Of a DNA stretch of 64,000 bases, positions 1-64,000 are shown piece by piece. The stretch spans positions 479,521-543,520 of the forward strand of contig CAWAWP010000003.1 in NCBI GenBank assembly GCA_963785845.1, read 5' to 3'. Position 1 is the first letter of the stretch. Each line of letters begins with the position of its first letter. This stretch comes from an uncultured Chloroflexia bacterium. Lineage in GTDB: Bacteria; Chloroflexota; Ktedonobacteria; Ktedonobacterales; JADMIN01. The translations under genes and the position numbers were made by a program. Under the pieces are notes generated by a model. It ran no database searches and was not told the origin of the DNA. It worked only from the letters and a program-made list of their open reading frames with translations.

Positions 1-186
1 CGCTTCGACGCCGGGGAGCGCGGCGAGACCGCTGAGATCGATCGGGGTGAGCTGGCCTTTGTCGGACGCGACGGGCTGGCCGCGACGCCCTCTGCTGCCA
101 AGCAGGTAGGCGACCACCAGCAGCAGCGCGAGGAGCAGCAGGCCCCCGACGGCGGCGAGCGCGAGGATGATCTGCTGGTCGGTCAT
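1..186 (-). CDS. N-terminal part of a membrane-anchored protein (runs off the window)
   Basis: ATG at 186 preceded by GGAGG; MTDQQIILALAAVGGLLLLALLLVVAYLLGSRGRR (TM helix followed by basic residues). Confidence 0.7.
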   Translation of the reverse strand, partial: MTDQQIILALAAVGGLLLLALLLVVAYLLGSRGRRGQPVASDKGQLTPIDLSGLAALPGVEA

Positions 187-273
187 GGCGGCGTCCTCCC
201 CCGCGACTGGTGGCGTCTGGCGTACCCGTCGCACTCTACGGGCTGGTCGCTTGGGTGTCAACCGCACGGACGG

Positions 274-547
274 AATTTCCGTTTTCTTCCGCTTTTTTGT
301 CGAGAGTGAGGAGTGGAGGGTGCATTCAAGGGGGAAACGCGTCGTCGAGGCGGAAAGCGGAAGGTGGGCTTTTTCCGCTTCGTCGCGCGGGGAATGGGTG
401 ACTGTGGGGCGGAGGCGAGCGTGGTGAGGGGATGCGCCGGGGTGGAAGTGGGAAGACGTAGGTGAAATGGGTATCAGTGGGGGCAGGAGGTGTTGTGAAC
501 AGATGTTCTGTAGCGAGTATACCATGTGGCGTTGGCAGGCGCAAGGG
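274..547 (-). ncRNA. Candidate SOS-regulated dispersed structured element, copy A
   Basis: TTGCGC-N17-TATACT promoter (TGGTATACT 524-516), GAACATCTGTTC box 508-497, CTTCCGCTTTCCGC 363-350, core motif 303-274 shared with 23398 and 53431. Confidence 0.45.
497..508. promoter_or_regulatory. LexA (SOS) box
   Basis: GAACAGATGTTC, a perfect GAAC-N4-GTTC. Confidence 0.75.
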
Positions 548-573
548 TGGCGCGGTGTTGCGGGGCGCGGGCA

Positions 574-772
574 TCAGCCGCGGGGCGGGTCGTCGGGGAG
601 ATCGTGTGGGATTGGCGTGGTTTCCGCCGCTGCGAGGTGGTCCTTTGACGACGGCGAGGCCGATCAGCAGGATCATCAGCGCGAGCGGGGCGACGACGGA
701 GACGACGGTGAGCCACGCCAGCGACGGTGGACTCGCGGCGTTCGCCAGGTGCGCCAGGGTTAACTCGCCCAC
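574..772 (-). CDS. Small single-TM membrane protein (likely 1-nt frameshift near 645)
   Basis: GTG start with GGAG RBS and a TTGACA-N17-TACCCT promoter. After the TM helix, removing one A gives a plausible end KDHLAAAETTPIPHDLPDDPPRG*. Confidence 0.45.
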
Positions 773-887
773 GTATCCACTCCGTCGCTTCGCATGCAGC
801 CATCCTTGGGAGGGTAGTGCGCGGGGAGGGCGCTGTCAATGCCGCGGGGGCAGATCATTCCGAACGATCTCGGCGAGATGTAACAAG

Positions 888-969
888 TCGCCTTCAGGTC
901 GGCCTCCAGCCGGTCGGAGAAGGCGGCGTCCTTGGAGCTATAGCTGAGAAACACGCGCGGCGCCGCCAT
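888..969 (-). pseudogene. Truncated TIR-domain gene (N-terminal fragment)
   Basis: MAAPRVFLSYSSKDAAFSDRLEADLKA matches TIR betaA-alphaA and has a good RBS; similarity stops abruptly. Confidence 0.7.
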
Positions 970-1074
970 GACGCATCCCTCCGTTCACGTGGATCGAAAA
1001 TTAGTGACCGAGCAAGACTCGCGACATAATTTTCCCGGTGTGCAAGAGGCTCCCATCGTCGAGTATTCGCCATT

Positions 1075-2184
1075 TGTACTACGAAGCTTCGTCCGTTACG
1101 ACCGTGCGGTAATCCTCGTTGAAAGGAGGAGACGCACGGGAGGAGGAAGCAGCCGTGAGCATGAACCCGCAAGAGCGCATCGCGCGCCACCGGCTGAGCG
1201 TGCTGGAGCTCGCCGAGGCGCTGCAGAACGTCAGCGCCGCCTGCCGACAACGCGGCATGACGCGGACGCAGTTCTACGACTACAAGCGACGTTTCGAGGT
1301 GCAAGGGCTGGAGGGGCTCAAGGATCTGCCGCCGATCCACAAGAGCCACCCGCAGACCACGCCGGACGCGGTGGTCGAGCGCATCCTGGCGTTGAGTTTG
1401 GCCCATCCCGCTTGGGGCTGTTGTCGGCTTGAGGCCCACCTCAAGCTGGACGGCGTCAGCGTGAGTAGTCCCACGATCCAATCCATCCTGATCAAGCACG
1501 CGATGGGCACGCGGTTCCAGCGCCTGCTCAAGCTCGAGGACCACGCCGCGCAGGAGGGCTTCGAGCTGACGCCGGAGCAGGTCCGCGCCGTCGAGAACGC
1601 TAACCCCGCCTTCCGCGAGCGCCACATCGAGTCGACGCGTCCCGGCGAGTTGCTCGCCGCCGACACCTTCTTCGTCGGCGCCTTCAAGGGGGTGGGCAAG
1701 GTCTACCTGCACACGGTCGTCGACACCTATGGCAGCTATGCCTTCGGCTTCCTGCACATCTCCAAGGTGCCCGAGGCCGCCGTCTCGACGCTGCACAACG
1801 ATGCGTTGCCGTTCTATGCCGAGCGCGCCATCCCTGTCTCCGCGCTCCTCACCGACAACGGTCGCGAGTTCTGCGGCACGCCAGCCCATCCCTACGAGGT
1901 CTATCTGGCCCTCAACGGCATCGAGCACCGACGGACCAAGGTCCGCAGCCCCAAGACCAACGGCTTCGTTGAGCGCTTCCAGCGCACCGCCAAGGAAGAG
2001 TTCTTCGAGATCGCCCTGCGGGAGACCTTCTACGAGTCGGTCGAGGCGTTACAGACCGACTTCGACGCCTGGCTGGCCCACTACAACACCGAGCGTCCGC
2101 ACCTCGGCTACCGCAACCGCGGCAAGCGCCCGATCGACACCGTGAATGCCTACTCGCCTGTCAGGGACGAAGCCTCGTAGTACA
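1075..2184 (+). mobile_element. IS481-family insertion sequence, 1110 bp
   Basis: Terminal IRs TGTACTACGAAGCTTCGTCC / GGACGAAGCCTCGTAGTACA (19/20 match, TGT..ACA ends); 7-bp direct repeat CGCCATT at 1068-1074 and 2185-2191. Confidence 0.95.
1161..2180 (+). CDS. IS481-family DDE transposase
   Basis: N-terminal HTH (NVSAACRQRGMTRTQFY), ADTFFVG, TDNGREF, TNGFVERF, YNTERPH; stop codon lies inside the right IR. Confidence 0.95.
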   Translation: MNPQERIARHRLSVLELAEALQNVSAACRQRGMTRTQFYDYKRRFEVQGLEGLKDLPPIHKSHPQTTPDAVVERILALSLAHPAWGCCRLEAHLKLDGVSVSSPTIQSILIKHAMGTRFQRLLKLEDHAAQEGFELTPEQVRAVENANPAFRERHIESTRPGELLAADTFFVGAFKGVGKVYLHTVVDTYGSYAFGFLHISKVPEAAVSTLHNDALPFYAERAIPVSALLTDNGREFCGTPAHPYEVYLALNGIEHRRTKVRSPKTNGFVERFQRTAKEEFFEIALRETFYESVEALQTDFDAWLAHYNTERPHLGYRNRGKRPIDTVNAYSPVRDEAS

Positions 2185-2420
2185 CGCCATTTCGCGAACG
2201 GCTTGCAGGCCGGTCGGCACAAATAGTATCAATCCGACTCCTGTTTAAACGGTCCCAAACAATTCCCTCCCTCTTCGCGCTACGCAATCAGTTACCGCAG
2301 CAGGCATCATGAAGAGAGTGCTTCCAGTCATCTATCTCAGTCACCATTCCGACAATGGCTAACCCACCTGGATGAACTCGTCCCATTTAGTTGTGCAGCG
2401 CGTCGACCGGCGATCTTGCT

Positions 2421-3647
2421 TCACGCGCCACTCGGACCCGGAACCTGTAGTGTTTGTTCATGCAGCGCACCGATGACGCTCTCAAACGTCGAGAGGGCAT
2501 CGGTAGATACTTCGTAACTGGCGAATATTGGGGATTTCCCTGGCATATCTTCCTCGTTGTAAATCTGTAAGGTTGGTGACACGTGGATGACTCGGTGGCG
2601 GTAACGGATGTACCTCTGCATATCGCTGAGAGCAACAGTGGAGACCACCATCGCGCCAAAACGGATGCCATAACAAGCGGCATACGCCTTCTTGGATATT
2701 TCATAGTTTTGAAAGTTGACGTTGTTGTCCTCGATCAATTGGCGGATTGGAGACACTCCCGTCCGCTCCGCGCTCTGCGCGGTTTGCGTTGCGATGTCCT
2801 GCGCGTGCTTAGACTTGCCTAGGATCTTTTGCACAAGTCTGTCAAAGTCGGCCAGTCGCCCTTCTTCGACCATCTCTACGAATCTGTCTTCGCAATACGT
2901 TTCGTAGCCCGTCACAAGCATCGAAAGTGCCTGATTGGCAAGTGTTACGTGAAGCAGGTGATCCACAACACCGGCCTTCAAGTGTTCCAGCAGTAACCTT
3001 ACGGCCTTAGTCACCTGCCTCCAAGTGTCTATGGCCGCAGACTTCAGCACAAGCTTGCCTTCTGCGTTGATGACGCGCACATTGGTGACTATGATGCTCG
3101 ACCCGACGGCCATCTCTCCAATATTGCCATCGTCACTGACAAGCAGCTTCCTCTGTGTACTCAATGCACCTTCCGCCAGCACGTATCCCGACTCCGCTGG
3201 GTGCCCGACTGCAAGGCTGATCCCAGCATGCGACCAGGAAAGCGCGAAATACAGCTCGCTCACCGGCTTCATGCCGGTTAGTATTGCTGTAGCTTCTCTC
3301 GTTCCCTCACCAGGGGCAGCGTGGGTGAAACGCACCATCTCTCCGTATTTTTCAAGGACGCAAAGAGTCCTTCCAGCTACCAGTCGTAGCAGCAACCGCT
3401 CGTCACCGAGAGGAAAGATTCCGCGACCGGGCACTGTTACGCCGAGTGCGCCTTTGGGCCGGAAGAGGTCAACACACATTTCAGCGACAACGTGTTTGGG
3501 AAGGTCAGGTGTGTAGTTCGCAGGGCTGTCTGCTCGCACGCGAACTGAGTAGCCTGGCTGATTTTCTGCCACGCTTCTCTCACTCCTGACACGTGCAATT
3601 GCCCTGCGGTTGAGCCTTTGAATGATGCAGGCCAAGCAGGTGGGCAA
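2421..3647 (-). CDS. Hypothetical protein with C-terminal HEPN-like domain (start uncertain)
   Basis: 408-aa ORF in visibly lower-GC DNA; GYETYCED, NFQN and RHRVIH (Rx4H) motifs; beta-rich N-terminus. Confidence 0.6.
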   Translation of the reverse strand: MPTCLACIIQRLNRRAIARVRSERSVAENQPGYSVRVRADSPANYTPDLPKHVVAEMCVDLFRPKGALGVTVPGRGIFPLGDERLLLRLVAGRTLCVLEKYGEMVRFTHAAPGEGTREATAILTGMKPVSELYFALSWSHAGISLAVGHPAESGYVLAEGALSTQRKLLVSDDGNIGEMAVGSSIIVTNVRVINAEGKLVLKSAAIDTWRQVTKAVRLLLEHLKAGVVDHLLHVTLANQALSMLVTGYETYCEDRFVEMVEEGRLADFDRLVQKILGKSKHAQDIATQTAQSAERTGVSPIRQLIEDNNVNFQNYEISKKAYAACYGIRFGAMVVSTVALSDMQRYIRYRHRVIHVSPTLQIYNEEDMPGKSPIFASYEVSTDALSTFESVIGALHEQTLQVPGPSGA

Positions 3648-3651
3648 AGTG

Positions 3652-3695
3652 CAGGCAACACCGGACTACTCATCAGGCAACGCTGGACTACTCAT
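3652..3695. repeat. Tandem 22-bp direct repeat (2 copies)
   Basis: CAGGCAACACCGGACTACTCAT / CAGGCAACGCTGGACTACTCAT, 20/22 identical. Confidence 0.85.
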
Positions 3696-4206
3696 ATAGA
3701 ATGAATGTACCACAGCCACCCTGCAGCCGTAACCGCTAAGACTGAATGCTAGCTACTCCCGATTGAAATTGTCACCATCACCAGGAGGATATGCATCAAA
3801 TGCACGATTGGGATGCACAGCTACAAGGCGGCATCGACTATGAGGAGAGCATCAAGTTACTTGTGCCCTAGCTACGGCAAGTAGTCCTACAAAATGCCGT
3901 GAAGTCGATTCTGTTCCGGTTGCCGCGCGCTTTCCCGTTGAGCCCAACCCATGCGCTCTGCGTCGCTGCCGGAGTACGGGAGTGGGTCGTTCCTGCGTTC
4001 CTCGGCTAGTGGTGCTAAGGGGCGCTTGGAGGACTCCACGATGGGCTTGGGGCGCGTCAATGCGGCATGACGTGACAGAACGCTGGTGGCGAGGAACGCG
4101 GCGGCGAGGAGGATGAGGCACAGGCGTTACGCGCTGTGGACGGCAGCATGCTACACTGGGCGGGACCGGCGCAGATCGCTCGCTCGCGCGCCGGAGGGAG
4201 GCGCGC

Positions 4207-4827
4207 ATGTGGAACTGGAATAACGGCGGCATGGGCGGGAATGACCCGATGTCGATGGTCTCGAACCTCGATACGATCATCAAGACGGGGAGCGATCTCG
4301 TCCAATTGATCCAGGGCGTGAAGGGGTTGCTCGGCAAGTCGGGGGCGAACCCACAGGCGTTCTCGCCGCAGCCACAGCAGACGATGCAGGCGCCGCAGAT
4401 GCAGGCGTTCCGCCCGCAGATGCAGGACCCGTATCGCGGCGGGGCGCAGTGGCTGCCGCAGATCCAGCAACTCGCGGCGCAGAATGGCAACGCCTGGGTG
4501 CCGCAGCAGACGCAGGGCATCGGCGATGTCGATCTCACCGGCGTGTGGTGCCCGCCAGGGAACCCGATGGACCAGACGTACATCCGCCAGTTCGGGCCGT
4601 ACCTCAACCTCGTCGCCGGGATCATGGGGATGCCCACGGTCGTCGCCGAGGGCCTCTACGATCCCGTGCACCGCAGCGTCTACATCGTGGGGCGCTACTT
4701 CAATGGCGCGCCGGTTGAGGTGCGCTCGCAGTTGCTGCCGAACTGGATGCTCCAGGGCGTGATGACGATCCCTGGCCCGACGGGCTATCCGATGCAAATG
4801 CCGCATCTCGCCGTCAAGGTCGCCTGA
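4207..4827 (+). CDS. Hypothetical protein (Q/M/P-rich linker plus C-terminal beta domain)
   Basis: GGAGG RBS, GC-rich third codon positions, 206 aa. Confidence 0.8.
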   Translation: MWNWNNGGMGGNDPMSMVSNLDTIIKTGSDLVQLIQGVKGLLGKSGANPQAFSPQPQQTMQAPQMQAFRPQMQDPYRGGAQWLPQIQQLAAQNGNAWVPQQTQGIGDVDLTGVWCPPGNPMDQTYIRQFGPYLNLVAGIMGMPTVVAEGLYDPVHRSVYIVGRYFNGAPVEVRSQLLPNWMLQGVMTIPGPTGYPMQMPHLAVKVA

Positions 4828-4865
4828 GACGACTCGACGGCGAGGGGAAGTCCGCGGCGCGTGTC

Positions 4866-5561
4866 TTACGCCGACGGCGCCGTGCCGTCTGGCGTCGCGT
4901 TCGGGTCCTCGACGGGTTGCTCCGGCGGCCCGAACATCGTGCGCAGGCGGTCGCCGAGCGTCGGCTTCTCCGCACGCGTCACCTCAAACGGGCGCTCGTC
5001 GGTCGCGGTGGCGTTCGCCGGGGCGCGGGTGGCATCGCGCTGCGCGCCGGGGGCGGCATCCGTTTGCCGCGCGTCTGGTGACGCTGTTGTTGGGGCAACG
5101 CCGTTCGCCAGCATACCCTGATCCACGCCACCATGCTGAATCGCGGCTACCGCGGCGGCCTCGGCGCGATCGGCCTTTGCCGCCAGGTCGTCGCGCTCGC
5201 GCTGCGCCTGATCCTGCGCCTGCGCCGCCGCATCGCGCTCGCGTTCAAGCGTTGCGACGCGCGACTGCAAGGTGGTGTTTGCACTGCTTTGTTCGGCGAG
5301 CTGCCGTTCGAGCAGCGCGCTGCGCTCGCGGGCGAGGCTGCGCTGCTTGCCGGCGGTGCTCAACGCCGGGGTCAGCGCCAGCACCGTCAGGAGGATGCCG
5401 AGCGCCGCGGCAACGACGACGGGGATCCACTCGGCGACGGTGAAGGTGGCGCCGAACATCACATAGGTCGCGTTCGCCTGATTGCCAACGGCGAAGACGA
5501 CAAGCGCGACGACGAAGAGCGCCAGGAGTAGCGCGGCAAGGAGTGCAACGAATGCACGCAT
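4866..5561 (-). CDS. LapA/DUF1049-like membrane protein with coiled coil
   Basis: Two TM helices with FAVGN motif, then a coiled coil; AAGGAGG RBS. Confidence 0.75.
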   Translation of the reverse strand: MRAFVALLAALLLALFVVALVVFAVGNQANATYVMFGATFTVAEWIPVVVAAALGILLTVLALTPALSTAGKQRSLARERSALLERQLAEQSSANTTLQSRVATLERERDAAAQAQDQAQRERDDLAAKADRAEAAAVAAIQHGGVDQGMLANGVAPTTASPDARQTDAAPGAQRDATRAPANATATDERPFEVTRAEKPTLGDRLRTMFGPPEQPVEDPNATPDGTAPSA

Positions 5562-5718
5562 GATGGGCCTCCTTCCCCGCGACGGACTATCCGCGCGGGC
5601 AGTTCTATGGCACAATCGCTGAGGATGCAGGATGTATGCCGCGCGTGACGAACGCTGGCGTATCGTGGCGCGGGGTGGCGTGGGCAAGCGGGCGTTTGGG
5701 TGGTGAGGGGACGGCTCG

Positions 5719-7203
5719 ATGACGCGGCCAGAGCAGCGGGGGACGGGGCGCGGCGGGCGCGGACAGACAGCCGCAGTGGCGCGTCGTCGCGGCCAGAGCA
5801 CTCTGGTGGACCCTGACGTGGCGCCGTCGGCCAAGGGCGCAAACAGCGTACGTACGCTGCCGGCGTGGAGGATACCGACGCGCGCGGAACTGCGCGAGCG
5901 CCTGCGCGCGTGGGACACGCCGTGGAGTCGCCTGGCACTCCACGCGGCGGGCATGTGGCTCGCCACGCGGCTCGCGTACATCGCGCTGACCTTCTTCGCC
6001 GTGGCCCTCAGCGCGCCGGTGAAGACGTCCTACACCGTGGGCATCCTGCTGCAACACTGGGAACGGCTCGACACCAACTGGTACGTCAACATTTCGCGCT
6101 ACGGCTATTGGGCACCCAGCGCCGCGACCTTCGCCCGCGACGGCGGCCAGATGCCTACCGCGTTCTTCCCGCTCTATCCGATGCTGATCCGGGTGATGAG
6201 CGGCGTGCTGGGGGATACGCAACGCACCTTCTCGGCGCTGCTCGTCGCCAACCTCGGCACACTGCTCGCCTTCGTCGGCATGGCGTTCTTTGCCGCTAAC
6301 GAGGATGGGATCGCCTCCGGCACACGCGCGCTACGCCTGGCGGCGGCCTATCCACTGGCGTTCTTTCTTGTCGCGGGCTATACGGATGGACTTTTCTTCG
6401 GTCTCGCCGTCTTCACGTTGTTCTTCGCGCGGCGTGGCCGGTGGTACCTGGCGGCGCTCTGCGCCTTCATCGCCGCGCTCACGCGCATCACCGCGCTGGC
6501 GCTGATTCTGCCGCTCGCCTGGGAGTATGGACGCCAGCAGGGCTGGTGGCGCGGCATCGCTACGCTGTCTCGGCGCATCGCCGCGTGGGGGCGCGCCGGC
6601 TTCCACGAGCGGGTAGCACCGTCGCCGAGGCTTGGGGCCGGCTTCAGCCGCCACGCGTGGCGCGTGGCGCGGTCGCTCGGCGCTGGTCTGCTGGTCGTCG
6701 GCGCCGCGCCGCTCGGCATCGGACTCTACATGCTGTACCTCGGCGAGACGTTTCACGATCCGCTGAGCTTTGCCCACGCGGCGCAGGCGGGCTGGTATCA
6801 CGTCACGCTCGCACCGTGGAGGTCGATCCCGCTGGGGGTGCGCAGCTTCTTCGCGCTGCCGCCGTGGTCGTACGCGCAGGCGCAGATCCTGCTCGATCTC
6901 GGCGCTGTCTGCGCCTTCGCGGTGCTGACGATCCTCGCCGCGCGCCGCATGCCCGTCGCTTTCACGCTCTATATGGCGGGGCTGCTCACCCTGGCGATTG
7001 CCTCGCCGACAATTTATAGCGGCAACGCCAACATCTTCTCTTCCGCTGGACGCTACCTGATCCCTTCAGCGCCGATCTTCCTGATGCTCTCGCGCTGGAG
7101 CGCCAAATGGCCGGCGCTTGAGACATTCCTCGTCGATGGCGGCTTCTTGCTGCAGGCGACGCTCGCGACGCTGTGGCTCGCCGTCGCCGCCTATATCGTC
7201 TGA
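5719..7203 (+). CDS. GT-C mannosyltransferase (PIG-V-like)
   Basis: WERLDTNWY, AFFPLYP, YTDGLF motifs; multi-TM. Confidence 0.85.
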   Translation: MTRPEQRGTGRGGRGQTAAVARRRGQSTLVDPDVAPSAKGANSVRTLPAWRIPTRAELRERLRAWDTPWSRLALHAAGMWLATRLAYIALTFFAVALSAPVKTSYTVGILLQHWERLDTNWYVNISRYGYWAPSAATFARDGGQMPTAFFPLYPMLIRVMSGVLGDTQRTFSALLVANLGTLLAFVGMAFFAANEDGIASGTRALRLAAAYPLAFFLVAGYTDGLFFGLAVFTLFFARRGRWYLAALCAFIAALTRITALALILPLAWEYGRQQGWWRGIATLSRRIAAWGRAGFHERVAPSPRLGAGFSRHAWRVARSLGAGLLVVGAAPLGIGLYMLYLGETFHDPLSFAHAAQAGWYHVTLAPWRSIPLGVRSFFALPPWSYAQAQILLDLGAVCAFAVLTILAARRMPVAFTLYMAGLLTLAIASPTIYSGNANIFSSAGRYLIPSAPIFLMLSRWSAKWPALETFLVDGGFLLQATLATLWLAVAAYIV

Positions 7204-7224
7204 GGACGCGGGAGCACGCCACCG

Positions 7225-8256
7225 TTAGAGCTGCAGCGCGGGCAACACGTAGAGCAGCGTGGCGATCAGCGCGACGCAGAGGACCACCGCGCCCAATATC
7301 TGCTTGTCGCGGTAGAGCAACACGTCCGGCTGGTCGCCGTCGCCCTTGACGTAGACCAGATACATGTAGCGAAAGACGCCAAAGACGACGAAGGGAATCG
7401 TCAGCATCAGCGAGTGGCTGGCGTTCTCCCCCTGGAAGGTGTAGAGGCTGTAGGTCAGCAGCGTACAGGTGACCACCACCACCATCAGTTGGTCGAGCAA
7501 CTGCACGGTGTATTCGCGGAGGTTGCTGCGATGGTTCGCCGCCTCCGCGCTCAACGTCGTCAGCTCGGCGCGGCGCTTGCCCAGCGCCAGGAACAAGGCC
7601 AGGAAGGTCGTGGTGAGGTAGAACCACGGCGAGATCGGCACCGGAATGGCGAAGGCGCCGGCGAGCGCCCGCAGCACGAATCCCCCGGCGATGATGAACA
7701 CATCCCAGAGCACCTGATGCTTCAGCCAGGTCGAATAGGCGAGGTTCAGCGCCACGTACCCTGCTAGCGTCAGGGCGAAGAGCAGCCCGCTACCGCCCCA
7801 CTTCTCGAAGGGGTCGTGCAGCCCTTGCAGGCCGACCGCAACCAACTCCGTGGTGATGGCAATGGAGCCCAGCGCGCAGAACACCGCCGTCACGATGGCG
7901 CCGGGCACCGAAAGCTGCCCCGACGCGATCGGGCGGAGCCGCTTGCGCGGATGCAGCATGTCTTGCTTGCGATCGGCGAGATCGTTGACGATGTAGACGA
8001 GACTCGCCGCCAGGGAAAATGCCGCGAAGGCCAGCAGCGCGCGTCCCACGCTCGGCGCGTCCGTCAACCGACGCGAAAAGACCAGCGCCAGCAGCACCAG
8101 CGCGTTCTTATTCCACTGCCTGGGGCGCATCGCCCGCAATGCGGCGGGGATCTGCCGCAGCACGCCGCGCCGAGGTGGTCGCGCCGCTGGCGCTGCCTCG
8201 GCCGGCACCGGGGGGTTTGTCGTCACCCCGGCCTGCTCTTTCGATGTCGTCGACAC
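7225..8256 (-). CDS. UbiA-family decaprenyl-phosphate phosphoribosyltransferase
   Basis: MRPRQWNKN, NDLAD..HPRKRLRPIASG, LGKRRAEL motifs. Confidence 0.88.
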   Translation of the reverse strand: MSTTSKEQAGVTTNPPVPAEAAPAARPPRRGVLRQIPAALRAMRPRQWNKNALVLLALVFSRRLTDAPSVGRALLAFAAFSLAASLVYIVNDLADRKQDMLHPRKRLRPIASGQLSVPGAIVTAVFCALGSIAITTELVAVGLQGLHDPFEKWGGSGLLFALTLAGYVALNLAYSTWLKHQVLWDVFIIAGGFVLRALAGAFAIPVPISPWFYLTTTFLALFLALGKRRAELTTLSAEAANHRSNLREYTVQLLDQLMVVVVTCTLLTYSLYTFQGENASHSLMLTIPFVVFGVFRYMYLVYVKGDGDQPDVLLYRDKQILGAVVLCVALIATLLYVLPALQL

Positions 8257-8436
8257 AGATCTTACCTTGTCCTCGTTTCCGGGCACGCTATGCGCCGGCA
8301 TCCTCAGCATGAGGGTAGCAGAAAGCGCACTGGGTGTCATCCCAGCAAGCGGTATAGCGCATCTCTCATCTCGGCGTATGGTACACGAAAGGTGGGACGT
8401 TTTTCGAGGGGCAGTGCAAGCCAGGCGCAATCGTCG

Positions 8437-9321
8437 TTAGCTCGGCCCAATGCGGCGGTACTTCGCCTCGGCCACCGAGAAGGCGCCGTAGGCCAGCAGA
8501 CCCAGCGCCACTACCCCCAGCACCAGCGGACCGAACGGCATGTGCGTCAATGCGACGAGCGCGCCACCGAGGCCCTTCGCCTGGCTTGGGTCGTGCCGCA
8601 GCGCCGCGACTATCAGGAAGACGCCGACGATGGCCAAGACCACACCGAGGGCCGCGAGGCCGAGCTGCCCCAGCCAAATGACGGCCTTCTCCACGGTCTG
8701 CGGCATCTGCCAGCGCTTCAGACTCGACGTGAATTCGGCGCGGAAAGCTACGTAGCCGAGCGCCGCGGCGACGAAGAGCACGACGATGCCGCCGAGCACC
8801 ACCAGTGGCACACCGAACGGCAGGCTGAGGAAGCGCGCCGTCCAGTCCTGCGTCTGCTGGTCGCTGCTCTTGCCGGCGCTACCGTGCGAAGCCAGGCCAA
8901 ACGCCGCCAGCGCGAGGCCCACATAGGTGAAGAAGACGGCGCCGTAGCCAATGCGCCGCAGGATGCCCTTGACGTCGTTACGCACATGCTCGACGTTCAA
9001 CACGGCGCGGACCGCGCACCAGAGCGCGTAGCCCGCCAGGCCGACGCCCATCACGATCAGCAGTAGCTTGCCGAACGGCTGCTCATAGATGGCGACAAGC
9101 GCGCCTTTGCTACCGGCGACGCTGCCGCCCGCGCCGAGCGCGACACGGCCGGCGATCAGCCCCATGATCAGGTAGACGATGCCCTTGGCCACGTAGCTAA
9201 AGCGCGCCAGCGCCACGGCCCACGGGCTTGTCGCGGTATCTTCGGCTTTTCCGCCGGCGCGTTGGGCCATTCTCCGCGCCTGGTCGGGTACGCGCGCCGC
9301 CACATCTGGTAGGTTGGTCAC
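8437..9321 (-). CDS. DUF1206 membrane protein
   Basis: Repeats of ARFSYVAKGIVY / QPFG / GL motif; AAGGAGG RBS before GTG. Confidence 0.85.
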   Translation of the reverse strand: MTNLPDVAARVPDQARRMAQRAGGKAEDTATSPWAVALARFSYVAKGIVYLIMGLIAGRVALGAGGSVAGSKGALVAIYEQPFGKLLLIVMGVGLAGYALWCAVRAVLNVEHVRNDVKGILRRIGYGAVFFTYVGLALAAFGLASHGSAGKSSDQQTQDWTARFLSLPFGVPLVVLGGIVVLFVAAALGYVAFRAEFTSSLKRWQMPQTVEKAVIWLGQLGLAALGVVLAIVGVFLIVAALRHDPSQAKGLGGALVALTHMPFGPLVLGVVALGLLAYGAFSVAEAKYRRIGPS

Positions 9322-9573
9322 GAGGGGCCTCCTTTCGCTGGTGAAGCGAACCAACGGAGACCTACGACGCAATTTTCACGCCGCCCTGGATTTCGGCTCT
9401 CGACGCGAGCCGCCGGCGGGTATGCGTACGGGCTGACCAGTATTCTGATTACACGTTGCACGCTTTCTGACAGAATGGCGTATACGTGTAGCGACGGCTC
9501 TGGCAGTGCGGAATGCGGCACGTCCGGACCGGCCGGACCAGGCATCGCTGCCGCCGACCCAAGGAGGCCCGAT

Positions 9574-10356
9574 ATGGCCAGGATCAGCTACGACGAACAG
9601 ACCGCCGCGGCGTTCAAGGCGGTCCGTGAGGTGCCACGCGACGGACTCGCGGAGTGGCGCGAGGCGGTACGTCGCCACCTGCGCCCGTCGCAAGGTATGA
9701 CGCTGGTGGACATCGGCGCGGGGACTGGCGCGTTCGCCACTGCCTTCAGCGACTGGTTCGACATCACTATCCTCGCAGTCGAGCCGTCGGCGGCGATGCG
9801 GCATCAGATCCCGCGCCGACCGGGCATCGAGGTGTTTGAGGGAAATGCGAGCGCCCTCCCGCTGCCAGATGCATCAGCAGACGCCGCATGGCTCTCCCTG
9901 GTCTTGCACCACATCCCGGACCTCGAAGGTGCCGCGCGCGAGATGCGCCGCGTGCTGCGCCCTGGTGCCCCCGTCTTCATCCGACAGGGATTCCCGGACA
10001 GATACGAGCCCTTGGGGCCTCTGAAGCTCGACACGATCGAACTCGTCCGCTGGTTCCCCGAAACTGCTCGGATGATCGCAACCTACCCATCCCTCAAGGA
10101 TACGTGCACGGCGTTCGCGGCCGCGGGTTTCCACCAGGACGCGCTGGAGCAGGTGCGTGAGACCTACCCGACCAGCCTCGCGGACTTTCTCGGCCAGGTG
10201 GACACTTTCCGCCACGCCGACACCACGATGCGCCAGCTCACGGAGGACGAGTTCCTCCGCGGGAAAGCGCGGCTGCGCCGTGCCGTGCAACACGCCGAGG
10301 ACACCGCGAACCCGGAAACCCGAAGCAACTGGCTTGACCTCCTGGTGCTGCGCTGA
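9574..10356 (+). CDS. Class I SAM-dependent methyltransferase
   Basis: VDIGAGTG, LPLPDASAD, VLHH, RRVLRPG. Confidence 0.9.
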   Translation: MARISYDEQTAAAFKAVREVPRDGLAEWREAVRRHLRPSQGMTLVDIGAGTGAFATAFSDWFDITILAVEPSAAMRHQIPRRPGIEVFEGNASALPLPDASADAAWLSLVLHHIPDLEGAAREMRRVLRPGAPVFIRQGFPDRYEPLGPLKLDTIELVRWFPETARMIATYPSLKDTCTAFAAAGFHQDALEQVRETYPTSLADFLGQVDTFRHADTTMRQLTEDEFLRGKARLRRAVQHAEDTANPETRSNWLDLLVLR

Positions 10357-10564
10357 CCGATTCGCATGCAAGGCGAATGTTGCTGTCCTAGCGGATAAAA
10401 CGTCTCCTACTCGCTGACACTATGGAAGCCGCGTGGAGTGACGGCGCGGGCGTTGCGGACCGTCGATCACCGCGATCCGATGGCCCGCACCGCCAAAGAA
10501 CGCCGCCTCAGTCGCTCGAAGTCTATGCGTAGGACTCCGCGCCTATGGGTGTCAGCACGCGGTA

Positions 10565-11776
10565 TCAGACGAAGAGGCGGAGCGGGCTTATCAGGCGTTC
10601 GCCGAGCTTGGCGAACCACGGACGCGCCACCCACTGCTCGCGCGTCACCTCGACGGAGTTGCGCAGATCACAGTCGAAGAGCGCCTGCATCTGCGCGGCC
10701 ACCTCGGAGCTGTAGATTTCGAGGTTCGCCTCATAGTTGCCGACGGAACTGAGGCGATCGAGGTTCGCGGTGCCGATGGTGGACCACTGGCCGTCGATGG
10801 TGCAGGTCTTCGCGTGGATCATCGCGCGCCGGTAGCCGTAGACGCGGATACCGTAGCTCAAGCAGTGCGAGAAATAGGCACGGGCCAACCAATCGACCAG
10901 GATATGATTGGAGATCCACGGCACGATCACCTGAACCTCCACGCCACGCTTCGCCGCCGCCCGCAGCGCGCCCAGCAACTGCCGGTCGGGAACGAAGTAT
11001 GCGTTGGTGAGCAGGATGCTGCGCTCGGCGCGATCGATCGCGCGGATGTACATGCTGCGGATGGGAAACGTCAGCCGCAGCGCGTCGGTGCTCCAGAGCG
11101 AGACGCGGGCGTCGAAGGAACGCGGGTAGCGCCGCGTGATTTGATCGTCGGGCGGGCCGTTCTTGTTCCAAAAGTCGGCGAAGGATTGTGCCAGATCGGC
11201 GGCGGCGGGGCCGCGCAGACGCACGTGCGTGTCGCGCCAGTCGGTGGCGTAGCGGCTGCCGAGATTAAAGCCCCCCGTGAAGCCCACCACGCCGTCCACT
11301 ACCAACAACTTGCGATGGTCTACCACGTAGCGGCGCGGATCGACCACGTGGCGCAGGCGGCGCACGCCACGGTAGCGCAACAGGTGGATACTCTTGGGGA
11401 AGCGTTTGAACGACGGTCGCACCACCAAATTGCCAAATGCGTCGTAGATGACGTAGACGGCGACGCCCTGCGCCGCCTTGATCTCCAGGTGCTTGCGCAG
11501 CTCGCGCCCGAAAGCGTCGCCCTTGAAGATGAACGATTCGAGATAGATAGTTTCCGTGGCGGAGTCGACGGCGGCGAGCATTGCCTCGAAGAGCTCCTGC
11601 CCCTGGCTGAAGATGCGCAGCATGTTCTCGCCGATGGGTGTCTCGGGCAGGGTCAAGAACGGGAAGCCGTGGGCGCGCCTGCGCACCGTGCGCAGCACCG
11701 CGACGGTCTGAAGCGCCAGAATCGTCAGCACTTGCAGCGCGAAGTAGGCGCCGAGTACCCACAACACCACGCGCAT
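10565..11776 (-). CDS. cls: Phospholipase D-family cardiolipin synthase (ClsB-like)
   Basis: Two HKD motifs (HRKLLVVD, HAKTCTID), WRDTH. Confidence 0.88.
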   Translation of the reverse strand: MRVVLWVLGAYFALQVLTILALQTVAVLRTVRRRAHGFPFLTLPETPIGENMLRIFSQGQELFEAMLAAVDSATETIYLESFIFKGDAFGRELRKHLEIKAAQGVAVYVIYDAFGNLVVRPSFKRFPKSIHLLRYRGVRRLRHVVDPRRYVVDHRKLLVVDGVVGFTGGFNLGSRYATDWRDTHVRLRGPAAADLAQSFADFWNKNGPPDDQITRRYPRSFDARVSLWSTDALRLTFPIRSMYIRAIDRAERSILLTNAYFVPDRQLLGALRAAAKRGVEVQVIVPWISNHILVDWLARAYFSHCLSYGIRVYGYRRAMIHAKTCTIDGQWSTIGTANLDRLSSVGNYEANLEIYSSEVAAQMQALFDCDLRNSVEVTREQWVARPWFAKLGERLISPLRLFV

Positions 11777-11802
11777 GACGGAGCCTCCTCAGGGCGCGAC
11801 CC

Positions 11803-12219
11803 TCAATGACTGACCGTGCGGTTCGCGTGGAAGATGCGCGCATGCTGTTCGGCGACGATGACGTGCGGCAACACGGCCAGCAGGCCGTACGCGGCAAGCC
11901 CCAGCGCGACCCAGTCCACCACGGCGTCCGCGGGGAGATCGAACGCCGGGCCGACGAAGGGCAGCACCACGGCGACCACCGCCGCCACGACGCCCTCAGG
12001 TACCAGCAACGCGATCAGGAGCACAAGCAGCGGCCCAACATACAGGGCCTTGCGCAGCCACGAGATGCGCCGGTCGCGGGCCAGCGCACCGACGAAGCGC
12101 ACGGTCTTCAGCGGGTGCGCCATCATCTCACCAGGATGTGGACGCGGATCACTGGCTTTGGGCGTTTTCGTCGCCGTCTTCTGCCCCTTGGAGGTTCCGC
12201 CGGGCGCCGTACTCGCCAT
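11803..12219 (-). CDS. Small membrane protein (YkvA/DUF1232-like)
   Basis: DRRISWLRK followed by hydrophobic segments; overlaps nothing credible. Confidence 0.6.
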   Translation of the reverse strand: MASTAPGGTSKGQKTATKTPKASDPRPHPGEMMAHPLKTVRFVGALARDRRISWLRKALYVGPLLVLLIALLVPEGVVAAVVAVVLPFVGPAFDLPADAVVDWVALGLAAYGLLAVLPHVIVAEQHARIFHANRTVSH

Positions 12220-12640
12220 CACGCTGCTCCTTCCCGAACTCCCGCGCTCGCTCAGGCCGTACGCCATGGGACGAGCGGGGGATACCGCACCCTGGCGCAA
12301 GTCGTCTGCGCCTTCAGTGCAGCGGCCACACAGCATGTTCGTTGCCGAATCGACAGGCTGCTCTGAGCGCACGCATTTTCCGCGCGCAGTTGTGCCTCGG
12401 GAGGCGCGGGGGAAGCGCACGGGGAGGCGCAGGCGAGCAGTTTGGCATCGCGCTTGCGTCGACGCAGGGCGTTTTGTGCGACCTGTTCGCGGTACCCCAG
12501 GCGCAGCGTCTGCGCCGTGGCGACCCGCGAGCGAGTTGCGCAGGAACAACGCCACGCGCTTGCCTGGCGATCGTGAGGACACGCCGCCCATTATTCCGGC
12601 CCCCGATGGGCCACATGGCGGCGAGAGAGAGGACTCGACG

Positions 12641-13078
12641 ATGATTTCCAGCAGAAGCACGCATTACTGGCTCTGGTTCCTGCTCTTTGGGGTGGTCTCC
12701 GTCGTTGTTGCCGAGTATAACAACCAATCGCTCACTTCCGAAACGATCATCTTGCTGGTCACGGGATTCGTAGGGCTGCTCACCGGGTTCGGCCTGTTTG
12801 CGCGCTTTGGCCGTCCGTACGATCTGCTCGTGGGGCTGTTCTTCACCGTGATCGGCGTGCTGGGGATCATGGACGGCCTCGGCTTCCATGTGATCGCGTC
12901 GAGCGGCACGGCGGCCAGCGCGGCGCTCGCCGGGCAGTCGATCCTCGGCTTGTTCCTCGGCCTGCCCTTCGCCTTGATCCACACCCTGCTTGGGCTGACC
13001 TCGCTCAATCACGGACTCAAAGCGGCCAGCACGGCGGCCCGCGTCTCCGTGGCCAGCGCCGTCCCCGCGAATTCGTAG
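12641..13078 (+). CDS. Four-TM membrane protein (DUF4383-like)
   Basis: GAGG RBS; hydrophobic helices. Confidence 0.65.
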   Translation: MISSRSTHYWLWFLLFGVVSVVVAEYNNQSLTSETIILLVTGFVGLLTGFGLFARFGRPYDLLVGLFFTVIGVLGIMDGLGFHVIASSGTAASAALAGQSILGLFLGLPFALIHTLLGLTSLNHGLKAASTAARVSVASAVPANS

Positions 13079-13209
13079 CACCAGCTCGCTTTGGAGCTAG
13101 CCGCGCACCCGCATCTGGCGTGCGCGGCTCTTTCGTCGCGCCACGAGCCGATTGGCTACGCGATTGGCTACGAGGCGCGGCGCTCCGGAGCGCGCGGAGG
13201 GATGAACCC

Positions 13210-14391
13210 ATGAGCACACCGACAACCGCCGCCGGCACGGCGAAACCTGTCGCGCTGGTCTCCAGCGCCAGCGCCGGACGCGCCGAAGATCGCGCGAACG
13301 TCGCCAGCGCCCTGGCCGAGGCCGGCTTGCGGGTGGTCGAGCAGCATGATGTCGCCGAATTGGACGCACGCAGACCCCTCGGCGAGCGCTGGCAGCGTGC
13401 GGGGCTGTATGCGGTGGTGGCCGCGGGCGGCGACGGGACGCTCGGCAACGTCGCCACGCACCTCGCGACCTGCACGCTTCCACTCGGCATCCTGCCGGCG
13501 GGGACCTCGAACGACGTCGCGCGCTCGCTTGGCGTACCGCTCGATCTGGCGGAGGCGGCGCGGGCGATCGCGTCCGGGGTCGTCGCCTACATGGATCTCG
13601 GCCAGGCAGAGCCCGCAGTGACGGAGCCGGGCGCACTGGCCGTCGGGCCGTTTCGCCGCCTGGCGCACGGCATATTTCGCAGCCGCTCGGTCGCGGAGCG
13701 CGCGGCGCTGGAGCGTGCGGGCGTGTGTTTTCTCCACGCGGCGACGCTCGGCCTGAACGTCGAATTCGCGCGCCTGGCGACCGACGTGGCGAGGCGCGAG
13801 CGCTGGGGCGCGCTGAACTACGCCTCGGCGGCGATCGAGTCGCTGGCCCACATGCAGCCGATCCCGGTCCGGCTGGATCTGCGCGACGTCCACGCGCGCT
13901 CCGCCTTCGAGGGCGCGCCCACGCGACCAGAGGAGGCGATGACCGTTGAGTGCAGCGTGGTGCAACTTGCCGTGGTGAATACACGCATCTTTGGCGGCGG
14001 ACTCAATCTCGCCATGCCCGGCGTCTACCCGCGCGACCAACTCCTCGACGTCTTGATCATCGAGGCGCTCGAACCACGCCACCTGCGCGAGACGGTGGAA
14101 AGCCTCCTCGGCGCGCTGGGTCGCCTGAAAGATCGCCTGGCCTCCGGCGACGCCGAGAGCGCCCCGCTCCCCGCAGACGATAGCTCCGCCGGTTTGCTGC
14201 TGCCCGGCGTGCGTCGTTATCAGGTGCGGTCTGTGCGCATCGCGACGCAGCAGCCACTCGACGTGACGCTCGACGGCGAGATTCGCGGGCGCACCCCCAT
14301 CCAGATCCGCGTAGCACCACACCAGCTCCGGGTGCTGTTGCCCGAAGCCGCGGCCACGGCGCTGGCCGCACGCGGCGGTGAGCTGCCGTGA
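13210..14391 (+). CDS. Diacylglycerol/lipid kinase family
   Basis: GGDGT, PAGTSND, LDGE motifs. Confidence 0.9.
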   Translation: MSTPTTAAGTAKPVALVSSASAGRAEDRANVASALAEAGLRVVEQHDVAELDARRPLGERWQRAGLYAVVAAGGDGTLGNVATHLATCTLPLGILPAGTSNDVARSLGVPLDLAEAARAIASGVVAYMDLGQAEPAVTEPGALAVGPFRRLAHGIFRSRSVAERAALERAGVCFLHAATLGLNVEFARLATDVARRERWGALNYASAAIESLAHMQPIPVRLDLRDVHARSAFEGAPTRPEEAMTVECSVVQLAVVNTRIFGGGLNLAMPGVYPRDQLLDVLIIEALEPRHLRETVESLLGALGRLKDRLASGDAESAPLPADDSSAGLLLPGVRRYQVRSVRIATQQPLDVTLDGEIRGRTPIQIRVAPHQLRVLLPEAAATALAARGGELP

Positions 14392-14402
14392 CGCCACGGC
14401 AT

Positions 14403-15923
14403 CTACGGCGTCGCGGGGACTTGCTGGCGGCTCAAGATCACGCGCACCTCACCCTGAGCAACCTCGGCGGTCCCTCCGCCGGGCTCCTGCTCTAGCACGA
14501 TGCCCGCGGGCGTGCCGGGGGCGAGCCGCTCGGAGAGGACCACCAACTTCAGGTCTGCCTGGCTCAGCGTGCGAGCAGCGTCGAGCAACGCGCTGCCGCG
14601 CACGTCCGGCACAATGCGGATCGCTTCGCCGAGGAGCGTCGAGAACCACTTCAGATTCTCTTTCTTCTGCCGGTTTGTGGCTGCCACGGCGTCGCGTTCG
14701 CGCAGCAGGTTGATCTGAGCGAAGATATGGTCCATCACGCGACTGGCGTGGGGGATGTTGGCCATCTGCAAGGTGTTGCGCCGTCCCGACGTTTCAACCT
14801 GAATGGAGCCGTAGCCGAAGATCGCGCCGAGGAACGGCCGCTGCACGCGCACGTCCTGAATGCGCGCATAGGGCGCGTCATTGCTGTATTCGTTGAGGAT
14901 GAAGAGCAGACGGTCGACGTCGATAACGCGGTGAGTGGTAAGCACGAAGACGTCGTCAGCCCAGTTGAGGTAGACGAGGTAGGCCGCGAGGCCACCAACA
15001 CCAAGCCCAAGGACGAAGGCGAGCGCGGGCAGGCTCCCGGCGACGCCTGAGCGTATCAGCAGAATGGCCGCCCCGGTGGAGATGAGCAAGATCGCCAGGG
15101 GAATGAGCTCGTTTCTGAGCAAGATGATCCAATGGCGATAGACCACCTCGACCACCTGCTCGCCCTCGATGAAGCGGATCGGTATACGGCGGTGCAGAAA
15201 CGCGGCGAACATGCTGCGGCTGACGGGAATGTTGGCGGGCATGGGCTCAGGTTTTGCCAGGTCGTCGAGCGCGCTTTGGGCCCTCTTAAGGGGGAGCGGG
15301 GGCACGGCGGGCACGGCGGGCGCAGGGGTGGCAGGCAGGCCGTAATTGGGGTCCTCTTGCGCCGCCAGGATCGTGTCGGCAACGTCACGCGGGCGGGCGA
15401 TGCCCCGCATGTTGATCGGCTGGCCGATGGGGCGAACCTGTATGTCGCCAATGCCGAGCGCCATCACCAGCGGATTGGTGCGCTCGACGTAGACCTGCGC
15501 GACGTTCTTGAGGACGATCTGCTCGATCTGCTTGTAGAAGAGGCCGCTCGACTTGACGACGCGCTGGTTGGTCAAGTAGAGGAAGGTGAAGAACCAGGGA
15601 TAGAGATCGACGATCAGCCAGCGGATGAAGAGGAGGATTTCCAGGCCCGTGGCAATCCATACGAGCGGCGCGGCGGTGTTGCCGAGCCAGAGGCGCAGCA
15701 GCAGCACGCCCAGCAAGCCGAGCACCACCGGCACAATCGAGGCGACCAAGAAGAGCCACGATTGGCGTCGCACCCAAATGACGCGCTCGTTGGGCAGCGC
15801 ACCGGGCACGAGCCGCATGCGCGCCGCCGGGCGCAGCCGCACCGCCCGCCGCGAGACCACGCGGGCGACTTGTGGATTCGGCGGCTGCGTATTTGGTTGG
15901 GTTGGCGTCCCAGGTCCGGTCAT
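14403..15923 (-). CDS. Membrane protein with two bacterial PH (bPH_2) domains and a C-terminal PASTA domain
   Basis: LTNQRVV / LTTHRVI..FGYGSI repeats; VPDVRG..VLEQEP PASTA pattern. Confidence 0.75.
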   Translation of the reverse strand: MTGPGTPTQPNTQPPNPQVARVVSRRAVRLRPAARMRLVPGALPNERVIWVRRQSWLFLVASIVPVVLGLLGVLLLRLWLGNTAAPLVWIATGLEILLFIRWLIVDLYPWFFTFLYLTNQRVVKSSGLFYKQIEQIVLKNVAQVYVERTNPLVMALGIGDIQVRPIGQPINMRGIARPRDVADTILAAQEDPNYGLPATPAPAVPAVPPLPLKRAQSALDDLAKPEPMPANIPVSRSMFAAFLHRRIPIRFIEGEQVVEVVYRHWIILLRNELIPLAILLISTGAAILLIRSGVAGSLPALAFVLGLGVGGLAAYLVYLNWADDVFVLTTHRVIDVDRLLFILNEYSNDAPYARIQDVRVQRPFLGAIFGYGSIQVETSGRRNTLQMANIPHASRVMDHIFAQINLLRERDAVAATNRQKKENLKWFSTLLGEAIRIVPDVRGSALLDAARTLSQADLKLVVLSERLAPGTPAGIVLEQEPGGGTAEVAQGEVRVILSRQQVPATP

Positions 15924-16052
15924 TCGCGAGTATCCTTCAGCCACGGTGGGCGCGCGTTCACAGAGCACGCGTGCAACAGGCGCACGGGCGTTCCCATCGC
16001 CGCATCTCCAAGAACCGTGCCGCGAGGGGGGAAGGTATTCCGCGAGCCGCTA

Positions 16053-16628
16053 TTAGCGCATCTCCACCTCAGCCATATCACCGTGCGCCGCGTTCTTGCT
16101 GACCTGGCTGGCGACGAACACCACCAGCAGCAGCCCCAGGATGGCGACCCCGATGACCACCGGCAAGTAGACGCTCGCCTCGATCGGTCCCGGCGTGCCA
16201 AGGGTAATCACCCTGCCACGAAGGATCGAGACGCTGACGTAATATGCGATCACGGCGCCATTAATCGCACCAAGCAGCATGCCCAGAAGGCGATGCGTGG
16301 CGAGCCGCGGCTTGGGGAAGACGAAGCGCCCGACACGGTAGGCGATGAATGTCATGCCGATGAAGGTGAGGGTCGCCAGCGTCGCCGGCAAATTGTCGAC
16401 GCAGCTCGACGTAGCGGCGTAGGTCGTCGTCGCGCCTGGTTGCGCGACGCTTCCCGCTCCGCGGGTGAAAAGGTTGGCGAGCAGATCGCCGCCGCCGGTG
16501 TTCAGGAACAGCAGCGTGGCGAGCAGGGTGGCAGACGTGGTGATCTCGCGCTGCCAGCCGCGCACCATGCCGACCAGTGCGGTAAACCCCACCAGACCGA
16601 AGAAGGTCTGCATCTGTGAGATAACCAT
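16053..16628 (-). CDS. CvpA-like membrane protein
   Basis: GMVRGWQRE and RLLGMLLGAING motifs; AAGGAG RBS. Confidence 0.6.
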   Translation of the reverse strand: MVISQMQTFFGLVGFTALVGMVRGWQREITTSATLLATLLFLNTGGGDLLANLFTRGAGSVAQPGATTTYAATSSCVDNLPATLATLTFIGMTFIAYRVGRFVFPKPRLATHRLLGMLLGAINGAVIAYYVSVSILRGRVITLGTPGPIEASVYLPVVIGVAILGLLLVVFVASQVSKNAAHGDMAEVEMR

Positions 16629-16993
16629 ACCAATCCACTCCTTCCGCCAGCGGCTGGTGGCGATCGACGCGGACCGCGACACGGCGTTCCAGCTCTAGCG
16701 CTCCACATACGACTCACAATCGATGGCGAGTACAGCGCCCGGAGCGGCAAACGTGCGTCACCGCTTGAATCATCGCCCTTTACTGGCCCTCGACGCTCCA
16801 GCATTATTATACAAGATGCGACACGCAATATCAATTCACAATACATTTGTCACTACACTAACTCGTACTATTTGTGTAGTGGGCGCAAGCGTAGCTCACC
16901 TCCCGCTTGTCTAACCGCGCGCAATCTGCTACGCTGCTCGCGGACAGTCGTGGACGCGGTGCGACGGCGCCGCCCCGCGGAAGGAGCGCTCAC

Positions 16994-18679
16994 ATGCCAG
17001 CAACTACGCTCGCCGCCCTGCTTGCCGACGCCACGTTACAGGTCGCGGTCGTCGGGGTTGTCGCCGCCATCGTGCTGATTGGGCTGATCGTGCTGCTGAT
17101 CGGCCGCTCAGGCGCGCGCGACGGCCGAACGTTCTCAGCCCCGCCCCCGCCCTCGGCTGCGAGAAGGGACGGCGCTTCGGCGAAATCCGCCAGGCCACCG
17201 GCGCCCAGCCCGCAGCCACAAGCGCCCGCGTCGCCCGGCTACGGCGCCGCCCCAATACCACAGGCCCCACCAGCGGCGGATTCCGCGAGATCCTTTCCCT
17301 ACCCACCGGCGTCTCCCTATCCACAGGCGTCCCAGGCACCCGCGTATGCGCCGCCGATGCCAGCCGCTCCGCCCCCGCCCGCCGTGCCGCAGGCGAGCCC
17401 TGAATCCAGCGGGGCGCAATGGGCCGTTCCCGCCGCGCCGTCCGCCGCGCCTGAGCCGAGCCGGTCGGAGGCAGCGCCGGTCGAGCCCGCCGCACCAGTC
17501 CCGTTTGCGCCCTCCGCTGGCTCCGCGTCGAGCGACATCGACTGGGACGCCATGGAGCGTGAGCAGACCACAGCGGATGCAGATGATCGGGCTGACGATG
17601 CCGCGCCTGCGCGACCCGAGTTGCACGCAATGGCGCCTTCCGACGACTGGGCGGACGACGGTGCGCCGTGGGTTGAGCGTGGCGGAAACAGCGGAGCGCT
17701 CGCTGGGTACCCGGCCGCGCTGGCGGATGCGCCCACCGCCGAAGAGCTGGCGGGCATAGAGCCTGCTGCTGGTGGCGATGACGCGGCGAACGACGCGGAA
17801 GAGGAGCGCATGCGCGGCATCACGCTCGGCGGCGATCAGCAACAAGCCGAGGCGCCCGCCGCCAGCGCGCCAAGTGTGGCATCGTTGCAGTTCACCAGCT
17901 TCTACCCGCGCGAAGTGCCCACACAGCAGTGGCAGACGCTGCTGGTCTACACCCACATCGCCGATGCGCTCGACGCGGTCCGCCGCGACGCGCTGAAGTT
18001 TGCCGAGGAGCTCGGCGAGCGCCCGCGTGTGATGCATGCCGCCGCCGCCCAGCCGGTTGCGCGCGGCACGACGCTGACGATCGTGCCGCGCTGCGCTGGC
18101 GTGCGCTTCAATCCCGAGCGCCTGGCGATCTCGTGGGACGAAGACTGGCAGCGCAGCAGTTTCCGCTTCTCGGCGGATGAGTCGCTGGCCGGCTCCGCCG
18201 CCGCGGGCGAGATCGCCATCTACGTTGGTCCGCTGATCCTCGCCATCCTCAAATTTGGCCTGCTGGTCAGCGACGCATCGCAGACCGAGATGGCGCTCAG
18301 CGCCGCGCAGCAGCAGACCGTCGGCCCAAGCTCCGTCTTCGCCTCGTACAGCCATGACGACACGCCGGTCGTCCTCGCCTGCCGCAACGCCTACAAAGCG
18401 CTCGGCCTGACCGTCAACATCGATGTGGACGCACTGCGCTCCGGCGACCAATGGGACCCGCGTCTGATGCAGCTCATCGACGGTTCAGACGTCTTTCAGC
18501 TCTTCTGGTCCGCCCGCGCGGCGAACTCCGAGGCGGTCCAGCGCGAGTGGCGTTACGCGCTCGCCCACAGCCGCGGCGCGGGCTACATCCGCCCGGTCTA
18601 CTGGGAGCAGCCGCTGATTGCGCCGCCCGCCGAGCTTTCCAACGTCCACTTCGCCTACATCGATCTCCCGCGCGAGTAA
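16994..18679 (+). CDS. Membrane-anchored protein with Pro-rich linker, beta domain and C-terminal TIR domain
   Basis: N-terminal TM; VFASYSHDD..LRSGDQW..FWSARAANSEAVQREW (TIR with Glu at the catalytic position). Confidence 0.85.
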   Translation: MPATTLAALLADATLQVAVVGVVAAIVLIGLIVLLIGRSGARDGRTFSAPPPPSAARRDGASAKSARPPAPSPQPQAPASPGYGAAPIPQAPPAADSARSFPYPPASPYPQASQAPAYAPPMPAAPPPPAVPQASPESSGAQWAVPAAPSAAPEPSRSEAAPVEPAAPVPFAPSAGSASSDIDWDAMEREQTTADADDRADDAAPARPELHAMAPSDDWADDGAPWVERGGNSGALAGYPAALADAPTAEELAGIEPAAGGDDAANDAEEERMRGITLGGDQQQAEAPAASAPSVASLQFTSFYPREVPTQQWQTLLVYTHIADALDAVRRDALKFAEELGERPRVMHAAAAQPVARGTTLTIVPRCAGVRFNPERLAISWDEDWQRSSFRFSADESLAGSAAAGEIAIYVGPLILAILKFGLLVSDASQTEMALSAAQQQTVGPSSVFASYSHDDTPVVLACRNAYKALGLTVNIDVDALRSGDQWDPRLMQLIDGSDVFQLFWSARAANSEAVQREWRYALAHSRGAGYIRPVYWEQPLIAPPAELSNVHFAYIDLPRE

Positions 18680-19067
18680 ATGCACCCTCATGCGCCGCGC
18701 GCCGCGCGCTCTGCTATGATGCCGACATGCTCATACACAGCATAGACAGCGTGGTGGACGCGATCACGCGGCATGCGGCGCGCACTGCCGCGTCGCCGTT
18801 CGCTCCCATAGCCCGTAATGGCCGCTAATCCTCATAAATAGCGGCCTAGCGTCTCTTGGGTGGTATAATAAGTAGGGTTTTGCGCCAGCGATCTGCTTCG
18901 GCAACCGGCGCGTTGCCACTTCGCGCGCAGCCCCACAGAACATTCTTTGGATAGCATCGCCAGCCACCACGTGCTCACGATGGACCTGGGAAACCTCCCA
19001 CTCACTCCTCCGTGTCCGCCGTGACCTCAGTGGTACATTCGCATCTCCCTGAGAGGATTTCGCCCGC

Positions 19068-21572
<2,505 letters not shown>

Positions 21573-21745
21573 TCGCTCGCCTGCCTCCCGCGTTTCGGTC
21601 AACAGCGCCCTGGTCCCTTCCACGAGGACGGCCAGGGCGTTGGCCGCACCGCGGGGCAATAGCTGGCGCGAGTGTGGCTAGCGCTTCGCATCATACCGAG
21701 TTCGTCTCGGTCGTTATGGTGTGAGTTCGCGGAGAGCAGGCCATC

Positions 21746-22282
21746 GTGAAGCGCATTCTGCTAACAGGACTCTCCGCGACCGGCAAGTCCACACTCATCA
21801 CCGCGCTCGCGGCGCGTGGGTATGCCGCCGTAGACGCGGACAGTGAGGCATATTCCACGTGGGCTCCACCCATTGCGGATACTGCTACCTTCGGACCGCC
21901 GGTTGAAACGGATCGCGACTGGGTGTGGCGTGAGGACCGCATCGAGCAACTACTCGCCACCGAGGACGCTGACGTGTTGTTCCTGGCCGGTTGCGCAGCG
22001 AACATGGTGAAGTTCCTCCCACAGTTCGACCAGATCGTGCTGCTCAGCGCTCCAGCAGACGCCCTCCGCGAGCGACTCCGCACGAGGACCACCAATGCGT
22101 ACGGGAAGCATCCTGACGAAGCTGCCCGCGTGCTGAGCCAGTTAGACACGGTCGAGCCGGTATTGCGCCGCGTCGCGGGACTGGAGATCGATACCAGCGC
22201 CCCACTTGAGGAGGTCGTGGCGCACCTGCTTCGAGTGGCACAGATGGCAAGACCGGCGTCGCCACGCTCAGCGCCCTCTTAG
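21746..22282 (+). CDS. P-loop kinase (AAA/shikimate kinase-like)
   Basis: GLSATGKST Walker A; RLRTRTTNAYGK. Confidence 0.8.
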   Translation: MKRILLTGLSATGKSTLITALAARGYAAVDADSEAYSTWAPPIADTATFGPPVETDRDWVWREDRIEQLLATEDADVLFLAGCAANMVKFLPQFDQIVLLSAPADALRERLRTRTTNAYGKHPDEAARVLSQLDTVEPVLRRVAGLEIDTSAPLEEVVAHLLRVAQMARPASPRSAPS

Positions 22283-22297
22283 ACCACGCTCAGGCCA

Positions 22298-22330
22298 CGC
22301 TCCCCATCTGGGGAGGGGAGGAGGGTGACC
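22298..22330. repeat. REP-like GC-rich palindrome
   Basis: Reverse complement GTCACCCTCCTCCCCTCCCC-AGAT-GGGGAG resembles elements at 34730 and 60679. Confidence 0.4.
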
Positions 22331-22525
22331 TCCTGGTCGAGACTCCCGCGGTAACATGGGTAGCGCAGTGGGGGCTGGCCCTCGCGCTCGTCGCCGGAGC
22401 CTGGTCCGGCGTCCTTGCTCGCCTCCAGTGGCGCCGCTGAGCGACGCCGTTGCCGACACGACCCAAGTCGCAAACTACAAGTACCCAGGCGGAACGCGTA
22501 CGACACCGATGAAGGAGGCGGTCGC

Positions 22526-23017
22526 ATGCCGCATACTGTCACGCTGCGCGACATCACCCTCGACGACCTGCCGATCCTCTACGAGCATCAGCGCGATCCC
22601 GCATCGAGCGCGATGGCCGCCGTTCCTTCGCGCGACTGGGACGCCCACCTCGCCCACTGGACCCGCATCCTTGCCAGCTCGCAGGGCGAGCAACAGGCGA
22701 TCCTGCTCGACGGGCAGGTCGTCGGCAATCTGGTCGCTTTCGACCACGACGGCACACGCGAGATCGGCTACCGGCTCGATAGAGCCTACTGGGGCAAGGG
22801 CATCGCCACACAGGCGCTCGCGCTGTTTCTGCAGCGCATCCAGACGCGCCCGCTCTATGGCCGCGTCGTCTCCCACAACATCGGCTCGCAGCGCGTTCTG
22901 CAAAAGAACGGCTTCGTCGTCATCGGCGAGGAACACGAGGTGGACGACGACGGGCCGATCACGGTGATCGTCTTTCGGCTCGACGCTGGCGCAGAGTCCA
23001 CGACCGCCGCCCCGTAG
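22526..23017 (+). CDS. GNAT (RimJ/RimL-like) acetyltransferase
   Basis: YWGKGIAT, NIGSQRVLQKNGF. Confidence 0.9.
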   Translation: MPHTVTLRDITLDDLPILYEHQRDPASSAMAAVPSRDWDAHLAHWTRILASSQGEQQAILLDGQVVGNLVAFDHDGTREIGYRLDRAYWGKGIATQALALFLQRIQTRPLYGRVVSHNIGSQRVLQKNGFVVIGEEHEVDDDGPITVIVFRLDAGAESTTAAP

Positions 23018-23161
23018 CTCACGCGCCGTTGCGCCAACACGTTGACGCACTCGCTACCGGCGCGCCGCGCGACTACGCGTCGCCGTGCAACTCGTGACCG
23101 TACATGACGGGTACTGTCGGTGATAGTCCGTGGGCGCGCCCCACAACGCCGAGCGAGTGCG

Positions 23162-23494
23162 TGGTATACTGCGCTTGAAACATGTGTTCTACTCGCGACC
23201 AAGTCGCGTCGCCGCACCATCCGCGAAAGATCGCCTCCATGCCGCTCTCACGCACGCTGCCACATCGCGCGCTCCGGTCCTTCCGTGTCGCGCCTCGCTT
23301 CGGCGGATGGTCGGCTTCCGCTCGCGCCAGAATTTCCGCCCCATGCGCCGCGCAGCGCCGCAAATGGGCTCTGCTCCCCGCAATTGGCGCCGATCGTGAC
23401 GAAAAAGCGGAAGAAAACGGAAATTGTTGCGCGGCAATCGCGTGCCATTCCCGCCGACCGGCGATCGCACGGCGGAAGAAAACGGAAAAAGCGG
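23162..23494 (+). ncRNA. Candidate SOS-regulated dispersed structured element, copy B
   Basis: TGGTATACT-N7-AAACATGTGTTC, same spacing as copy A; core motif 23398-23425; partial second core 23472-23494. Confidence 0.45.
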
Positions 23495-23504
23495 TGACGG
23501 TCGC

Positions 23505-24443
23505 TTATCCCGTCACGCCGGACTTCACCACGATATCGTTCACCACCCCGCGCACACCGGGGATGCGCTTGGCGATATCCTCCGCCGCATAGCGCGTCTT
23601 GACGTCTGGCGCGTCACCCCTCAGGATGATCAGCGCGTGCTCGCTCAGCACGTTAATGGTGTCCAATCCCTTCGCCGCCAGCGCCTCCTCGACCAGCCCC
23701 TTCAAATCCTCCAGATAGAGCAGATGATCGGCCACCTCCACCACGCCGGGCGTCTCGAGCAGTTCAGTGGTCGCCTGGTTGCCTTCCGCCCGCAGCGCCG
23801 CGCGGCCATAGAGCGAAACGCGGCCAGCTTCCACCTCGATGTTCATGTCCTGGTGGCGATGCTCGCTATACGAATAGTTGTTGATCGAGTGGACATTGCG
23901 CGCAATCGTCTCGTTCGCGCCGCGCAGAATCACGTCATCGGGCAAGAATACGGGCAGGTTGGGGTACTCGCCTGGGTCGATCCGCAGATCCAACTGCGCG
24001 ACGGCCTGGTCGCCCTGCTCCACATAATCGCCCAGCACGAGCGCCGAGGCGGGCGCCACCACCGGGTGCCGCGTCCGCAGCCCGCTCCCCGCCAGCGCGG
24101 CGACGACGAAGTGCGTGGCGAACTCCGCGCCTTTGCCATCCTTGTTCACCACGCGCACGCCCAGCAAGCCGACCTCCGCACGGCCCCGCTTGCCCTCGTG
24201 GAGCAGCCCGAACACCGTCGCCCGCGTCAGCGCGAGGTACGAGCCAGCGCCATCGGTGCCAGGGAGCGCGGCGTCGCACTCCGCCCGCCACATCGGACCC
24301 TCAGGATAGAGTCGCACGGCCACGCAGACGAGGTTCTCCGGGCTCGCCAGCGGCTTCACCGCCGGGGGCCAGTGCTCCACCTCATCAGCGCCGCGATTCG
24401 GACGCAGGTAATAGTATCGGACGGGCCCGGTGACGACGTCCAT
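23505..24443 (-). CDS. BON-domain protein (two BON domains, PRC-barrel-like N-terminus)
   Basis: GRVSLYG..PGVVEVADHL; IPGVRGVVNDI. Confidence 0.8.
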   Translation of the reverse strand: MDVVTGPVRYYYLRPNRGADEVEHWPPAVKPLASPENLVCVAVRLYPEGPMWRAECDAALPGTDGAGSYLALTRATVFGLLHEGKRGRAEVGLLGVRVVNKDGKGAEFATHFVVAALAGSGLRTRHPVVAPASALVLGDYVEQGDQAVAQLDLRIDPGEYPNLPVFLPDDVILRGANETIARNVHSINNYSYSEHRHQDMNIEVEAGRVSLYGRAALRAEGNQATTELLETPGVVEVADHLLYLEDLKGLVEEALAAKGLDTINVLSEHALIILRGDAPDVKTRYAAEDIAKRIPGVRGVVNDIVVKSGVTG

Positions 24444-24602
24444 GGCGGTTCCTTTCGGCAGGCGCAGTACGGCAAGTCTAGGGTATTTTACCGCGCACAG
24501 CCGATTTTACGCCAGACCTTCACCTCAGCACCCAGGCCGGCGCCGCATTCACTCACGCTCACCGCCAGCGAGGTGCGGCGGACGGCCCGTTTCCCGCCCG
24601 CG

Positions 24603-25310
24603 CTACGCCCGGTCGAACGAGAGGCTGCCCGCGTTCACCGTCGCGCGCAACCTGGCCCCGCGCGACGCCCCGATCGTCCCCGAGGCCGAAGCCGAGGCGA
24701 AGTGGCGGCTCACGCGAATCTGCTCGATGTCGCTGTGCAGCGATCCCGCTGTGGTCTTCGCTTCCACGGCGATACCCGCGTCGGCGGGGAAAGCGAAGCG
24801 CGCATTGCCGGCGTTGACCTGTGTTTCCAGCGTGGCTCCCTCGGCCAGTGTGCCGCGCAGCGTCAGGTTCCCAGCGTTGAGCGTCAACTGCGAGGCGCCG
24901 CGGATCGTCACGCCGATCAGGTCGACGTTGCCCGCGTTCATCTCGGCGCGCAGGCCGCAGGTGATGTCGTGCACCCGCGTGTTGCCCGCATTGAGCCGCA
25001 GGTCGAGGTCCACCGTCGCCGGCACGGTAATATCGAGGTCCACCGTGATATGCTTGAACAGCGACGTATCCACACCCCGCCCCGTGATGACACGCACGGT
25101 GTCGCCCGACTGCGTCACCTCAACCTGCAGTCGCTCGAGATCGGCCTCGGTCGCGCCTCCCATCAGGCCGCGAGCGCGCTTCGTCACCACCACGCGCATC
25201 TGCCCCGCCGCGCCCTTGGCAACCGAGACGTTGCCCGCGCGATTCTGGACTTCGAGTCGTGCCCCGTCGCCCACCGTGAACTCATGGTTCTCGCTGATCG
25301 TCGCGCTCAT
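24603..25310 (-). CDS. DUF4097 beta-strand repeat protein
   Basis: Repeated NAGN motifs; TTGACA-N17-TACTCT promoter upstream. Confidence 0.8.
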   Translation of the reverse strand: MSATISENHEFTVGDGARLEVQNRAGNVSVAKGAAGQMRVVVTKRARGLMGGATEADLERLQVEVTQSGDTVRVITGRGVDTSLFKHITVDLDITVPATVDLDLRLNAGNTRVHDITCGLRAEMNAGNVDLIGVTIRGASQLTLNAGNLTLRGTLAEGATLETQVNAGNARFAFPADAGIAVEAKTTAGSLHSDIEQIRVSRHFASASASGTIGASRGARLRATVNAGSLSFDRA

Positions 25311-25536
25311 ATCAACTCCTTGCCGCTCAACGCGCGCTAGGTTGCGCACCACGTTCGCCCGCGAGGTCGCCGGTCGCGCAGCGGAGTCCGGTGCTTGCGC
25401 TGCCCCATTGCAGACCTTCGACGTGGCATCAACTGTGCCGCACATTCACATACTATCTAGTCGGTATACGTAGAGTACACCGGACAGGACGGACTGTCAA
25501 GGTATGTCTGTGACCGGCGGGCGATGCCGGCGATGC

Positions 25537-26877
25537 TCAGTCCTCGCGAGGCTTGCCGCCCTCGCCGCGAGGGGTGCGTGCGTCGGCGCTCTTGCCCGAC
25601 GACTTCTGCGGACTCATGCCGAATCGGGCGCGGAGCGTCGCGCGCCAGCCATCCTGGGCGCCGCCATCGGTCTCCGCAGTGCCGCTGGTCCAGCGCAACG
25701 GACCGTCTCGGCGTCCGCTCGGCGCGACCGGCTGCTGCGGTCGGCTCGGTCGACGCGGCGCCGTGACGCCGGTGAGCGTCTCGATGGCGAGCCGCGCCGC
25801 CTGGCGCACGTCGAAGACGGCGTCTTCGAGCAGCGGGCGCACCAGCTCGATGGCGCTGCGGTCGTGGAGGCGACCGATGGCACGCGCCGCTCCCGCGCGC
25901 TCTTCGGAGGCGGGCGAGGCCAGATAGGGGCGAAGATCGGGTGCCAGCGGCGTCAGATCGAGGTCCGTGATCAGCCGTATCACCCGCGAGCGCTGGTTGG
26001 GGTGCCGCACGGCGGCGAGGGCAACCCGCAGCGCCTCTGCCTGCGCCTTCACATCGTTGGCGATGCCCGCCTCCGTCACGGCGACCGCGGCGGGCTTGGG
26101 ACGCGAACCTTCGAGATAGGGCACAATCCAGTCGGCCACCGGAGGCGGCGCCTCGTCGCCGAGCACCTCGTGCAGCGCCACCGCCCAGGAGTAGTGCATA
26201 GTAAGCCAACCGTAGAGCGCGAAGGTCATCTCGGCATCGCGTGAGGCATAGGCGATCATCGCCGCATTGAGCGGGCGCTTCGACCAATCCGCCCGCTGCC
26301 ACGACTTATCGAGGTGAATGCCACAGGCCCGCTGGAGCATCGTCTGCAAGCCCGACTCGCGCTGCCCAAAGATCGAGCGGCTCACGGCCTCCAGGTCAAG
26401 CGTATTCGACGCGACAAGACCGCGCGTGGCGAGCACTCGCGCGTCCGCGCCGATGCCATGAAAGAGCTTGAGGACGGCGGTATCGGCGAAGAGCGGCTCG
26501 ATCGGCGAGAGGTTGGCGAGGCGTTGCGCGTCGAGCACGTAGGAGGTGTCGTACTCATCGTCGGCGGCCAGTTGCAGGAGCGAGAGCCGGTGCGTCGGTT
26601 GATCCGGGGTGCGCACGCGAGGCTGGCTAAACTCGGCATCGAGCGCCACCACCCGCGCCGAGCGCAGACGCGCGACGGCCTTGGCGAGATCCGCGGGGCG
26701 CTCGACGTAGAGGCGGTGCTTCCAGGCGGGAGCGGGCATCGGGGGGGCGGCGGTTCCACGATAACTGGTATCTTCGACGGGGGCGGTGGAGTCGCGACGG
26801 GCAGGGTGGCCCGCCGGGGCTGGTCGGCGTGGCGACGAGTGCTCCGCGTCGCGACCTTGCCGGTCGCTTCTCACCAT
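25537..26877 (-). CDS. RNase D-like DEDDy 3'-5' exonuclease fused to HEAT repeats
   Basis: ALDAEF, KLFHGIGAD, ADWSKRPL, YASRDA; HEAT pattern EERAGAARAIGRL / DVRQAARLAI. Confidence 0.85.
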   Translation of the reverse strand: MVRSDRQGRDAEHSSPRRPAPAGHPARRDSTAPVEDTSYRGTAAPPMPAPAWKHRLYVERPADLAKAVARLRSARVVALDAEFSQPRVRTPDQPTHRLSLLQLAADDEYDTSYVLDAQRLANLSPIEPLFADTAVLKLFHGIGADARVLATRGLVASNTLDLEAVSRSIFGQRESGLQTMLQRACGIHLDKSWQRADWSKRPLNAAMIAYASRDAEMTFALYGWLTMHYSWAVALHEVLGDEAPPPVADWIVPYLEGSRPKPAAVAVTEAGIANDVKAQAEALRVALAAVRHPNQRSRVIRLITDLDLTPLAPDLRPYLASPASEERAGAARAIGRLHDRSAIELVRPLLEDAVFDVRQAARLAIETLTGVTAPRRPSRPQQPVAPSGRRDGPLRWTSGTAETDGGAQDGWRATLRARFGMSPQKSSGKSADARTPRGEGGKPRED

Positions 26878-27297
26878 GACTTTCCCAATTCTGATTCAGC
26901 CGCTTCCCTATCGCTTCCTGCACAGTATACGCCGACGCGCAGCGAGATGCCCATCCAGGCGTGCTGACTGCGCTCCGCTCCGGGCACACGAGCGCGGGCC
27001 ACGCAGATGGTTGCGCGGCGCAGAACCGGCAGTACCGATCGGCTCGTGGTTCGTTAGAAACTTTAGGGGCATTCTGTGTCGCGTGCGGTGGTCCTATGCG
27101 GATTCGCAGCCGTTGACCGCTGGACGCCGGTTTGCTACACTGCCCAGGTATTGTTCAGCGCTCTCTTCCCAGTTCGGCGCCGCGGGCCGCTCTACCCTCG
27201 GCGCGGGCGTAAGCCCTCGGTATTATCCACCGCCGCGCCGGTGTAGCTCGCAATTCTCCCGACATTTTCTCTGGATTTGAAGGAGGCGCCGCGTTTG

Positions 27298-28737
27298 ATG
27301 GCGAGAATCCACACAGCCCATTCGCTCGAGCACGAGCGCTCCGCGTCGCCGAATGCCAGCCCGCGACGCGCACGACGGACCCGCCTGGCCCTGGTGTTGC
27401 CGATGCTGGCGTTGGCGCTCTCGCTGTTGATGCCTGGGGTCGTCTCGGCGCAGGGCGCGGCCCCCGCGCTGCCTCTGGGCGGCGGCGGCGGCTCGCAGTG
27501 CGTGCAGCATCCCGGCGACTGCGTTTCGGCGACACCAGGCTACGGCTCCAGCGGCACCACGGTGACGGTCCGCGGCACGAATCTGCCGCCGAATGACAAG
27601 ATCACCGTTGGGTATGGCCAGAAAGATTGCACTACCGGCGTCGTGACGATCACCGAGGCCACTGGCAGCACCGACGGCAGCGGCAATGTCACCATCTCCT
27701 TCCCCTGGCCGACGGTTGCCGCCGGCACCTACACGATCTGCGTGACCGACACCTCCACTGGCCAGACGTATCCGACGACCGGCGGCTTCCAGGTGCTGAC
27801 GCCGGCGCTGAGTGTCACACCAGACCCGGTGATCGCCAGCAGCACGGTGACCGTCTCGGGCACCGGCTTCCAGCCTTCGACGACGAGCGGCGACTCGGTC
27901 GAGCTGTTCTACGCTCCCGCGGGATCGACCGGTGAAGCGGCGTGCGTCAACGACCAGGGCAGCTTCACCGTTGCCGCCGACGGCACGTTCTCGACGACCT
28001 TCAGCGCACCGTTCGAGACGACCAGCACGCAGATTCTGGTGACGGCGGTGCAGCCAGCGAAGAGCTGCGGCGCCACGCCAAGCCTGATCGCCCAGAAGAC
28101 GATCACGGTGAACCCAAAGACCACCGTGATCTACACGCCGACGATCACGGTGCCCAGTTCGGTGAATTCTGGCGCGTCTGTCACCGTCACCGGCAAAGAC
28201 TTCAAGAACGCTGACGGCACCGGCTCCGGTACTGTCGAGATCCTCTACGGCAACGCCGACTCCAATGGCTGCACCAACAGCGTGGCGACGGCGACGGTCG
28301 CCGCCGATGGCACCTTCTCGGCCACGTTCAACGCGCCGAGCGTTAATTCGGATACGACGCTGAAGGTCGAAGCGGTAGAGCCGAAGGGCTCGTGCGGCGC
28401 TAGCCCTGCCCTCGCGGCAACGTCGACGCTGCACATTGTGCCCCAGGCCGGTCTGCCGGGTGGACCGCTAGCGGTGGTCTTCTGCCTCGTCGGACTGCTG
28501 CTGTTGCTGCTACTGCTGTTGCTGCTGCTGTTGCTGCTGCGCCGCCGCAACCAACAACAGCCGGTGACGCTCGAAGAGCAGGATCAGGTGGTGGTCAACT
28601 CCGGCGGCCAGGGCGGCACGGCAGTGCAGCGCAACATCAATGCGCGTGACGCTCGCGGCAACGTCACTCCGGTGGCGCAAGAAACCTACCGCACGGACGA
28701 GGAGTTCGTTCCCGATCAGGGCCAGGGCCACCCATAG
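27298..28737 (+). CDS. Surface protein: signal peptide, about three Ig-like domains with paired Cys, C-terminal TM anchor
   Basis: Thr/Ser-rich repeated beta domains (TVTVSGTGF, ADGTFS); poly-Leu TM followed by RRR. Confidence 0.8.
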   Translation: MARIHTAHSLEHERSASPNASPRRARRTRLALVLPMLALALSLLMPGVVSAQGAAPALPLGGGGGSQCVQHPGDCVSATPGYGSSGTTVTVRGTNLPPNDKITVGYGQKDCTTGVVTITEATGSTDGSGNVTISFPWPTVAAGTYTICVTDTSTGQTYPTTGGFQVLTPALSVTPDPVIASSTVTVSGTGFQPSTTSGDSVELFYAPAGSTGEAACVNDQGSFTVAADGTFSTTFSAPFETTSTQILVTAVQPAKSCGATPSLIAQKTITVNPKTTVIYTPTITVPSSVNSGASVTVTGKDFKNADGTGSGTVEILYGNADSNGCTNSVATATVAADGTFSATFNAPSVNSDTTLKVEAVEPKGSCGASPALAATSTLHIVPQAGLPGGPLAVVFCLVGLLLLLLLLLLLLLLLRRRNQQQPVTLEEQDQVVVNSGGQGGTAVQRNINARDARGNVTPVAQETYRTDEEFVPDQGQGHP

Positions 28738-28973
28738 CTCTGCTGACTGTGACCTTACCCAACACGCCGCCCCGGATGAGCACACCACGCTCGACCGGGG
28801 CGGTTTGCTTTGTGGCTCGCTCGCCATGCGGCACATGGTGCGGGAGAGGGGCAGGCGCTGAGCAGGCGCGGCGTGGTTCGGTATGCTGCGCGCGGCGCGT
28901 TCACCGAGCGCGGGGTAGCCCGCCATCACGATGCATGGGACGTGCACGCGATGCTGCGGCGCCAGGGCCGGCG

Positions 28974-30666
28974 CTATTCGATGTTCTGAAGCCAGGGTGG
29001 CAGAGCGCTCGGCACGGTGGCGTCCTCGTCGCCAGCAGGCGGCTCTGGCTCGGCGGCGGCGCTTTCGGTTTCGCGGAGCCAGGGCGGCAGGTCGACGGGT
29101 TGGATCGAGATCGGAAGCGGAGAGCGGCGTGGAGACGTCGGGCGTGGCGCTTGTGGTATCTGTGGTGCCTATGGCACTTGTAGCCTGCGCCTGGAGCCAC
29201 GCGGGCAGCGCGCTGGAGGCGGGTCCGCGCTCGGGAACCGGGGCGGCCACGGAGAGATCGGGCCAATCTTCGGAGGCGGGTATTGGGCCAGTGACACGAT
29301 TGGTGCCACGGGGGACGGTCGGTGCGGGCGGTCGGTCGTCGGGTGGCGGCGCAAGCGGGCCTGACGGCGGTACGGGATTGGGCTGTGCTTGCGTGAAGAC
29401 CGGCGGCAGGCTCATGCGGCCAGGCTGCAGCGCAGCATCCAACTCGGCGGGGATAGTCCAGGCGGGCGTGGGCGGGTTGGCGTGTGGCGTGGGATCGTGG
29501 TGGGCCACGGGCGGCCCGAACGGGAATGGGCGCTCAGGCTGCGGCGCGGGCGCGGGCAGGGCGCGCTGCCTATCACTTGCTTCGTCGAGGTTATAGCCGG
29601 CGGTGCGCACGGTCGTTGGCGGCGGGATCGAGCGCAGGCGCGCGAGTTCGACGAGGACTTCGTCGAAAGGCGTGCCGGTGTAGTTGGGCGGCGTGTAGGG
29701 TCCGCCAGCGCGAAGGCGACGCAGGGCGATGGCGAGTTCGTGCGAAGCGGCGTCGACGCGCGTGCGTTGATCGGCCTCTCGCGACATGCGTGAGATGCGG
29801 TCGAGCAGAAGGTTGAGGCTGAGGGCGACGGGAAGCAACTCGCCCTCGGTAATGTTGGCGCGTGCGTCCCACTGTCCGCGGGCGACGGCGGTATGGACGG
29901 CCTGGAGCTGGCCGATGCCCTGTTGCAGGCGATAGCGTTGCAACTCAAGCGAGCGCGCCTGAGCCTGGATCTGCTCGTTGGCGGTGGCGAGTTCGTCGGC
30001 GCGCGAGGCTTCGAGCAGCGCGCGGCGGACGCTATCCGCGCCAAGCCAGGCGGCGGTGGCGGCGAGCAGTTGTATGGCGATCGGCACGGCGATGACGTCG
30101 TAGACCGAGCCGAGGATAGCATCCTTGTAGTGGCCGTCCCAATAGTGCTGCAACTCCGGGGTGTGGGGAAGGATCAAGAGCGAACCGGCGGTGAAGATAA
30201 TGGCGAGACCACCGAAAATAGCTGGTCCTCGCCGGCCCACGAGCACCGCGGAGACGACGATGGGGAGGATGAACAGGTCGTAGAGACGGAGATCCGAGAG
30301 GTCGATACCATGCTGAACCTGCGCCTTGGCGATGACTTCCCAGGCGACGGCGGCGGAGAGGCCGAAGAGTAGCGCGAAGCTGCCCGCGCCAATCTGCTCG
30401 GCCTGGTTGAGGAGGAAGGCGGCGAGCGTGCCGATGAAGGCGAGGATCAGCGCGATCAAGCTGACTTTATCGAGGGTGGGAATCAGCGCGGTTGGGATAA
30501 GGATGAGGACGGGGATCAGCACGCCGAGTGAGATGATGCGGAGTAACCTGCCGCGGCGACGCTGCTCGTGGACGCGGAGCAGTTCGAGTGGCGAGAGCAG
30601 CGCGCTGGAGTCGTCCCGCGCGGCGAATTCAGTGGTAGCGGGGGCGTCGTCTGGATGGTTATGCAT
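28974..30666 (-). CDS. Six-TM membrane protein with coiled coil and Pro-rich tail (frameshift near 29100)
   Basis: The alternate frame gives a plausible end PVDLPPWL..SALPPWLQNIE* (stop at 28974), matching the upstream LPAWL repeat. Confidence 0.7.
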
Positions 30667-31004
30667 GCGGGCTGGTCCCTTCGCCCTGACAACTCGGTGG
30701 GCAGAGCTATTTTATCATGCGTCAGTGTCGAGGAGGGCATCCATGGCTCGTCGGCCGTCCGCATGGCGCATCGCCGGTCGTTGTAGGCGATCCTGACGGC
30801 CTATGCTAGCGGATCGCGGCAGGCTTGGCAATGGGTAGCGAGCGGAGAAGCGCGGAGGGCGGGCGATAGAGGCGAGCCGCCCAACTGCCATGGGCATGCG
30901 GTCCACAAGGGAAGCGGGAGATTGGGGGAGATTCCGACAGGCGCCCTTGACATGCGGGCAGAGGGCGTGCTACGACTAGTGACCAACGACGATAAACTGA
31001 ATAG

Positions 31005-31292
31005 CGGCCCGCGTTTCGATGAGAGAAGTAGCCGACAGGCGATCCGAGAGCGACCCGAGGAGCGTGTAAGCTCGGGAGGATGACGCCACGGCGAACGCGC
31101 TCAGCAGCGGTCGGCGGAAGAAAGCGGTCCCGAGAGTGGGACGACAGCAAGTACGCCGGAGCAGTCCATCTGCCGCAACGGACGCATGAGAGGCTGTCGC
31201 GCCGAGCGCGTGGCGGCAATGTGGGTGGCACCGCGGGGATCATTCGACCCTCGTCCCTACGTCGAAAGTGACGTATTGGACGGGGGTTTTCC
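31005..31292 (+). ncRNA. T-box riboswitch (Arg specifier CGC)
   Basis: AATGTGGGTGGCACCGCG at 31218-31235; GAA-CGC specifier 31096-31098; terminator ACCCTCGTCC/GGACGGGGGT-TTT; TTGACA at 30947. Confidence 0.9.
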
Positions 31293-31931
31293 GTTGTTAT
31301 TGGACGTTGTAGCCAAGGCGCTCACCAGTGATCGCGGCCGAAGAGAAGGGGGCGGATCGATGCGAACGTTCGCCTCAGAAGGCCGCGAGACGTCGCTGGC
31401 GCACGGAGTGCTGAGCACGCGCAGCGATGCCCGCCTCGCGCGGTGGCGCGACGATGGATGCGGACGCGCCCGTATGCTGGCTCGCTGACAGTGTCGTCAC
31501 CGCGAGCCTTCCCCCTGTAGACGTCGCCAGGGATGCGACGCACGCCGGCAACGAGGCAGTGTAGCCCGATCGCGGCGAATCGCCGAAGCGATGCTTTCCC
31601 CCAGTGCTATCCAGTGATGTTGAGTCGTGACCGTCGGCGCCACAGCTTGGCGTGAAGGTCACCGCGAATCCCGACACGGGGACCGCACCAACACCAACGA
31701 TCCCAGGGAAATCGAGTGACGCCGGACCGCGCCGTAGTGTTGGCGCCACAGCCACACCGCCCCTAGTGGGCGCGTGAAGCAACATGTGTAGCGGACCGCG
31801 AAGCGAATCCCGTTGATGCTGCTCGGTGGACGCATTGGCCCCAGTATACCCAGGCAGATCCGCGCACCGGACCCGCGGCGAACGCTAGCCTTCGTCCGCG
31901 ATGCCAACGCGCGGTAGAGAAGAATGAGACG

Positions 31932-33353
31932 ATGACGAAACTCTGGTCGAAAGGCTACAACCTCGATCCCGCCGTGGAGCACTTCGGCGCGGCGCGCAAT
32001 GTGGCGCTCGACGCCGAACTGGCGCGTCACGATCTCTGGGGATCGCTGGCGCACGCGCGGATGCTGCACGCCGTTGGACTACTAGACGACGCCGAGTGGG
32101 CAGCACTGGACGAGGCGCTTCGCGCGCTGTTGGGAGAGGCCGAGCGTGGCGCACTGCAGCCGGCGCCCGCGGATGAGGACATCCATACGACGATCGAGAA
32201 CGCGCTGATCGAGCGGGTGGGCGCGGCGGGCAAGCAACTGCACACCGGGCGATCGCGCAACGATCAGGTGCTGCTCGATCTGCGGCTCTACGCCAAGGAG
32301 GCTGTGCTCCACCTCGCGGAGTCCGCGCTGGACCTGGCGGCGGCGTTTCAGACGCTGGCGGCGGCACACGAGTGGACGCCAATGCCCGGCTACACGCATA
32401 TGCAGCGCGCAATGCTCTCATCCGTCGGGCTTTGGGCTTCGTCGTATGCCGAGGCGCTGCTGGACGACTGCGCGGCGCTGGCGATGGCGTACACGCTCAA
32501 CGATCAGTCGCCACTTGGCTCGGCGGCGGCGTATGGCGTGGCGCTGCCGCTGGACCGCGACTATGTCGCTCGCGCGCTGGGCTTCGCGCGGACGCATCAC
32601 AACGTGCTGACGGCGGCGAACGCGCGCGGCAAATTCGAGGCGGCGGTGGTGCAGGCGGTGGCGCTGGTGATGCTGGACCTCAGCAAGTTCGCGCAGGACG
32701 TGCTGCTCTTCACCACGCGCGAATTCGGGTTCTTCCGCGTGCCGGCGGAACTCTGCGACGGCAGCAGCATCATGCCGCAGAAGCGCAACCTCAGCGCGCT
32801 GGAGTTGATCCGCGCGCGGGCGCACACGGTGATCGCGTTGCAGGGGCAGATGCTTTCGACGCTCGCCGGACTGCCTTCCGGCTACAACATGGACTATCAG
32901 GAGACCAAGGCTCCGCTGCTAGAGGCCGTGCGGATCTGCCGCGAGAGTCTGACCGTCGCGCGGCTCTTCGCCAACGGACTTGTGCCGGATGGCGAGCGGC
33001 TGGCGGCGGCGTGCAGCGCGGAGTTGTTCGCCACAGACCACGCCTACGCACTGACGGCTGGCGGTGTCCCGTTTCGCGACGCCTACCGCCAGGTCGCGGC
33101 GATGCCCGACGCCGAGGCGCCCGGCGATCTCGTCGCGCGGCTGCGCGCCCGTAGCGCCGAGGGTGCGCCCGGCAATCTGGGGCTAGAAGGCGTCGCCCGC
33201 CGCATCGCTGGCGAGCGCGAGCAGTGGCGACAGCGACGCGACACCTTCACCTCGGCGCTGGCGCGGCTGGCAGTCGGCGCGGCGGATTCCTCTGCGGAGG
33301 CGGCGATCAGCGCCGCGCCCGCCGTCCCGCGGGATATCGTCCTCGGCATTTAG
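31932..33353 (+). CDS. argH: Argininosuccinate lyase
   Basis: HTGRSRNDQV, MPGYTHMQRA, GSSIMPQKRN. Confidence 0.96.
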   Translation: MTKLWSKGYNLDPAVEHFGAARNVALDAELARHDLWGSLAHARMLHAVGLLDDAEWAALDEALRALLGEAERGALQPAPADEDIHTTIENALIERVGAAGKQLHTGRSRNDQVLLDLRLYAKEAVLHLAESALDLAAAFQTLAAAHEWTPMPGYTHMQRAMLSSVGLWASSYAEALLDDCAALAMAYTLNDQSPLGSAAAYGVALPLDRDYVARALGFARTHHNVLTAANARGKFEAAVVQAVALVMLDLSKFAQDVLLFTTREFGFFRVPAELCDGSSIMPQKRNLSALELIRARAHTVIALQGQMLSTLAGLPSGYNMDYQETKAPLLEAVRICRESLTVARLFANGLVPDGERLAAACSAELFATDHAYALTAGGVPFRDAYRQVAAMPDAEAPGDLVARLRARSAEGAPGNLGLEGVARRIAGEREQWRQRRDTFTSALARLAVGAADSSAEAAISAAPAVPRDIVLGI

Positions 33354-33402
33354 CGCGACGTCCCGATAGCGTCGTCCCAAATCTGGAAAGAGAGTACGTT
33401 CC

Positions 33403-34719
<1,317 letters not shown>

Positions 34720-34854
34720 CGGGAGCGGACTTACCCCCCGCCCCTCCTCCCGCGGGGAAGCAGGATCTAGGGGCGACGTGCCTGGTGACGAACCCCCTAG
34801 CAGTGGCGGTCAAGGTAGCCGGGGCGGCAGCCTGACTAAAGGAGCGTAATCCCC

Positions 34855-35802
34855 ATGCAACATCTTTTGACCCTCGACGGCTTGACGCCGACCGAGCTTG
34901 ACGCGCTCTACGCGCAGGCGCTCGTGCTCAAGCGGACGCGCGGCGCTGGCAAGAGCGCTCCGCCAGTATTGGCTGGCAAGACGGTGGCGCTGCTTTTCGA
35001 GAAGCCCTCGCTCCGCACGCGGGTCTCCTTCGAGGTGGCTGTGCGCGAGCTGGGTGGCGAGAGTCTCTACCTCTCGCCGCAAGAGGTGGGGCTGGGCACA
35101 CGCGAGGCGCCGCGCGACGTGGCGCGGGTGTTGAGTGGCTATGTGCACGCGGTCGTGCTGCGCACCTTCAGCCATGCGCTGCTCGAAGAGTTCGCGCGGT
35201 GGTCCGCGGCGCCAGTGATCAACGGCTTGACGGACGGACACCATCCCTGCCAGGGCCTCACCGACGTCTTCACGATTGGCGAGCAGTTTGGGTCGGCACG
35301 AGGACGCACCCTGGCGTATGTCGGCGACGGCAACAATGTGGCGCACTCGCTGCTGCAGGCTGCGGTGAAGGCAGGGATGGATGTGCGGATCGCCACGCCC
35401 GCGGGCTACGAGCCACAGGCGGGCGTACTGGCGGCGGCAGTGCACGAAGCGCGGCAGACCGGCGGCTCGATCGCGGTGACGACCGATCCGCGGGAGGCGG
35501 CGCGCGGCGCGGATGTGGTCTACACCGATGTATGGACGAGCATGGGGCAAGAGGCCGAGGCGGAGCGACGCCGCGCGATCTTCGCGCCGTATCAGGTCAA
35601 CGCGGCGCTCCTGGCACATGCCGCGACGCACGCGGTGGTGCTGCATCCCTTGCCGGCGCATCGCGGTGAGGAGATCACCGACGAAGTGCTGGACGGGCCG
35701 CAATCGTTGGTCTTCATCCAGGCGGAGAACCGGCTGCACGTGCAGAAGGCGATCCTGCGCGAACTGCTCGCCACGGACGCGCTGATGATCCGTACGGCGT
35801 GA
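34855..35802 (+). CDS. argF: Ornithine carbamoyltransferase
   Basis: SLRTR, HPCQ, DVWTSMGQE, HPLP, QAENR. Confidence 0.96.
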   Translation: MQHLLTLDGLTPTELDALYAQALVLKRTRGAGKSAPPVLAGKTVALLFEKPSLRTRVSFEVAVRELGGESLYLSPQEVGLGTREAPRDVARVLSGYVHAVVLRTFSHALLEEFARWSAAPVINGLTDGHHPCQGLTDVFTIGEQFGSARGRTLAYVGDGNNVAHSLLQAAVKAGMDVRIATPAGYEPQAGVLAAAVHEARQTGGSIAVTTDPREAARGADVVYTDVWTSMGQEAEAERRRAIFAPYQVNAALLAHAATHAVVLHPLPAHRGEEITDEVLDGPQSLVFIQAENRLHVQKAILRELLATDALMIRTA

Positions 35803-35917
35803 GGTTGGCGTCAGAGTGTTACAGCGCGTCGAAGCGCGTAGTCTCGGCAGAGCGCGCTGCGTCTGAGGGATGTGTCGAACATGGATATCGAGAATGATAG
35901 GTGACGAGTCTGTCGAA

Positions 35918-37236
35918 ATGCAGGCCGTGCTGGTGCTGGAGGATGGGGCGACGTTCGCCGGTGTGGCGTTCGGCGCGGTCGAGGCGCTGCACGCCGGCTG
36001 CGGCGGCGAGGTGGTCTTCGCCACCGGCATGACCGGCTACCAGGAGATCTGCACCGACCCCTCCTACCGCGGCCAGTTGGTCGTGCTGACCTACCCGCTG
36101 GTCGGCAACTATGGCGTAGCCGCCGCCGACGCCGAGTCGCGCCGCCCCTGGCTCACCGCCCTGCTGGTCCGCGAGTGCTGCGACGACTACTCCCACTGGC
36201 GCGCCGACCAATCCCTCGACGACTACCTGCGCGCCGCCGGCATCCCAGGGATCAGCCAACTCGACACCCGCGCGCTGACCCGGCACCTGCGCGAGCACGG
36301 CACGCTGCGCGGCGTGCTGCGCCTGCTGCCGACCGCTCCGGCAGCGGCCGCTCCAGCAGAGGCCGCACTTGACAGTGCCAGCGACAGTGCCACGCTAGCG
36401 ACGCTGCCAGCGAGTGCGCCAGCGCCAGTGCCAGCGAGTGCGCCGCCTGGGTGGCCGAGGCGCGCGGCGTGCGCTGGGTCAGCGAGCTGGATGTCGTCGA
36501 CGAGGTCACCGGGGAGGTCACCGGTGAGCCCGCTGGTGAGGTTACCGGTGTGTCCCTCGCGCTGCCCGCCGCGCTGCCCCACATCCTGCCCGATACGCTG
36601 CCGGCGGATGCGCCGCGGGTGCTGCTGATCGATACCGGCTACAAGCACAGCATCGCCCGCTGCCTGCAGGACTGCGGCCTGCGCGTGCTCGTCGCCCCGC
36701 CCACGGTGACGCTGGCGACGCTGCAGCGCCTGCGCCCCGACGGCGTACTGCTGGCCAACGGCCCCGGCGACCCCCAGCGCCTGCCGCAGCTGATCGCCCT
36801 CACGCGGACGCTGGTCTGGGAGCAGCAGCTGCCGTTCCTGGGCATCTGCCTGGGGCATCAGGTGCTGGGGCTGGCGGCGGGGGCCAGAACGAGCCGCTTG
36901 CCCTTCGGCCACCACGGCGCCAACCATGCGGTGCGTGACCTGCGCAGTGGCCGCGTGACGCTGACCGCGCAGAACCACGGCTTCCAGGTCGAGGCGGCGA
37001 GCTTGCCGGCGGCCAGCGGGCTGATGGTGAGCCATGTCAACCTCGCCGATGGGTCGGTGGAGGGGCTGGCCCACCCACACCTGCCCGTCTGCTCGGTGCA
37101 GTTCCACCCCGAGGCCGCGCCCGGCCCCCACGATAACCGCCCCCTCTTCGCTGCCTTTGCAGAGCTCATCGCCACACACCGCGCCGCATCGACCGCAGTA
37201 GAGGAACAATCCGCTGGATTGGTGCTGGTAGGCTAA
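35918..37236 (+). CDS. carA: Carbamoyl-phosphate synthase small subunit (frameshift near 36445)
   Basis: [41 protein letters not shown], split over two frames. Confidence 0.92.
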
Positions 37237-37395
37237 CCGCAGTGTCGCCTCGTCGACACGCACAGCCGCCACGAGCCTCGTGCAAAGCGAACCATCATCC
37301 CACGCGCCGTCCGCATCCAAGGAGAACAAAAGCCCCCTGCTGTCGTTTGCCGCGCGGCATGGGGGCTTCTCGGAGGCGAATGGGGGTCTTCTGGG

Positions 37396-37467
37396 TGCCC
37401 CCAGGGCGACTCGAACGCCCGCCACCGGCTTCGGAGGCCGGTACTCTATCCACTGAGCTATGGGGGC
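37396..37467 (-). tRNA. tRNA-Arg (anticodon CCG), CCA not encoded
   Basis: Complete cloverleaf: GCCCCCA/TGGGGGC acceptor stem, CCGGC-CTCCGAA-GCCGG anticodon arm, TTCGA T-loop. Confidence 0.96.
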
Positions 37468-37660
37468 CAAGTGCGGGGATTACCCGCCGCTCTCGACCGG
37501 CGCAGTGTAGCACACGCCGACCCGCGCTTCAAGCCGTCACCCTCAGGCAACGCCGTGGTCGCCATGCCCATCGCCTCAGCCGTACCTCCGTGCCATAGTG
37601 CATAATAGGGAGGAGTAGCCCTTCATCCTGGTGCCTGCTGCGCCGCCGTTCGAGGACTCC

Positions 37661-38056
37661 ATGCCCCACGCCACGCTCGCCAAAGAATTTACCTTCGACG
37701 CCGCCCACTCGCTCCCCAACTCCGACGGCCCCTGCCGCCGGCTCCACGGCCACACCTACCGCGCCATCGTCTTCGCTCGCGGCGCGGTGCAGCCACTTGA
37801 TGGTCGCGCCGAAGAGGGCATGGTCCTCGACTTCGCTAGGCTGAAAGAAGTCTTCAAGCGGCGCATCGAAGCGCGTTGCGATCACCAGTTTCTCAACGAA
37901 TCCGTCCCCATCGCGCGCACCACCGCCGAGCTTCTCGCCGCGTGGATGTTGCGCGAATTGCGCGTCGAATTGCCGCAGGTCTTCGCCGTGCGCCTCCACG
38001 AGACGCCATCCTCCTACGCCGAGGTCACCGTCGACGACCTCGCCGGTGAGGAGTAG
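37661..38056 (+). CDS. queD: 6-carboxytetrahydropterin synthase
   Basis: FTFDAAH, CRRLHGHTY, DHQFLNE, ETPSS. Confidence 0.93.
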   Translation: MPHATLAKEFTFDAAHSLPNSDGPCRRLHGHTYRAIVFARGAVQPLDGRAEEGMVLDFARLKEVFKRRIEARCDHQFLNESVPIARTTAELLAAWMLRELRVELPQVFAVRLHETPSSYAEVTVDDLAGEE

Positions 38057-38061
38057 CGCTC

Positions 38062-38784
38062 ATGCCCTCCACGCCGCCGCCAGACAGGAAACACGACAAG
38101 ACATTTCCCGTCGTCGAAACCTTCGGTCCCGTCCTCCAGGGCGAAGGACGCATGATCGGCGTGCCCACGCTCTTCGTCCGCTTCGGCTACTGCGACTACA
38201 AGTGCTCCTGGTGTGATAGCCTCTACGCCGTCCTCCCCGAGCAGGTGCGCGCCAACGCCACCAACCTCACCGCGGCGGCGATCCGCGACCAACTCGACGC
38301 GCTGAACCCCACCGTGCCCTGGATCACGCTCTCCGGCGGCAACCCCGCCATGCACGATCTCACCGATCTTGTCGATCTGCTTCACGCCAGCGGACGCAAG
38401 ATCGCCGTCGAGACGCAGGGAACCGTCTTCCGCGCGTGGCTCCGCGCCTGCGAACTCGTCACCGTCTCGCCGAAGCCGCCAAGCTCCGGCATGGAAACCA
38501 ACTACGCCCAACTCGACCGCTTCGCCGCGCTGCCGCAGGCCATCCTCAAAGTGGTGGTCTTCGACGACGCCGATCTCGCCTATGCCACAGGCATCCACCG
38601 CCGCTATCCCACCGTCCCATTCTACCTACAGGTCGGCAACACCGTCGGCGCGGATGGCCGCGACGCGCTGCTCTCCAAGCTCGACTGGCTCAGCAACCGC
38701 GTCCTCAGCGACCCCAGCCTGCACGATGCCATCGTGCTCCCCCAACTGCACGTGCTGCTCTACGGCAACCGGCGCGGCGTCTGA
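38062..38784 (+). CDS. queE: 7-carboxy-7-deazaguanine synthase (radical SAM)
   Basis: QGEG, CDYKCSWCD, SGGNP, SPKPPSS, PQLH. Confidence 0.94.
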   Translation: MPSTPPPDRKHDKTFPVVETFGPVLQGEGRMIGVPTLFVRFGYCDYKCSWCDSLYAVLPEQVRANATNLTAAAIRDQLDALNPTVPWITLSGGNPAMHDLTDLVDLLHASGRKIAVETQGTVFRAWLRACELVTVSPKPPSSGMETNYAQLDRFAALPQAILKVVVFDDADLAYATGIHRRYPTVPFYLQVGNTVGADGRDALLSKLDWLSNRVLSDPSLHDAIVLPQLHVLLYGNRRGV

Positions 38785-38892
38785 TCGCGCATGCTTGCGT
38801 CCCCCCTTCGCTGAGCGGCCGACGACCGCTGCGTCGTACAATGCCTGCGGGAACACCCTGAGGAGATGCATGCGGCAAGGGGGACGCAATCC

Positions 38893-39273
38893 ATGAACGA
38901 CGCATTGACACCCGAAGAGTTGGCCGAGCTTCACGGCGCACTCGAAGCGAAACGCGCGGATCTTGAGGCGGATATTCTCCGACTGCGCCACGCCGAAGGC
39001 GCCGGCTCCGACTTCAATTCGCGAGCCGATTTTGTCGGCGACAGCGGCGACAACAGTGTCGACCTCCAAGAGCTCGATCAAGACCGTGCCGAGCAGGATT
39101 CATTGGCGTATCAGCTTGGCGAGGTGAAGCACGCCCTCACCAAGTTCGAGACCGGAACCTACGGCCTCTGTGAAGAGTGCGACGGCGTGATTCCTCTCGC
39201 GCGGCTCCGCGTCCTCCCCGAAGCGCGCTACGACGCCCAACACCAGGCCGAGATCGAGGCGCGCCGCGCCTGA
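38893..39273 (+). CDS. DksA/TraR family protein
   Basis: Coiled coil with DSGD tip; YGLCEEC..IPLARLRVLPEAR. Confidence 0.88.
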   Translation: MNDALTPEELAELHGALEAKRADLEADILRLRHAEGAGSDFNSRADFVGDSGDNSVDLQELDQDRAEQDSLAYQLGEVKHALTKFETGTYGLCEECDGVIPLARLRVLPEARYDAQHQAEIEARRA

Positions 39274-39617
39274 GAAGCGCCTCCAGCGTTCGCCAGCGCT
39301 CGGCGCGCCAACCCCTTCGCGCGACGCGGCGAAATCTCCCGTCTACGGTCTACACCAGGTGCGCCGCGACGCCGTCAACCCGTGAATGGGCACGCGCGAT
39401 CGCGTACACCCGTGCGTCCCCGCGTGCCCTCGCCGCCCACGGCGCAACCCGACACGCAGGTAGACCCTCCCCGCGAACACCAAGCGGATACTACCCATCG
39501 CCCGTCTCAACCGTATAACCCCCGAGTGCCGCGCCCCGCCTGACTGACTACAGGATACCGGTAGCCAGCGCGCGGCTCACGTTCTCGTTTTTTTCGCAGT
39601 GAAGGGGGTCATTCGCC

Positions 39618-40352
39618 ATGTTCGCACGTCTCCGCCCCAGCCGTCTCGCCGGTGCGCTCGTCGCCCTCGCGGGCGTGCTGTCGCTCGCCGCCTGCGCCCT
39701 GCCGGGTGTCAACGCGACGCCAGACGCCGCCGTAATCCTCAAGAACGTCCAGGCCGTGCAGATCAACGACGCCGCCTTCAGCTTTTCCTACAGCGGCAAG
39801 CTTTCCAACGACGCCGCAACCTTCCTTAATACCAACTTTAGCGTCTCCGCCACCGGCACGCTTACCGGCAGCGGTCTCGGCAAAATCACCGCCAATCCGC
39901 AGCGCGCCGACATCACTTTCAACGTGCCAATTTCAAATGTGCAGGTACCGATCGATCTGCTCTACGACGGCTCTACCAAAACGGTCTATGCGGGCAGCAC
40001 GCTGATCTCGACCCTCGCCGGCTCCTCGACCAAAACGTGGTTCCAGCTCTCGCTCAGCCAGCTCGGCGGCTTCGATGTTACGCCCTTCCTCAATTACACC
40101 CAGATTCTCAATGTCTCGGTCGTCGATACCAATTCGCTCAACGGCGTCTCGGTCTACCACCTCCAGGGCACCGAGTCCGCGACGAGCAGCGCGACCATCG
40201 ACCTCTACGTCCGGCAGGACAATTACAACCCCGTGCGGGCAGTCATCACTCTCAACACACTGATCGTCGGCACAGCCACCCTCGACTTCACCGGCATCAA
40301 TACTGGCTTCACCATCACGCCGCCCACCGCGGATCAGATCTTCAACAGCTAA
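39618..40352 (+). CDS. Lipoprotein (LppX/LprAFG-like fold possible)
   Basis: Lipobox LAAC; beta-rich sequence. Confidence 0.7.
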   Translation: MFARLRPSRLAGALVALAGVLSLAACALPGVNATPDAAVILKNVQAVQINDAAFSFSYSGKLSNDAATFLNTNFSVSATGTLTGSGLGKITANPQRADITFNVPISNVQVPIDLLYDGSTKTVYAGSTLISTLAGSSTKTWFQLSLSQLGGFDVTPFLNYTQILNVSVVDTNSLNGVSVYHLQGTESATSSATIDLYVRQDNYNPVRAVITLNTLIVGTATLDFTGINTGFTITPPTADQIFNS

Positions 40353-40800
40353 CGCCGACCTCCATCCCGATGCCATATAGCCGCAGGGAAGCTCCTCCGC
40401 GCCGCGCCGTGGAGGAGCGCAGCCCATAATGCTCCAACGCGGCGATACGCGCTCCGTGCTCCCCGATCAGCACCCCATCCGCTGCGCGCCACCACCAGCG
40501 CGGCCCGCCTCCCTCTGCCACTCCTCCCCCACTTCCTCGCGCAGTTAGCGGCACTCCACTCCTTGCCGCCAATCCACCCCGCCTACGGTGCGTGCCACCC
40601 TTACTGCGATCGCCGCAACCGCGTTCCCGCCCCATCGTCTGGCAGGCGGCTTACGTGTTCAGGGAATCTTCAGCGAAGCAGGGTACGCTCTTGGGTAGGG
40701 AACAGTGCGATATATCCGGCACGGCGATTGCGACTACATACCAGCCGTGGAAACCGGTTCGTTGTGGCGTACCGCGACGGACCCCGGAAGGGAGCGTAGC

Positions 40801-41574
40801 ATGCGGGTACACCCATCGAGCGGTTTGTCGCTTCCCGATCGCGCCGAGAAGCCGCGTGGGCGAGGCCTGACGATTCTGATCGATCCGGGTCTGCCGGCAC
40901 GGTACTTCCAAGACGTGGTAGAAAGCGCCGCGCCGCACATCGATCTGGTGAAGTTCGGCTGGGGCACATCCGTGATCACGCCACGGCTGGACGAGAAGAT
41001 CGCCTGCCTGCGGGCGCAGGGCATCGACTATTTCTTCGGCGGCACCCTCTTCGAGAAGTTCTATCGCCAGCGACAGTTTGGCGCGTTCGTCGACTACTGC
41101 CGAGGCCATGGCTGTCGCTATGTGGAGATCTCGAACGGCACGATCGATCTCTCCAATGCCGACAAAGCGCGCGTTATCGCCGACCTCACCGGCGAGTTCC
41201 GTGTGCTGAGCGAGGTGGGCTTCAAAGACAGCGAACAGTCGCAGATGCTGTCGCCGGCGATGTGGATCACCTACATCCGCCAGGATCTGGCGGCGGGCGC
41301 CACCAAGGTTCTGCTGGAGGCGCGCGAGAGCGGCACGAGCGGCATCTGCCGCCCCGATGGCACGCTGCGCTACGGGCTGATCGAGGAAATCGTAGAGTCC
41401 GGGGTAGACGTGGCGGATCTGGTCTTCGAGGCGCCGAACAAGACCCTGCAAACCACCTTCATCAAACGCCTCGGCCCAGACGTGAATCTCGCCAACGTAC
41501 CCTTCGCCGACGCCATCGCGCTAGAGACGCTGCGCCTGGGGCTGCGCTCTGATACGCTATTGCTCTTCGAGTAA
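40801..41574 (+). CDS. comA: Phosphosulfolactate synthase
   Basis: KPRGRGLT, KFGWGT, GGTLFE, EISNG, SEVG, EARESG, FEAP, LETLRLGLRSDT. Confidence 0.93.
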   Translation: MRVHPSSGLSLPDRAEKPRGRGLTILIDPGLPARYFQDVVESAAPHIDLVKFGWGTSVITPRLDEKIACLRAQGIDYFFGGTLFEKFYRQRQFGAFVDYCRGHGCRYVEISNGTIDLSNADKARVIADLTGEFRVLSEVGFKDSEQSQMLSPAMWITYIRQDLAAGATKVLLEARESGTSGICRPDGTLRYGLIEEIVESGVDVADLVFEAPNKTLQTTFIKRLGPDVNLANVPFADAIALETLRLGLRSDTLLLFE

Positions 41575-41597
41575 GCGACGGAGGGAGGTACGCACAC

Positions 41598-41996
41598 ATG
41601 CGCGACAGCAACAACGCCTTTCACCTGGCGATCCCTTGCGCCGATCTCGACGCCGCCTTCGAGTTCTATGTGACGAAGCTCGGCTGCAAGTTGGCGCGAC
41701 GGTACCATGACCGCATCACGCTCGACTTTTTCGGCGATCAGGTGGTCTGCCACCTCACCGAAAAGATCGACCACGATCCGCAGATGTATCCTCGTCACTT
41801 TGGCGTGACCTTCAAGGAGAAAGCGGAGTACGACGCGGTGTTGAATCTGGCGCGACGCCGCGAGTTGCCATTTTTCGCCGAGCCGGCACGCCGCTTCGAG
41901 GGTCTCGTGGAGGAGCACTACACCTTCATGCTGATCGACCCGTCGAACAATCTGCTGGAGTTCAAGCACTATCTCGATCCGCGCATGATGTACTAG
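41598..41996 (+). CDS. VOC/glyoxalase (extradiol dioxygenase-like) protein
   Basis: FHLAIP, DFFGDQVVCH, PRHFG, DPSNNLLEFK. Confidence 0.88.
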   Translation: MRDSNNAFHLAIPCADLDAAFEFYVTKLGCKLARRYHDRITLDFFGDQVVCHLTEKIDHDPQMYPRHFGVTFKEKAEYDAVLNLARRRELPFFAEPARRFEGLVEEHYTFMLIDPSNNLLEFKHYLDPRMMY

Positions 41997-42070
41997 ATGT
42001 ACTAACCGTACGCAATGCGCTAGCGGCGCCGGGTCACGGACGACCTGGGGCCGAAGGAGTAGACGACGCA

Positions 42071-43573
42071 ATGACGGTTTCGACACGCCGGGCCACGCTG
42101 CAAGCCGCACTCACTCACTGGGAGGCGCTACGCCCCGACGCGGAGTTCCTCGTCGAGTTGGAGACGGGGCAGACAGTGACCTACGCGGCGTTCGGGCGGG
42201 CCGTGCGGGCGCTGCGGCGCCAGTTGGGGCCAGAGCCACGCACGATCGCGCTGGCGCTGCCGGGCGGCATCGCCGCGGCGCTGGTGTGGGTCGCCGCGCT
42301 CACCGGGGGGCATCGCCTGCTCCCAATCGCCCCAGACTCGATGCCCGCTGAGCGGCGCCGTATGGGCGATCGGCAGCGTCCAGACGTGCTCGTCGTCGCC
42401 GATACCGCCGCCACCGTCGATTTCGCGCGGCCCAAGGCGCTGGTGATCACCCGTGCGCAGCTCGCCGCCCTCGCCACGTGTCACGACCAGCCCGATGAAG
42501 CGGCGCTGACGGAGCGCGAGGGTTCGCTGCGGCTGACCACCTCGGGGACGACGGGCGAGCCGAAAGGCATTGTGCTCGCGGCACATCAGATCGTCTGGAC
42601 GGCGGACCAGGTGCGCCAATCGCACCATCTGACGCCGGAGGATCGCGGCCTGAGCGTCCTGCCGTTCTTCCACATCAACGCGCCGGTCGTGAGCCTCTGC
42701 GCCACGCTGTTGGCAGGGGGAACAGTGGCGATTGCGCCGCGCTTTAGTCTGCACCGCTTCTGGAAGGACATTGAACGCGAGCGCATCACCTGGGCCAGCA
42801 TCGTGCCGACGATCGTGGCGCTGCTGCTCTCCGCCGAGGAGCCGGTGACGCCTGCGAGCACGCTACGCTTCCTGCGGACGGCGTCGGCGCCGCTGCCAGT
42901 AACGCATCACCAGGCTTTCGAGCGGCGCTTCGGCGTCGCGCTCGTCGAAACATATGGCCTCTCAGAGGCGGCAAGTCAAGTAGCGGCAAACCCCGTGCCG
43001 CCAGGGAAGCGTAAGTCTGGCTCGGTTGGTCTGCCCACGGGCGTGGATCTCCGCATCTGCGAGCCACTGGCCGAGAGCGATGCCCGCGAGCTGCGCGACA
43101 TGCCCGCTGGGGCGACCGGCGAGATCTGCGTCTGCGGGCCCAACGTGGTCAAAGGCTACGCCTCCGGCGAGGACTCCGCCTCGTTCGTCGAGGGCTGGTT
43201 TCGCACCGGCGATCTCGGCTACCGCGACGCCGACGGCTATCTCTTTATCACCGGGCGTCTGCGCGAGATCATCAACCGGGGTGGTGAGAAGGTCTCGCCG
43301 CGCGAAGTCGAGGAGATGCTGTTGAGCTACCCCGGCGTGCGCGACGCGGCGGTGATTGGCGAGCCAGACCCGCTCTACGGGCAGCGTGTCGTCGCCTACG
43401 TCGTGCCACGCGAGGGCTGGGGCGAAGCGCAGACGACCCGCCTGCGCGCCTACTGCGCGGCACGACTCAGCGGCTTCAAGGTACCCGAGACTTTCCACGT
43501 GCTCGCAGCTCTACCCCGCAACGGCAACGGCAAGTTGGCGCGGCGCCAGCTCGCCAGCGCCGACGTGGCGTAG
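42071..43573 (+). CDS. AMP-forming acyl-CoA synthetase
   Basis: TSGTTGEPKG, YGLSEA, WFRTGD, INRGGEK, PRNGNGK. Confidence 0.93.
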   Translation: MTVSTRRATLQAALTHWEALRPDAEFLVELETGQTVTYAAFGRAVRALRRQLGPEPRTIALALPGGIAAALVWVAALTGGHRLLPIAPDSMPAERRRMGDRQRPDVLVVADTAATVDFARPKALVITRAQLAALATCHDQPDEAALTEREGSLRLTTSGTTGEPKGIVLAAHQIVWTADQVRQSHHLTPEDRGLSVLPFFHINAPVVSLCATLLAGGTVAIAPRFSLHRFWKDIERERITWASIVPTIVALLLSAEEPVTPASTLRFLRTASAPLPVTHHQAFERRFGVALVETYGLSEAASQVAANPVPPGKRKSGSVGLPTGVDLRICEPLAESDARELRDMPAGATGEICVCGPNVVKGYASGEDSASFVEGWFRTGDLGYRDADGYLFITGRLREIINRGGEKVSPREVEEMLLSYPGVRDAAVIGEPDPLYGQRVVAYVVPREGWGEAQTTRLRAYCAARLSGFKVPETFHVLAALPRNGNGKLARRQLASADVA

Positions 43574-43587
43574 AGAGGCGCCGTCGT

Positions 43588-44952
43588 ATGGCCACAACAA
43601 CTGCGGTGGGCGCGGCGGCGCGGCCAGGGCGCCCAGTCGCGCGCAATCCACGCCCGCACCTCTACGAAATCGACCTGACGCGGTCGGTGACCGTGCTCTC
43701 GGTGATCGCGGTGCACGTCGCGGCGTACACGCTGGTGCTGGCGGTGACGCCGCTGGGGCAGCAGTTGCAGAACGCCGCTGTCGACCTGCTCCACTTCACC
43801 CGCGAGATCTTCCTGGCGATCACCGGCTTCGTGCTCACCTACAGCTACGCCAATCGCCCGTTTTCGGCGAAGGCGTTCTGGCGCAAGCGCGGCATCGGCG
43901 TGTTGCTGCCCTACGTCGTCTGGAGCCTCTTCTACGAGATCTTCACAAAACCGGCGCCAGCCCCATGGTCGGCGGCGCCGTGGTTAGCGCCACCGTTCGT
44001 CTGGGTGTTGCGCACATTCGGCGATCTGCTCACCGGCGAGGCCTCGTGGCAGCTCTACTACATCCTGCTGACGATCGAGTTTTACCTGGTACTGCCGTGG
44101 TTCCTACGCTTCATCAACTGGGCGGGCAAGCGTCCCTGGCTGCTGCTGGGCGCCGCCCTCGCGGTGCAGTTGGCGCTGCTGGCGCTAGACTACGCGATTC
44201 CACAGTCGAAGACCGGGCTGGCGACTGGCATCGGCCTGTTCATCGACACCCACCAGGATCGATTCTTGCCAGTCTATGAGTTGTACATCATCGCCGGGGC
44301 GCTGGCGGCGCTCTACCTCACGCAAGTGCGCGACTGGGTGCTGCGGCACGGTGCGTTGATCGTCGGTGGGCTGTTGGCCTCGGTGGCGCTGCTGCTGGCG
44401 AATTTCTTCTACCAGGTGAACGTAGCGCATGAGGCGACCACCTACGCCGCTTCGGTCTATCAACCGGCAATGGCCTTCTACGGGCTGGCGATCTCGGCGT
44501 TCGTCTTTTGGATCGGGGTACGCTGGGCGACGCGAAACGCGCCAAATCCACCGCGGGGGGCGCGCTTCTGGACGCTGATCTCGGATATCTCGTTCGGCAT
44601 CTACCTGATGCACGCCTTCTTCGTCGATCTCGCCGTGCAGTACGTGATTCCGCGCATTCCGCGCACGTGGCCGCTGCCGTTGGGCGCCGTGCTGGTCTAC
44701 CTGCTGGTAGCAACCGCGACGGTGTCGCTCTGTACGCTCTTCCTCTACACACCGGGGTTGAGCAGGTTGATCGGGCGCCCAAGCGCGCTCCCGCGAGACG
44801 CCGGCCTCGGACGCCGGATTGACCTACTCCTGGCGAGAGCGGCGGCGCGGATGCGTGCAATCATCCCCGCGACGAAAGGTCGGCGCGTGAGTAGCGCCAT
44901 CCTCGCGCAGACCGAAGCCGTCGCGGAGCGTGGCGAGCGTGGCCCGCGGTAG
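43588..44952 (+). CDS. Acyltransferase-3 family membrane protein
   Basis: YEIDLTR..VIAVH, FLAITGFVL, QLYYI, SFGIYLMH. Confidence 0.9.
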   Translation: MATTTAVGAAARPGRPVARNPRPHLYEIDLTRSVTVLSVIAVHVAAYTLVLAVTPLGQQLQNAAVDLLHFTREIFLAITGFVLTYSYANRPFSAKAFWRKRGIGVLLPYVVWSLFYEIFTKPAPAPWSAAPWLAPPFVWVLRTFGDLLTGEASWQLYYILLTIEFYLVLPWFLRFINWAGKRPWLLLGAALAVQLALLALDYAIPQSKTGLATGIGLFIDTHQDRFLPVYELYIIAGALAALYLTQVRDWVLRHGALIVGGLLASVALLLANFFYQVNVAHEATTYAASVYQPAMAFYGLAISAFVFWIGVRWATRNAPNPPRGARFWTLISDISFGIYLMHAFFVDLAVQYVIPRIPRTWPLPLGAVLVYLLVATATVSLCTLFLYTPGLSRLIGRPSALPRDAGLGRRIDLLLARAAARMRAIIPATKGRRVSSAILAQTEAVAERGERGPR

Positions 44953-45026
44953 TGCGCTGGCTTTCGGCGCGCTAGGGGTTGGCACGCCGAGCAACGGTCC
45001 CGACGCAGTCTTACACGAGCAGAACG

Positions 45027-46004
45027 ATGTCACTGGCAAGAGCGATCGTACAACTCATCCAGGCGCTGCTCTGGGCGCTCGTTTCCGTAAGTCTGGTGAG
45101 CGGTGGCAGTGCGCGGGCCAGTTCGGAGAGGCCCTACCCGAAACAAGGACCGATCTCGCACGCGCTCCCCGACGCCGTTGGCGCCATCGCCTGTGAGCCG
45201 CTGCCGCAGGGCGCTCCGGACGACTACCTCACCTGCGCCTATATCGGCCCAAACGACGCGTCCATGACCTTCTATCTCTTCGTGCCAGCGCACTACGACG
45301 CGAGCGCGAGCTACCCGCTGACGCTGATCCTCCACGGCAGCGGCGAGCGGGCGGTTGCTGGGGAGACGGCTGCACAACAGCGCGCGGCGCTGCTAGACAA
45401 CGGGTACGTCGCGGTCTGGGGACCCGGATCGCCACCTGGCGAGGCAAGTATCCAGGCAACCTATCCGAGCTTCGTCGTCGCGCCGCAGATGCCGATGCCC
45501 GATGACTGGGTGAATACGACGGTGGCGCGTGGAAACTATGCGCTGCAGGCACAGCCCACGACAAATCTGTCGATGGCGATGGTGATCGTAGAGTTGCTGC
45601 AGAAGCAGTACACCGCCATCGACGTCAATCGCCGCTACATCACGGGCATCTCAATGGGAGCGTTCGGCGTATGGGACGCGATCGAGCGCTGGCCTGGCTA
45701 TTTCGCCGCGGCAGTGCCGGTAGCGGGCGCGGGTAGCCCGGCGCTGGCCTGGGATCTGAGAAACACACCCGTCTGGGCGTTCCAGGGCGCGAAAGACGTC
45801 AGCGTGCCGCCATCCAGTTCCAGGGAGATGGTGCTAGCGGTGCGCGACAGCGGTGGCTATGCATGTTATACTCTCATCCCGGATGCGCCGCACGCGATTT
45901 GGGACACAGTCTATGGGCTGGCGGGGAACCCGAATAATCCACTCTACCCGTGGCTCTTTACCCAACGCGAGTCCATCGCTCGCCCGCGGCACCTCAACTG
46001 CTGA
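45027..46004 (+). CDS. Secreted alpha/beta-hydrolase (esterase/peptidase)
   Basis: Signal peptide; LHGSGE, GISMG, GAKD, terminal His. Confidence 0.82.
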   Translation: MSLARAIVQLIQALLWALVSVSLVSGGSARASSERPYPKQGPISHALPDAVGAIACEPLPQGAPDDYLTCAYIGPNDASMTFYLFVPAHYDASASYPLTLILHGSGERAVAGETAAQQRAALLDNGYVAVWGPGSPPGEASIQATYPSFVVAPQMPMPDDWVNTTVARGNYALQAQPTTNLSMAMVIVELLQKQYTAIDVNRRYITGISMGAFGVWDAIERWPGYFAAAVPVAGAGSPALAWDLRNTPVWAFQGAKDVSVPPSSSREMVLAVRDSGGYACYTLIPDAPHAIWDTVYGLAGNPNNPLYPWLFTQRESIARPRHLNC

Positions 46005-46028
46005 CGATCTGCGCCTGCTAGCGTCGGA

Positions 46029-47120
46029 GTGTGCGGTACGGTGTTGACGAATCTCCTGTCTCGCCGGCCCACCTGGTACCGACGTGCCTCCTCGCGGCGT
46101 CTTGGCAGCGCGGTGATCAGCGCCCTGGTGCTGCTATTGTTGGTCACCTCGTCGGTGCTGACGAGCTCCAACTCGTTGTCGCTCCATGCGGCGGGGGCGG
46201 CCAGCGCCGCGCCACGTACGCCTTTGATCGGCGTGGTCGATGCGCCGCTGGCGAGCAGTGGCTGTGGGAAAGCGCCATCCATCACCCCTGGCACCTCCGC
46301 CTACGGCAGCCTCGTCTCCGGCGGCATCGAACGCACGTATCTCGCCCACCTGCCCTCCGGCTATCGCCCCACACGACGCTACCCTCTCGTGCTCAGCTTT
46401 CACGGCCACGGCAACACCGCGCCGCACGAGGAGCGCATATCAGGCTTCTCGACGCTCGCCGATCGCCTCAAGTTCATTGCCGTCTACCCGCAAGGCATCG
46501 TCGGCCCCGACATTCAGACCGGCTGGGCGAGCGGCGGGCCAAACAAGCCACGCGTCAACGACGTCCTCTTTGTCAGTGATCTCCTCACCACGCTCCAGCA
46601 CGCGTTCTGCATCGATCCGGTGCGCATCTACGCCACCGGCTTCTCCAATGGCGGCGGGTTGACCAGCGTGCTGGCGTGCCGTCTCTCCGGGCGCATCGCC
46701 GCCGTTGCCTCCGTCTCCGGCTCATATTTCACCCCCGACGGCGGCTGCCTCCCCGATCGTCCCGTGCCCTTTCTCGAGATGCACGGCACCGGTGATGGCA
46801 CGGTGCCCTACGCGGGCAATCCCAACACGCGACTGATCGGCGCGGCGCAGTGGATGCAGTCCTGGGCCGTGCGCGACGGCTGCGCCCGTGAGACGACGGC
46901 GACCCTCCCCGACGGCGTGACCGAGTTCGCCTGGTCCCACTGCGATGCCGGCGTGGAGGTCGTCCACTACCGCATCGACGGCGGCGTGCACGTCTGGCCG
47001 GGACACCATTTACGCACGGCGCAGATCGCGCTAGGCGACACCTCGCTCAATGCCTCCGCGCTGATCTGGGCATTCCTCGCCGCGCAGACGCTGACGGGTG
47101 AGACCAGCAGCACGTCCTAG
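46029..47120 (+). CDS. Secreted PHB-depolymerase/feruloyl esterase-like hydrolase
   Basis: SSGCG, FHGHG, GFSNG, HGTGD, GGVHVWP. Confidence 0.85.
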   Translation: MCGTVLTNLLSRRPTWYRRASSRRLGSAVISALVLLLLVTSSVLTSSNSLSLHAAGAASAAPRTPLIGVVDAPLASSGCGKAPSITPGTSAYGSLVSGGIERTYLAHLPSGYRPTRRYPLVLSFHGHGNTAPHEERISGFSTLADRLKFIAVYPQGIVGPDIQTGWASGGPNKPRVNDVLFVSDLLTTLQHAFCIDPVRIYATGFSNGGGLTSVLACRLSGRIAAVASVSGSYFTPDGGCLPDRPVPFLEMHGTGDGTVPYAGNPNTRLIGAAQWMQSWAVRDGCARETTATLPDGVTEFAWSHCDAGVEVVHYRIDGGVHVWPGHHLRTAQIALGDTSLNASALIWAFLAAQTLTGETSSTS

Positions 47121-47277
47121 CGCCAACGTACCAGCCGGTACTGCCGCGGAGTGCGGCTCGTCTCGGCTCGCCGTCGTCCGCCATTGCAGCGCCGAAGTGA
47201 CGCGAAGCGCGACGCGTGCCGCTGCCCAACGTCGCGCATCACAAGCCCGCAGCACCGCTGCTCTATCCTCGTTGCGC

Positions 47278-48483
47278 TCACGGCAGCGTCAGCAGTCCGA
47301 GTTTGACCTTCAGCGCGATGATGCGGTGCAGCGCCTCGTGCAGCCGCGCCTGCGGGATGCGACCAGACGCGACGGCCTGGGTCATGGCGTTCACCGTCGC
47401 CTCCAGGCGATCCTGCTCGATCGGCGCTTCGATGAGGTCATCGCCAGCGAGGAATGCGCGGACGCAGGCTTCGGCGACGCCCTGCGCCGGATCGGCGTAG
47501 CCCTGCTGCTGCATGAACTGGATCAACCCCTGCGCGTCCATCGCGTCGGTGACGACGACGCCCGCATACCCCAGATCCCCCCGCAGCACCTGCTGCACGA
47601 GCACAGGCGAGAGTGAGGCCGGTGCCTGATCGTCGTATGCCGGGACGATCACGTGCGTGACCATGATCATGTCCGGCGTGTGACCGAGCAGCGCCTTGAA
47701 TGAGGCGAAGTCGATGGCGTTGAGTTGGTCCCGCGTGTGATCCACCGTTGGGAGGACGTAGTCAGGGTTGCCGGAGGAGGCGCCGAGTCCCGGCCAGTGC
47801 TTCAGCGTGCCGCCGACGCCGTTCTGCTGCAGCCCGTCGAGGAAGGCCCCGGCGTACGTGGCGACGTCATCAGGCGTCGTACCAAAGGTGCGGCTCTGGT
47901 CAATACCACCCCCCTGGAAGACATCGGCGAGCGGCGCAAAGTCCACATTGAGGCCAAGTTCGCGCATATGCTGGGCGTCGGTCTGCGCTTGGGCGTACGC
48001 CTGCTGCGGATCGCCGGTGGCGGCGAGATCCTGCGGCGCGGGTGTCTGGCCGTAGTAGTACGAGAGGCGATCGACCTCGCCGCCTTCTTCATCGGTCGCC
48101 AGCAGCAGCGGCGTCTCCGCGTGCGCCTTGAGATCGCTGATCAGCTGCTTCATACCGTCGAGCGTCGCCGGCATCACCGGGCCGCCGTTGTAGTTGGTGA
48201 AGACGATCGCGCTGCCGATATGCCATTGGGTCAGCGCCTGGTCGAGATCGGCGTTATAACTGTCGGCGTAGACCGCCATCATCAGCGTCTGGCCAACCTG
48301 CTGCGCCGGCGTAAGCTTGGCGATGTAGGCGTCGATGCGTGCGTCGAGGCTCGCCGTCGCCGTACTGCTCGGCGACCCGCCGCCGCCGATCGTCACGCTA
48401 CAGCCCGCCAGCAGTGCCGAAAGCGTCAGCGCCAGCAGGAGACGGCGCACGGCGCTGGGCGCACGCCAATGGCGAATATGCAC
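47278..48483 (-). CDS. GH3 beta-N-acetylhexosaminidase-like lipoprotein
   Basis: Lipobox LAGC; DEEGG, FAPLAD, KHWPG, VVTDAM. Confidence 0.87.
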   Translation of the reverse strand: MHIRHWRAPSAVRRLLLALTLSALLAGCSVTIGGGGSPSSTATASLDARIDAYIAKLTPAQQVGQTLMMAVYADSYNADLDQALTQWHIGSAIVFTNYNGGPVMPATLDGMKQLISDLKAHAETPLLLATDEEGGEVDRLSYYYGQTPAPQDLAATGDPQQAYAQAQTDAQHMRELGLNVDFAPLADVFQGGGIDQSRTFGTTPDDVATYAGAFLDGLQQNGVGGTLKHWPGLGASSGNPDYVLPTVDHTRDQLNAIDFASFKALLGHTPDMIMVTHVIVPAYDDQAPASLSPVLVQQVLRGDLGYAGVVVTDAMDAQGLIQFMQQQGYADPAQGVAEACVRAFLAGDDLIEAPIEQDRLEATVNAMTQAVASGRIPQARLHEALHRIIALKVKLGLLTLP

Positions 48484-48631
48484 GGGCCCTCCGGTAGACC
48501 ACCACGAAAGACGAGCGGATGACACCTCAGTATGCGTCGCGCGCCGCCGCCATGTGTGTGACGCGCGAGACACTTTCCTCCAGGCTGTGCTACCAACCGC
48601 CAGGGCCACTGTGCTCGCCGCTCATGCGCGT

Positions 48632-50014
48632 CTACGGCGCAGCCACCACGCCCGTCGCGGCTTCCGCCAGTTGCAGCTCCGAGCGCGAGTGCGCCGCGCG
48701 CCGCAGCGAGAAGAATGGGCGCTCGATGATGAAGTACGAGGCCGAGCAATAGATCAGAATCGCTATCCACGCCTTGATCGACAGCCACAGGTAGCCATTT
48801 GGCGAGTCGTTGGGCATCGCCGCCGCGAGACTATTGATGATCGGTAGGTGCCAGACATAGATGCTGTACGAAATCACCCCGATATACCGCAGCGGCGCCA
48901 GCGCAAAGAACTGGCGCAGTATCCGTGGCCCCATCAGCACCGAGAACACCAGCAGCGCGAAGCAGACCCCCAGCACCCACGCGCCCAGGATCGTCCACGA
49001 CGGCCCCGCGACGCCAAAAATCCACGAATATTGATTGGTGTTGCTTGCCGTCCCCGGCGCTTGCGTCCCCCAGAAGACGCTCCCCGCGAGCCCGGCGATC
49101 GCCGCGACGAACGCGCACGTGCCAAGCACCGCCCCCCAGACGCGCGTGAGTCGGCCCCGCTCGACCCCGACGATATAGATCACGCTCAGCCCCATGCCCA
49201 GCGCGAACGTTTCGAGTTGCTTGCCCTGGACCCCCGAGACGATCCCGTAGAGGATGCCGAGTCCGTTCGGCGCGTCCAGCGGAAAGATGCCGTAGTGGAA
49301 CCACAGGATCGCGGTCAACGTGCGAATGCTCAGCCCCCACGCCACCAGCGCGCCCAGCGCCACGCCGATGCGCAGATAGAGCGCCCGGCCGCTGGTACGC
49401 CCCGCGAAGCGCCTGATCGCCCGCGCGATCCACGGCAACAGCAGGTAAAACTGCCACTCGATAGCCAGCGTCCAGAAGACGATGTTCACATTCTGGACGA
49501 GAGCCGTAGATGCGTGTGTCGTATCGTGCAGCAGCACACCCGCCAGCAGTAGCGACGGTATCTGCTCACCGTCAGATGTGACCGTGCCCGCAAAGAGCAG
49601 CAGAGTGCATAGCGCAAAGAGATAGAGCGGCAAAATGCGCAGCATCCTGCGCACGTAGAACTTCTTCGTCGAGGGCAGCGGCGCGCCGGAGAGGATCGCG
49701 CGCGCGAATGGCAGGAACAGCAGAAATCCCGAAAGCACAAAGAACAGGTCGACGCCGGAAAATCCCCAGTCCGCGATCCGCTCGAAAAAATCGGAGCCCA
49801 CGGGCCACTGCCGCGAGAGCGCCCGCGTGTTCACATGGTGCAAGACCACAAGCACGATGGCCAGCGCCCGCAGGCCGTCCACCGCGAGGATCTCGCGCGT
49901 CGCGCCGCTAGTCGGGACCAAGCGACTGATCGCCTTCAGTCGGCCACCAATGGAACGCGCGATCCCTCTGCTGCCCTGCTGTTCGACTGGCGCAACCACG
50001 CCAATGTCCATCAA
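48632..50014 (-). CDS. OafA-like acyltransferase-3
   Basis: DGLRALA, GVDLFFVLSGFL, RRMLRILPLY, WTLAIEWQFY, ISYSIYVWH. Confidence 0.92.
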   Translation of the reverse strand: MMDIGVVAPVEQQGSRGIARSIGGRLKAISRLVPTSGATREILAVDGLRALAIVLVVLHHVNTRALSRQWPVGSDFFERIADWGFSGVDLFFVLSGFLLFLPFARAILSGAPLPSTKKFYVRRMLRILPLYLFALCTLLLFAGTVTSDGEQIPSLLLAGVLLHDTTHASTALVQNVNIVFWTLAIEWQFYLLLPWIARAIRRFAGRTSGRALYLRIGVALGALVAWGLSIRTLTAILWFHYGIFPLDAPNGLGILYGIVSGVQGKQLETFALGMGLSVIYIVGVERGRLTRVWGAVLGTCAFVAAIAGLAGSVFWGTQAPGTASNTNQYSWIFGVAGPSWTILGAWVLGVCFALLVFSVLMGPRILRQFFALAPLRYIGVISYSIYVWHLPIINSLAAAMPNDSPNGYLWLSIKAWIAILIYCSASYFIIERPFFSLRRAAHSRSELQLAEAATGVVAAP

Positions 50015-50243
50015 GATGCTCCTGCGAGTCGAGCGGCGTGGTGCTGAACGCGCTGCGCCAACGAAGAAAATGCCTGGCCGTAGTCGCCGCCACGCGATCT
50101 ACACACGCGCGATGCGCCACATTCTTGCGGGGCACATGTATAAACCGCCGAACAGTGATACTATCGGACGATGAATGACCCTGTCAACGCGATCGGCGCA
50201 TGCGGGCATGCTGGCCCGCAACGCACATTCCCATGCCGCCCGC

Positions 50244-51077
50244 TTATGCCGGCGCGTACGCGGCGACGAGCATGCCGAAATACGTCGGTCGCTCGTAACT
50301 GAGGATCTCGCCGCGCATCGGCACGCGCTCCAACGCCCCGGCGAGCACGAGCATCTGCCAGAGCGCGTCGGGGCAGGCGCGGCGCACGATCTCCATATCG
50401 GCGTGCCGTAGCCGTTGCAGATCATTATCACGCACGGCATCGAGCATCCACTCGTCGAACTGTGCCGCGGCGGGATCGAACCCGTAGGGGCCATCCGCCG
50501 CGTGGGCATGCGACTGATCGGCGCTGGCGACCAGCGCAACGCGGCGCCCACTCCCCTCGGCGGCCTCCGCGACGACACGACCAAACGCCACCAGCGCGTC
50601 GAGCGGCAGCAGCCGCGACGGCACGACGATCACCGTCTTCGGCGGATCGGCCTGGCGCGCGCCGAGAAAGTGCAGCGGAATCACCGCCCCCCAGTCAAGC
50701 GGATAGCAGTCGGCATCGCCGCTCGTCGCCCCGTAATGCACCATCGCCACTGGGACGCCGGCGGCGGACGCGCCCGTCTGGAGCGCCAGGGCAAGTTCTC
50801 GATCCACGGCAAGATCGACGCCAGCGGAGAAAGCTGCGCGCCCCTCAGATGCCGGCTCGTCAACCGTCCCGGCGGCGCGCTCCGCGAGCGAGATCGCCAG
50901 TGCGCCGTCCACCCGGATGCCATGCGGCGTCACCACCACAACGGTCTCGGGCCGCGCCGCTGCCATCCGTCGGCCAACTTCCTCCATCGCCGCCGTGGTC
51001 CGCGCGCACTGCTCCGCGCCCTCCAGACCGGGGATGATGCCGCCATGCGGCGCGACACAGGCGAAATCAAGTGTCAT
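50244..51077 (-). CDS. LigB/MEMO-like extradiol dioxygenase family protein
   Basis: APHG, TPHG, LDWG, ASADQSH, YFG. Confidence 0.82.
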   Translation of the reverse strand: MTLDFACVAPHGGIIPGLEGAEQCARTTAAMEEVGRRMAAARPETVVVVTPHGIRVDGALAISLAERAAGTVDEPASEGRAAFSAGVDLAVDRELALALQTGASAAGVPVAMVHYGATSGDADCYPLDWGAVIPLHFLGARQADPPKTVIVVPSRLLPLDALVAFGRVVAEAAEGSGRRVALVASADQSHAHAADGPYGFDPAAAQFDEWMLDAVRDNDLQRLRHADMEIVRRACPDALWQMLVLAGALERVPMRGEILSYERPTYFGMLVAAYAPA

Positions 51078-51181
51078 GGCTGGCCTCCATGTGACGGCGG
51101 AGACAACGTCTGGCGAGATCATACTATCATCGGCGGATGGGCGCATGCGCGCCGAGTCCGACCGTGTGAACGGAGGCGGCG

Positions 51182-52311
51182 ATGGACGACGTGATCGTAA
51201 TTGGCGGCGGCATCGTCGGTGCCAGTGCCGCGTACGCGCTGGCGCGTGAGGGCCTCCGCGTAACGCTGGTGGACGCCGAGGAGGCGGGTCAGGCGACGGC
51301 GGCGGGCGCTGGCATCATCGCGCCCGGTACCACGTTTCGTTCCCCGCGCGGGGTTCTACCCGCTGGCCTTTGCCGCCGTCGACTACTACCCCGCCCTGCT
51401 CGACCTGCTGGCGGAGGATGGCGAGACCGACAGTGGATTCGCCGTCGTCGGCCTGCTCCACGTCGCCACCACCGAAGCCGAGGCCAGCGCGCTAGCGCCG
51501 TTGTTGCGGCTGCTCGAAGAGCGGCGCGCGGCGGGCGTGGCGTATCTCGGCGAGGTCTCGCTGATCACGGGCGACGAGGCGCGCGCACGCTTCCCCGCTC
51601 TGGGCTCCGTGGTCAGCGCCATCTACGCCTCAGGCGCCGCGCGGGTAGACGGGCGGCTGCTAAGGGACGCGCTGCGTCGCGCCGCCACACTTCGCGGAGC
51701 GCGCATGCTCGCGGGCCGTGCCGAAGTGACCAGGGCGGCGAACGACGGCGTGGAGGTCGTTATAGATGGCGAACGTCACGAGGCCGGCGGCGTGATCCTC
51801 GCCGGAGGCGCCTGGTCCGAGCGAGCGGTGGCGGCGCTCGACCTGCGCATCCCCGTCTATCCGCAGCGTGGGCAGATTCTCCACCTCGATCTCCCCGACG
51901 CCGAGACCGGCGCATGGCCGATCGTCATGGGCTTCCACGCCCACTACCTGCTGGCTTTCGCGCCGCACCGCGTGGTCGCCGGTGCCACACGCGAGGATCG
52001 CCCCGGCTTCGATCCCCGCGCGACGGCGGGCGGCAGTCGCCGAAGCGCTCGGCGAGGCTCTGCGTCTGGCCCCCGGACTCGCCAGCGCGACCCTGCGTGA
52101 GGTCCGCGTCGGGCTGCGACCTGCCAGCCCCGATGGACTACCGCTACTCGGACGCGCGCCCGGCCACGACAACGTCATCATCGCCACGGGCCACGGCGCC
52201 AACGGCCTCCAACTCGGCCCCTACTCCGGCCTGCTCGCGGCGCATCTGCTGTTAGGGCGCGCGGCTCCGCTCGATCTCGCCGCCTTCGCGCCGCAACGCT
52301 TCCACCGCTAG
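51182..52311 (+). CDS. FAD-dependent oxidoreductase (DadA/ThiO-like), with two frameshifts near 51345 and 52030
   Basis: GGGIVG, GQATAAGAG, GAW, PQRGQ, GLRPASPDG, TGHGANGL distributed over different frames. Confidence 0.82.
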
Positions 52312-52328
52312 CAAATCCCACCTCGCCC

Positions 52329-52358
52329 TTGACATGTGACCATATAGTCACATATAAT
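52329..52358 (+). promoter_or_regulatory. Sigma70 promoter with palindromic operator; leaderless transcript likely
   Basis: TTGACA-N18-TATAAT; the spacer is TGTGAC-CATATA-GTCACA; ATG lies 7 nt after the -10. Confidence 0.85.
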
Positions 52359-52365
52359 CCGCGAC

Positions 52366-53136
52366 ATGGACGATGTCTTCAAGGCGCTAGCCGACCCGAC
52401 CCGCCGCGGCATACTCGACGAACTGTATCAGCGCGACGGCCAAACCCTCAGCGAGCTGGAGGGCCGCCTGCCGATGACGCGATTCGGCGTCATGAAGCAC
52501 CTGCGCGTCCTCGAAGAAGCCGGCCTGGTGGTCACCAAACGCCGCGGGCGCGAAAAGCTGCACTTCCTCAACACCGTCCCGATCCGGCTCATCCACGACC
52601 GCTGGGTGAGCAAGTTCGCCGCGCCGTGGGCCGCGACGCTCACCGGCCTCAAGCAACATCTCGAGGAGCGACCGATGGAGAAAGTGTTCGAGATCTACAT
52701 CAAGACGACCCCGGAGCGGCTCTGGCACGCCATCACCGACGACCAACAGCGCCGCGCCTACTGGTTCGGCGTCGGCGTCACCTCAGAGTGGAGCGTCGGC
52801 TCCTCCTATGTGGCCGGCAGCCCTATGTCACCCACGCCAATTTTTCAGGGCGAGAATCTGGAGGTTGATCCACCGCATCGTCTCGTCCAGAGCTTCAACG
52901 CCCTCTGGAGCGACGAAGTCCGCAACGCCGGAACCTCTCGCGTCACCTGGCAGATCGAGCCGATAGGCGACTCGTGTAAGCTCACTGTCACCCACGATCA
53001 ACTCCCCGAAGGCGCCAACGAGCAGGTCTATGGTGGCTGGCCACAGGTCCTCTCTGGCCTCAAGACCCTCCTCGAAACCGGCGAGATGCTCACCACACCC
53101 GGCTCGCTGATGTATACCCGTCCCGCGGCTGGCTAA
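52366..53136 (+). CDS. ArsR-family regulator fused to an SRPBCC domain
   Basis: VFKALADPTRR..KHLRVLEEAGLV; IYIKTTPERLW..GWPQVLSGLKTLLETG. Confidence 0.92.
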   Translation: MDDVFKALADPTRRGILDELYQRDGQTLSELEGRLPMTRFGVMKHLRVLEEAGLVVTKRRGREKLHFLNTVPIRLIHDRWVSKFAAPWAATLTGLKQHLEERPMEKVFEIYIKTTPERLWHAITDDQQRRAYWFGVGVTSEWSVGSSYVAGSPMSPTPIFQGENLEVDPPHRLVQSFNALWSDEVRNAGTSRVTWQIEPIGDSCKLTVTHDQLPEGANEQVYGGWPQVLSGLKTLLETGEMLTTPGSLMYTRPAAG

Positions 53137-53258
53137 CGCCGCACCCCGCCGTGGTGTCTCGCTGGCGTCTCACCGTGAGCGAGCCCGCGGCGCACCGGCG
53201 GACCGGCGACCTCCTCGCCGAACCCGATACGCCCCACGAACTCTGCGCTCCCGTCTCC

Positions 53259-53460
53259 TTGCGCTCTCCCAATGCGTGTGGTATAAAACATATGTTCTAT
53301 GTCTCGCGCTTATATGCCGCCTTGTTGCTGTTCACACCCCTCGCCGGAAAATGCAACAACTTCCGCTTTCCGCAGCATCAACCGCTGACCCGCCGAAATC
53401 GGCTTGAATTCACAGGAGGAAGTGCATACATCGACGAAAAAGCGGAAGAAAACGGAAATT
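53259..53460 (+). ncRNA. Candidate SOS-regulated dispersed structured element, copy C
   Basis: TTGCGC-N17-TATAAA with AAACATATGTTC 53286-53297; CTTCCGCTTTCCGC 53360-53373; core motif 53431-53460. Confidence 0.45.
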
Positions 53461-53861
53461 GTCTCCGCGGAAAGTGTGACGTACCGAGCCACACCAATGC
53501 CTGTTGAGGTAGTGGCCATCGCCTCTCCCGTCTCCCGCCCCCGCGTAACGCCGAAGCGCTGCCAGCCAGTCCCCTCCCACCACTGCCGAGCACGGTCTCG
53601 CCTCCGCACCACCACCGACCTCCACCCCATAGGACTTTCCCCCGACCTGTTGACGACATAACATAGATGTTGTTGTCTACAGGCCAGCGTCTCTCGTGCC
53701 TTCGGTCACGACGGCGCCCGCTAGCTACTCGTCGAAATGGTGCTTCCAGCGATTCCCGCCCGCTGTCGTCGTGGCTCCCACGGAGTCGCCTTCACCACAC
53801 CCACGCAGCACGACGGCGTTTCAGCGCGGCTCTGGCAGCGATAGAATGAGGCGAACGACCT

Positions 53862-55880
53862 ATGGCACAGCGAGATCAGCGTACGGATTCTGCCCAGCGA
53901 GCGGCTCCAGTCGCGGCCAGCCACAGAACCGCCCGCCCTCAGCCGCGCGAACCGCGTCGCGCGCTGCGGCGCCTCCGTGGGAGCCAACGCTTCCTGCCTG
54001 TGCTGGTCGTCGTCGCCATCGTCTCCACCTTCGGGCTGGCGTCCATCACCTACATCGCCGCCCGCGCCAACGCCTCCGCACAAGCGCAGACCGAGGCGCT
54101 GCGCGACGCCCAGGTTGCCCGCCAACTCGTCGCCGATCAGGGACCCGGCCTCACGCTGAGCAACGACCAGCTCGTCGTCGGCGCCGATAACTCCGTCTAC
54201 ACCCTCAACGGCGAAACCACGCTCGTCGACCGCACCCGCGCCCTCACCGGCGATTACGCCACCATCTACCAGCTCGAAGGCTCGCGTCTGATCGCCGTCG
54301 CCTCCAATCTGCCTTCCGGCGCATCAGGGCGCGCTCTAGGCGACTCGCTCGGCGGTTCGGCCTTCACCGCGTTGGTGGGGAATTGCGGTGCGGTGGATTC
54401 GCAGTCGTGCCATCAGGCCTACTCAGGCCAGCTGACGCTCCACGGCACGGACTATGTAGTTGGCGTGCAGCCCCTCTTCGACGCCACCGGCGCCTTTGTC
54501 GGCGCGCTCGGTGCTGCCCAGCCCCTGAGCGCCGTGCTGGCCCCGGTAAATCAGTTCGCCGTCGTCCTGCTGCTCGTCGGGCTACTGCTCTCCTTCCTCT
54601 GCATCATCGGCGGTCACTGGCTGTTCGGCTCGCGCTCCGAACGCATGCTCGCCATGATCGACGCCCGACTTGATGCCGTGGCCGAGGCCGCCACAGACCT
54701 TGAACGCCTGGCGCAGGCGCAGATCGTGCGTGCCACTGGGCGGGGACGCGCCGCCCGCGAATTGCACGAGCATACGCATGCGCTCGACACACTGGCGGCA
54801 GCGATGGAAGAAGGGCAGGCGAGCCTCCGCGAGTCTGCCGGCGGCATCTGGAACGAGATGTCGCAGCCAGGGGCGGCGCCCGATCCACGCGCTGCCATCC
54901 GCTGGGCGCGCGAATCGGCTGTAGTCTCGTCGCGCGTCGGCACAGCCGCCGAGCGTGCGCGCGATGTCTGCCGCCAGCTCGGCGCCCTGATGAACCACAT
55001 CGTCGCCGAGAACAACGTGGCGACCGACGCGGGCCGCGAGATGCAGTTTCACGCCCGCGAGCTGCGCCGCTCCGTTGAGGGCGTCGAGTCCGCTCTTGGT
55101 GAGCGCCTGATCGCTCGCCCGCAAGACGCCCCCGCCTCGCCGTTGGTCCGGCGCATGCGGCGCTGGCTCCCCTCGCATGCCAACGAGCGCCCATCCACCG
55201 CCGGCAACGTGACCACCAAAGCGCCCCAGAAGCCGCCGAGCAACGGCCACACAGGGCAGCGTCCCGCCGCTGGGCGCGGCCAGCAAAGCTCCGAGCCGCT
55301 GGTGAGCGAGAGCCTCTGGGTCGGCAAAGGCAGCCGCACGCCGACCGGAGAGCAAGGCGTCCCGCGTCTCGGCGACCTGTCGGGCCAAGCGCCGCGCCCA
55401 GCATCACAGCCGCAACGGCCAGGCGCCACCGGCGAATATCCGCGTCCTGGAAGCTGGAAGCCGGGGCAGTCAGGGTTGTGGGGCCAAGCGCCGTCCTCTG
55501 GCTCCACGCCGCGCACCGGCCAGTCGCCGCGCCTGCCCAAATTCCCCTCAACACCCTCTATGTGGACCGGGGACTTTCCGGCGGCGCCAGGGCCTCTGCG
55601 CCAGCCGCCAACCCTCGGTGCGGGCCGCGACCAGTCGGCGCATGGCCCAGTTGGCCCGTTCAGCTCGACCGGGCATCAAGACACCTTCCAGTGGCACCCG
55701 CCGTCAGCGCCGCGGACCCCCGATCGCGTGCAAGGCACCACCCCGACACCATCCAGCAGCCAGCCGGACGACTCGCAGGCTTGGCCCTGGTTCGACACGG
55801 GCAGCGTCGCCTTCGACTCGAACGAACATCCCCGCCGCGATCCCGGCCTTGGCCCCGGCCCACGCTGGCCCGAAGAGTGA
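53862..55880 (+). CDS. Membrane sensor-like protein (TM-Cache-like domain-TM, coiled coil, Pro-rich tail)
   Basis: LVDRT..ATIYQ..YSGQ..PLFDATG resembles a Cache-type domain; no recognisable output domain. Confidence 0.7.
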   Translation: MAQRDQRTDSAQRAAPVAASHRTARPQPREPRRALRRLRGSQRFLPVLVVVAIVSTFGLASITYIAARANASAQAQTEALRDAQVARQLVADQGPGLTLSNDQLVVGADNSVYTLNGETTLVDRTRALTGDYATIYQLEGSRLIAVASNLPSGASGRALGDSLGGSAFTALVGNCGAVDSQSCHQAYSGQLTLHGTDYVVGVQPLFDATGAFVGALGAAQPLSAVLAPVNQFAVVLLLVGLLLSFLCIIGGHWLFGSRSERMLAMIDARLDAVAEAATDLERLAQAQIVRATGRGRAARELHEHTHALDTLAAAMEEGQASLRESAGGIWNEMSQPGAAPDPRAAIRWARESAVVSSRVGTAAERARDVCRQLGALMNHIVAENNVATDAGREMQFHARELRRSVEGVESALGERLIARPQDAPASPLVRRMRRWLPSHANERPSTAGNVTTKAPQKPPSNGHTGQRPAAGRGQQSSEPLVSESLWVGKGSRTPTGEQGVPRLGDLSGQAPRPASQPQRPGATGEYPRPGSWKPGQSGLWGQAPSSGSTPRTGQSPRLPKFPSTPSMWTGDFPAAPGPLRQPPTLGAGRDQSAHGPVGPFSSTGHQDTFQWHPPSAPRTPDRVQGTTPTPSSSQPDDSQAWPWFDTGSVAFDSNEHPRRDPGLGPGPRWPEE

Positions 55881-55953
55881 CTCGTGAGGGTGGCGCCACC
55901 CAACCCGCCCTTCACTCACCCTCGCCGGCGACTCGCGCCACAATCGGCGCGAC

Positions 55954-57410
<1,457 letters not shown>

Positions 57411-57416
57411 AACACG

Positions 57417-58526
57417 ATGAGCGACGACCCGCTGAAGAACGATGGCGCACCGGGAGACGCGCTGCCCGAGCGACCGGCGACGGAGACGCCCGCAGACGCG
57501 CCCATAGACGCGACGCAGCCCAGGCAGGCGGCAATTTCTTCGCGGGCGGGAGGCACATCTGGAGGCCAACCGAGCGCGACTCAAGGGGGGGCGCCTTCGG
57601 CGGCAAGATCAGTTCGCGGGACGTCGAGCCAGGCGCTTACCCGGCGCACCGTGCGGACGGTGCATTATACCCTGAGCTATATCGTGCGCAACGAGAGCGC
57701 CGGGACACGCGGCGCGGTGGTGCTGCTCCACGATCTGCCCGGCGGCGCGTTCACCTGGCAAGACGTGCTGCCCGCGCTCGAGGCGACGGGACGCGCCGTC
57801 TACGCCTTCGACCTGCTTGGCTATGGGCAGTCGGAGCATCCCTGGCCGTCGGATACCTCGGTCTGGGGCCACGCCGACAACCTCTCGTATGCCTTCCAAT
57901 CGTTGGGGCTCTCGGAGGTCGTGCTGGTGGGCTTCGGGCTAGGCGGGGGCGTGGCGCAGGTGCTGGCGACGCGGCTTTATCGCCGGCATGTGGCGAAGCT
58001 GGTGCTGATCGGCTCCTACGGCTACGAGTATGCCTTCGCGCCGAACTGGCCGCTGCCCGACATGGCGAAGCGTCAAGACCCCGACGCGCCAAAGCACACG
58101 CCAACCGATCAGGTGCTAGCGGACCTGCGAGCGACGCTACCGCAGGGCGCGGCCAATGGCACCTTCATCGCGGGCAGCGCGCTGGAGGCCTACGTCAATG
58201 AGTGGAATAGCCATGTCGGCAAGGAACTGCTCTTCCAACACATCCGCCTGATGATGCCGCTGTATATGAATTCGGTCTCGTCGTATCTGCGAACGCTGGA
58301 GGCGCCGACGCTGCTGATCTGGGGCGAGAAGGATATGGTGACGCCGGTGAGCGTGCTGGGTGAGCGCATGGCGCGCGAGATCCCCAACGCGCGTTTGGCG
58401 GTGTTGCCGGGTGCGGGGCACCTGGTGTTGGACGAGGCGGCGAGCGGCGTGGCCGGGTTGCTGGCGGAGTTCGCCGGGTCGCGTGCGGACGAGAGCTTTG
58501 TGGTGACGAGCGCGCAGCGCGGATAG
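57417..58526 (+). CDS. Alpha/beta-hydrolase fold protein with atypical nucleophile elbow
   Basis: LLHDLPG, FDLLGYG, GFGLGGG, WGEKD, AGH. Confidence 0.85.
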   Translation: MSDDPLKNDGAPGDALPERPATETPADAPIDATQPRQAAISSRAGGTSGGQPSATQGGAPSAARSVRGTSSQALTRRTVRTVHYTLSYIVRNESAGTRGAVVLLHDLPGGAFTWQDVLPALEATGRAVYAFDLLGYGQSEHPWPSDTSVWGHADNLSYAFQSLGLSEVVLVGFGLGGGVAQVLATRLYRRHVAKLVLIGSYGYEYAFAPNWPLPDMAKRQDPDAPKHTPTDQVLADLRATLPQGAANGTFIAGSALEAYVNEWNSHVGKELLFQHIRLMMPLYMNSVSSYLRTLEAPTLLIWGEKDMVTPVSVLGERMAREIPNARLAVLPGAGHLVLDEAASGVAGLLAEFAGSRADESFVVTSAQRG

Positions 58527-58628
58527 GTGGGTGTCTGCCAGTCGCGCATAGGCTGTTGCTGTGTGGCGTGCGGGCGACGCATGCCGGAATCCGCCACTGA
58601 TTCTGCGACAACCGAGCGGCGCGCGCTG

Positions 58629-58859
58629 TTACGAGGCGAGCCGGTGGGAGCCGGGGAGGCCGCGCTGGTAGCGGACGTATTCGTCGAGGGCGCGGAGATA
58701 GGCGTCGTACATGCGCTCAAGAACGTGGATCGGCTGCTGGCGCTGCTCGGCCATGGCGAGGTCGTACCACTTCTTCTCCATGCGGCGCTCGATGCGCTCA
58801 AGCTCGCTCATCGGCCGGGGCTGGGCGCGCTGGCCAGAGGTGGACTGGGTGCTCTCCAT
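58629..58859 (-). CDS. Small helical hypothetical protein
   Basis: GAGGAG RBS; 76 aa, helical and charged. Confidence 0.7.
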   Translation of the reverse strand: MESTQSTSGQRAQPRPMSELERIERRMEKKWYDLAMAEQRQQPIHVLERMYDAYLRALDEYVRYQRGLPGSHRLAS

Positions 58860-58890
58860 CGGGAGTCTCCTCTCTCGGTAGGGATGTCAT

Positions 58891-59335
58891 TTCTGCCGAT
58901 TCTGCCGATTTTTGATTTCCTGTAACCTCATTCCGCGGGAGGCGGAGGAAAGCGGCAATCGCGGCGCGTGAATGCGAGCGTTGCGCCGCGAGCGGTATGC
59001 ATGACGAGATGTACCGGGCAGGGATCGAGCGCGCTGCGAGCGGGACGGCGCACGGCGGGTGGCTTGCCAATTCTGCCGATCTTGCCGTTTCTGCCGGAAT
59101 TCGCATTTTTCGCGACGAGGATTGTGCCGAGTTTGCCGAACTGGCGAGTATGCGCGGCGGGGAGCGCGGCGATGCCGGCGATGCGTGCGCCGTGCGCGTA
59201 GAGTGCGACGGGGCATGGCGGTGCGTTAGTGCGGCGTGGCGGCGTTTGGAGGGGGATGCGCGTCCGGCGAGGCAGGAGCGGCGAGAGGTTTTTTGCCGAT
59301 TCTGCCGTTTTTGCCGTTTTTGGCATTGTTGCCGG
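58891..59335. repeat. Clusters of 9-bp tandem repeat, consensus TTYTGCCGW
   Basis: Units at 58891-58908 (2), 59062-59097 (4), 59122-59139 (2), 59291-59335 (5). Confidence 0.85.
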
Positions 59336-59376
59336 ACGCGCCTTTGGCATGGGATGACCTCTGCGGTCGGCGACGG

Positions 59377-60465
59377 CTATTGATCGTCGTCGCCGATAGT
59401 GTCGGAGTCGTCGGCGGGGCCGACGCTAGCGGGCGTGGCGGCGCTGCGGATCTGGTTTTCGATGGCCTCAGCGACGTCGGGATTCTGGCGCAGGTAGTCT
59501 TTGGCGTTTTCGCGGCCCTGGCCGAGACGGATGTCGCCAACGGAGAAGAAGGCGCCAGCCTTCTTGACGATGCCCATTTCAAGGCCGATATCGAGCAGAC
59601 CGCCTTCGCGGGAGATGCCTTCGTTGAACATGATATCGAACTCGCAGACACGGAAGGGCGGCGCGACTTTGTTCTTGACGACTTTGACTTTGGCGCGGCT
59701 GCCCATCGGCTCGGTGCCGACTTTGATGGTGTCGATGCGGCGGATGTCGAGGCGGATGGAGGCGTAGAACTTGAGGGCGCGACCGCCGGAAGTCGTCTCG
59801 GGGTTGCCGAACATGATGCCGACTTTTTCGCGGAGTTGGTTGGTGAAGATCACGGTCGTCTTGGAGTTGTTGATGGCGCCGGTGAGCTTGCGGAGTGCCT
59901 GGCTCATCAGGCGGGCTTGCAGGCCAACGTGGGCGTCGCCCATCTCGCCTTCGATCTCGGCGCGGGGCACGAGGGCGGCAACAGAGTCGATGACGACGAC
60001 GTCGATGGCGCCGCTACGGACGAGCATCTCGACGATCTCCAGCGCCTGCTCGCCAGTATCTGGCTGGGAGATGAGCAGCTCGCTGACATTGACGCCGACG
60101 CGTTCGGCGTAGGCGGGGTCGAGGGCATGTTCGGCGTCGACGATGGCACAGATGCCGCCGCGCCGCTGGGCGTTGGCGATGACGTGGAGGCAGAGGGTGG
60201 TCTTGCCGGAGCTTTCGGGGCCGTAGACCTCGGTGATGCGCCCGCGAGGGATGCCGCCGACGCCGAGGGCGAGATCGAGGGCGATGGCGCCAGTGGGGAT
60301 CGATTCGACTTTGACGTGGGCGCGGCTCTCGCCGAGCTTCATGATGGCGCCTTTGCCGAAGCGGCGCTCGATCTGGGTGACGGTGAGTTCGAGGGATTTC
60401 TCGCGCTCGGTGGCACTGGCTCCGTAGGCGAGAGTGGTAGCAGTGACTTCGCGGCTGGCTGGCAT
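59377..60465 (-). CDS. recA: Recombinase A
   Basis: [45 protein letters not shown]. Confidence 0.99.
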
Positions 60466-60564
60466 GCCTGTCTCCTTCTTTTGCCGCCCTCCGCTGCTGG
60501 GGGCCGGCGTGCCGAACTGTGTGGGACGCGTGTGCGGGACGCTACGGCCACCGGAGTGTGATTA

Positions 60565-60607
60565 GAACACGTGTACAAATTGTACGCCGGTGGGGCGATG
60601 GCGTCAA
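60565..60607 (-). promoter_or_regulatory. recA promoter with LexA box
   Basis: TTGACG-N17-TACAAT; GAACACGTGTAC (60565-60576) lies 2 nt downstream of the -10. Confidence 0.88.
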
Positions 60608-60678
60608 GTGGGTGTGTTATGGGTGTGTGATGCGTTTCGTGAGTTGTATTCCGTGTGGGTGGCGTGAGAACGGAAGAA

Positions 60679-60716
60679 GTCACCCCCGGCCCCTCGCCCA
60701 TGGGGAGAAGGGAAGC
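60679..60716. repeat. REP-like GC-rich palindrome
   Basis: GTCACCCCCGGCCCCTCGCCC-ATG-GGGAGAAGGG; similar to 34730-34765 and 22298-22330. Confidence 0.45.
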
Positions 60717-61152
60717 AGAGCAGGGTGGCTGTGGCCGCGAAGCCCGCCTCTGCGGGTTCAGAGCCTTCGGAGGGCAACGAAGGTTTCCGTGCGGCGCAGT
60801 CATGGAACGATTAACGATACGACGGCGCAGGTTCGTATAGTGTCGCTCATGAAGGGGGAAATGGCTAGCAAGCGAGACTTCCGCGTCGGGTGGTTGGCGG
60901 CATGAACGTCGCGGAGCGCGATACCCGGCGCGAGGTGGCGCGCGACGTGGAAACGCCACGGGGGAAAGCAGTAGATGATGGCGCCGACGCGCATATTTTG
61001 GTCGGCATCGTAGTCAAGGATAGCGCAAAGTCACTGGAGTTCTCGCGGCGGCCGGGACTTGCGACCGCCGCCGTGGACGCAGGGCGGCACCATCGCGCTG
61101 CCCTCAGCGGGCTACGGCGCGTGGCGGATGCGCGACGAAGATGCGACGAAGA

Positions 61153-61566
61153 CTATTCGGCCTCCGCGCTGAATGATGAGAGCATCCAGTTGTGGCCGAA
61201 GGGGTCGGTGAGTTTGCCATTGCGGTGGCCGTGGCCTTGATCCGCTACGGGGCGCAGCACGGTGGCTCCGGCACTGAGTGCACGGTCGAACCAGGCGTCG
61301 ACGTCGGGGACGGTGAGGTGGAGCAGGACAGGGGAGCCGCCGAGGGTCCGCGGGCTGAGTACGTCGATCTCGGGAAACTCGTCGGCGAGGAAGAGGCGTG
61401 CTTCGCCAATACGCAGTTCGGCGTGGCCGATGCGATGGTTGGGGGCATCGAGCCGCAACGTCTCGATGGCGCCGAACGCTTGGGTGTAGAACTCGATGGC
61501 GCGGGCGGCGTCATGGACGCAGAGGTACGGTGTGAGGGCGATGCGCGTGACGTCATCTTCGCTCAT
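61153..61566 (-). CDS. VOC/PhnB-like glyoxalase
   Basis: AIEFYTQAFGA, HAELRIG, DPFGHNW. Confidence 0.9.
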   Translation of the reverse strand: MSEDDVTRIALTPYLCVHDAARAIEFYTQAFGAIETLRLDAPNHRIGHAELRIGEARLFLADEFPEIDVLSPRTLGGSPVLLHLTVPDVDAWFDRALSAGATVLRPVADQGHGHRNGKLTDPFGHNWMLSSFSAEAE

Positions 61567-61713
61567 GAGTTGTCCCTTTCGACAGGTTGTCGCGGTGGGC
61601 ATGCGTCTCGCGTCCACCGTAGGTTCATGGTACACGGGCGAAGGCTGCGCTCGAAGCAGGCATGACCGCTGATCGCGGATCGGGCTAGGACAAGATACGT
61701 GGGAGACGCCGCG

Positions 61714-63087
61714 CTACGACGACGCCTGGAACCACCTGAGGGCCAGAACGCGTTCGTGGTCGGTGGCGAGAGGCAGTTGAGGCTGCTGCTGGTGGGCGAG
61801 CGCGTTGCCGGCGAGAACCACGCCGAAGCGATACATGTAGACGGCGGCATCGGCGGGAATACCCACCGCGGGGGGATGGACGTCATCGCTGGCGCTGAAG
61901 ATTTCGATACAGCCATCCACGGGATTCGGCGCCAGCGCGCTGTTCGCGAAGGAGGACCCGGTGAGCATGATCGGTGGGACGCCGCCGGCGGGGAAGAAGA
62001 TGGCGTCGCCGCAGATTGGACCGAACTCGGTTGGCGGTGACAACGCGACAAGTGACCAGACGTTGTTGATCCAGCGAACTTTGAGCGTGAGGGAGGAGTC
62101 AATCACGGTGCTGGTGGAGGGGACGTACGCGCCATCCGGCGTAGAGAAATGCCACTCCGCGACCACGTGCGCCTGGATGGTCCAAGCGGTGGGGTCGACT
62201 TGGCCGTAGACATTGCAGAAGCTGATGCAGGAGGGATTGGGCGGCAGGTCGGGGAAAGGGCGCGAAGGATCGACGTTGAGATCGAGGGTGAGACTGGCGA
62301 TCAGCGGCATGCTGGCGACGGCGGCGCCGTCGACGCCGAGGTAGTGGTCGCCGCGCGCGACGATGGCGGTCTGCGGGCTTGCCGCGAACGTGGCGGAGAC
62401 CGTCCCCACGAGACTATCGTACGCATCGGCGGGAAGGTCGTTGGGCGAGGCCCCCAAATTGACGGCACGTACTGTGGAGAGCCCAGTGAGGGTCGGGTTG
62501 CTGCTGGCGAGCGGGCACGTGTCGTGCCGAACGTCTGCAGGCACACTGATCTGGCAGCGCAGCGTGGCGAATGGCGCGGCGACGAAGCGCACGGCGTGCG
62601 TGCCGCGGTCGAGGGTGACGGAGGTATCGTCGCCCAGGAGGGTGACGGCGTTGCCGTCGACGGTGAGCGTGCCCCATGGAACGCTCTGCACGAAGTAGAT
62701 GACGCTATCGCCGGGTTCGATGGCGATGACTGGCGCGGGCGTTGCCGGGTTGAGCGCCTCGCCAAGCCCCTGGCGAATGCCCGTGAGTTTCAGCAAAACG
62801 GCGAGGCAGATCACCAGCGCGATGCTGGTGGCGACGAGGCCGCGCGCTCGGGCGGAGGTGGGGAGGCGCGGTGGGCGACGTGGGAAAGTGGGCGCGTCAG
62901 ATTCGAGCGAGGTGACGGTAAACTCGTCGTCGGCGTCATCCCATGTGAGATCGCGGCCGGCGGGTGCGGTGATGTGGGCGGCGGGAGAGGAGGCGAGATG
63001 GCGATCGAGGATTTGGCCCGTACGCAGATCGGAGACCTCCAGCACGAAGTCCTCGCCGTCGGCGTCCATGCCGTTTCGCGGTTCCAT
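61714..63087 (-). CDS. Single-TM hypothetical protein with Cys-containing extracellular region
   Basis: Duplicated acidic N-terminal motif (DFVLEVSDL / EFTVTSL), TM helix, VPWGTLTVDG. Confidence 0.75.
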   Translation of the reverse strand: MEPRNGMDADGEDFVLEVSDLRTGQILDRHLASSPAAHITAPAGRDLTWDDADDEFTVTSLESDAPTFPRRPPRLPTSARARGLVATSIALVICLAVLLKLTGIRQGLGEALNPATPAPVIAIEPGDSVIYFVQSVPWGTLTVDGNAVTLLGDDTSVTLDRGTHAVRFVAAPFATLRCQISVPADVRHDTCPLASSNPTLTGLSTVRAVNLGASPNDLPADAYDSLVGTVSATFAASPQTAIVARGDHYLGVDGAAVASMPLIASLTLDLNVDPSRPFPDLPPNPSCISFCNVYGQVDPTAWTIQAHVVAEWHFSTPDGAYVPSTSTVIDSSLTLKVRWINNVWSLVALSPPTEFGPICGDAIFFPAGGVPPIMLTGSSFANSALAPNPVDGCIEIFSASDDVHPPAVGIPADAAVYMYRFGVVLAGNALAHQQQPQLPLATDHERVLALRWFQASS

Positions 63088-63191
63088 CGCGGGTCGTCTC
63101 CTCTAGCGCGCCGTCTCCTCACGCGGAGTATAGGGCGATGCGACGCCGCCAACAAAGTGAGGAGTAGCGCTACACCGAGGGTGTGGAGCGG

Positions 63192-64000
63192 TCACGTGGT
63201 GGGGATGGGATCGCTGGCGAGGTCGGGCGATTCGGGCGCTGGCGCGTTGGCCGAGGGCAGGCTGACGCCGCGAAGGTTGACCATGGCGTAGAGTCCGCCG
63301 AGGAGCACTATCAGCGCGGCGGCGCCGAAGATTGTGTCGAGCGGACCGAAGGTGACACCACCGATGGACTGCGAGAAGCCACGGAGGACGTTACTGGCGA
63401 GTAAGCCAGCGAGGGCGGTGGAAATCAATATGGTGATGGTGAGCGCGGGTTGGACGATCGCCACCGCGCGGCCCAAGAGATGGCGTGGGGTGACGCGCAT
63501 GAAGATCGGCCCGACGGCGATGTTGAGCGTGGCCTGTGGCACCCCGGCGAGGAAGAGGACGGGGATGGCGGGGCCGAAACTGGTGAGCCGCGAGTAGACG
63601 CCCAGGCCGATGCCGAGCAGTATCAGCGAGAGCCAGACGAGGCGGGTGAGGCCGAGACGCCGCGCGAAGAGGCCGCCGATCACCGCGCCGATCAGTGCGC
63701 CAGCGGCGTAGGCGGCACTGGCGAAGCCGTAGTAGAGCGCCGGGGTATGGAGGTTGTTGGTGAAGAAGAAGACGTCGAGGGCGTTGAGCGCGCCCGCGCC
63801 GAGGCCGGTGATGAGGATGGCGATGAGCAAGGTGACGAGCACGCGATTGCCGAAGAAGAAGCGCAGCCCAGAGCCGTATTCACGGAGCAGCGTGCTGCGC
63901 TGGTGGCTGGAAGGCTGCGTGTCTTCGCGGGTGACGCGCATCGCGGCGATGGCGAGGAATGAGACGCCGAACGAGGCGGCGTCGATCAGCAGTGCCCACT
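63192..64000 (-). CDS. MFS transporter (C-terminal part; runs off the window)
   Basis: DAASF, GLRF, VTPRHLLGRA; multi-TM. Confidence 0.88.
   Translation of the reverse strand, partial: WALLIDAASFGVSFLAIAAMRVTREDTQPSSHQRSTLLREYGSGLRFFFGNRVLVTLLIAILITGLGAGALNALDVFFFTNNLHTPALYYGFASAAYAAGALIGAVIGGLFARRLGLTRLVWLSLILLGIGLGVYSRLTSFGPAIPVLFLAGVPQATLNIAVGPIFMRVTPRHLLGRAVAIVQPALTITILISTALAGLLASNVLRGFSQSIGGVTFGPLDTIFGAAALIVLLGGLYAMVNLRGVSLPSANAPAPESPDLASDPIPTT

Follow-up and report, generated by a model that had tools for sequence, protein, structure and literature searches.

A lineage-specific family of composite intergenic units joining candidate LexA-type promoters to an invariant purine block

Three intergenic loci, copies A, B and C, in the stretch of 64,000 nt that we analyzed (the window) belong to a lineage-specific family whose members are composite intergenic units. 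The preliminary description of this DNA had taken them for a three-copy family; however, the 17-nt core of their shared 28-nt motif has 94 matches at no more than two mismatches, 86 of them exact, in the 4.6-Mb Ktedonobacteria-type genome (G000), the closest sister species (G002) carries more than 70 core copies with species-specific variants, and a relative of GGCAA type is present in 146 copies in a third genus (G009). By exact pattern the core was found in 2 of 41 genomes and was absent from the 39 other relatives searched, and strong matches to a covariance model came, among 45 genomes, from G000, G002 and G009 only. All motifs described earlier were recovered at their positions in the three copies, and the 22-mer AAAAAGCGGAAGAAAACGGAAA occurs exactly three times in the window, with 0.00 expected (100 shuffles). 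Bare GAAC-N4-GTTC sites with up to one mismatch are not enriched in the window (12, against 18.95 expected); the non-random feature of this motif is its linkage to a -10 element and to the core. The family had not been recognized as a known one, and no Rfam family was matched. Some ninety intergenic units that set a promoter and an invariant purine block above an ordinary gene represent an unusual genome wiring, and we propose tentatively, with somewhat less than even confidence, that they are LexA-gated, cis-acting, non-coding upstream transcription units.

The homologous repeat spans about 105 nt and comprises two TTCCGC boxes, a half-palindrome (TTGAATTC) and an invariant 33-nt purine block, itself made of two GCGGAA-type repeats that are complementary to the boxes (Table 1). 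Paralogs are alike over this length only, with 73-83% identity overall and about 100% in the core, and the ungapped conservation profile extends from -14 to +18 around the core and ends abruptly on the 3′ side. TTCCGC peaks at -80 to -61 of the core (82 occurrences in 94 copies) and is present at -100 to -45 in 65 of the 94; a second zone lies at +100 to +140 (36 matches), and in both zones the orientation is always complementary to the core. Between the promoter and this repeat runs a non-coding stretch of 86-493 nt that is rich in C and poor in G. Segments from the operator-like box to the core contain 42.4% C and 20.0% G, compared with 32.3% and 30.9% in 726 control upstream regions; the corresponding values are 41.9% and 22.7% in G002 and 35.6% and 24.7% in G009. 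This strand-specific bias is consistent with selection acting on a transcript that runs from promoter to core.

Table 1. Positions in the window of the parts of copies A, B and C, their neighboring genes and the recA promoter
Feature	Position	Strand	Remark
Copy A, -35 TTGCGC of promoter P1	539-544	-	17 nt upstream of TATACT
Copy A, extended -10 TGGTATACT of P1	516-524	-	matches module consensus gTGcTATACT
Copy A, LexA-type operator GAACATCTGTTC	497-508	-	7 nt after -10, over expected start site
Copy A, non-coding spacer	363-496	-	C-rich, G-poor
Copy A, two TTCCGC pyrimidine boxes	350-355, 357-362	-	complementary to purine block
Copy A, CTTGAAT	324-330	-	half of TTGAATTCAA palindrome module
Copy A, invariant purine block ACTCTCGACAAAAAAGCGGAAGAAAACGGAAATT	274-307	-	sharp 3′ boundary
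Copy A, gene's own proximal promoter P2	233-261	-	TTGACA, 17 nt, TAGAGT; 12 nt after block
Copy A, co-oriented downstream gene, RmuC family, 5′ part	1-186	-	PF02646, E 1.8e-11
Copy B, extended -10 TGGTATACT of P1	23162-23170	+	
Copy B, operator-like AAACATGTGTTC	23178-23189	+	7 nt after -10, one arm mismatch
Copy B, two TTCCGC boxes	23316-23321, 23334-23339	+	
Copy B, purine block GATCGTGACGAAAAAGCGGAAGAAAACGGAAATT	23392-23425	+	
Copy B, second, partial block	23471-23494	+	
Convergent BON-domain gene facing copy B	23505-24443	-	
Copy C, -35 TTGCGC	53259-53264	+	
Copy C, -10 TGGTATAAA	53279-53287	+	overlaps operator-like box
Copy C, operator-like AAACATATGTTC	53286-53297	+	
Copy C, two TTCCGC boxes	53361-53366, 53368-53373	+	
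Copy C, CTTGAAT module	53403-53409	+	
Copy C, purine block TACATCGACGAAAAAGCGGAAGAAAACGGAAATT	53427-53460	+	
Copy C, co-oriented downstream gene, Cache-domain protein	53862-55880	+	
recA, reference SOS operator GTACACGTGTTC	60565-60576	-	2 nt after TACAAT
recA, -10 TACAAT	60579-60584	-	
recA, -35 TTGACG	60602-60607	-	

The unit promoters are predicted to be of the housekeeping, extended -10 type, and in roughly half of the copies a LexA-type palindrome close to consensus lies over the expected start site. A -10 element followed by a GAAC-N4-GTTC operator was found upstream of the core on the sense strand in 45 of 94 copies, compared with 1 of 94 in the antisense control and 0 of 94 downstream. 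The association of the promoter and LexA-type box with the pyrimidine segment and purine motif in a single oriented unit is supported and extends genome-wide. About half of the copies are without a strictly recognizable box. There are 62 "-10 plus box" modules in the genome, 42 of which have a core on the same strand within 600 nt downstream; the consensus of these 42 is gTGcTATACT for the -10 and t.AGAACATaTGTTCt for the box. Among extended -10 promoters, a core follows within 650 nt in 35 of the 43 that have a box, compared with 6 of the 301 that have none. Similarly, a -10 and box precede the core in 24 of 60 copies in G002 (antisense, 0 of 60). The box had been placed at the start site: in copies A and B it does follow the -10 by 7 nt, as described, but in copy C it overlaps the -10. 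The 17-nt spacer between -35 and -10 in copies A and C was also correctly reported; copy B has no TTGCGC at promoter distance, and TTGC-type -35 hexamers are common across the promoters of G000 generally. The unit promoters are probably DNA-damage-controlled.

With crude gene calls (3701 genes, 81% coverage), the next gene is co-oriented with the core in 77 of 94 cases (binomial p 2.7e-10), which favors action in cis over a free-standing sRNA. The interpretation given in the preliminary description is partly supported. Since the other 17 units face no co-oriented gene, a purely cis role cannot apply to every unit of the family; copy B, one of the 17, has no gene to lead into because it faces the convergent BON-domain gene. 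The genes below the units are ordinary housekeeping or metabolic ones; they have no function in common and do not belong to the SOS set. Copy A, for example, leads into an RmuC-family gene that continues beyond the window (ATG at 186-184, GGGAGG 8 nt upstream), whose promoter P2 agrees with the consensus at 10 of 12 positions (0.0 such sites expected from shuffled sequence).

The units sit upstream of the downstream genes' own ancestral promoters. In four relatives (G001, G003, G010 and G016) the BipA and RF genes have no unit upstream, and an extended -10 proximal promoter was found at the BipA orthologs of all four and at RF in G001 only; at these genes in G000 and G002 the unit lies about 130-250 nt farther upstream than the old promoter. 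Many downstream genes have conserved promoters of their own, and only 26 of 77 intervals from core to gene contain a strict extended -10. Furthermore, many units remain with the orthologous gene in G002: 37 of 60 copies there map beside a G000 core (34 distinct cores), often with synteny in the downstream flank only. Orthologous intergenic DNA of the two species is otherwise unalignable, and the core and TTCCGC boxes are kept, as are the -10 and box in 5 of 6 inspected orthologous pairs; the retention of unit parts amid randomized intergenic DNA argues for selection.

We envisage that the unit promoter would fire when LexA is inactivated, and that the untranslated C-rich RNA would naturally serve as a Rho substrate. 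The control element would be pairing between the purine block and the pyrimidine boxes that flank it on both sides, and its outcome would decide whether transcription ends or proceeds through the promoter of the gene itself; run-through might then activate or occlude that promoter, and the LexA signal would thereby reach many ordinary genes. The pyrimidine segment is indeed complementary to the motif, as noted earlier: 84.3% of cells are paired, compared with 36.7-57.3% when the segment is slid. In G009, where the block reads GCGGCAA..CGGCAA, the pyrimidine boxes are changed to match (TTGCCRC), with a mean of 5.75 per unit in that orientation and 1.0 in the opposite one. Covariation, which had been put forward as a check, was absent within the family (0 pairs changing on both sides) because the core is invariant. 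RNAalifold returned no consensus structure (-0.77), and folding z-scores were not significant (mean -0.47, 8.5% below -2).

The matching change of block and boxes between genera would be equally expected if one protein read the motif both ways on DNA. By this account, which we consider somewhat unlikely, the block would be a tandem pair of 7-bp sites 11 bp apart and TTCCGC/TTGCCRC the inverted sites, all read by one clade-specific DNA-binding protein (a winged-helix response-regulator-like factor, a nucleoid protein or a domesticated transposase); once bound, this protein could form an insulator, a roadblock or a DNA loop between the LexA promoter and the gene's own. The 11-nt repeat spacing equals one helical turn and, together with two more periodic short repeat families in G000 (CGGCA-type and TGTCCG/TGACCG-type), suggests protein recognition of DNA; the hexamer also occurs in direct and inverted copies. 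Species-specific variants are concerted, as expected for co-evolution with a protein: GAAAAC in G000 corresponds to GGAAAC or GAAAGC in G002, and the block flank is GATCnCGACGA in G000 and GATCAAAACGC in G002. GATC is partly conserved beside the block. In G009, block and boxes changed together, and mismatches are frequent in the hairpin past the block, each inverted-repeat arm varying independently of the other, like half-sites. However, such an array leaves unexplained both the conserved block-facing promoter and a C-rich, G-poor bias held on one strand over several hundred bases. The boxes are spaced 7-8 nt, unlike the 11 nt of the block repeats, the distance from block to next promoter ranges from 18 to 253 nt with no preferred phase, the near-perfect 33-nt identity in 86 copies exceeds that of usual protein sites, and a candidate protein was not found.

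It is unlikely, too, that the units are a promoter-carrying, non-autonomous mosaic repeat of the BOX, BIME or MITE kind, now decayed and without host function, which multiplied in the ancestor shared by G000 and G002 while a GGCAA-type relative spread later in G009; a non-autonomous element, the alternative named in the preliminary description, may nonetheless be their origin. Gene conversion between copies would then account for the uniform core, and 33 nt lies close to the shortest stretch of identity that homologous recombination requires. The restriction to so few genomes in both searches fits this history, as do the sharp 3′ boundary, the addition of units upstream of older promoters, the two core subfamilies in G002, and the likeness of G009 copies, which spans about 400 nt and is clearly bounded on the left and right. 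Moreover, 23 of the 60 G002 copies have no G000 core near the orthologous flanks, and at locus L222 G002 carries a unit-sized block that G000 does not. On the other hand, no terminal inverted repeats were seen at the unit ends and no target duplications, and no transposase is linked: the sole one nearby, an rve gene at window positions 1119-2177, is not a general companion, and a Y1-type gene (C1:417360-417815) is not flanked by cores. G000 has no recent duplicates or signs of recent mobility, the longest match between paralogs covering about 130 nt (73% identity). At orthologous loci the units have kept their promoter, box, pyrimidine boxes and core, and the orientation bias would need selection or targeting.

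That each unit is instead a free-standing gene for a LexA-induced trans-acting sRNA seems improbable. Its activity would reside in the conserved 3′ module, which might act, for instance, as a sponge for an RNA-binding protein recognizing purine tracts that contain GGA (such as CsrA) or for pyrimidine-rich targets; the unit's own promoter, copy B and the 16 further units without a co-oriented gene to act on, two GGA motifs in an otherwise G-poor predicted transcript, and the single csrA gene of G000 would all suit such a role. Yet the tie to the downstream gene in orientation and synteny is unexpected for trans-acting RNAs, a terminator scan found none on the sense strand past the block, G001 likewise has csrA but no GGAA-type core, and ninety near-identical functional ends would be without precedent. 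Finally, it is extremely improbable that the block complement TTTCCGTTTTCTTCCGCTTTTT is the U-tract of an antisense intrinsic terminator for transcription from the other side: the scan flags a hairpin and T-run opposite the unit strand at all three window copies, the complement of the partial block of copy B is the T-rich tail of a terminator-like hairpin (23506-23489, minus strand) directly past the BON-gene stop codon, and a 13-bp inverted repeat precedes the T-rich complement in G009, but flank-block pairing in G000 (45 of 94) is close to the shuffled mean of 42.35 (maximum 50, 20 shuffles) and to that of distal flanks (40), and 77 of 94 copies have no known transcription towards the block on the opposite strand.

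The proposed LexA-gated transcription units can be set beside the SOS promoters of the same genome. Two LexA paralogs are encoded in G000, both having a box of their own, and the recA promoter (gene identified by PF00154, E 1.3e-136) carries the LexA-type box already described for it. At recA, lexA1 and lexA2 the box follows the -10 by 2-3 nt, whereas in the 42 units it follows by 5-8 nt, with a mode of 7, a difference that suggests that the unit promoters form a coherent class.

All the elements that the preliminary description had listed at three loci of the window are present there in one oriented layout, including the 7 nt between the extended -10 and the box in copies A and B, and a 22-mer (AAAAAGCGGAAGAAAACGGAAA) is exact in the three copies, with a chance expectation of 0.00. 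What had been described as a three-copy family, however, comprises about 90 units. The 17-mer core within the purine block (GCGGAAGAAAACGGAAA) has 94 matches at ≤2 mismatches, 86 of them exact, in the source genome G000 (4.63 Mb in 6 contigs, GC 0.63-0.66), and a 12-mer census places the family as the commonest repeat of this genome that is not of low complexity. In the aligned copies (42 units for the box) the promoter half reads cCCTTGCgc, 17 nt, gTGcTATACT, 5-8 nt and t.AGAACATaTGTTCt; after a spacer of 86-493 nt (median 215) between box and module, the 3′ half reads cTTCCGC(a)TTTCCGCc, ~20 nt, CCCTTGAATTCrcC, ~15 nt and GATCnCGACGAAAAAGCGGAAGAAAACGGAAATT. Ungapped conservation runs from -14 nt to +2 nt around the core (GATCnCGACGAAAAA, core, TT) and has an abrupt 3′ end. 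The TTCCGC boxes are concentrated at -80..-61 (82 occurrences) and again at +100..+140 (36 occurrences), and their reverse complement is rare outside the block. An all-against-all BLAST of the 94 units found paralogs to be 73-83% identical over only ~105 nt, a stretch that opens with the TTCCGC boxes and closes with the block, and returned no long near-identical pairs apart from overlapping tandem cores. The stretch from box to block contains 42.4% C and 20.0% G, versus 32.3% and 30.9% in 726 control upstream regions; it cannot be aligned between orthologs or between paralogs. As to a LexA-controlled type I toxin or small protein gene in this stretch, an ATG lies inside some unit boxes and is absent from others.

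Coordinates of the unit features in the window and of related features (positions with a C prefix are on contigs of the genome named, the others in the window)
Feature	Position	Strand	Remarks
Copy A, -35 TTGCGC	539-544	minus	17-nt spacer to -10
Copy A, extended -10 TGGTATACT	516-524	minus	7 nt before box
Copy A, LexA-type box GAACATCTGTTC	497-508	minus	exact GAAC-N4-GTTC
Copy A, two TTCCGC boxes	350-362	minus	
Copy A, CTTGAAT	324-330	minus	
Copy A, purine block	274-307	minus	
Copy B, extended -10 TGGTATACT	23162-23170	plus	7 nt before box
Copy B, box AAACATGTGTTC	23178-23189	plus	one arm mismatch
Copy B, two TTCCGC boxes	23316-23339	plus	
Copy B, purine block	23392-23425	plus	
Copy B, second, partial block	23471-23494	plus	
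Copy C, -35 TTGCGC	53259-53264	plus	
Copy C, TGGTATAAA overlapping box AAACATATGTTC	53279-53297	plus	box: one arm mismatch
Copy C, two TTCCGC boxes	53361-53373	plus	
Copy C, CTTGAAT	53403-53409	plus	
Copy C, purine block	53427-53460	plus	
rve-type (integrase core) transposase gene with HTH domains	1119-2177	plus	~570 nt upstream of copy A promoter
tRNA gene	37396-37467	minus	
Two LexA paralogs	C4:117541-118197; C4:392133-392753	minus	G000; both with cleavage domain region
AAAACTCGTG plus TGTCCG/TGACCG module, examples	near C3:586300, C3:1209300, C4:382200		G000, upstream of unit promoters
(G)AAAATCGGCAGAATCGGCAAGA family, examples	C1:925614-925890; C4:717734-718137 (reverse-strand index); C1:897343-897512		G000
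(G)AAAATCGGCAGAATCGGCAAGA family in window	59302-59320	minus	just past recA stop
REP-like hairpin family	~60670-60715	minus	also at many unit loci, G000 and G002
IS200-like Y1 transposase homolog	C1:417360-417815	minus	G000, single copy; adjoins Clp-type ATPase gene
Weak Y1 matches in open frames of 152-153 aa	C32:16657-16959 (G001); C22:61706-62041 (G002)		

The promoter and the box are tied to the core and to its strand. Genome-wide, 62 modules combine a -10 with a box, and a core follows on the same strand within 600 nt in 42 of them (37 of 45 when a TTG -35 is also present). Outside called genes there are 344 extended -10 motifs; a core follows 35 of the 43 that have a box and 6 of the 301 that do not. 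Viewed from the cores, -10 plus box lies within 550 nt upstream in the sense direction in 45 of 94 cases, versus 1 of 94 for the antisense of the same DNA, and in none of the 94 stretches of 530 nt downstream of the cores. The co-occurrence of core, promoter and box thus extends to 45 of the 94 copies, and the strict combination is absent from the other 49. By eye, the boxes of many of these 49 are degenerate or overlap the -10 or the spacer; other copies have an upstream module of another kind, TGTCCG/TGACCG repeats spaced 10 nt apart. Such repeats, preceded by AAAACTCGTG, form a third periodic module that was seen by eye to stand in place of the -35 region TTGCGC in some of the unit promoters. 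The oriented unit first proposed, a LexA-type promoter followed by a non-coding body with a terminal conserved motif, is supported by this linkage across the genome and by its recurrence in the sister species.

The -35/-10 type of the units is the generic promoter of this genome, and the box starts 5-8 nt past the -10 (mode 7, 42 units). Two LexA_DNA_bind genes each have a box 3-4 nt past their own -10, and recA, which was already thought to carry one, has it 2 nt past its -10. The unit boxes depart less from the ideal palindrome than the recA and lexA1 boxes do; one LexA paralog has a GC-centred box (GAACGAGGGTTC) and the other an AT-centred box (GAACATAAGTTC), like the unit boxes. The features expected of a LexA operator are found together here, namely a palindrome with an AT-rich centre, overlap with the promoter or start site, and LexA genes and recA with the same box, and we predict that the unit boxes are LexA (SOS) operators of the GAAC-N4-GTTC type. 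The bare box pattern (≤1 mismatch) is not enriched in the window (12 found, 18.95 expected) and takes its meaning from context.

With a crude codon-usage caller (3701 genes, 81% coverage), 81 of the 94 cores lie outside called genes. Thirteen fall inside a called ORF, 12 co-oriented and 1 antisense; 10 of the 12 are in the first 16% of an ORF whose called start is over-extended, as at copy A. A co-oriented gene lies downstream of 77 of 94 cores (binomial p 2.7e-10; two are doubtful, with the core deep in an ORF). Of the others, 10 (copy B among them) lie between convergent genes, 6 run antisense to the tandem genes that flank them and 1 is in an ORF on the opposite strand. The gene after copy A, of the RmuC family, has its own promoter (TTGACA, 17 nt, TAGAGT) 12 nt past the block. 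By Pfam, the 74 distinct downstream genes mix metabolism and housekeeping; they include, for example, PEP carboxykinase, phosphoglycerate mutase, glycine cleavage P, biotin carboxylase, ArgJ, HisRS, a release factor, a Clp ATPase, RNase J and BipA, along with regulators, several M20 peptidases and SDRs, and some genes of phage type. The idea of a functionally coherent or SOS set was dropped. We likewise dropped a fixed distance from block to downstream promoter, which ranges over 18-253 nt with a strict extended -10 in just 26 of 77, and, by eye, a replication-oriented motif, the 44 forward and 49 reverse copies being intermixed along the contigs. An rve-type transposase gene lies upstream of copy A; transposases are not generally linked to units.

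Two of 41 related genomes contain the exact core (≤1 mismatch), the source genome (93) and the sister species G002 (66). It was not found in G001, of the same genus (73% complete), or in 38 others, and a looser core pattern gave no more than control-level counts in G001 and in the relatives G003, G004 and G006. G002 is the closest relative, with BipA 93% and RF 92% identical, versus 86% and 82% for G001. Its cores have GGAAAC or GAAAGC replacing GAAAAC, its 5′ flank variant is GATCAAAACGC and its 3′ flank is often ATGgatcg; promoter plus box lies upstream of the core in 24 of 60 copies in sense and 0 of 60 in antisense, with the same C-rich bias as in the source genome. Orthologous units upstream of BipA (L234) and RF (L239) have off-consensus cores (GCGGTAGAAAGCGGAAA and GTGGAAGAAAGCGGAAA) that escaped exact-pattern searches, so that the copy numbers for G002 are lower bounds. 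When both flanks of 60 G002 copies were mapped onto the source genome by tblastx, 37 fell within 3 kb of a core, at 34 distinct cores, two or three of them doubtful (one multi-copy flank, same place). Synteny is often limited to the downstream flank, which argues that the unit travels with the downstream gene. Six orthologous regions were aligned in pairs: their intergenic DNA is unalignable except for the block, the TTCCGC boxes and the gene-proximal promoters, which are kept. Both species have -10 plus box in 5 of the 6 pairs (in 2 of the 5 it is degenerate in G002); at L206 the combination was not seen in G002. Twenty-three of the 60 copies have no counterpart in the source genome, and the short spacer of the source genome at L222 corresponds to an entire unit in G002. 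Upstream of the BipA and RF genes, no units were found in the relatives G001, G003, G010 and G016. The BipA orthologs of all four have an extended -10 proximal promoter, as does RF in G001 only; in the source genome and G002, both genes have an extra unit upstream of the proximal promoter. Relatives without the unit and two species with an extra one argue that it was added in the lineage of these two and then kept. In both species and the same four relatives, the BipA leader, which follows the proximal promoter, starts with a conserved agtgtgccc..; this stretch, with a possible hairpin, may be a separate conserved 5′ leader element. G002 also has near-identical locus pairs (L204/L220 and L185/L224) that map to the same places in the source genome, and its assembly (7.1 Mb, 86% completeness) may contain duplications or two strains.

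A covariance model built from 54 modules and run over 45 genomes of the taxonomic family gave 81 matches in the source genome, at least 85 in G002, 9 in G009, of another genus, and 1-2 weak matches each in G001, G041, G042 and G045. In G009 the block is AAAAAGCGGCAAAAACGGCAAT and the upstream boxes are TTGCCGC or TTGCCAC; GGAA/TTCC in one genus stands against GGCAA/TTGCC in another, purine units and pyrimidine partners having changed together. A G009 20-mer has 146 copies at ≤1 mismatch, versus 0 for the reversed control. The 28 units with enough flank have a mean of 5.75 TTGCCR boxes upstream (range 2-9), versus 1.0 in the opposite orientation, and contain 35.6% C and 24.7% G; a promoter-like GGTAAATTAGTTCTA is present in 19 of the 28 and a standard -10 plus GAAC-N4-GTTC box in 3. 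These copies are alike over ~400 nt, from the -35 to just past an inverted repeat (CGGCAATGTTGACC, 5-7 nt, GGTCAACATTGCCG) that takes in the last unit of the block and whose frequent mismatches vary independently in the two arms. A CGGCAA-type motif (≤2 mismatches), often in tandem arrays, occurs 48 times in the source genome, 64 times in G002 and 44 times in G001. The family belongs to a wider superfamily with co-varying purine and pyrimidine parts. A second dispersed family, (G)AAAATCGGCAGAATCGGCAAGA and its variants, often forms tandem arrays ~40-80 nt apart in intergenic DNA; it resembles the purine block in form and extends to G001, G002 and G009. A REP-like hairpin family, CCCTTCCC..GGGAAGGGG then TAGGGGTTAGG, recurs beside TTCCGC boxes and upstream of the recA promoter.

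The reading that we rank first, and hold tentatively, is that the units are LexA-gated, cis-acting upstream transcription units with an RNA-level control element. The conserved promoter is aimed at the block, the whole unit shows the strand bias, and pyrimidine boxes lie to either side of the block in one constant orientation, which permits alternative pairings. The internal complementarity noted in the preliminary description is borne out: 84.3% of cells between block and boxes pair, versus at most 57.3% in slid controls, and the two change together between genera. Within the family, where the block is invariant, there are hence no compensatory changes. No consensus structure came out of RNAalifold for the 94 modules, and the single-sequence folding z-scores of units were not significant. 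Ranked second, and somewhat unlikely, is an array of protein sites acting at the DNA level. The 11-nt spacing of the two block units corresponds to one DNA turn, and the genome has two other families of periodic repeats. The species-specific concerted variants and the between-genus change would be explained equally well by a DNA-binding protein that co-evolved with them, or by gene conversion; the strand bias and the promoter aimed at the block were counted for RNA. The change of block and partner boxes together between genera makes the RNA-pairing and protein-site models separable with few constructs. That the units are decayed mobile mosaic elements without function comes third and is quite unlikely; G002 has copies without a counterpart, and in the source genome the family is tied in cis to downstream genes, old and under selection. 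A trans-acting sRNA family, ranked fourth, is improbable, the tie to the downstream gene being in cis. Antisense terminators, ranked last, are hardly credible and were dropped, hairpins being found at 45 of 94 cores in the source genome versus 42.35 with shuffled flanks.

No sense-strand intrinsic terminator (GC-rich hairpin plus U-tract) was found at the three window copies. A search of the whole window against Rfam at the gathering threshold returned only a tRNA gene, and one at E ≤1 over 53100-53900 of the window and four unit loci gave chance-level matches far below gathering scores, so that, as first supposed, no known family was recognised. Each block contains two GGA motifs and csrA is present in the source genome and G002; CsrA as a clade-specific partner is unsupported, csrA being present also in G001, which is without the GGAA-type core. 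An RfaH-like/ops antitermination factor was dropped, with one NusG-domain gene each in G000, G001, G002, G010 and G016, as were intrastrand triplex repeats as presented in the available part of PMC4666352.

If the first-ranked reading is right, most LexA-controlled promoters (35 of the 43 with a box) would drive one non-coding module before ordinary genes rather than repair genes, a different stress-regulon architecture in a poorly studied phylum, and a natural example of a regulatory cassette copied ~100 times and kept by selection at orthologous genes. A bolder proposal, which we regard as unlikely, is a clade-wide LexA-gated RNA system in which damage-fired promoters (dozens to more than 100 per genome, at least 42 here) would express a non-coding RNA with co-evolving block and boxes, or an SOS-activated element that would spread or homogenise through its transcript. 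Were there such an RNA system, the non-coding SOS regulon would be several times larger than the protein-coding part, and housekeeping genes would be coupled to genome stress. For annotation, the long intergenic regions of these genomes hold several periodic repeat families that current pipelines ignore.

Several known systems resemble the units in part. In Rho-dependent leader attenuators, a gene is preceded by a long untranslated leader, rich in C and poor in G, that can pair in alternative ways. The units would share these traits; unlike such attenuators, the predicted unit leader lies ahead of a further promoter and recurs ~90 times, each time with an invariant element. In E. coli, loci of the tisB/istR type are LexA-controlled non-coding or small genes. 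In M. tuberculosis, LexA sites lie at small-RNA genes, according to the available part of PMC3381160. The units resemble both in having a LexA-type operator over the start of a non-coding unit, but those loci, as far as the sources at hand describe them, are single or few in number, whereas one repeat family here has at least 42 operator-bearing promoters. Core-linked promoters outnumber the other box-bearing promoters of the source genome by 35 to 8.

BOX elements of Streptococcus pneumoniae are dispersed intergenic mosaic repeats, modular and with varying numbers of sub-repeats, whose ends are mutually complementary; they lie near genes and have been reported to modulate neighbouring gene expression. 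The units of the source genome and of G009, the latter with 2-9 TTGCCR boxes, are likewise modular, mosaic and intergenic in layout. BOX elements are not known to have their own LexA-controlled promoter, a C-rich spacer or an invariant non-palindromic purine block, and the unit family, unlike BOX, is conserved at orthologous loci between species. REP/BIME repeats with RAYT (Y1) transposases form tens to hundreds of short conserved intergenic repeats and mosaics with a species-specific consensus. The units are similarly numerous, intergenic and mosaic with species-specific consensus, but their block is non-palindromic and they lie upstream of genes, where REP/BIME follow them. An origin from RAYT/REP or IS200-type elements was dropped, the Y1-like gene of the source genome having no flanking core (the nearest is ~27 kb off). 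Weak Y1 matches were seen in G001 and G002, and G002 has ~40 additional IS200/IS605-type copies.

Correia elements and other MITEs can bring promoters and protein sites beside genes. The units, too, are small, multi-copy and intergenic and bring promoters and binding sites to genes. They have no terminal inverted repeats, the left limit (-35 region) and right limit (purine block) not being inverted copies; the TTCCGC boxes, though inverted with respect to the block, are internal, not terminal. No target duplications were seen by eye at the unit limits in the source genome or G009, and the one comparison of a filled with an empty site, at L222, places the ends approximately. Unlike MITEs with recent spread, the copies of the source genome share only ~105 nt, without a conserved interior; those of G009 are more alike, over ~400 nt. 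MITEs in general are described in PMC4666352. Reused or 'mobile' promoters, where unrelated genes of one prokaryote genome have like promoter regions before them, have also been described (PMC3575422, available part); unlike those, as this part presents them, the units mainly share the non-coding module downstream, and their promoter is of the generic type plus an operator. Our literature searches on intergenic repeats of Ktedonobacteria, multicopy LexA small RNAs and LexA sites in repeats or MITEs found nothing on the unit family. Dispersed mosaic intergenic repeats with regulatory parts are already a known kind; as far as the literature found and Rfam extend, what is new here is the coupling to a LexA-type promoter, the scale, and the co-varying pair of block and boxes.
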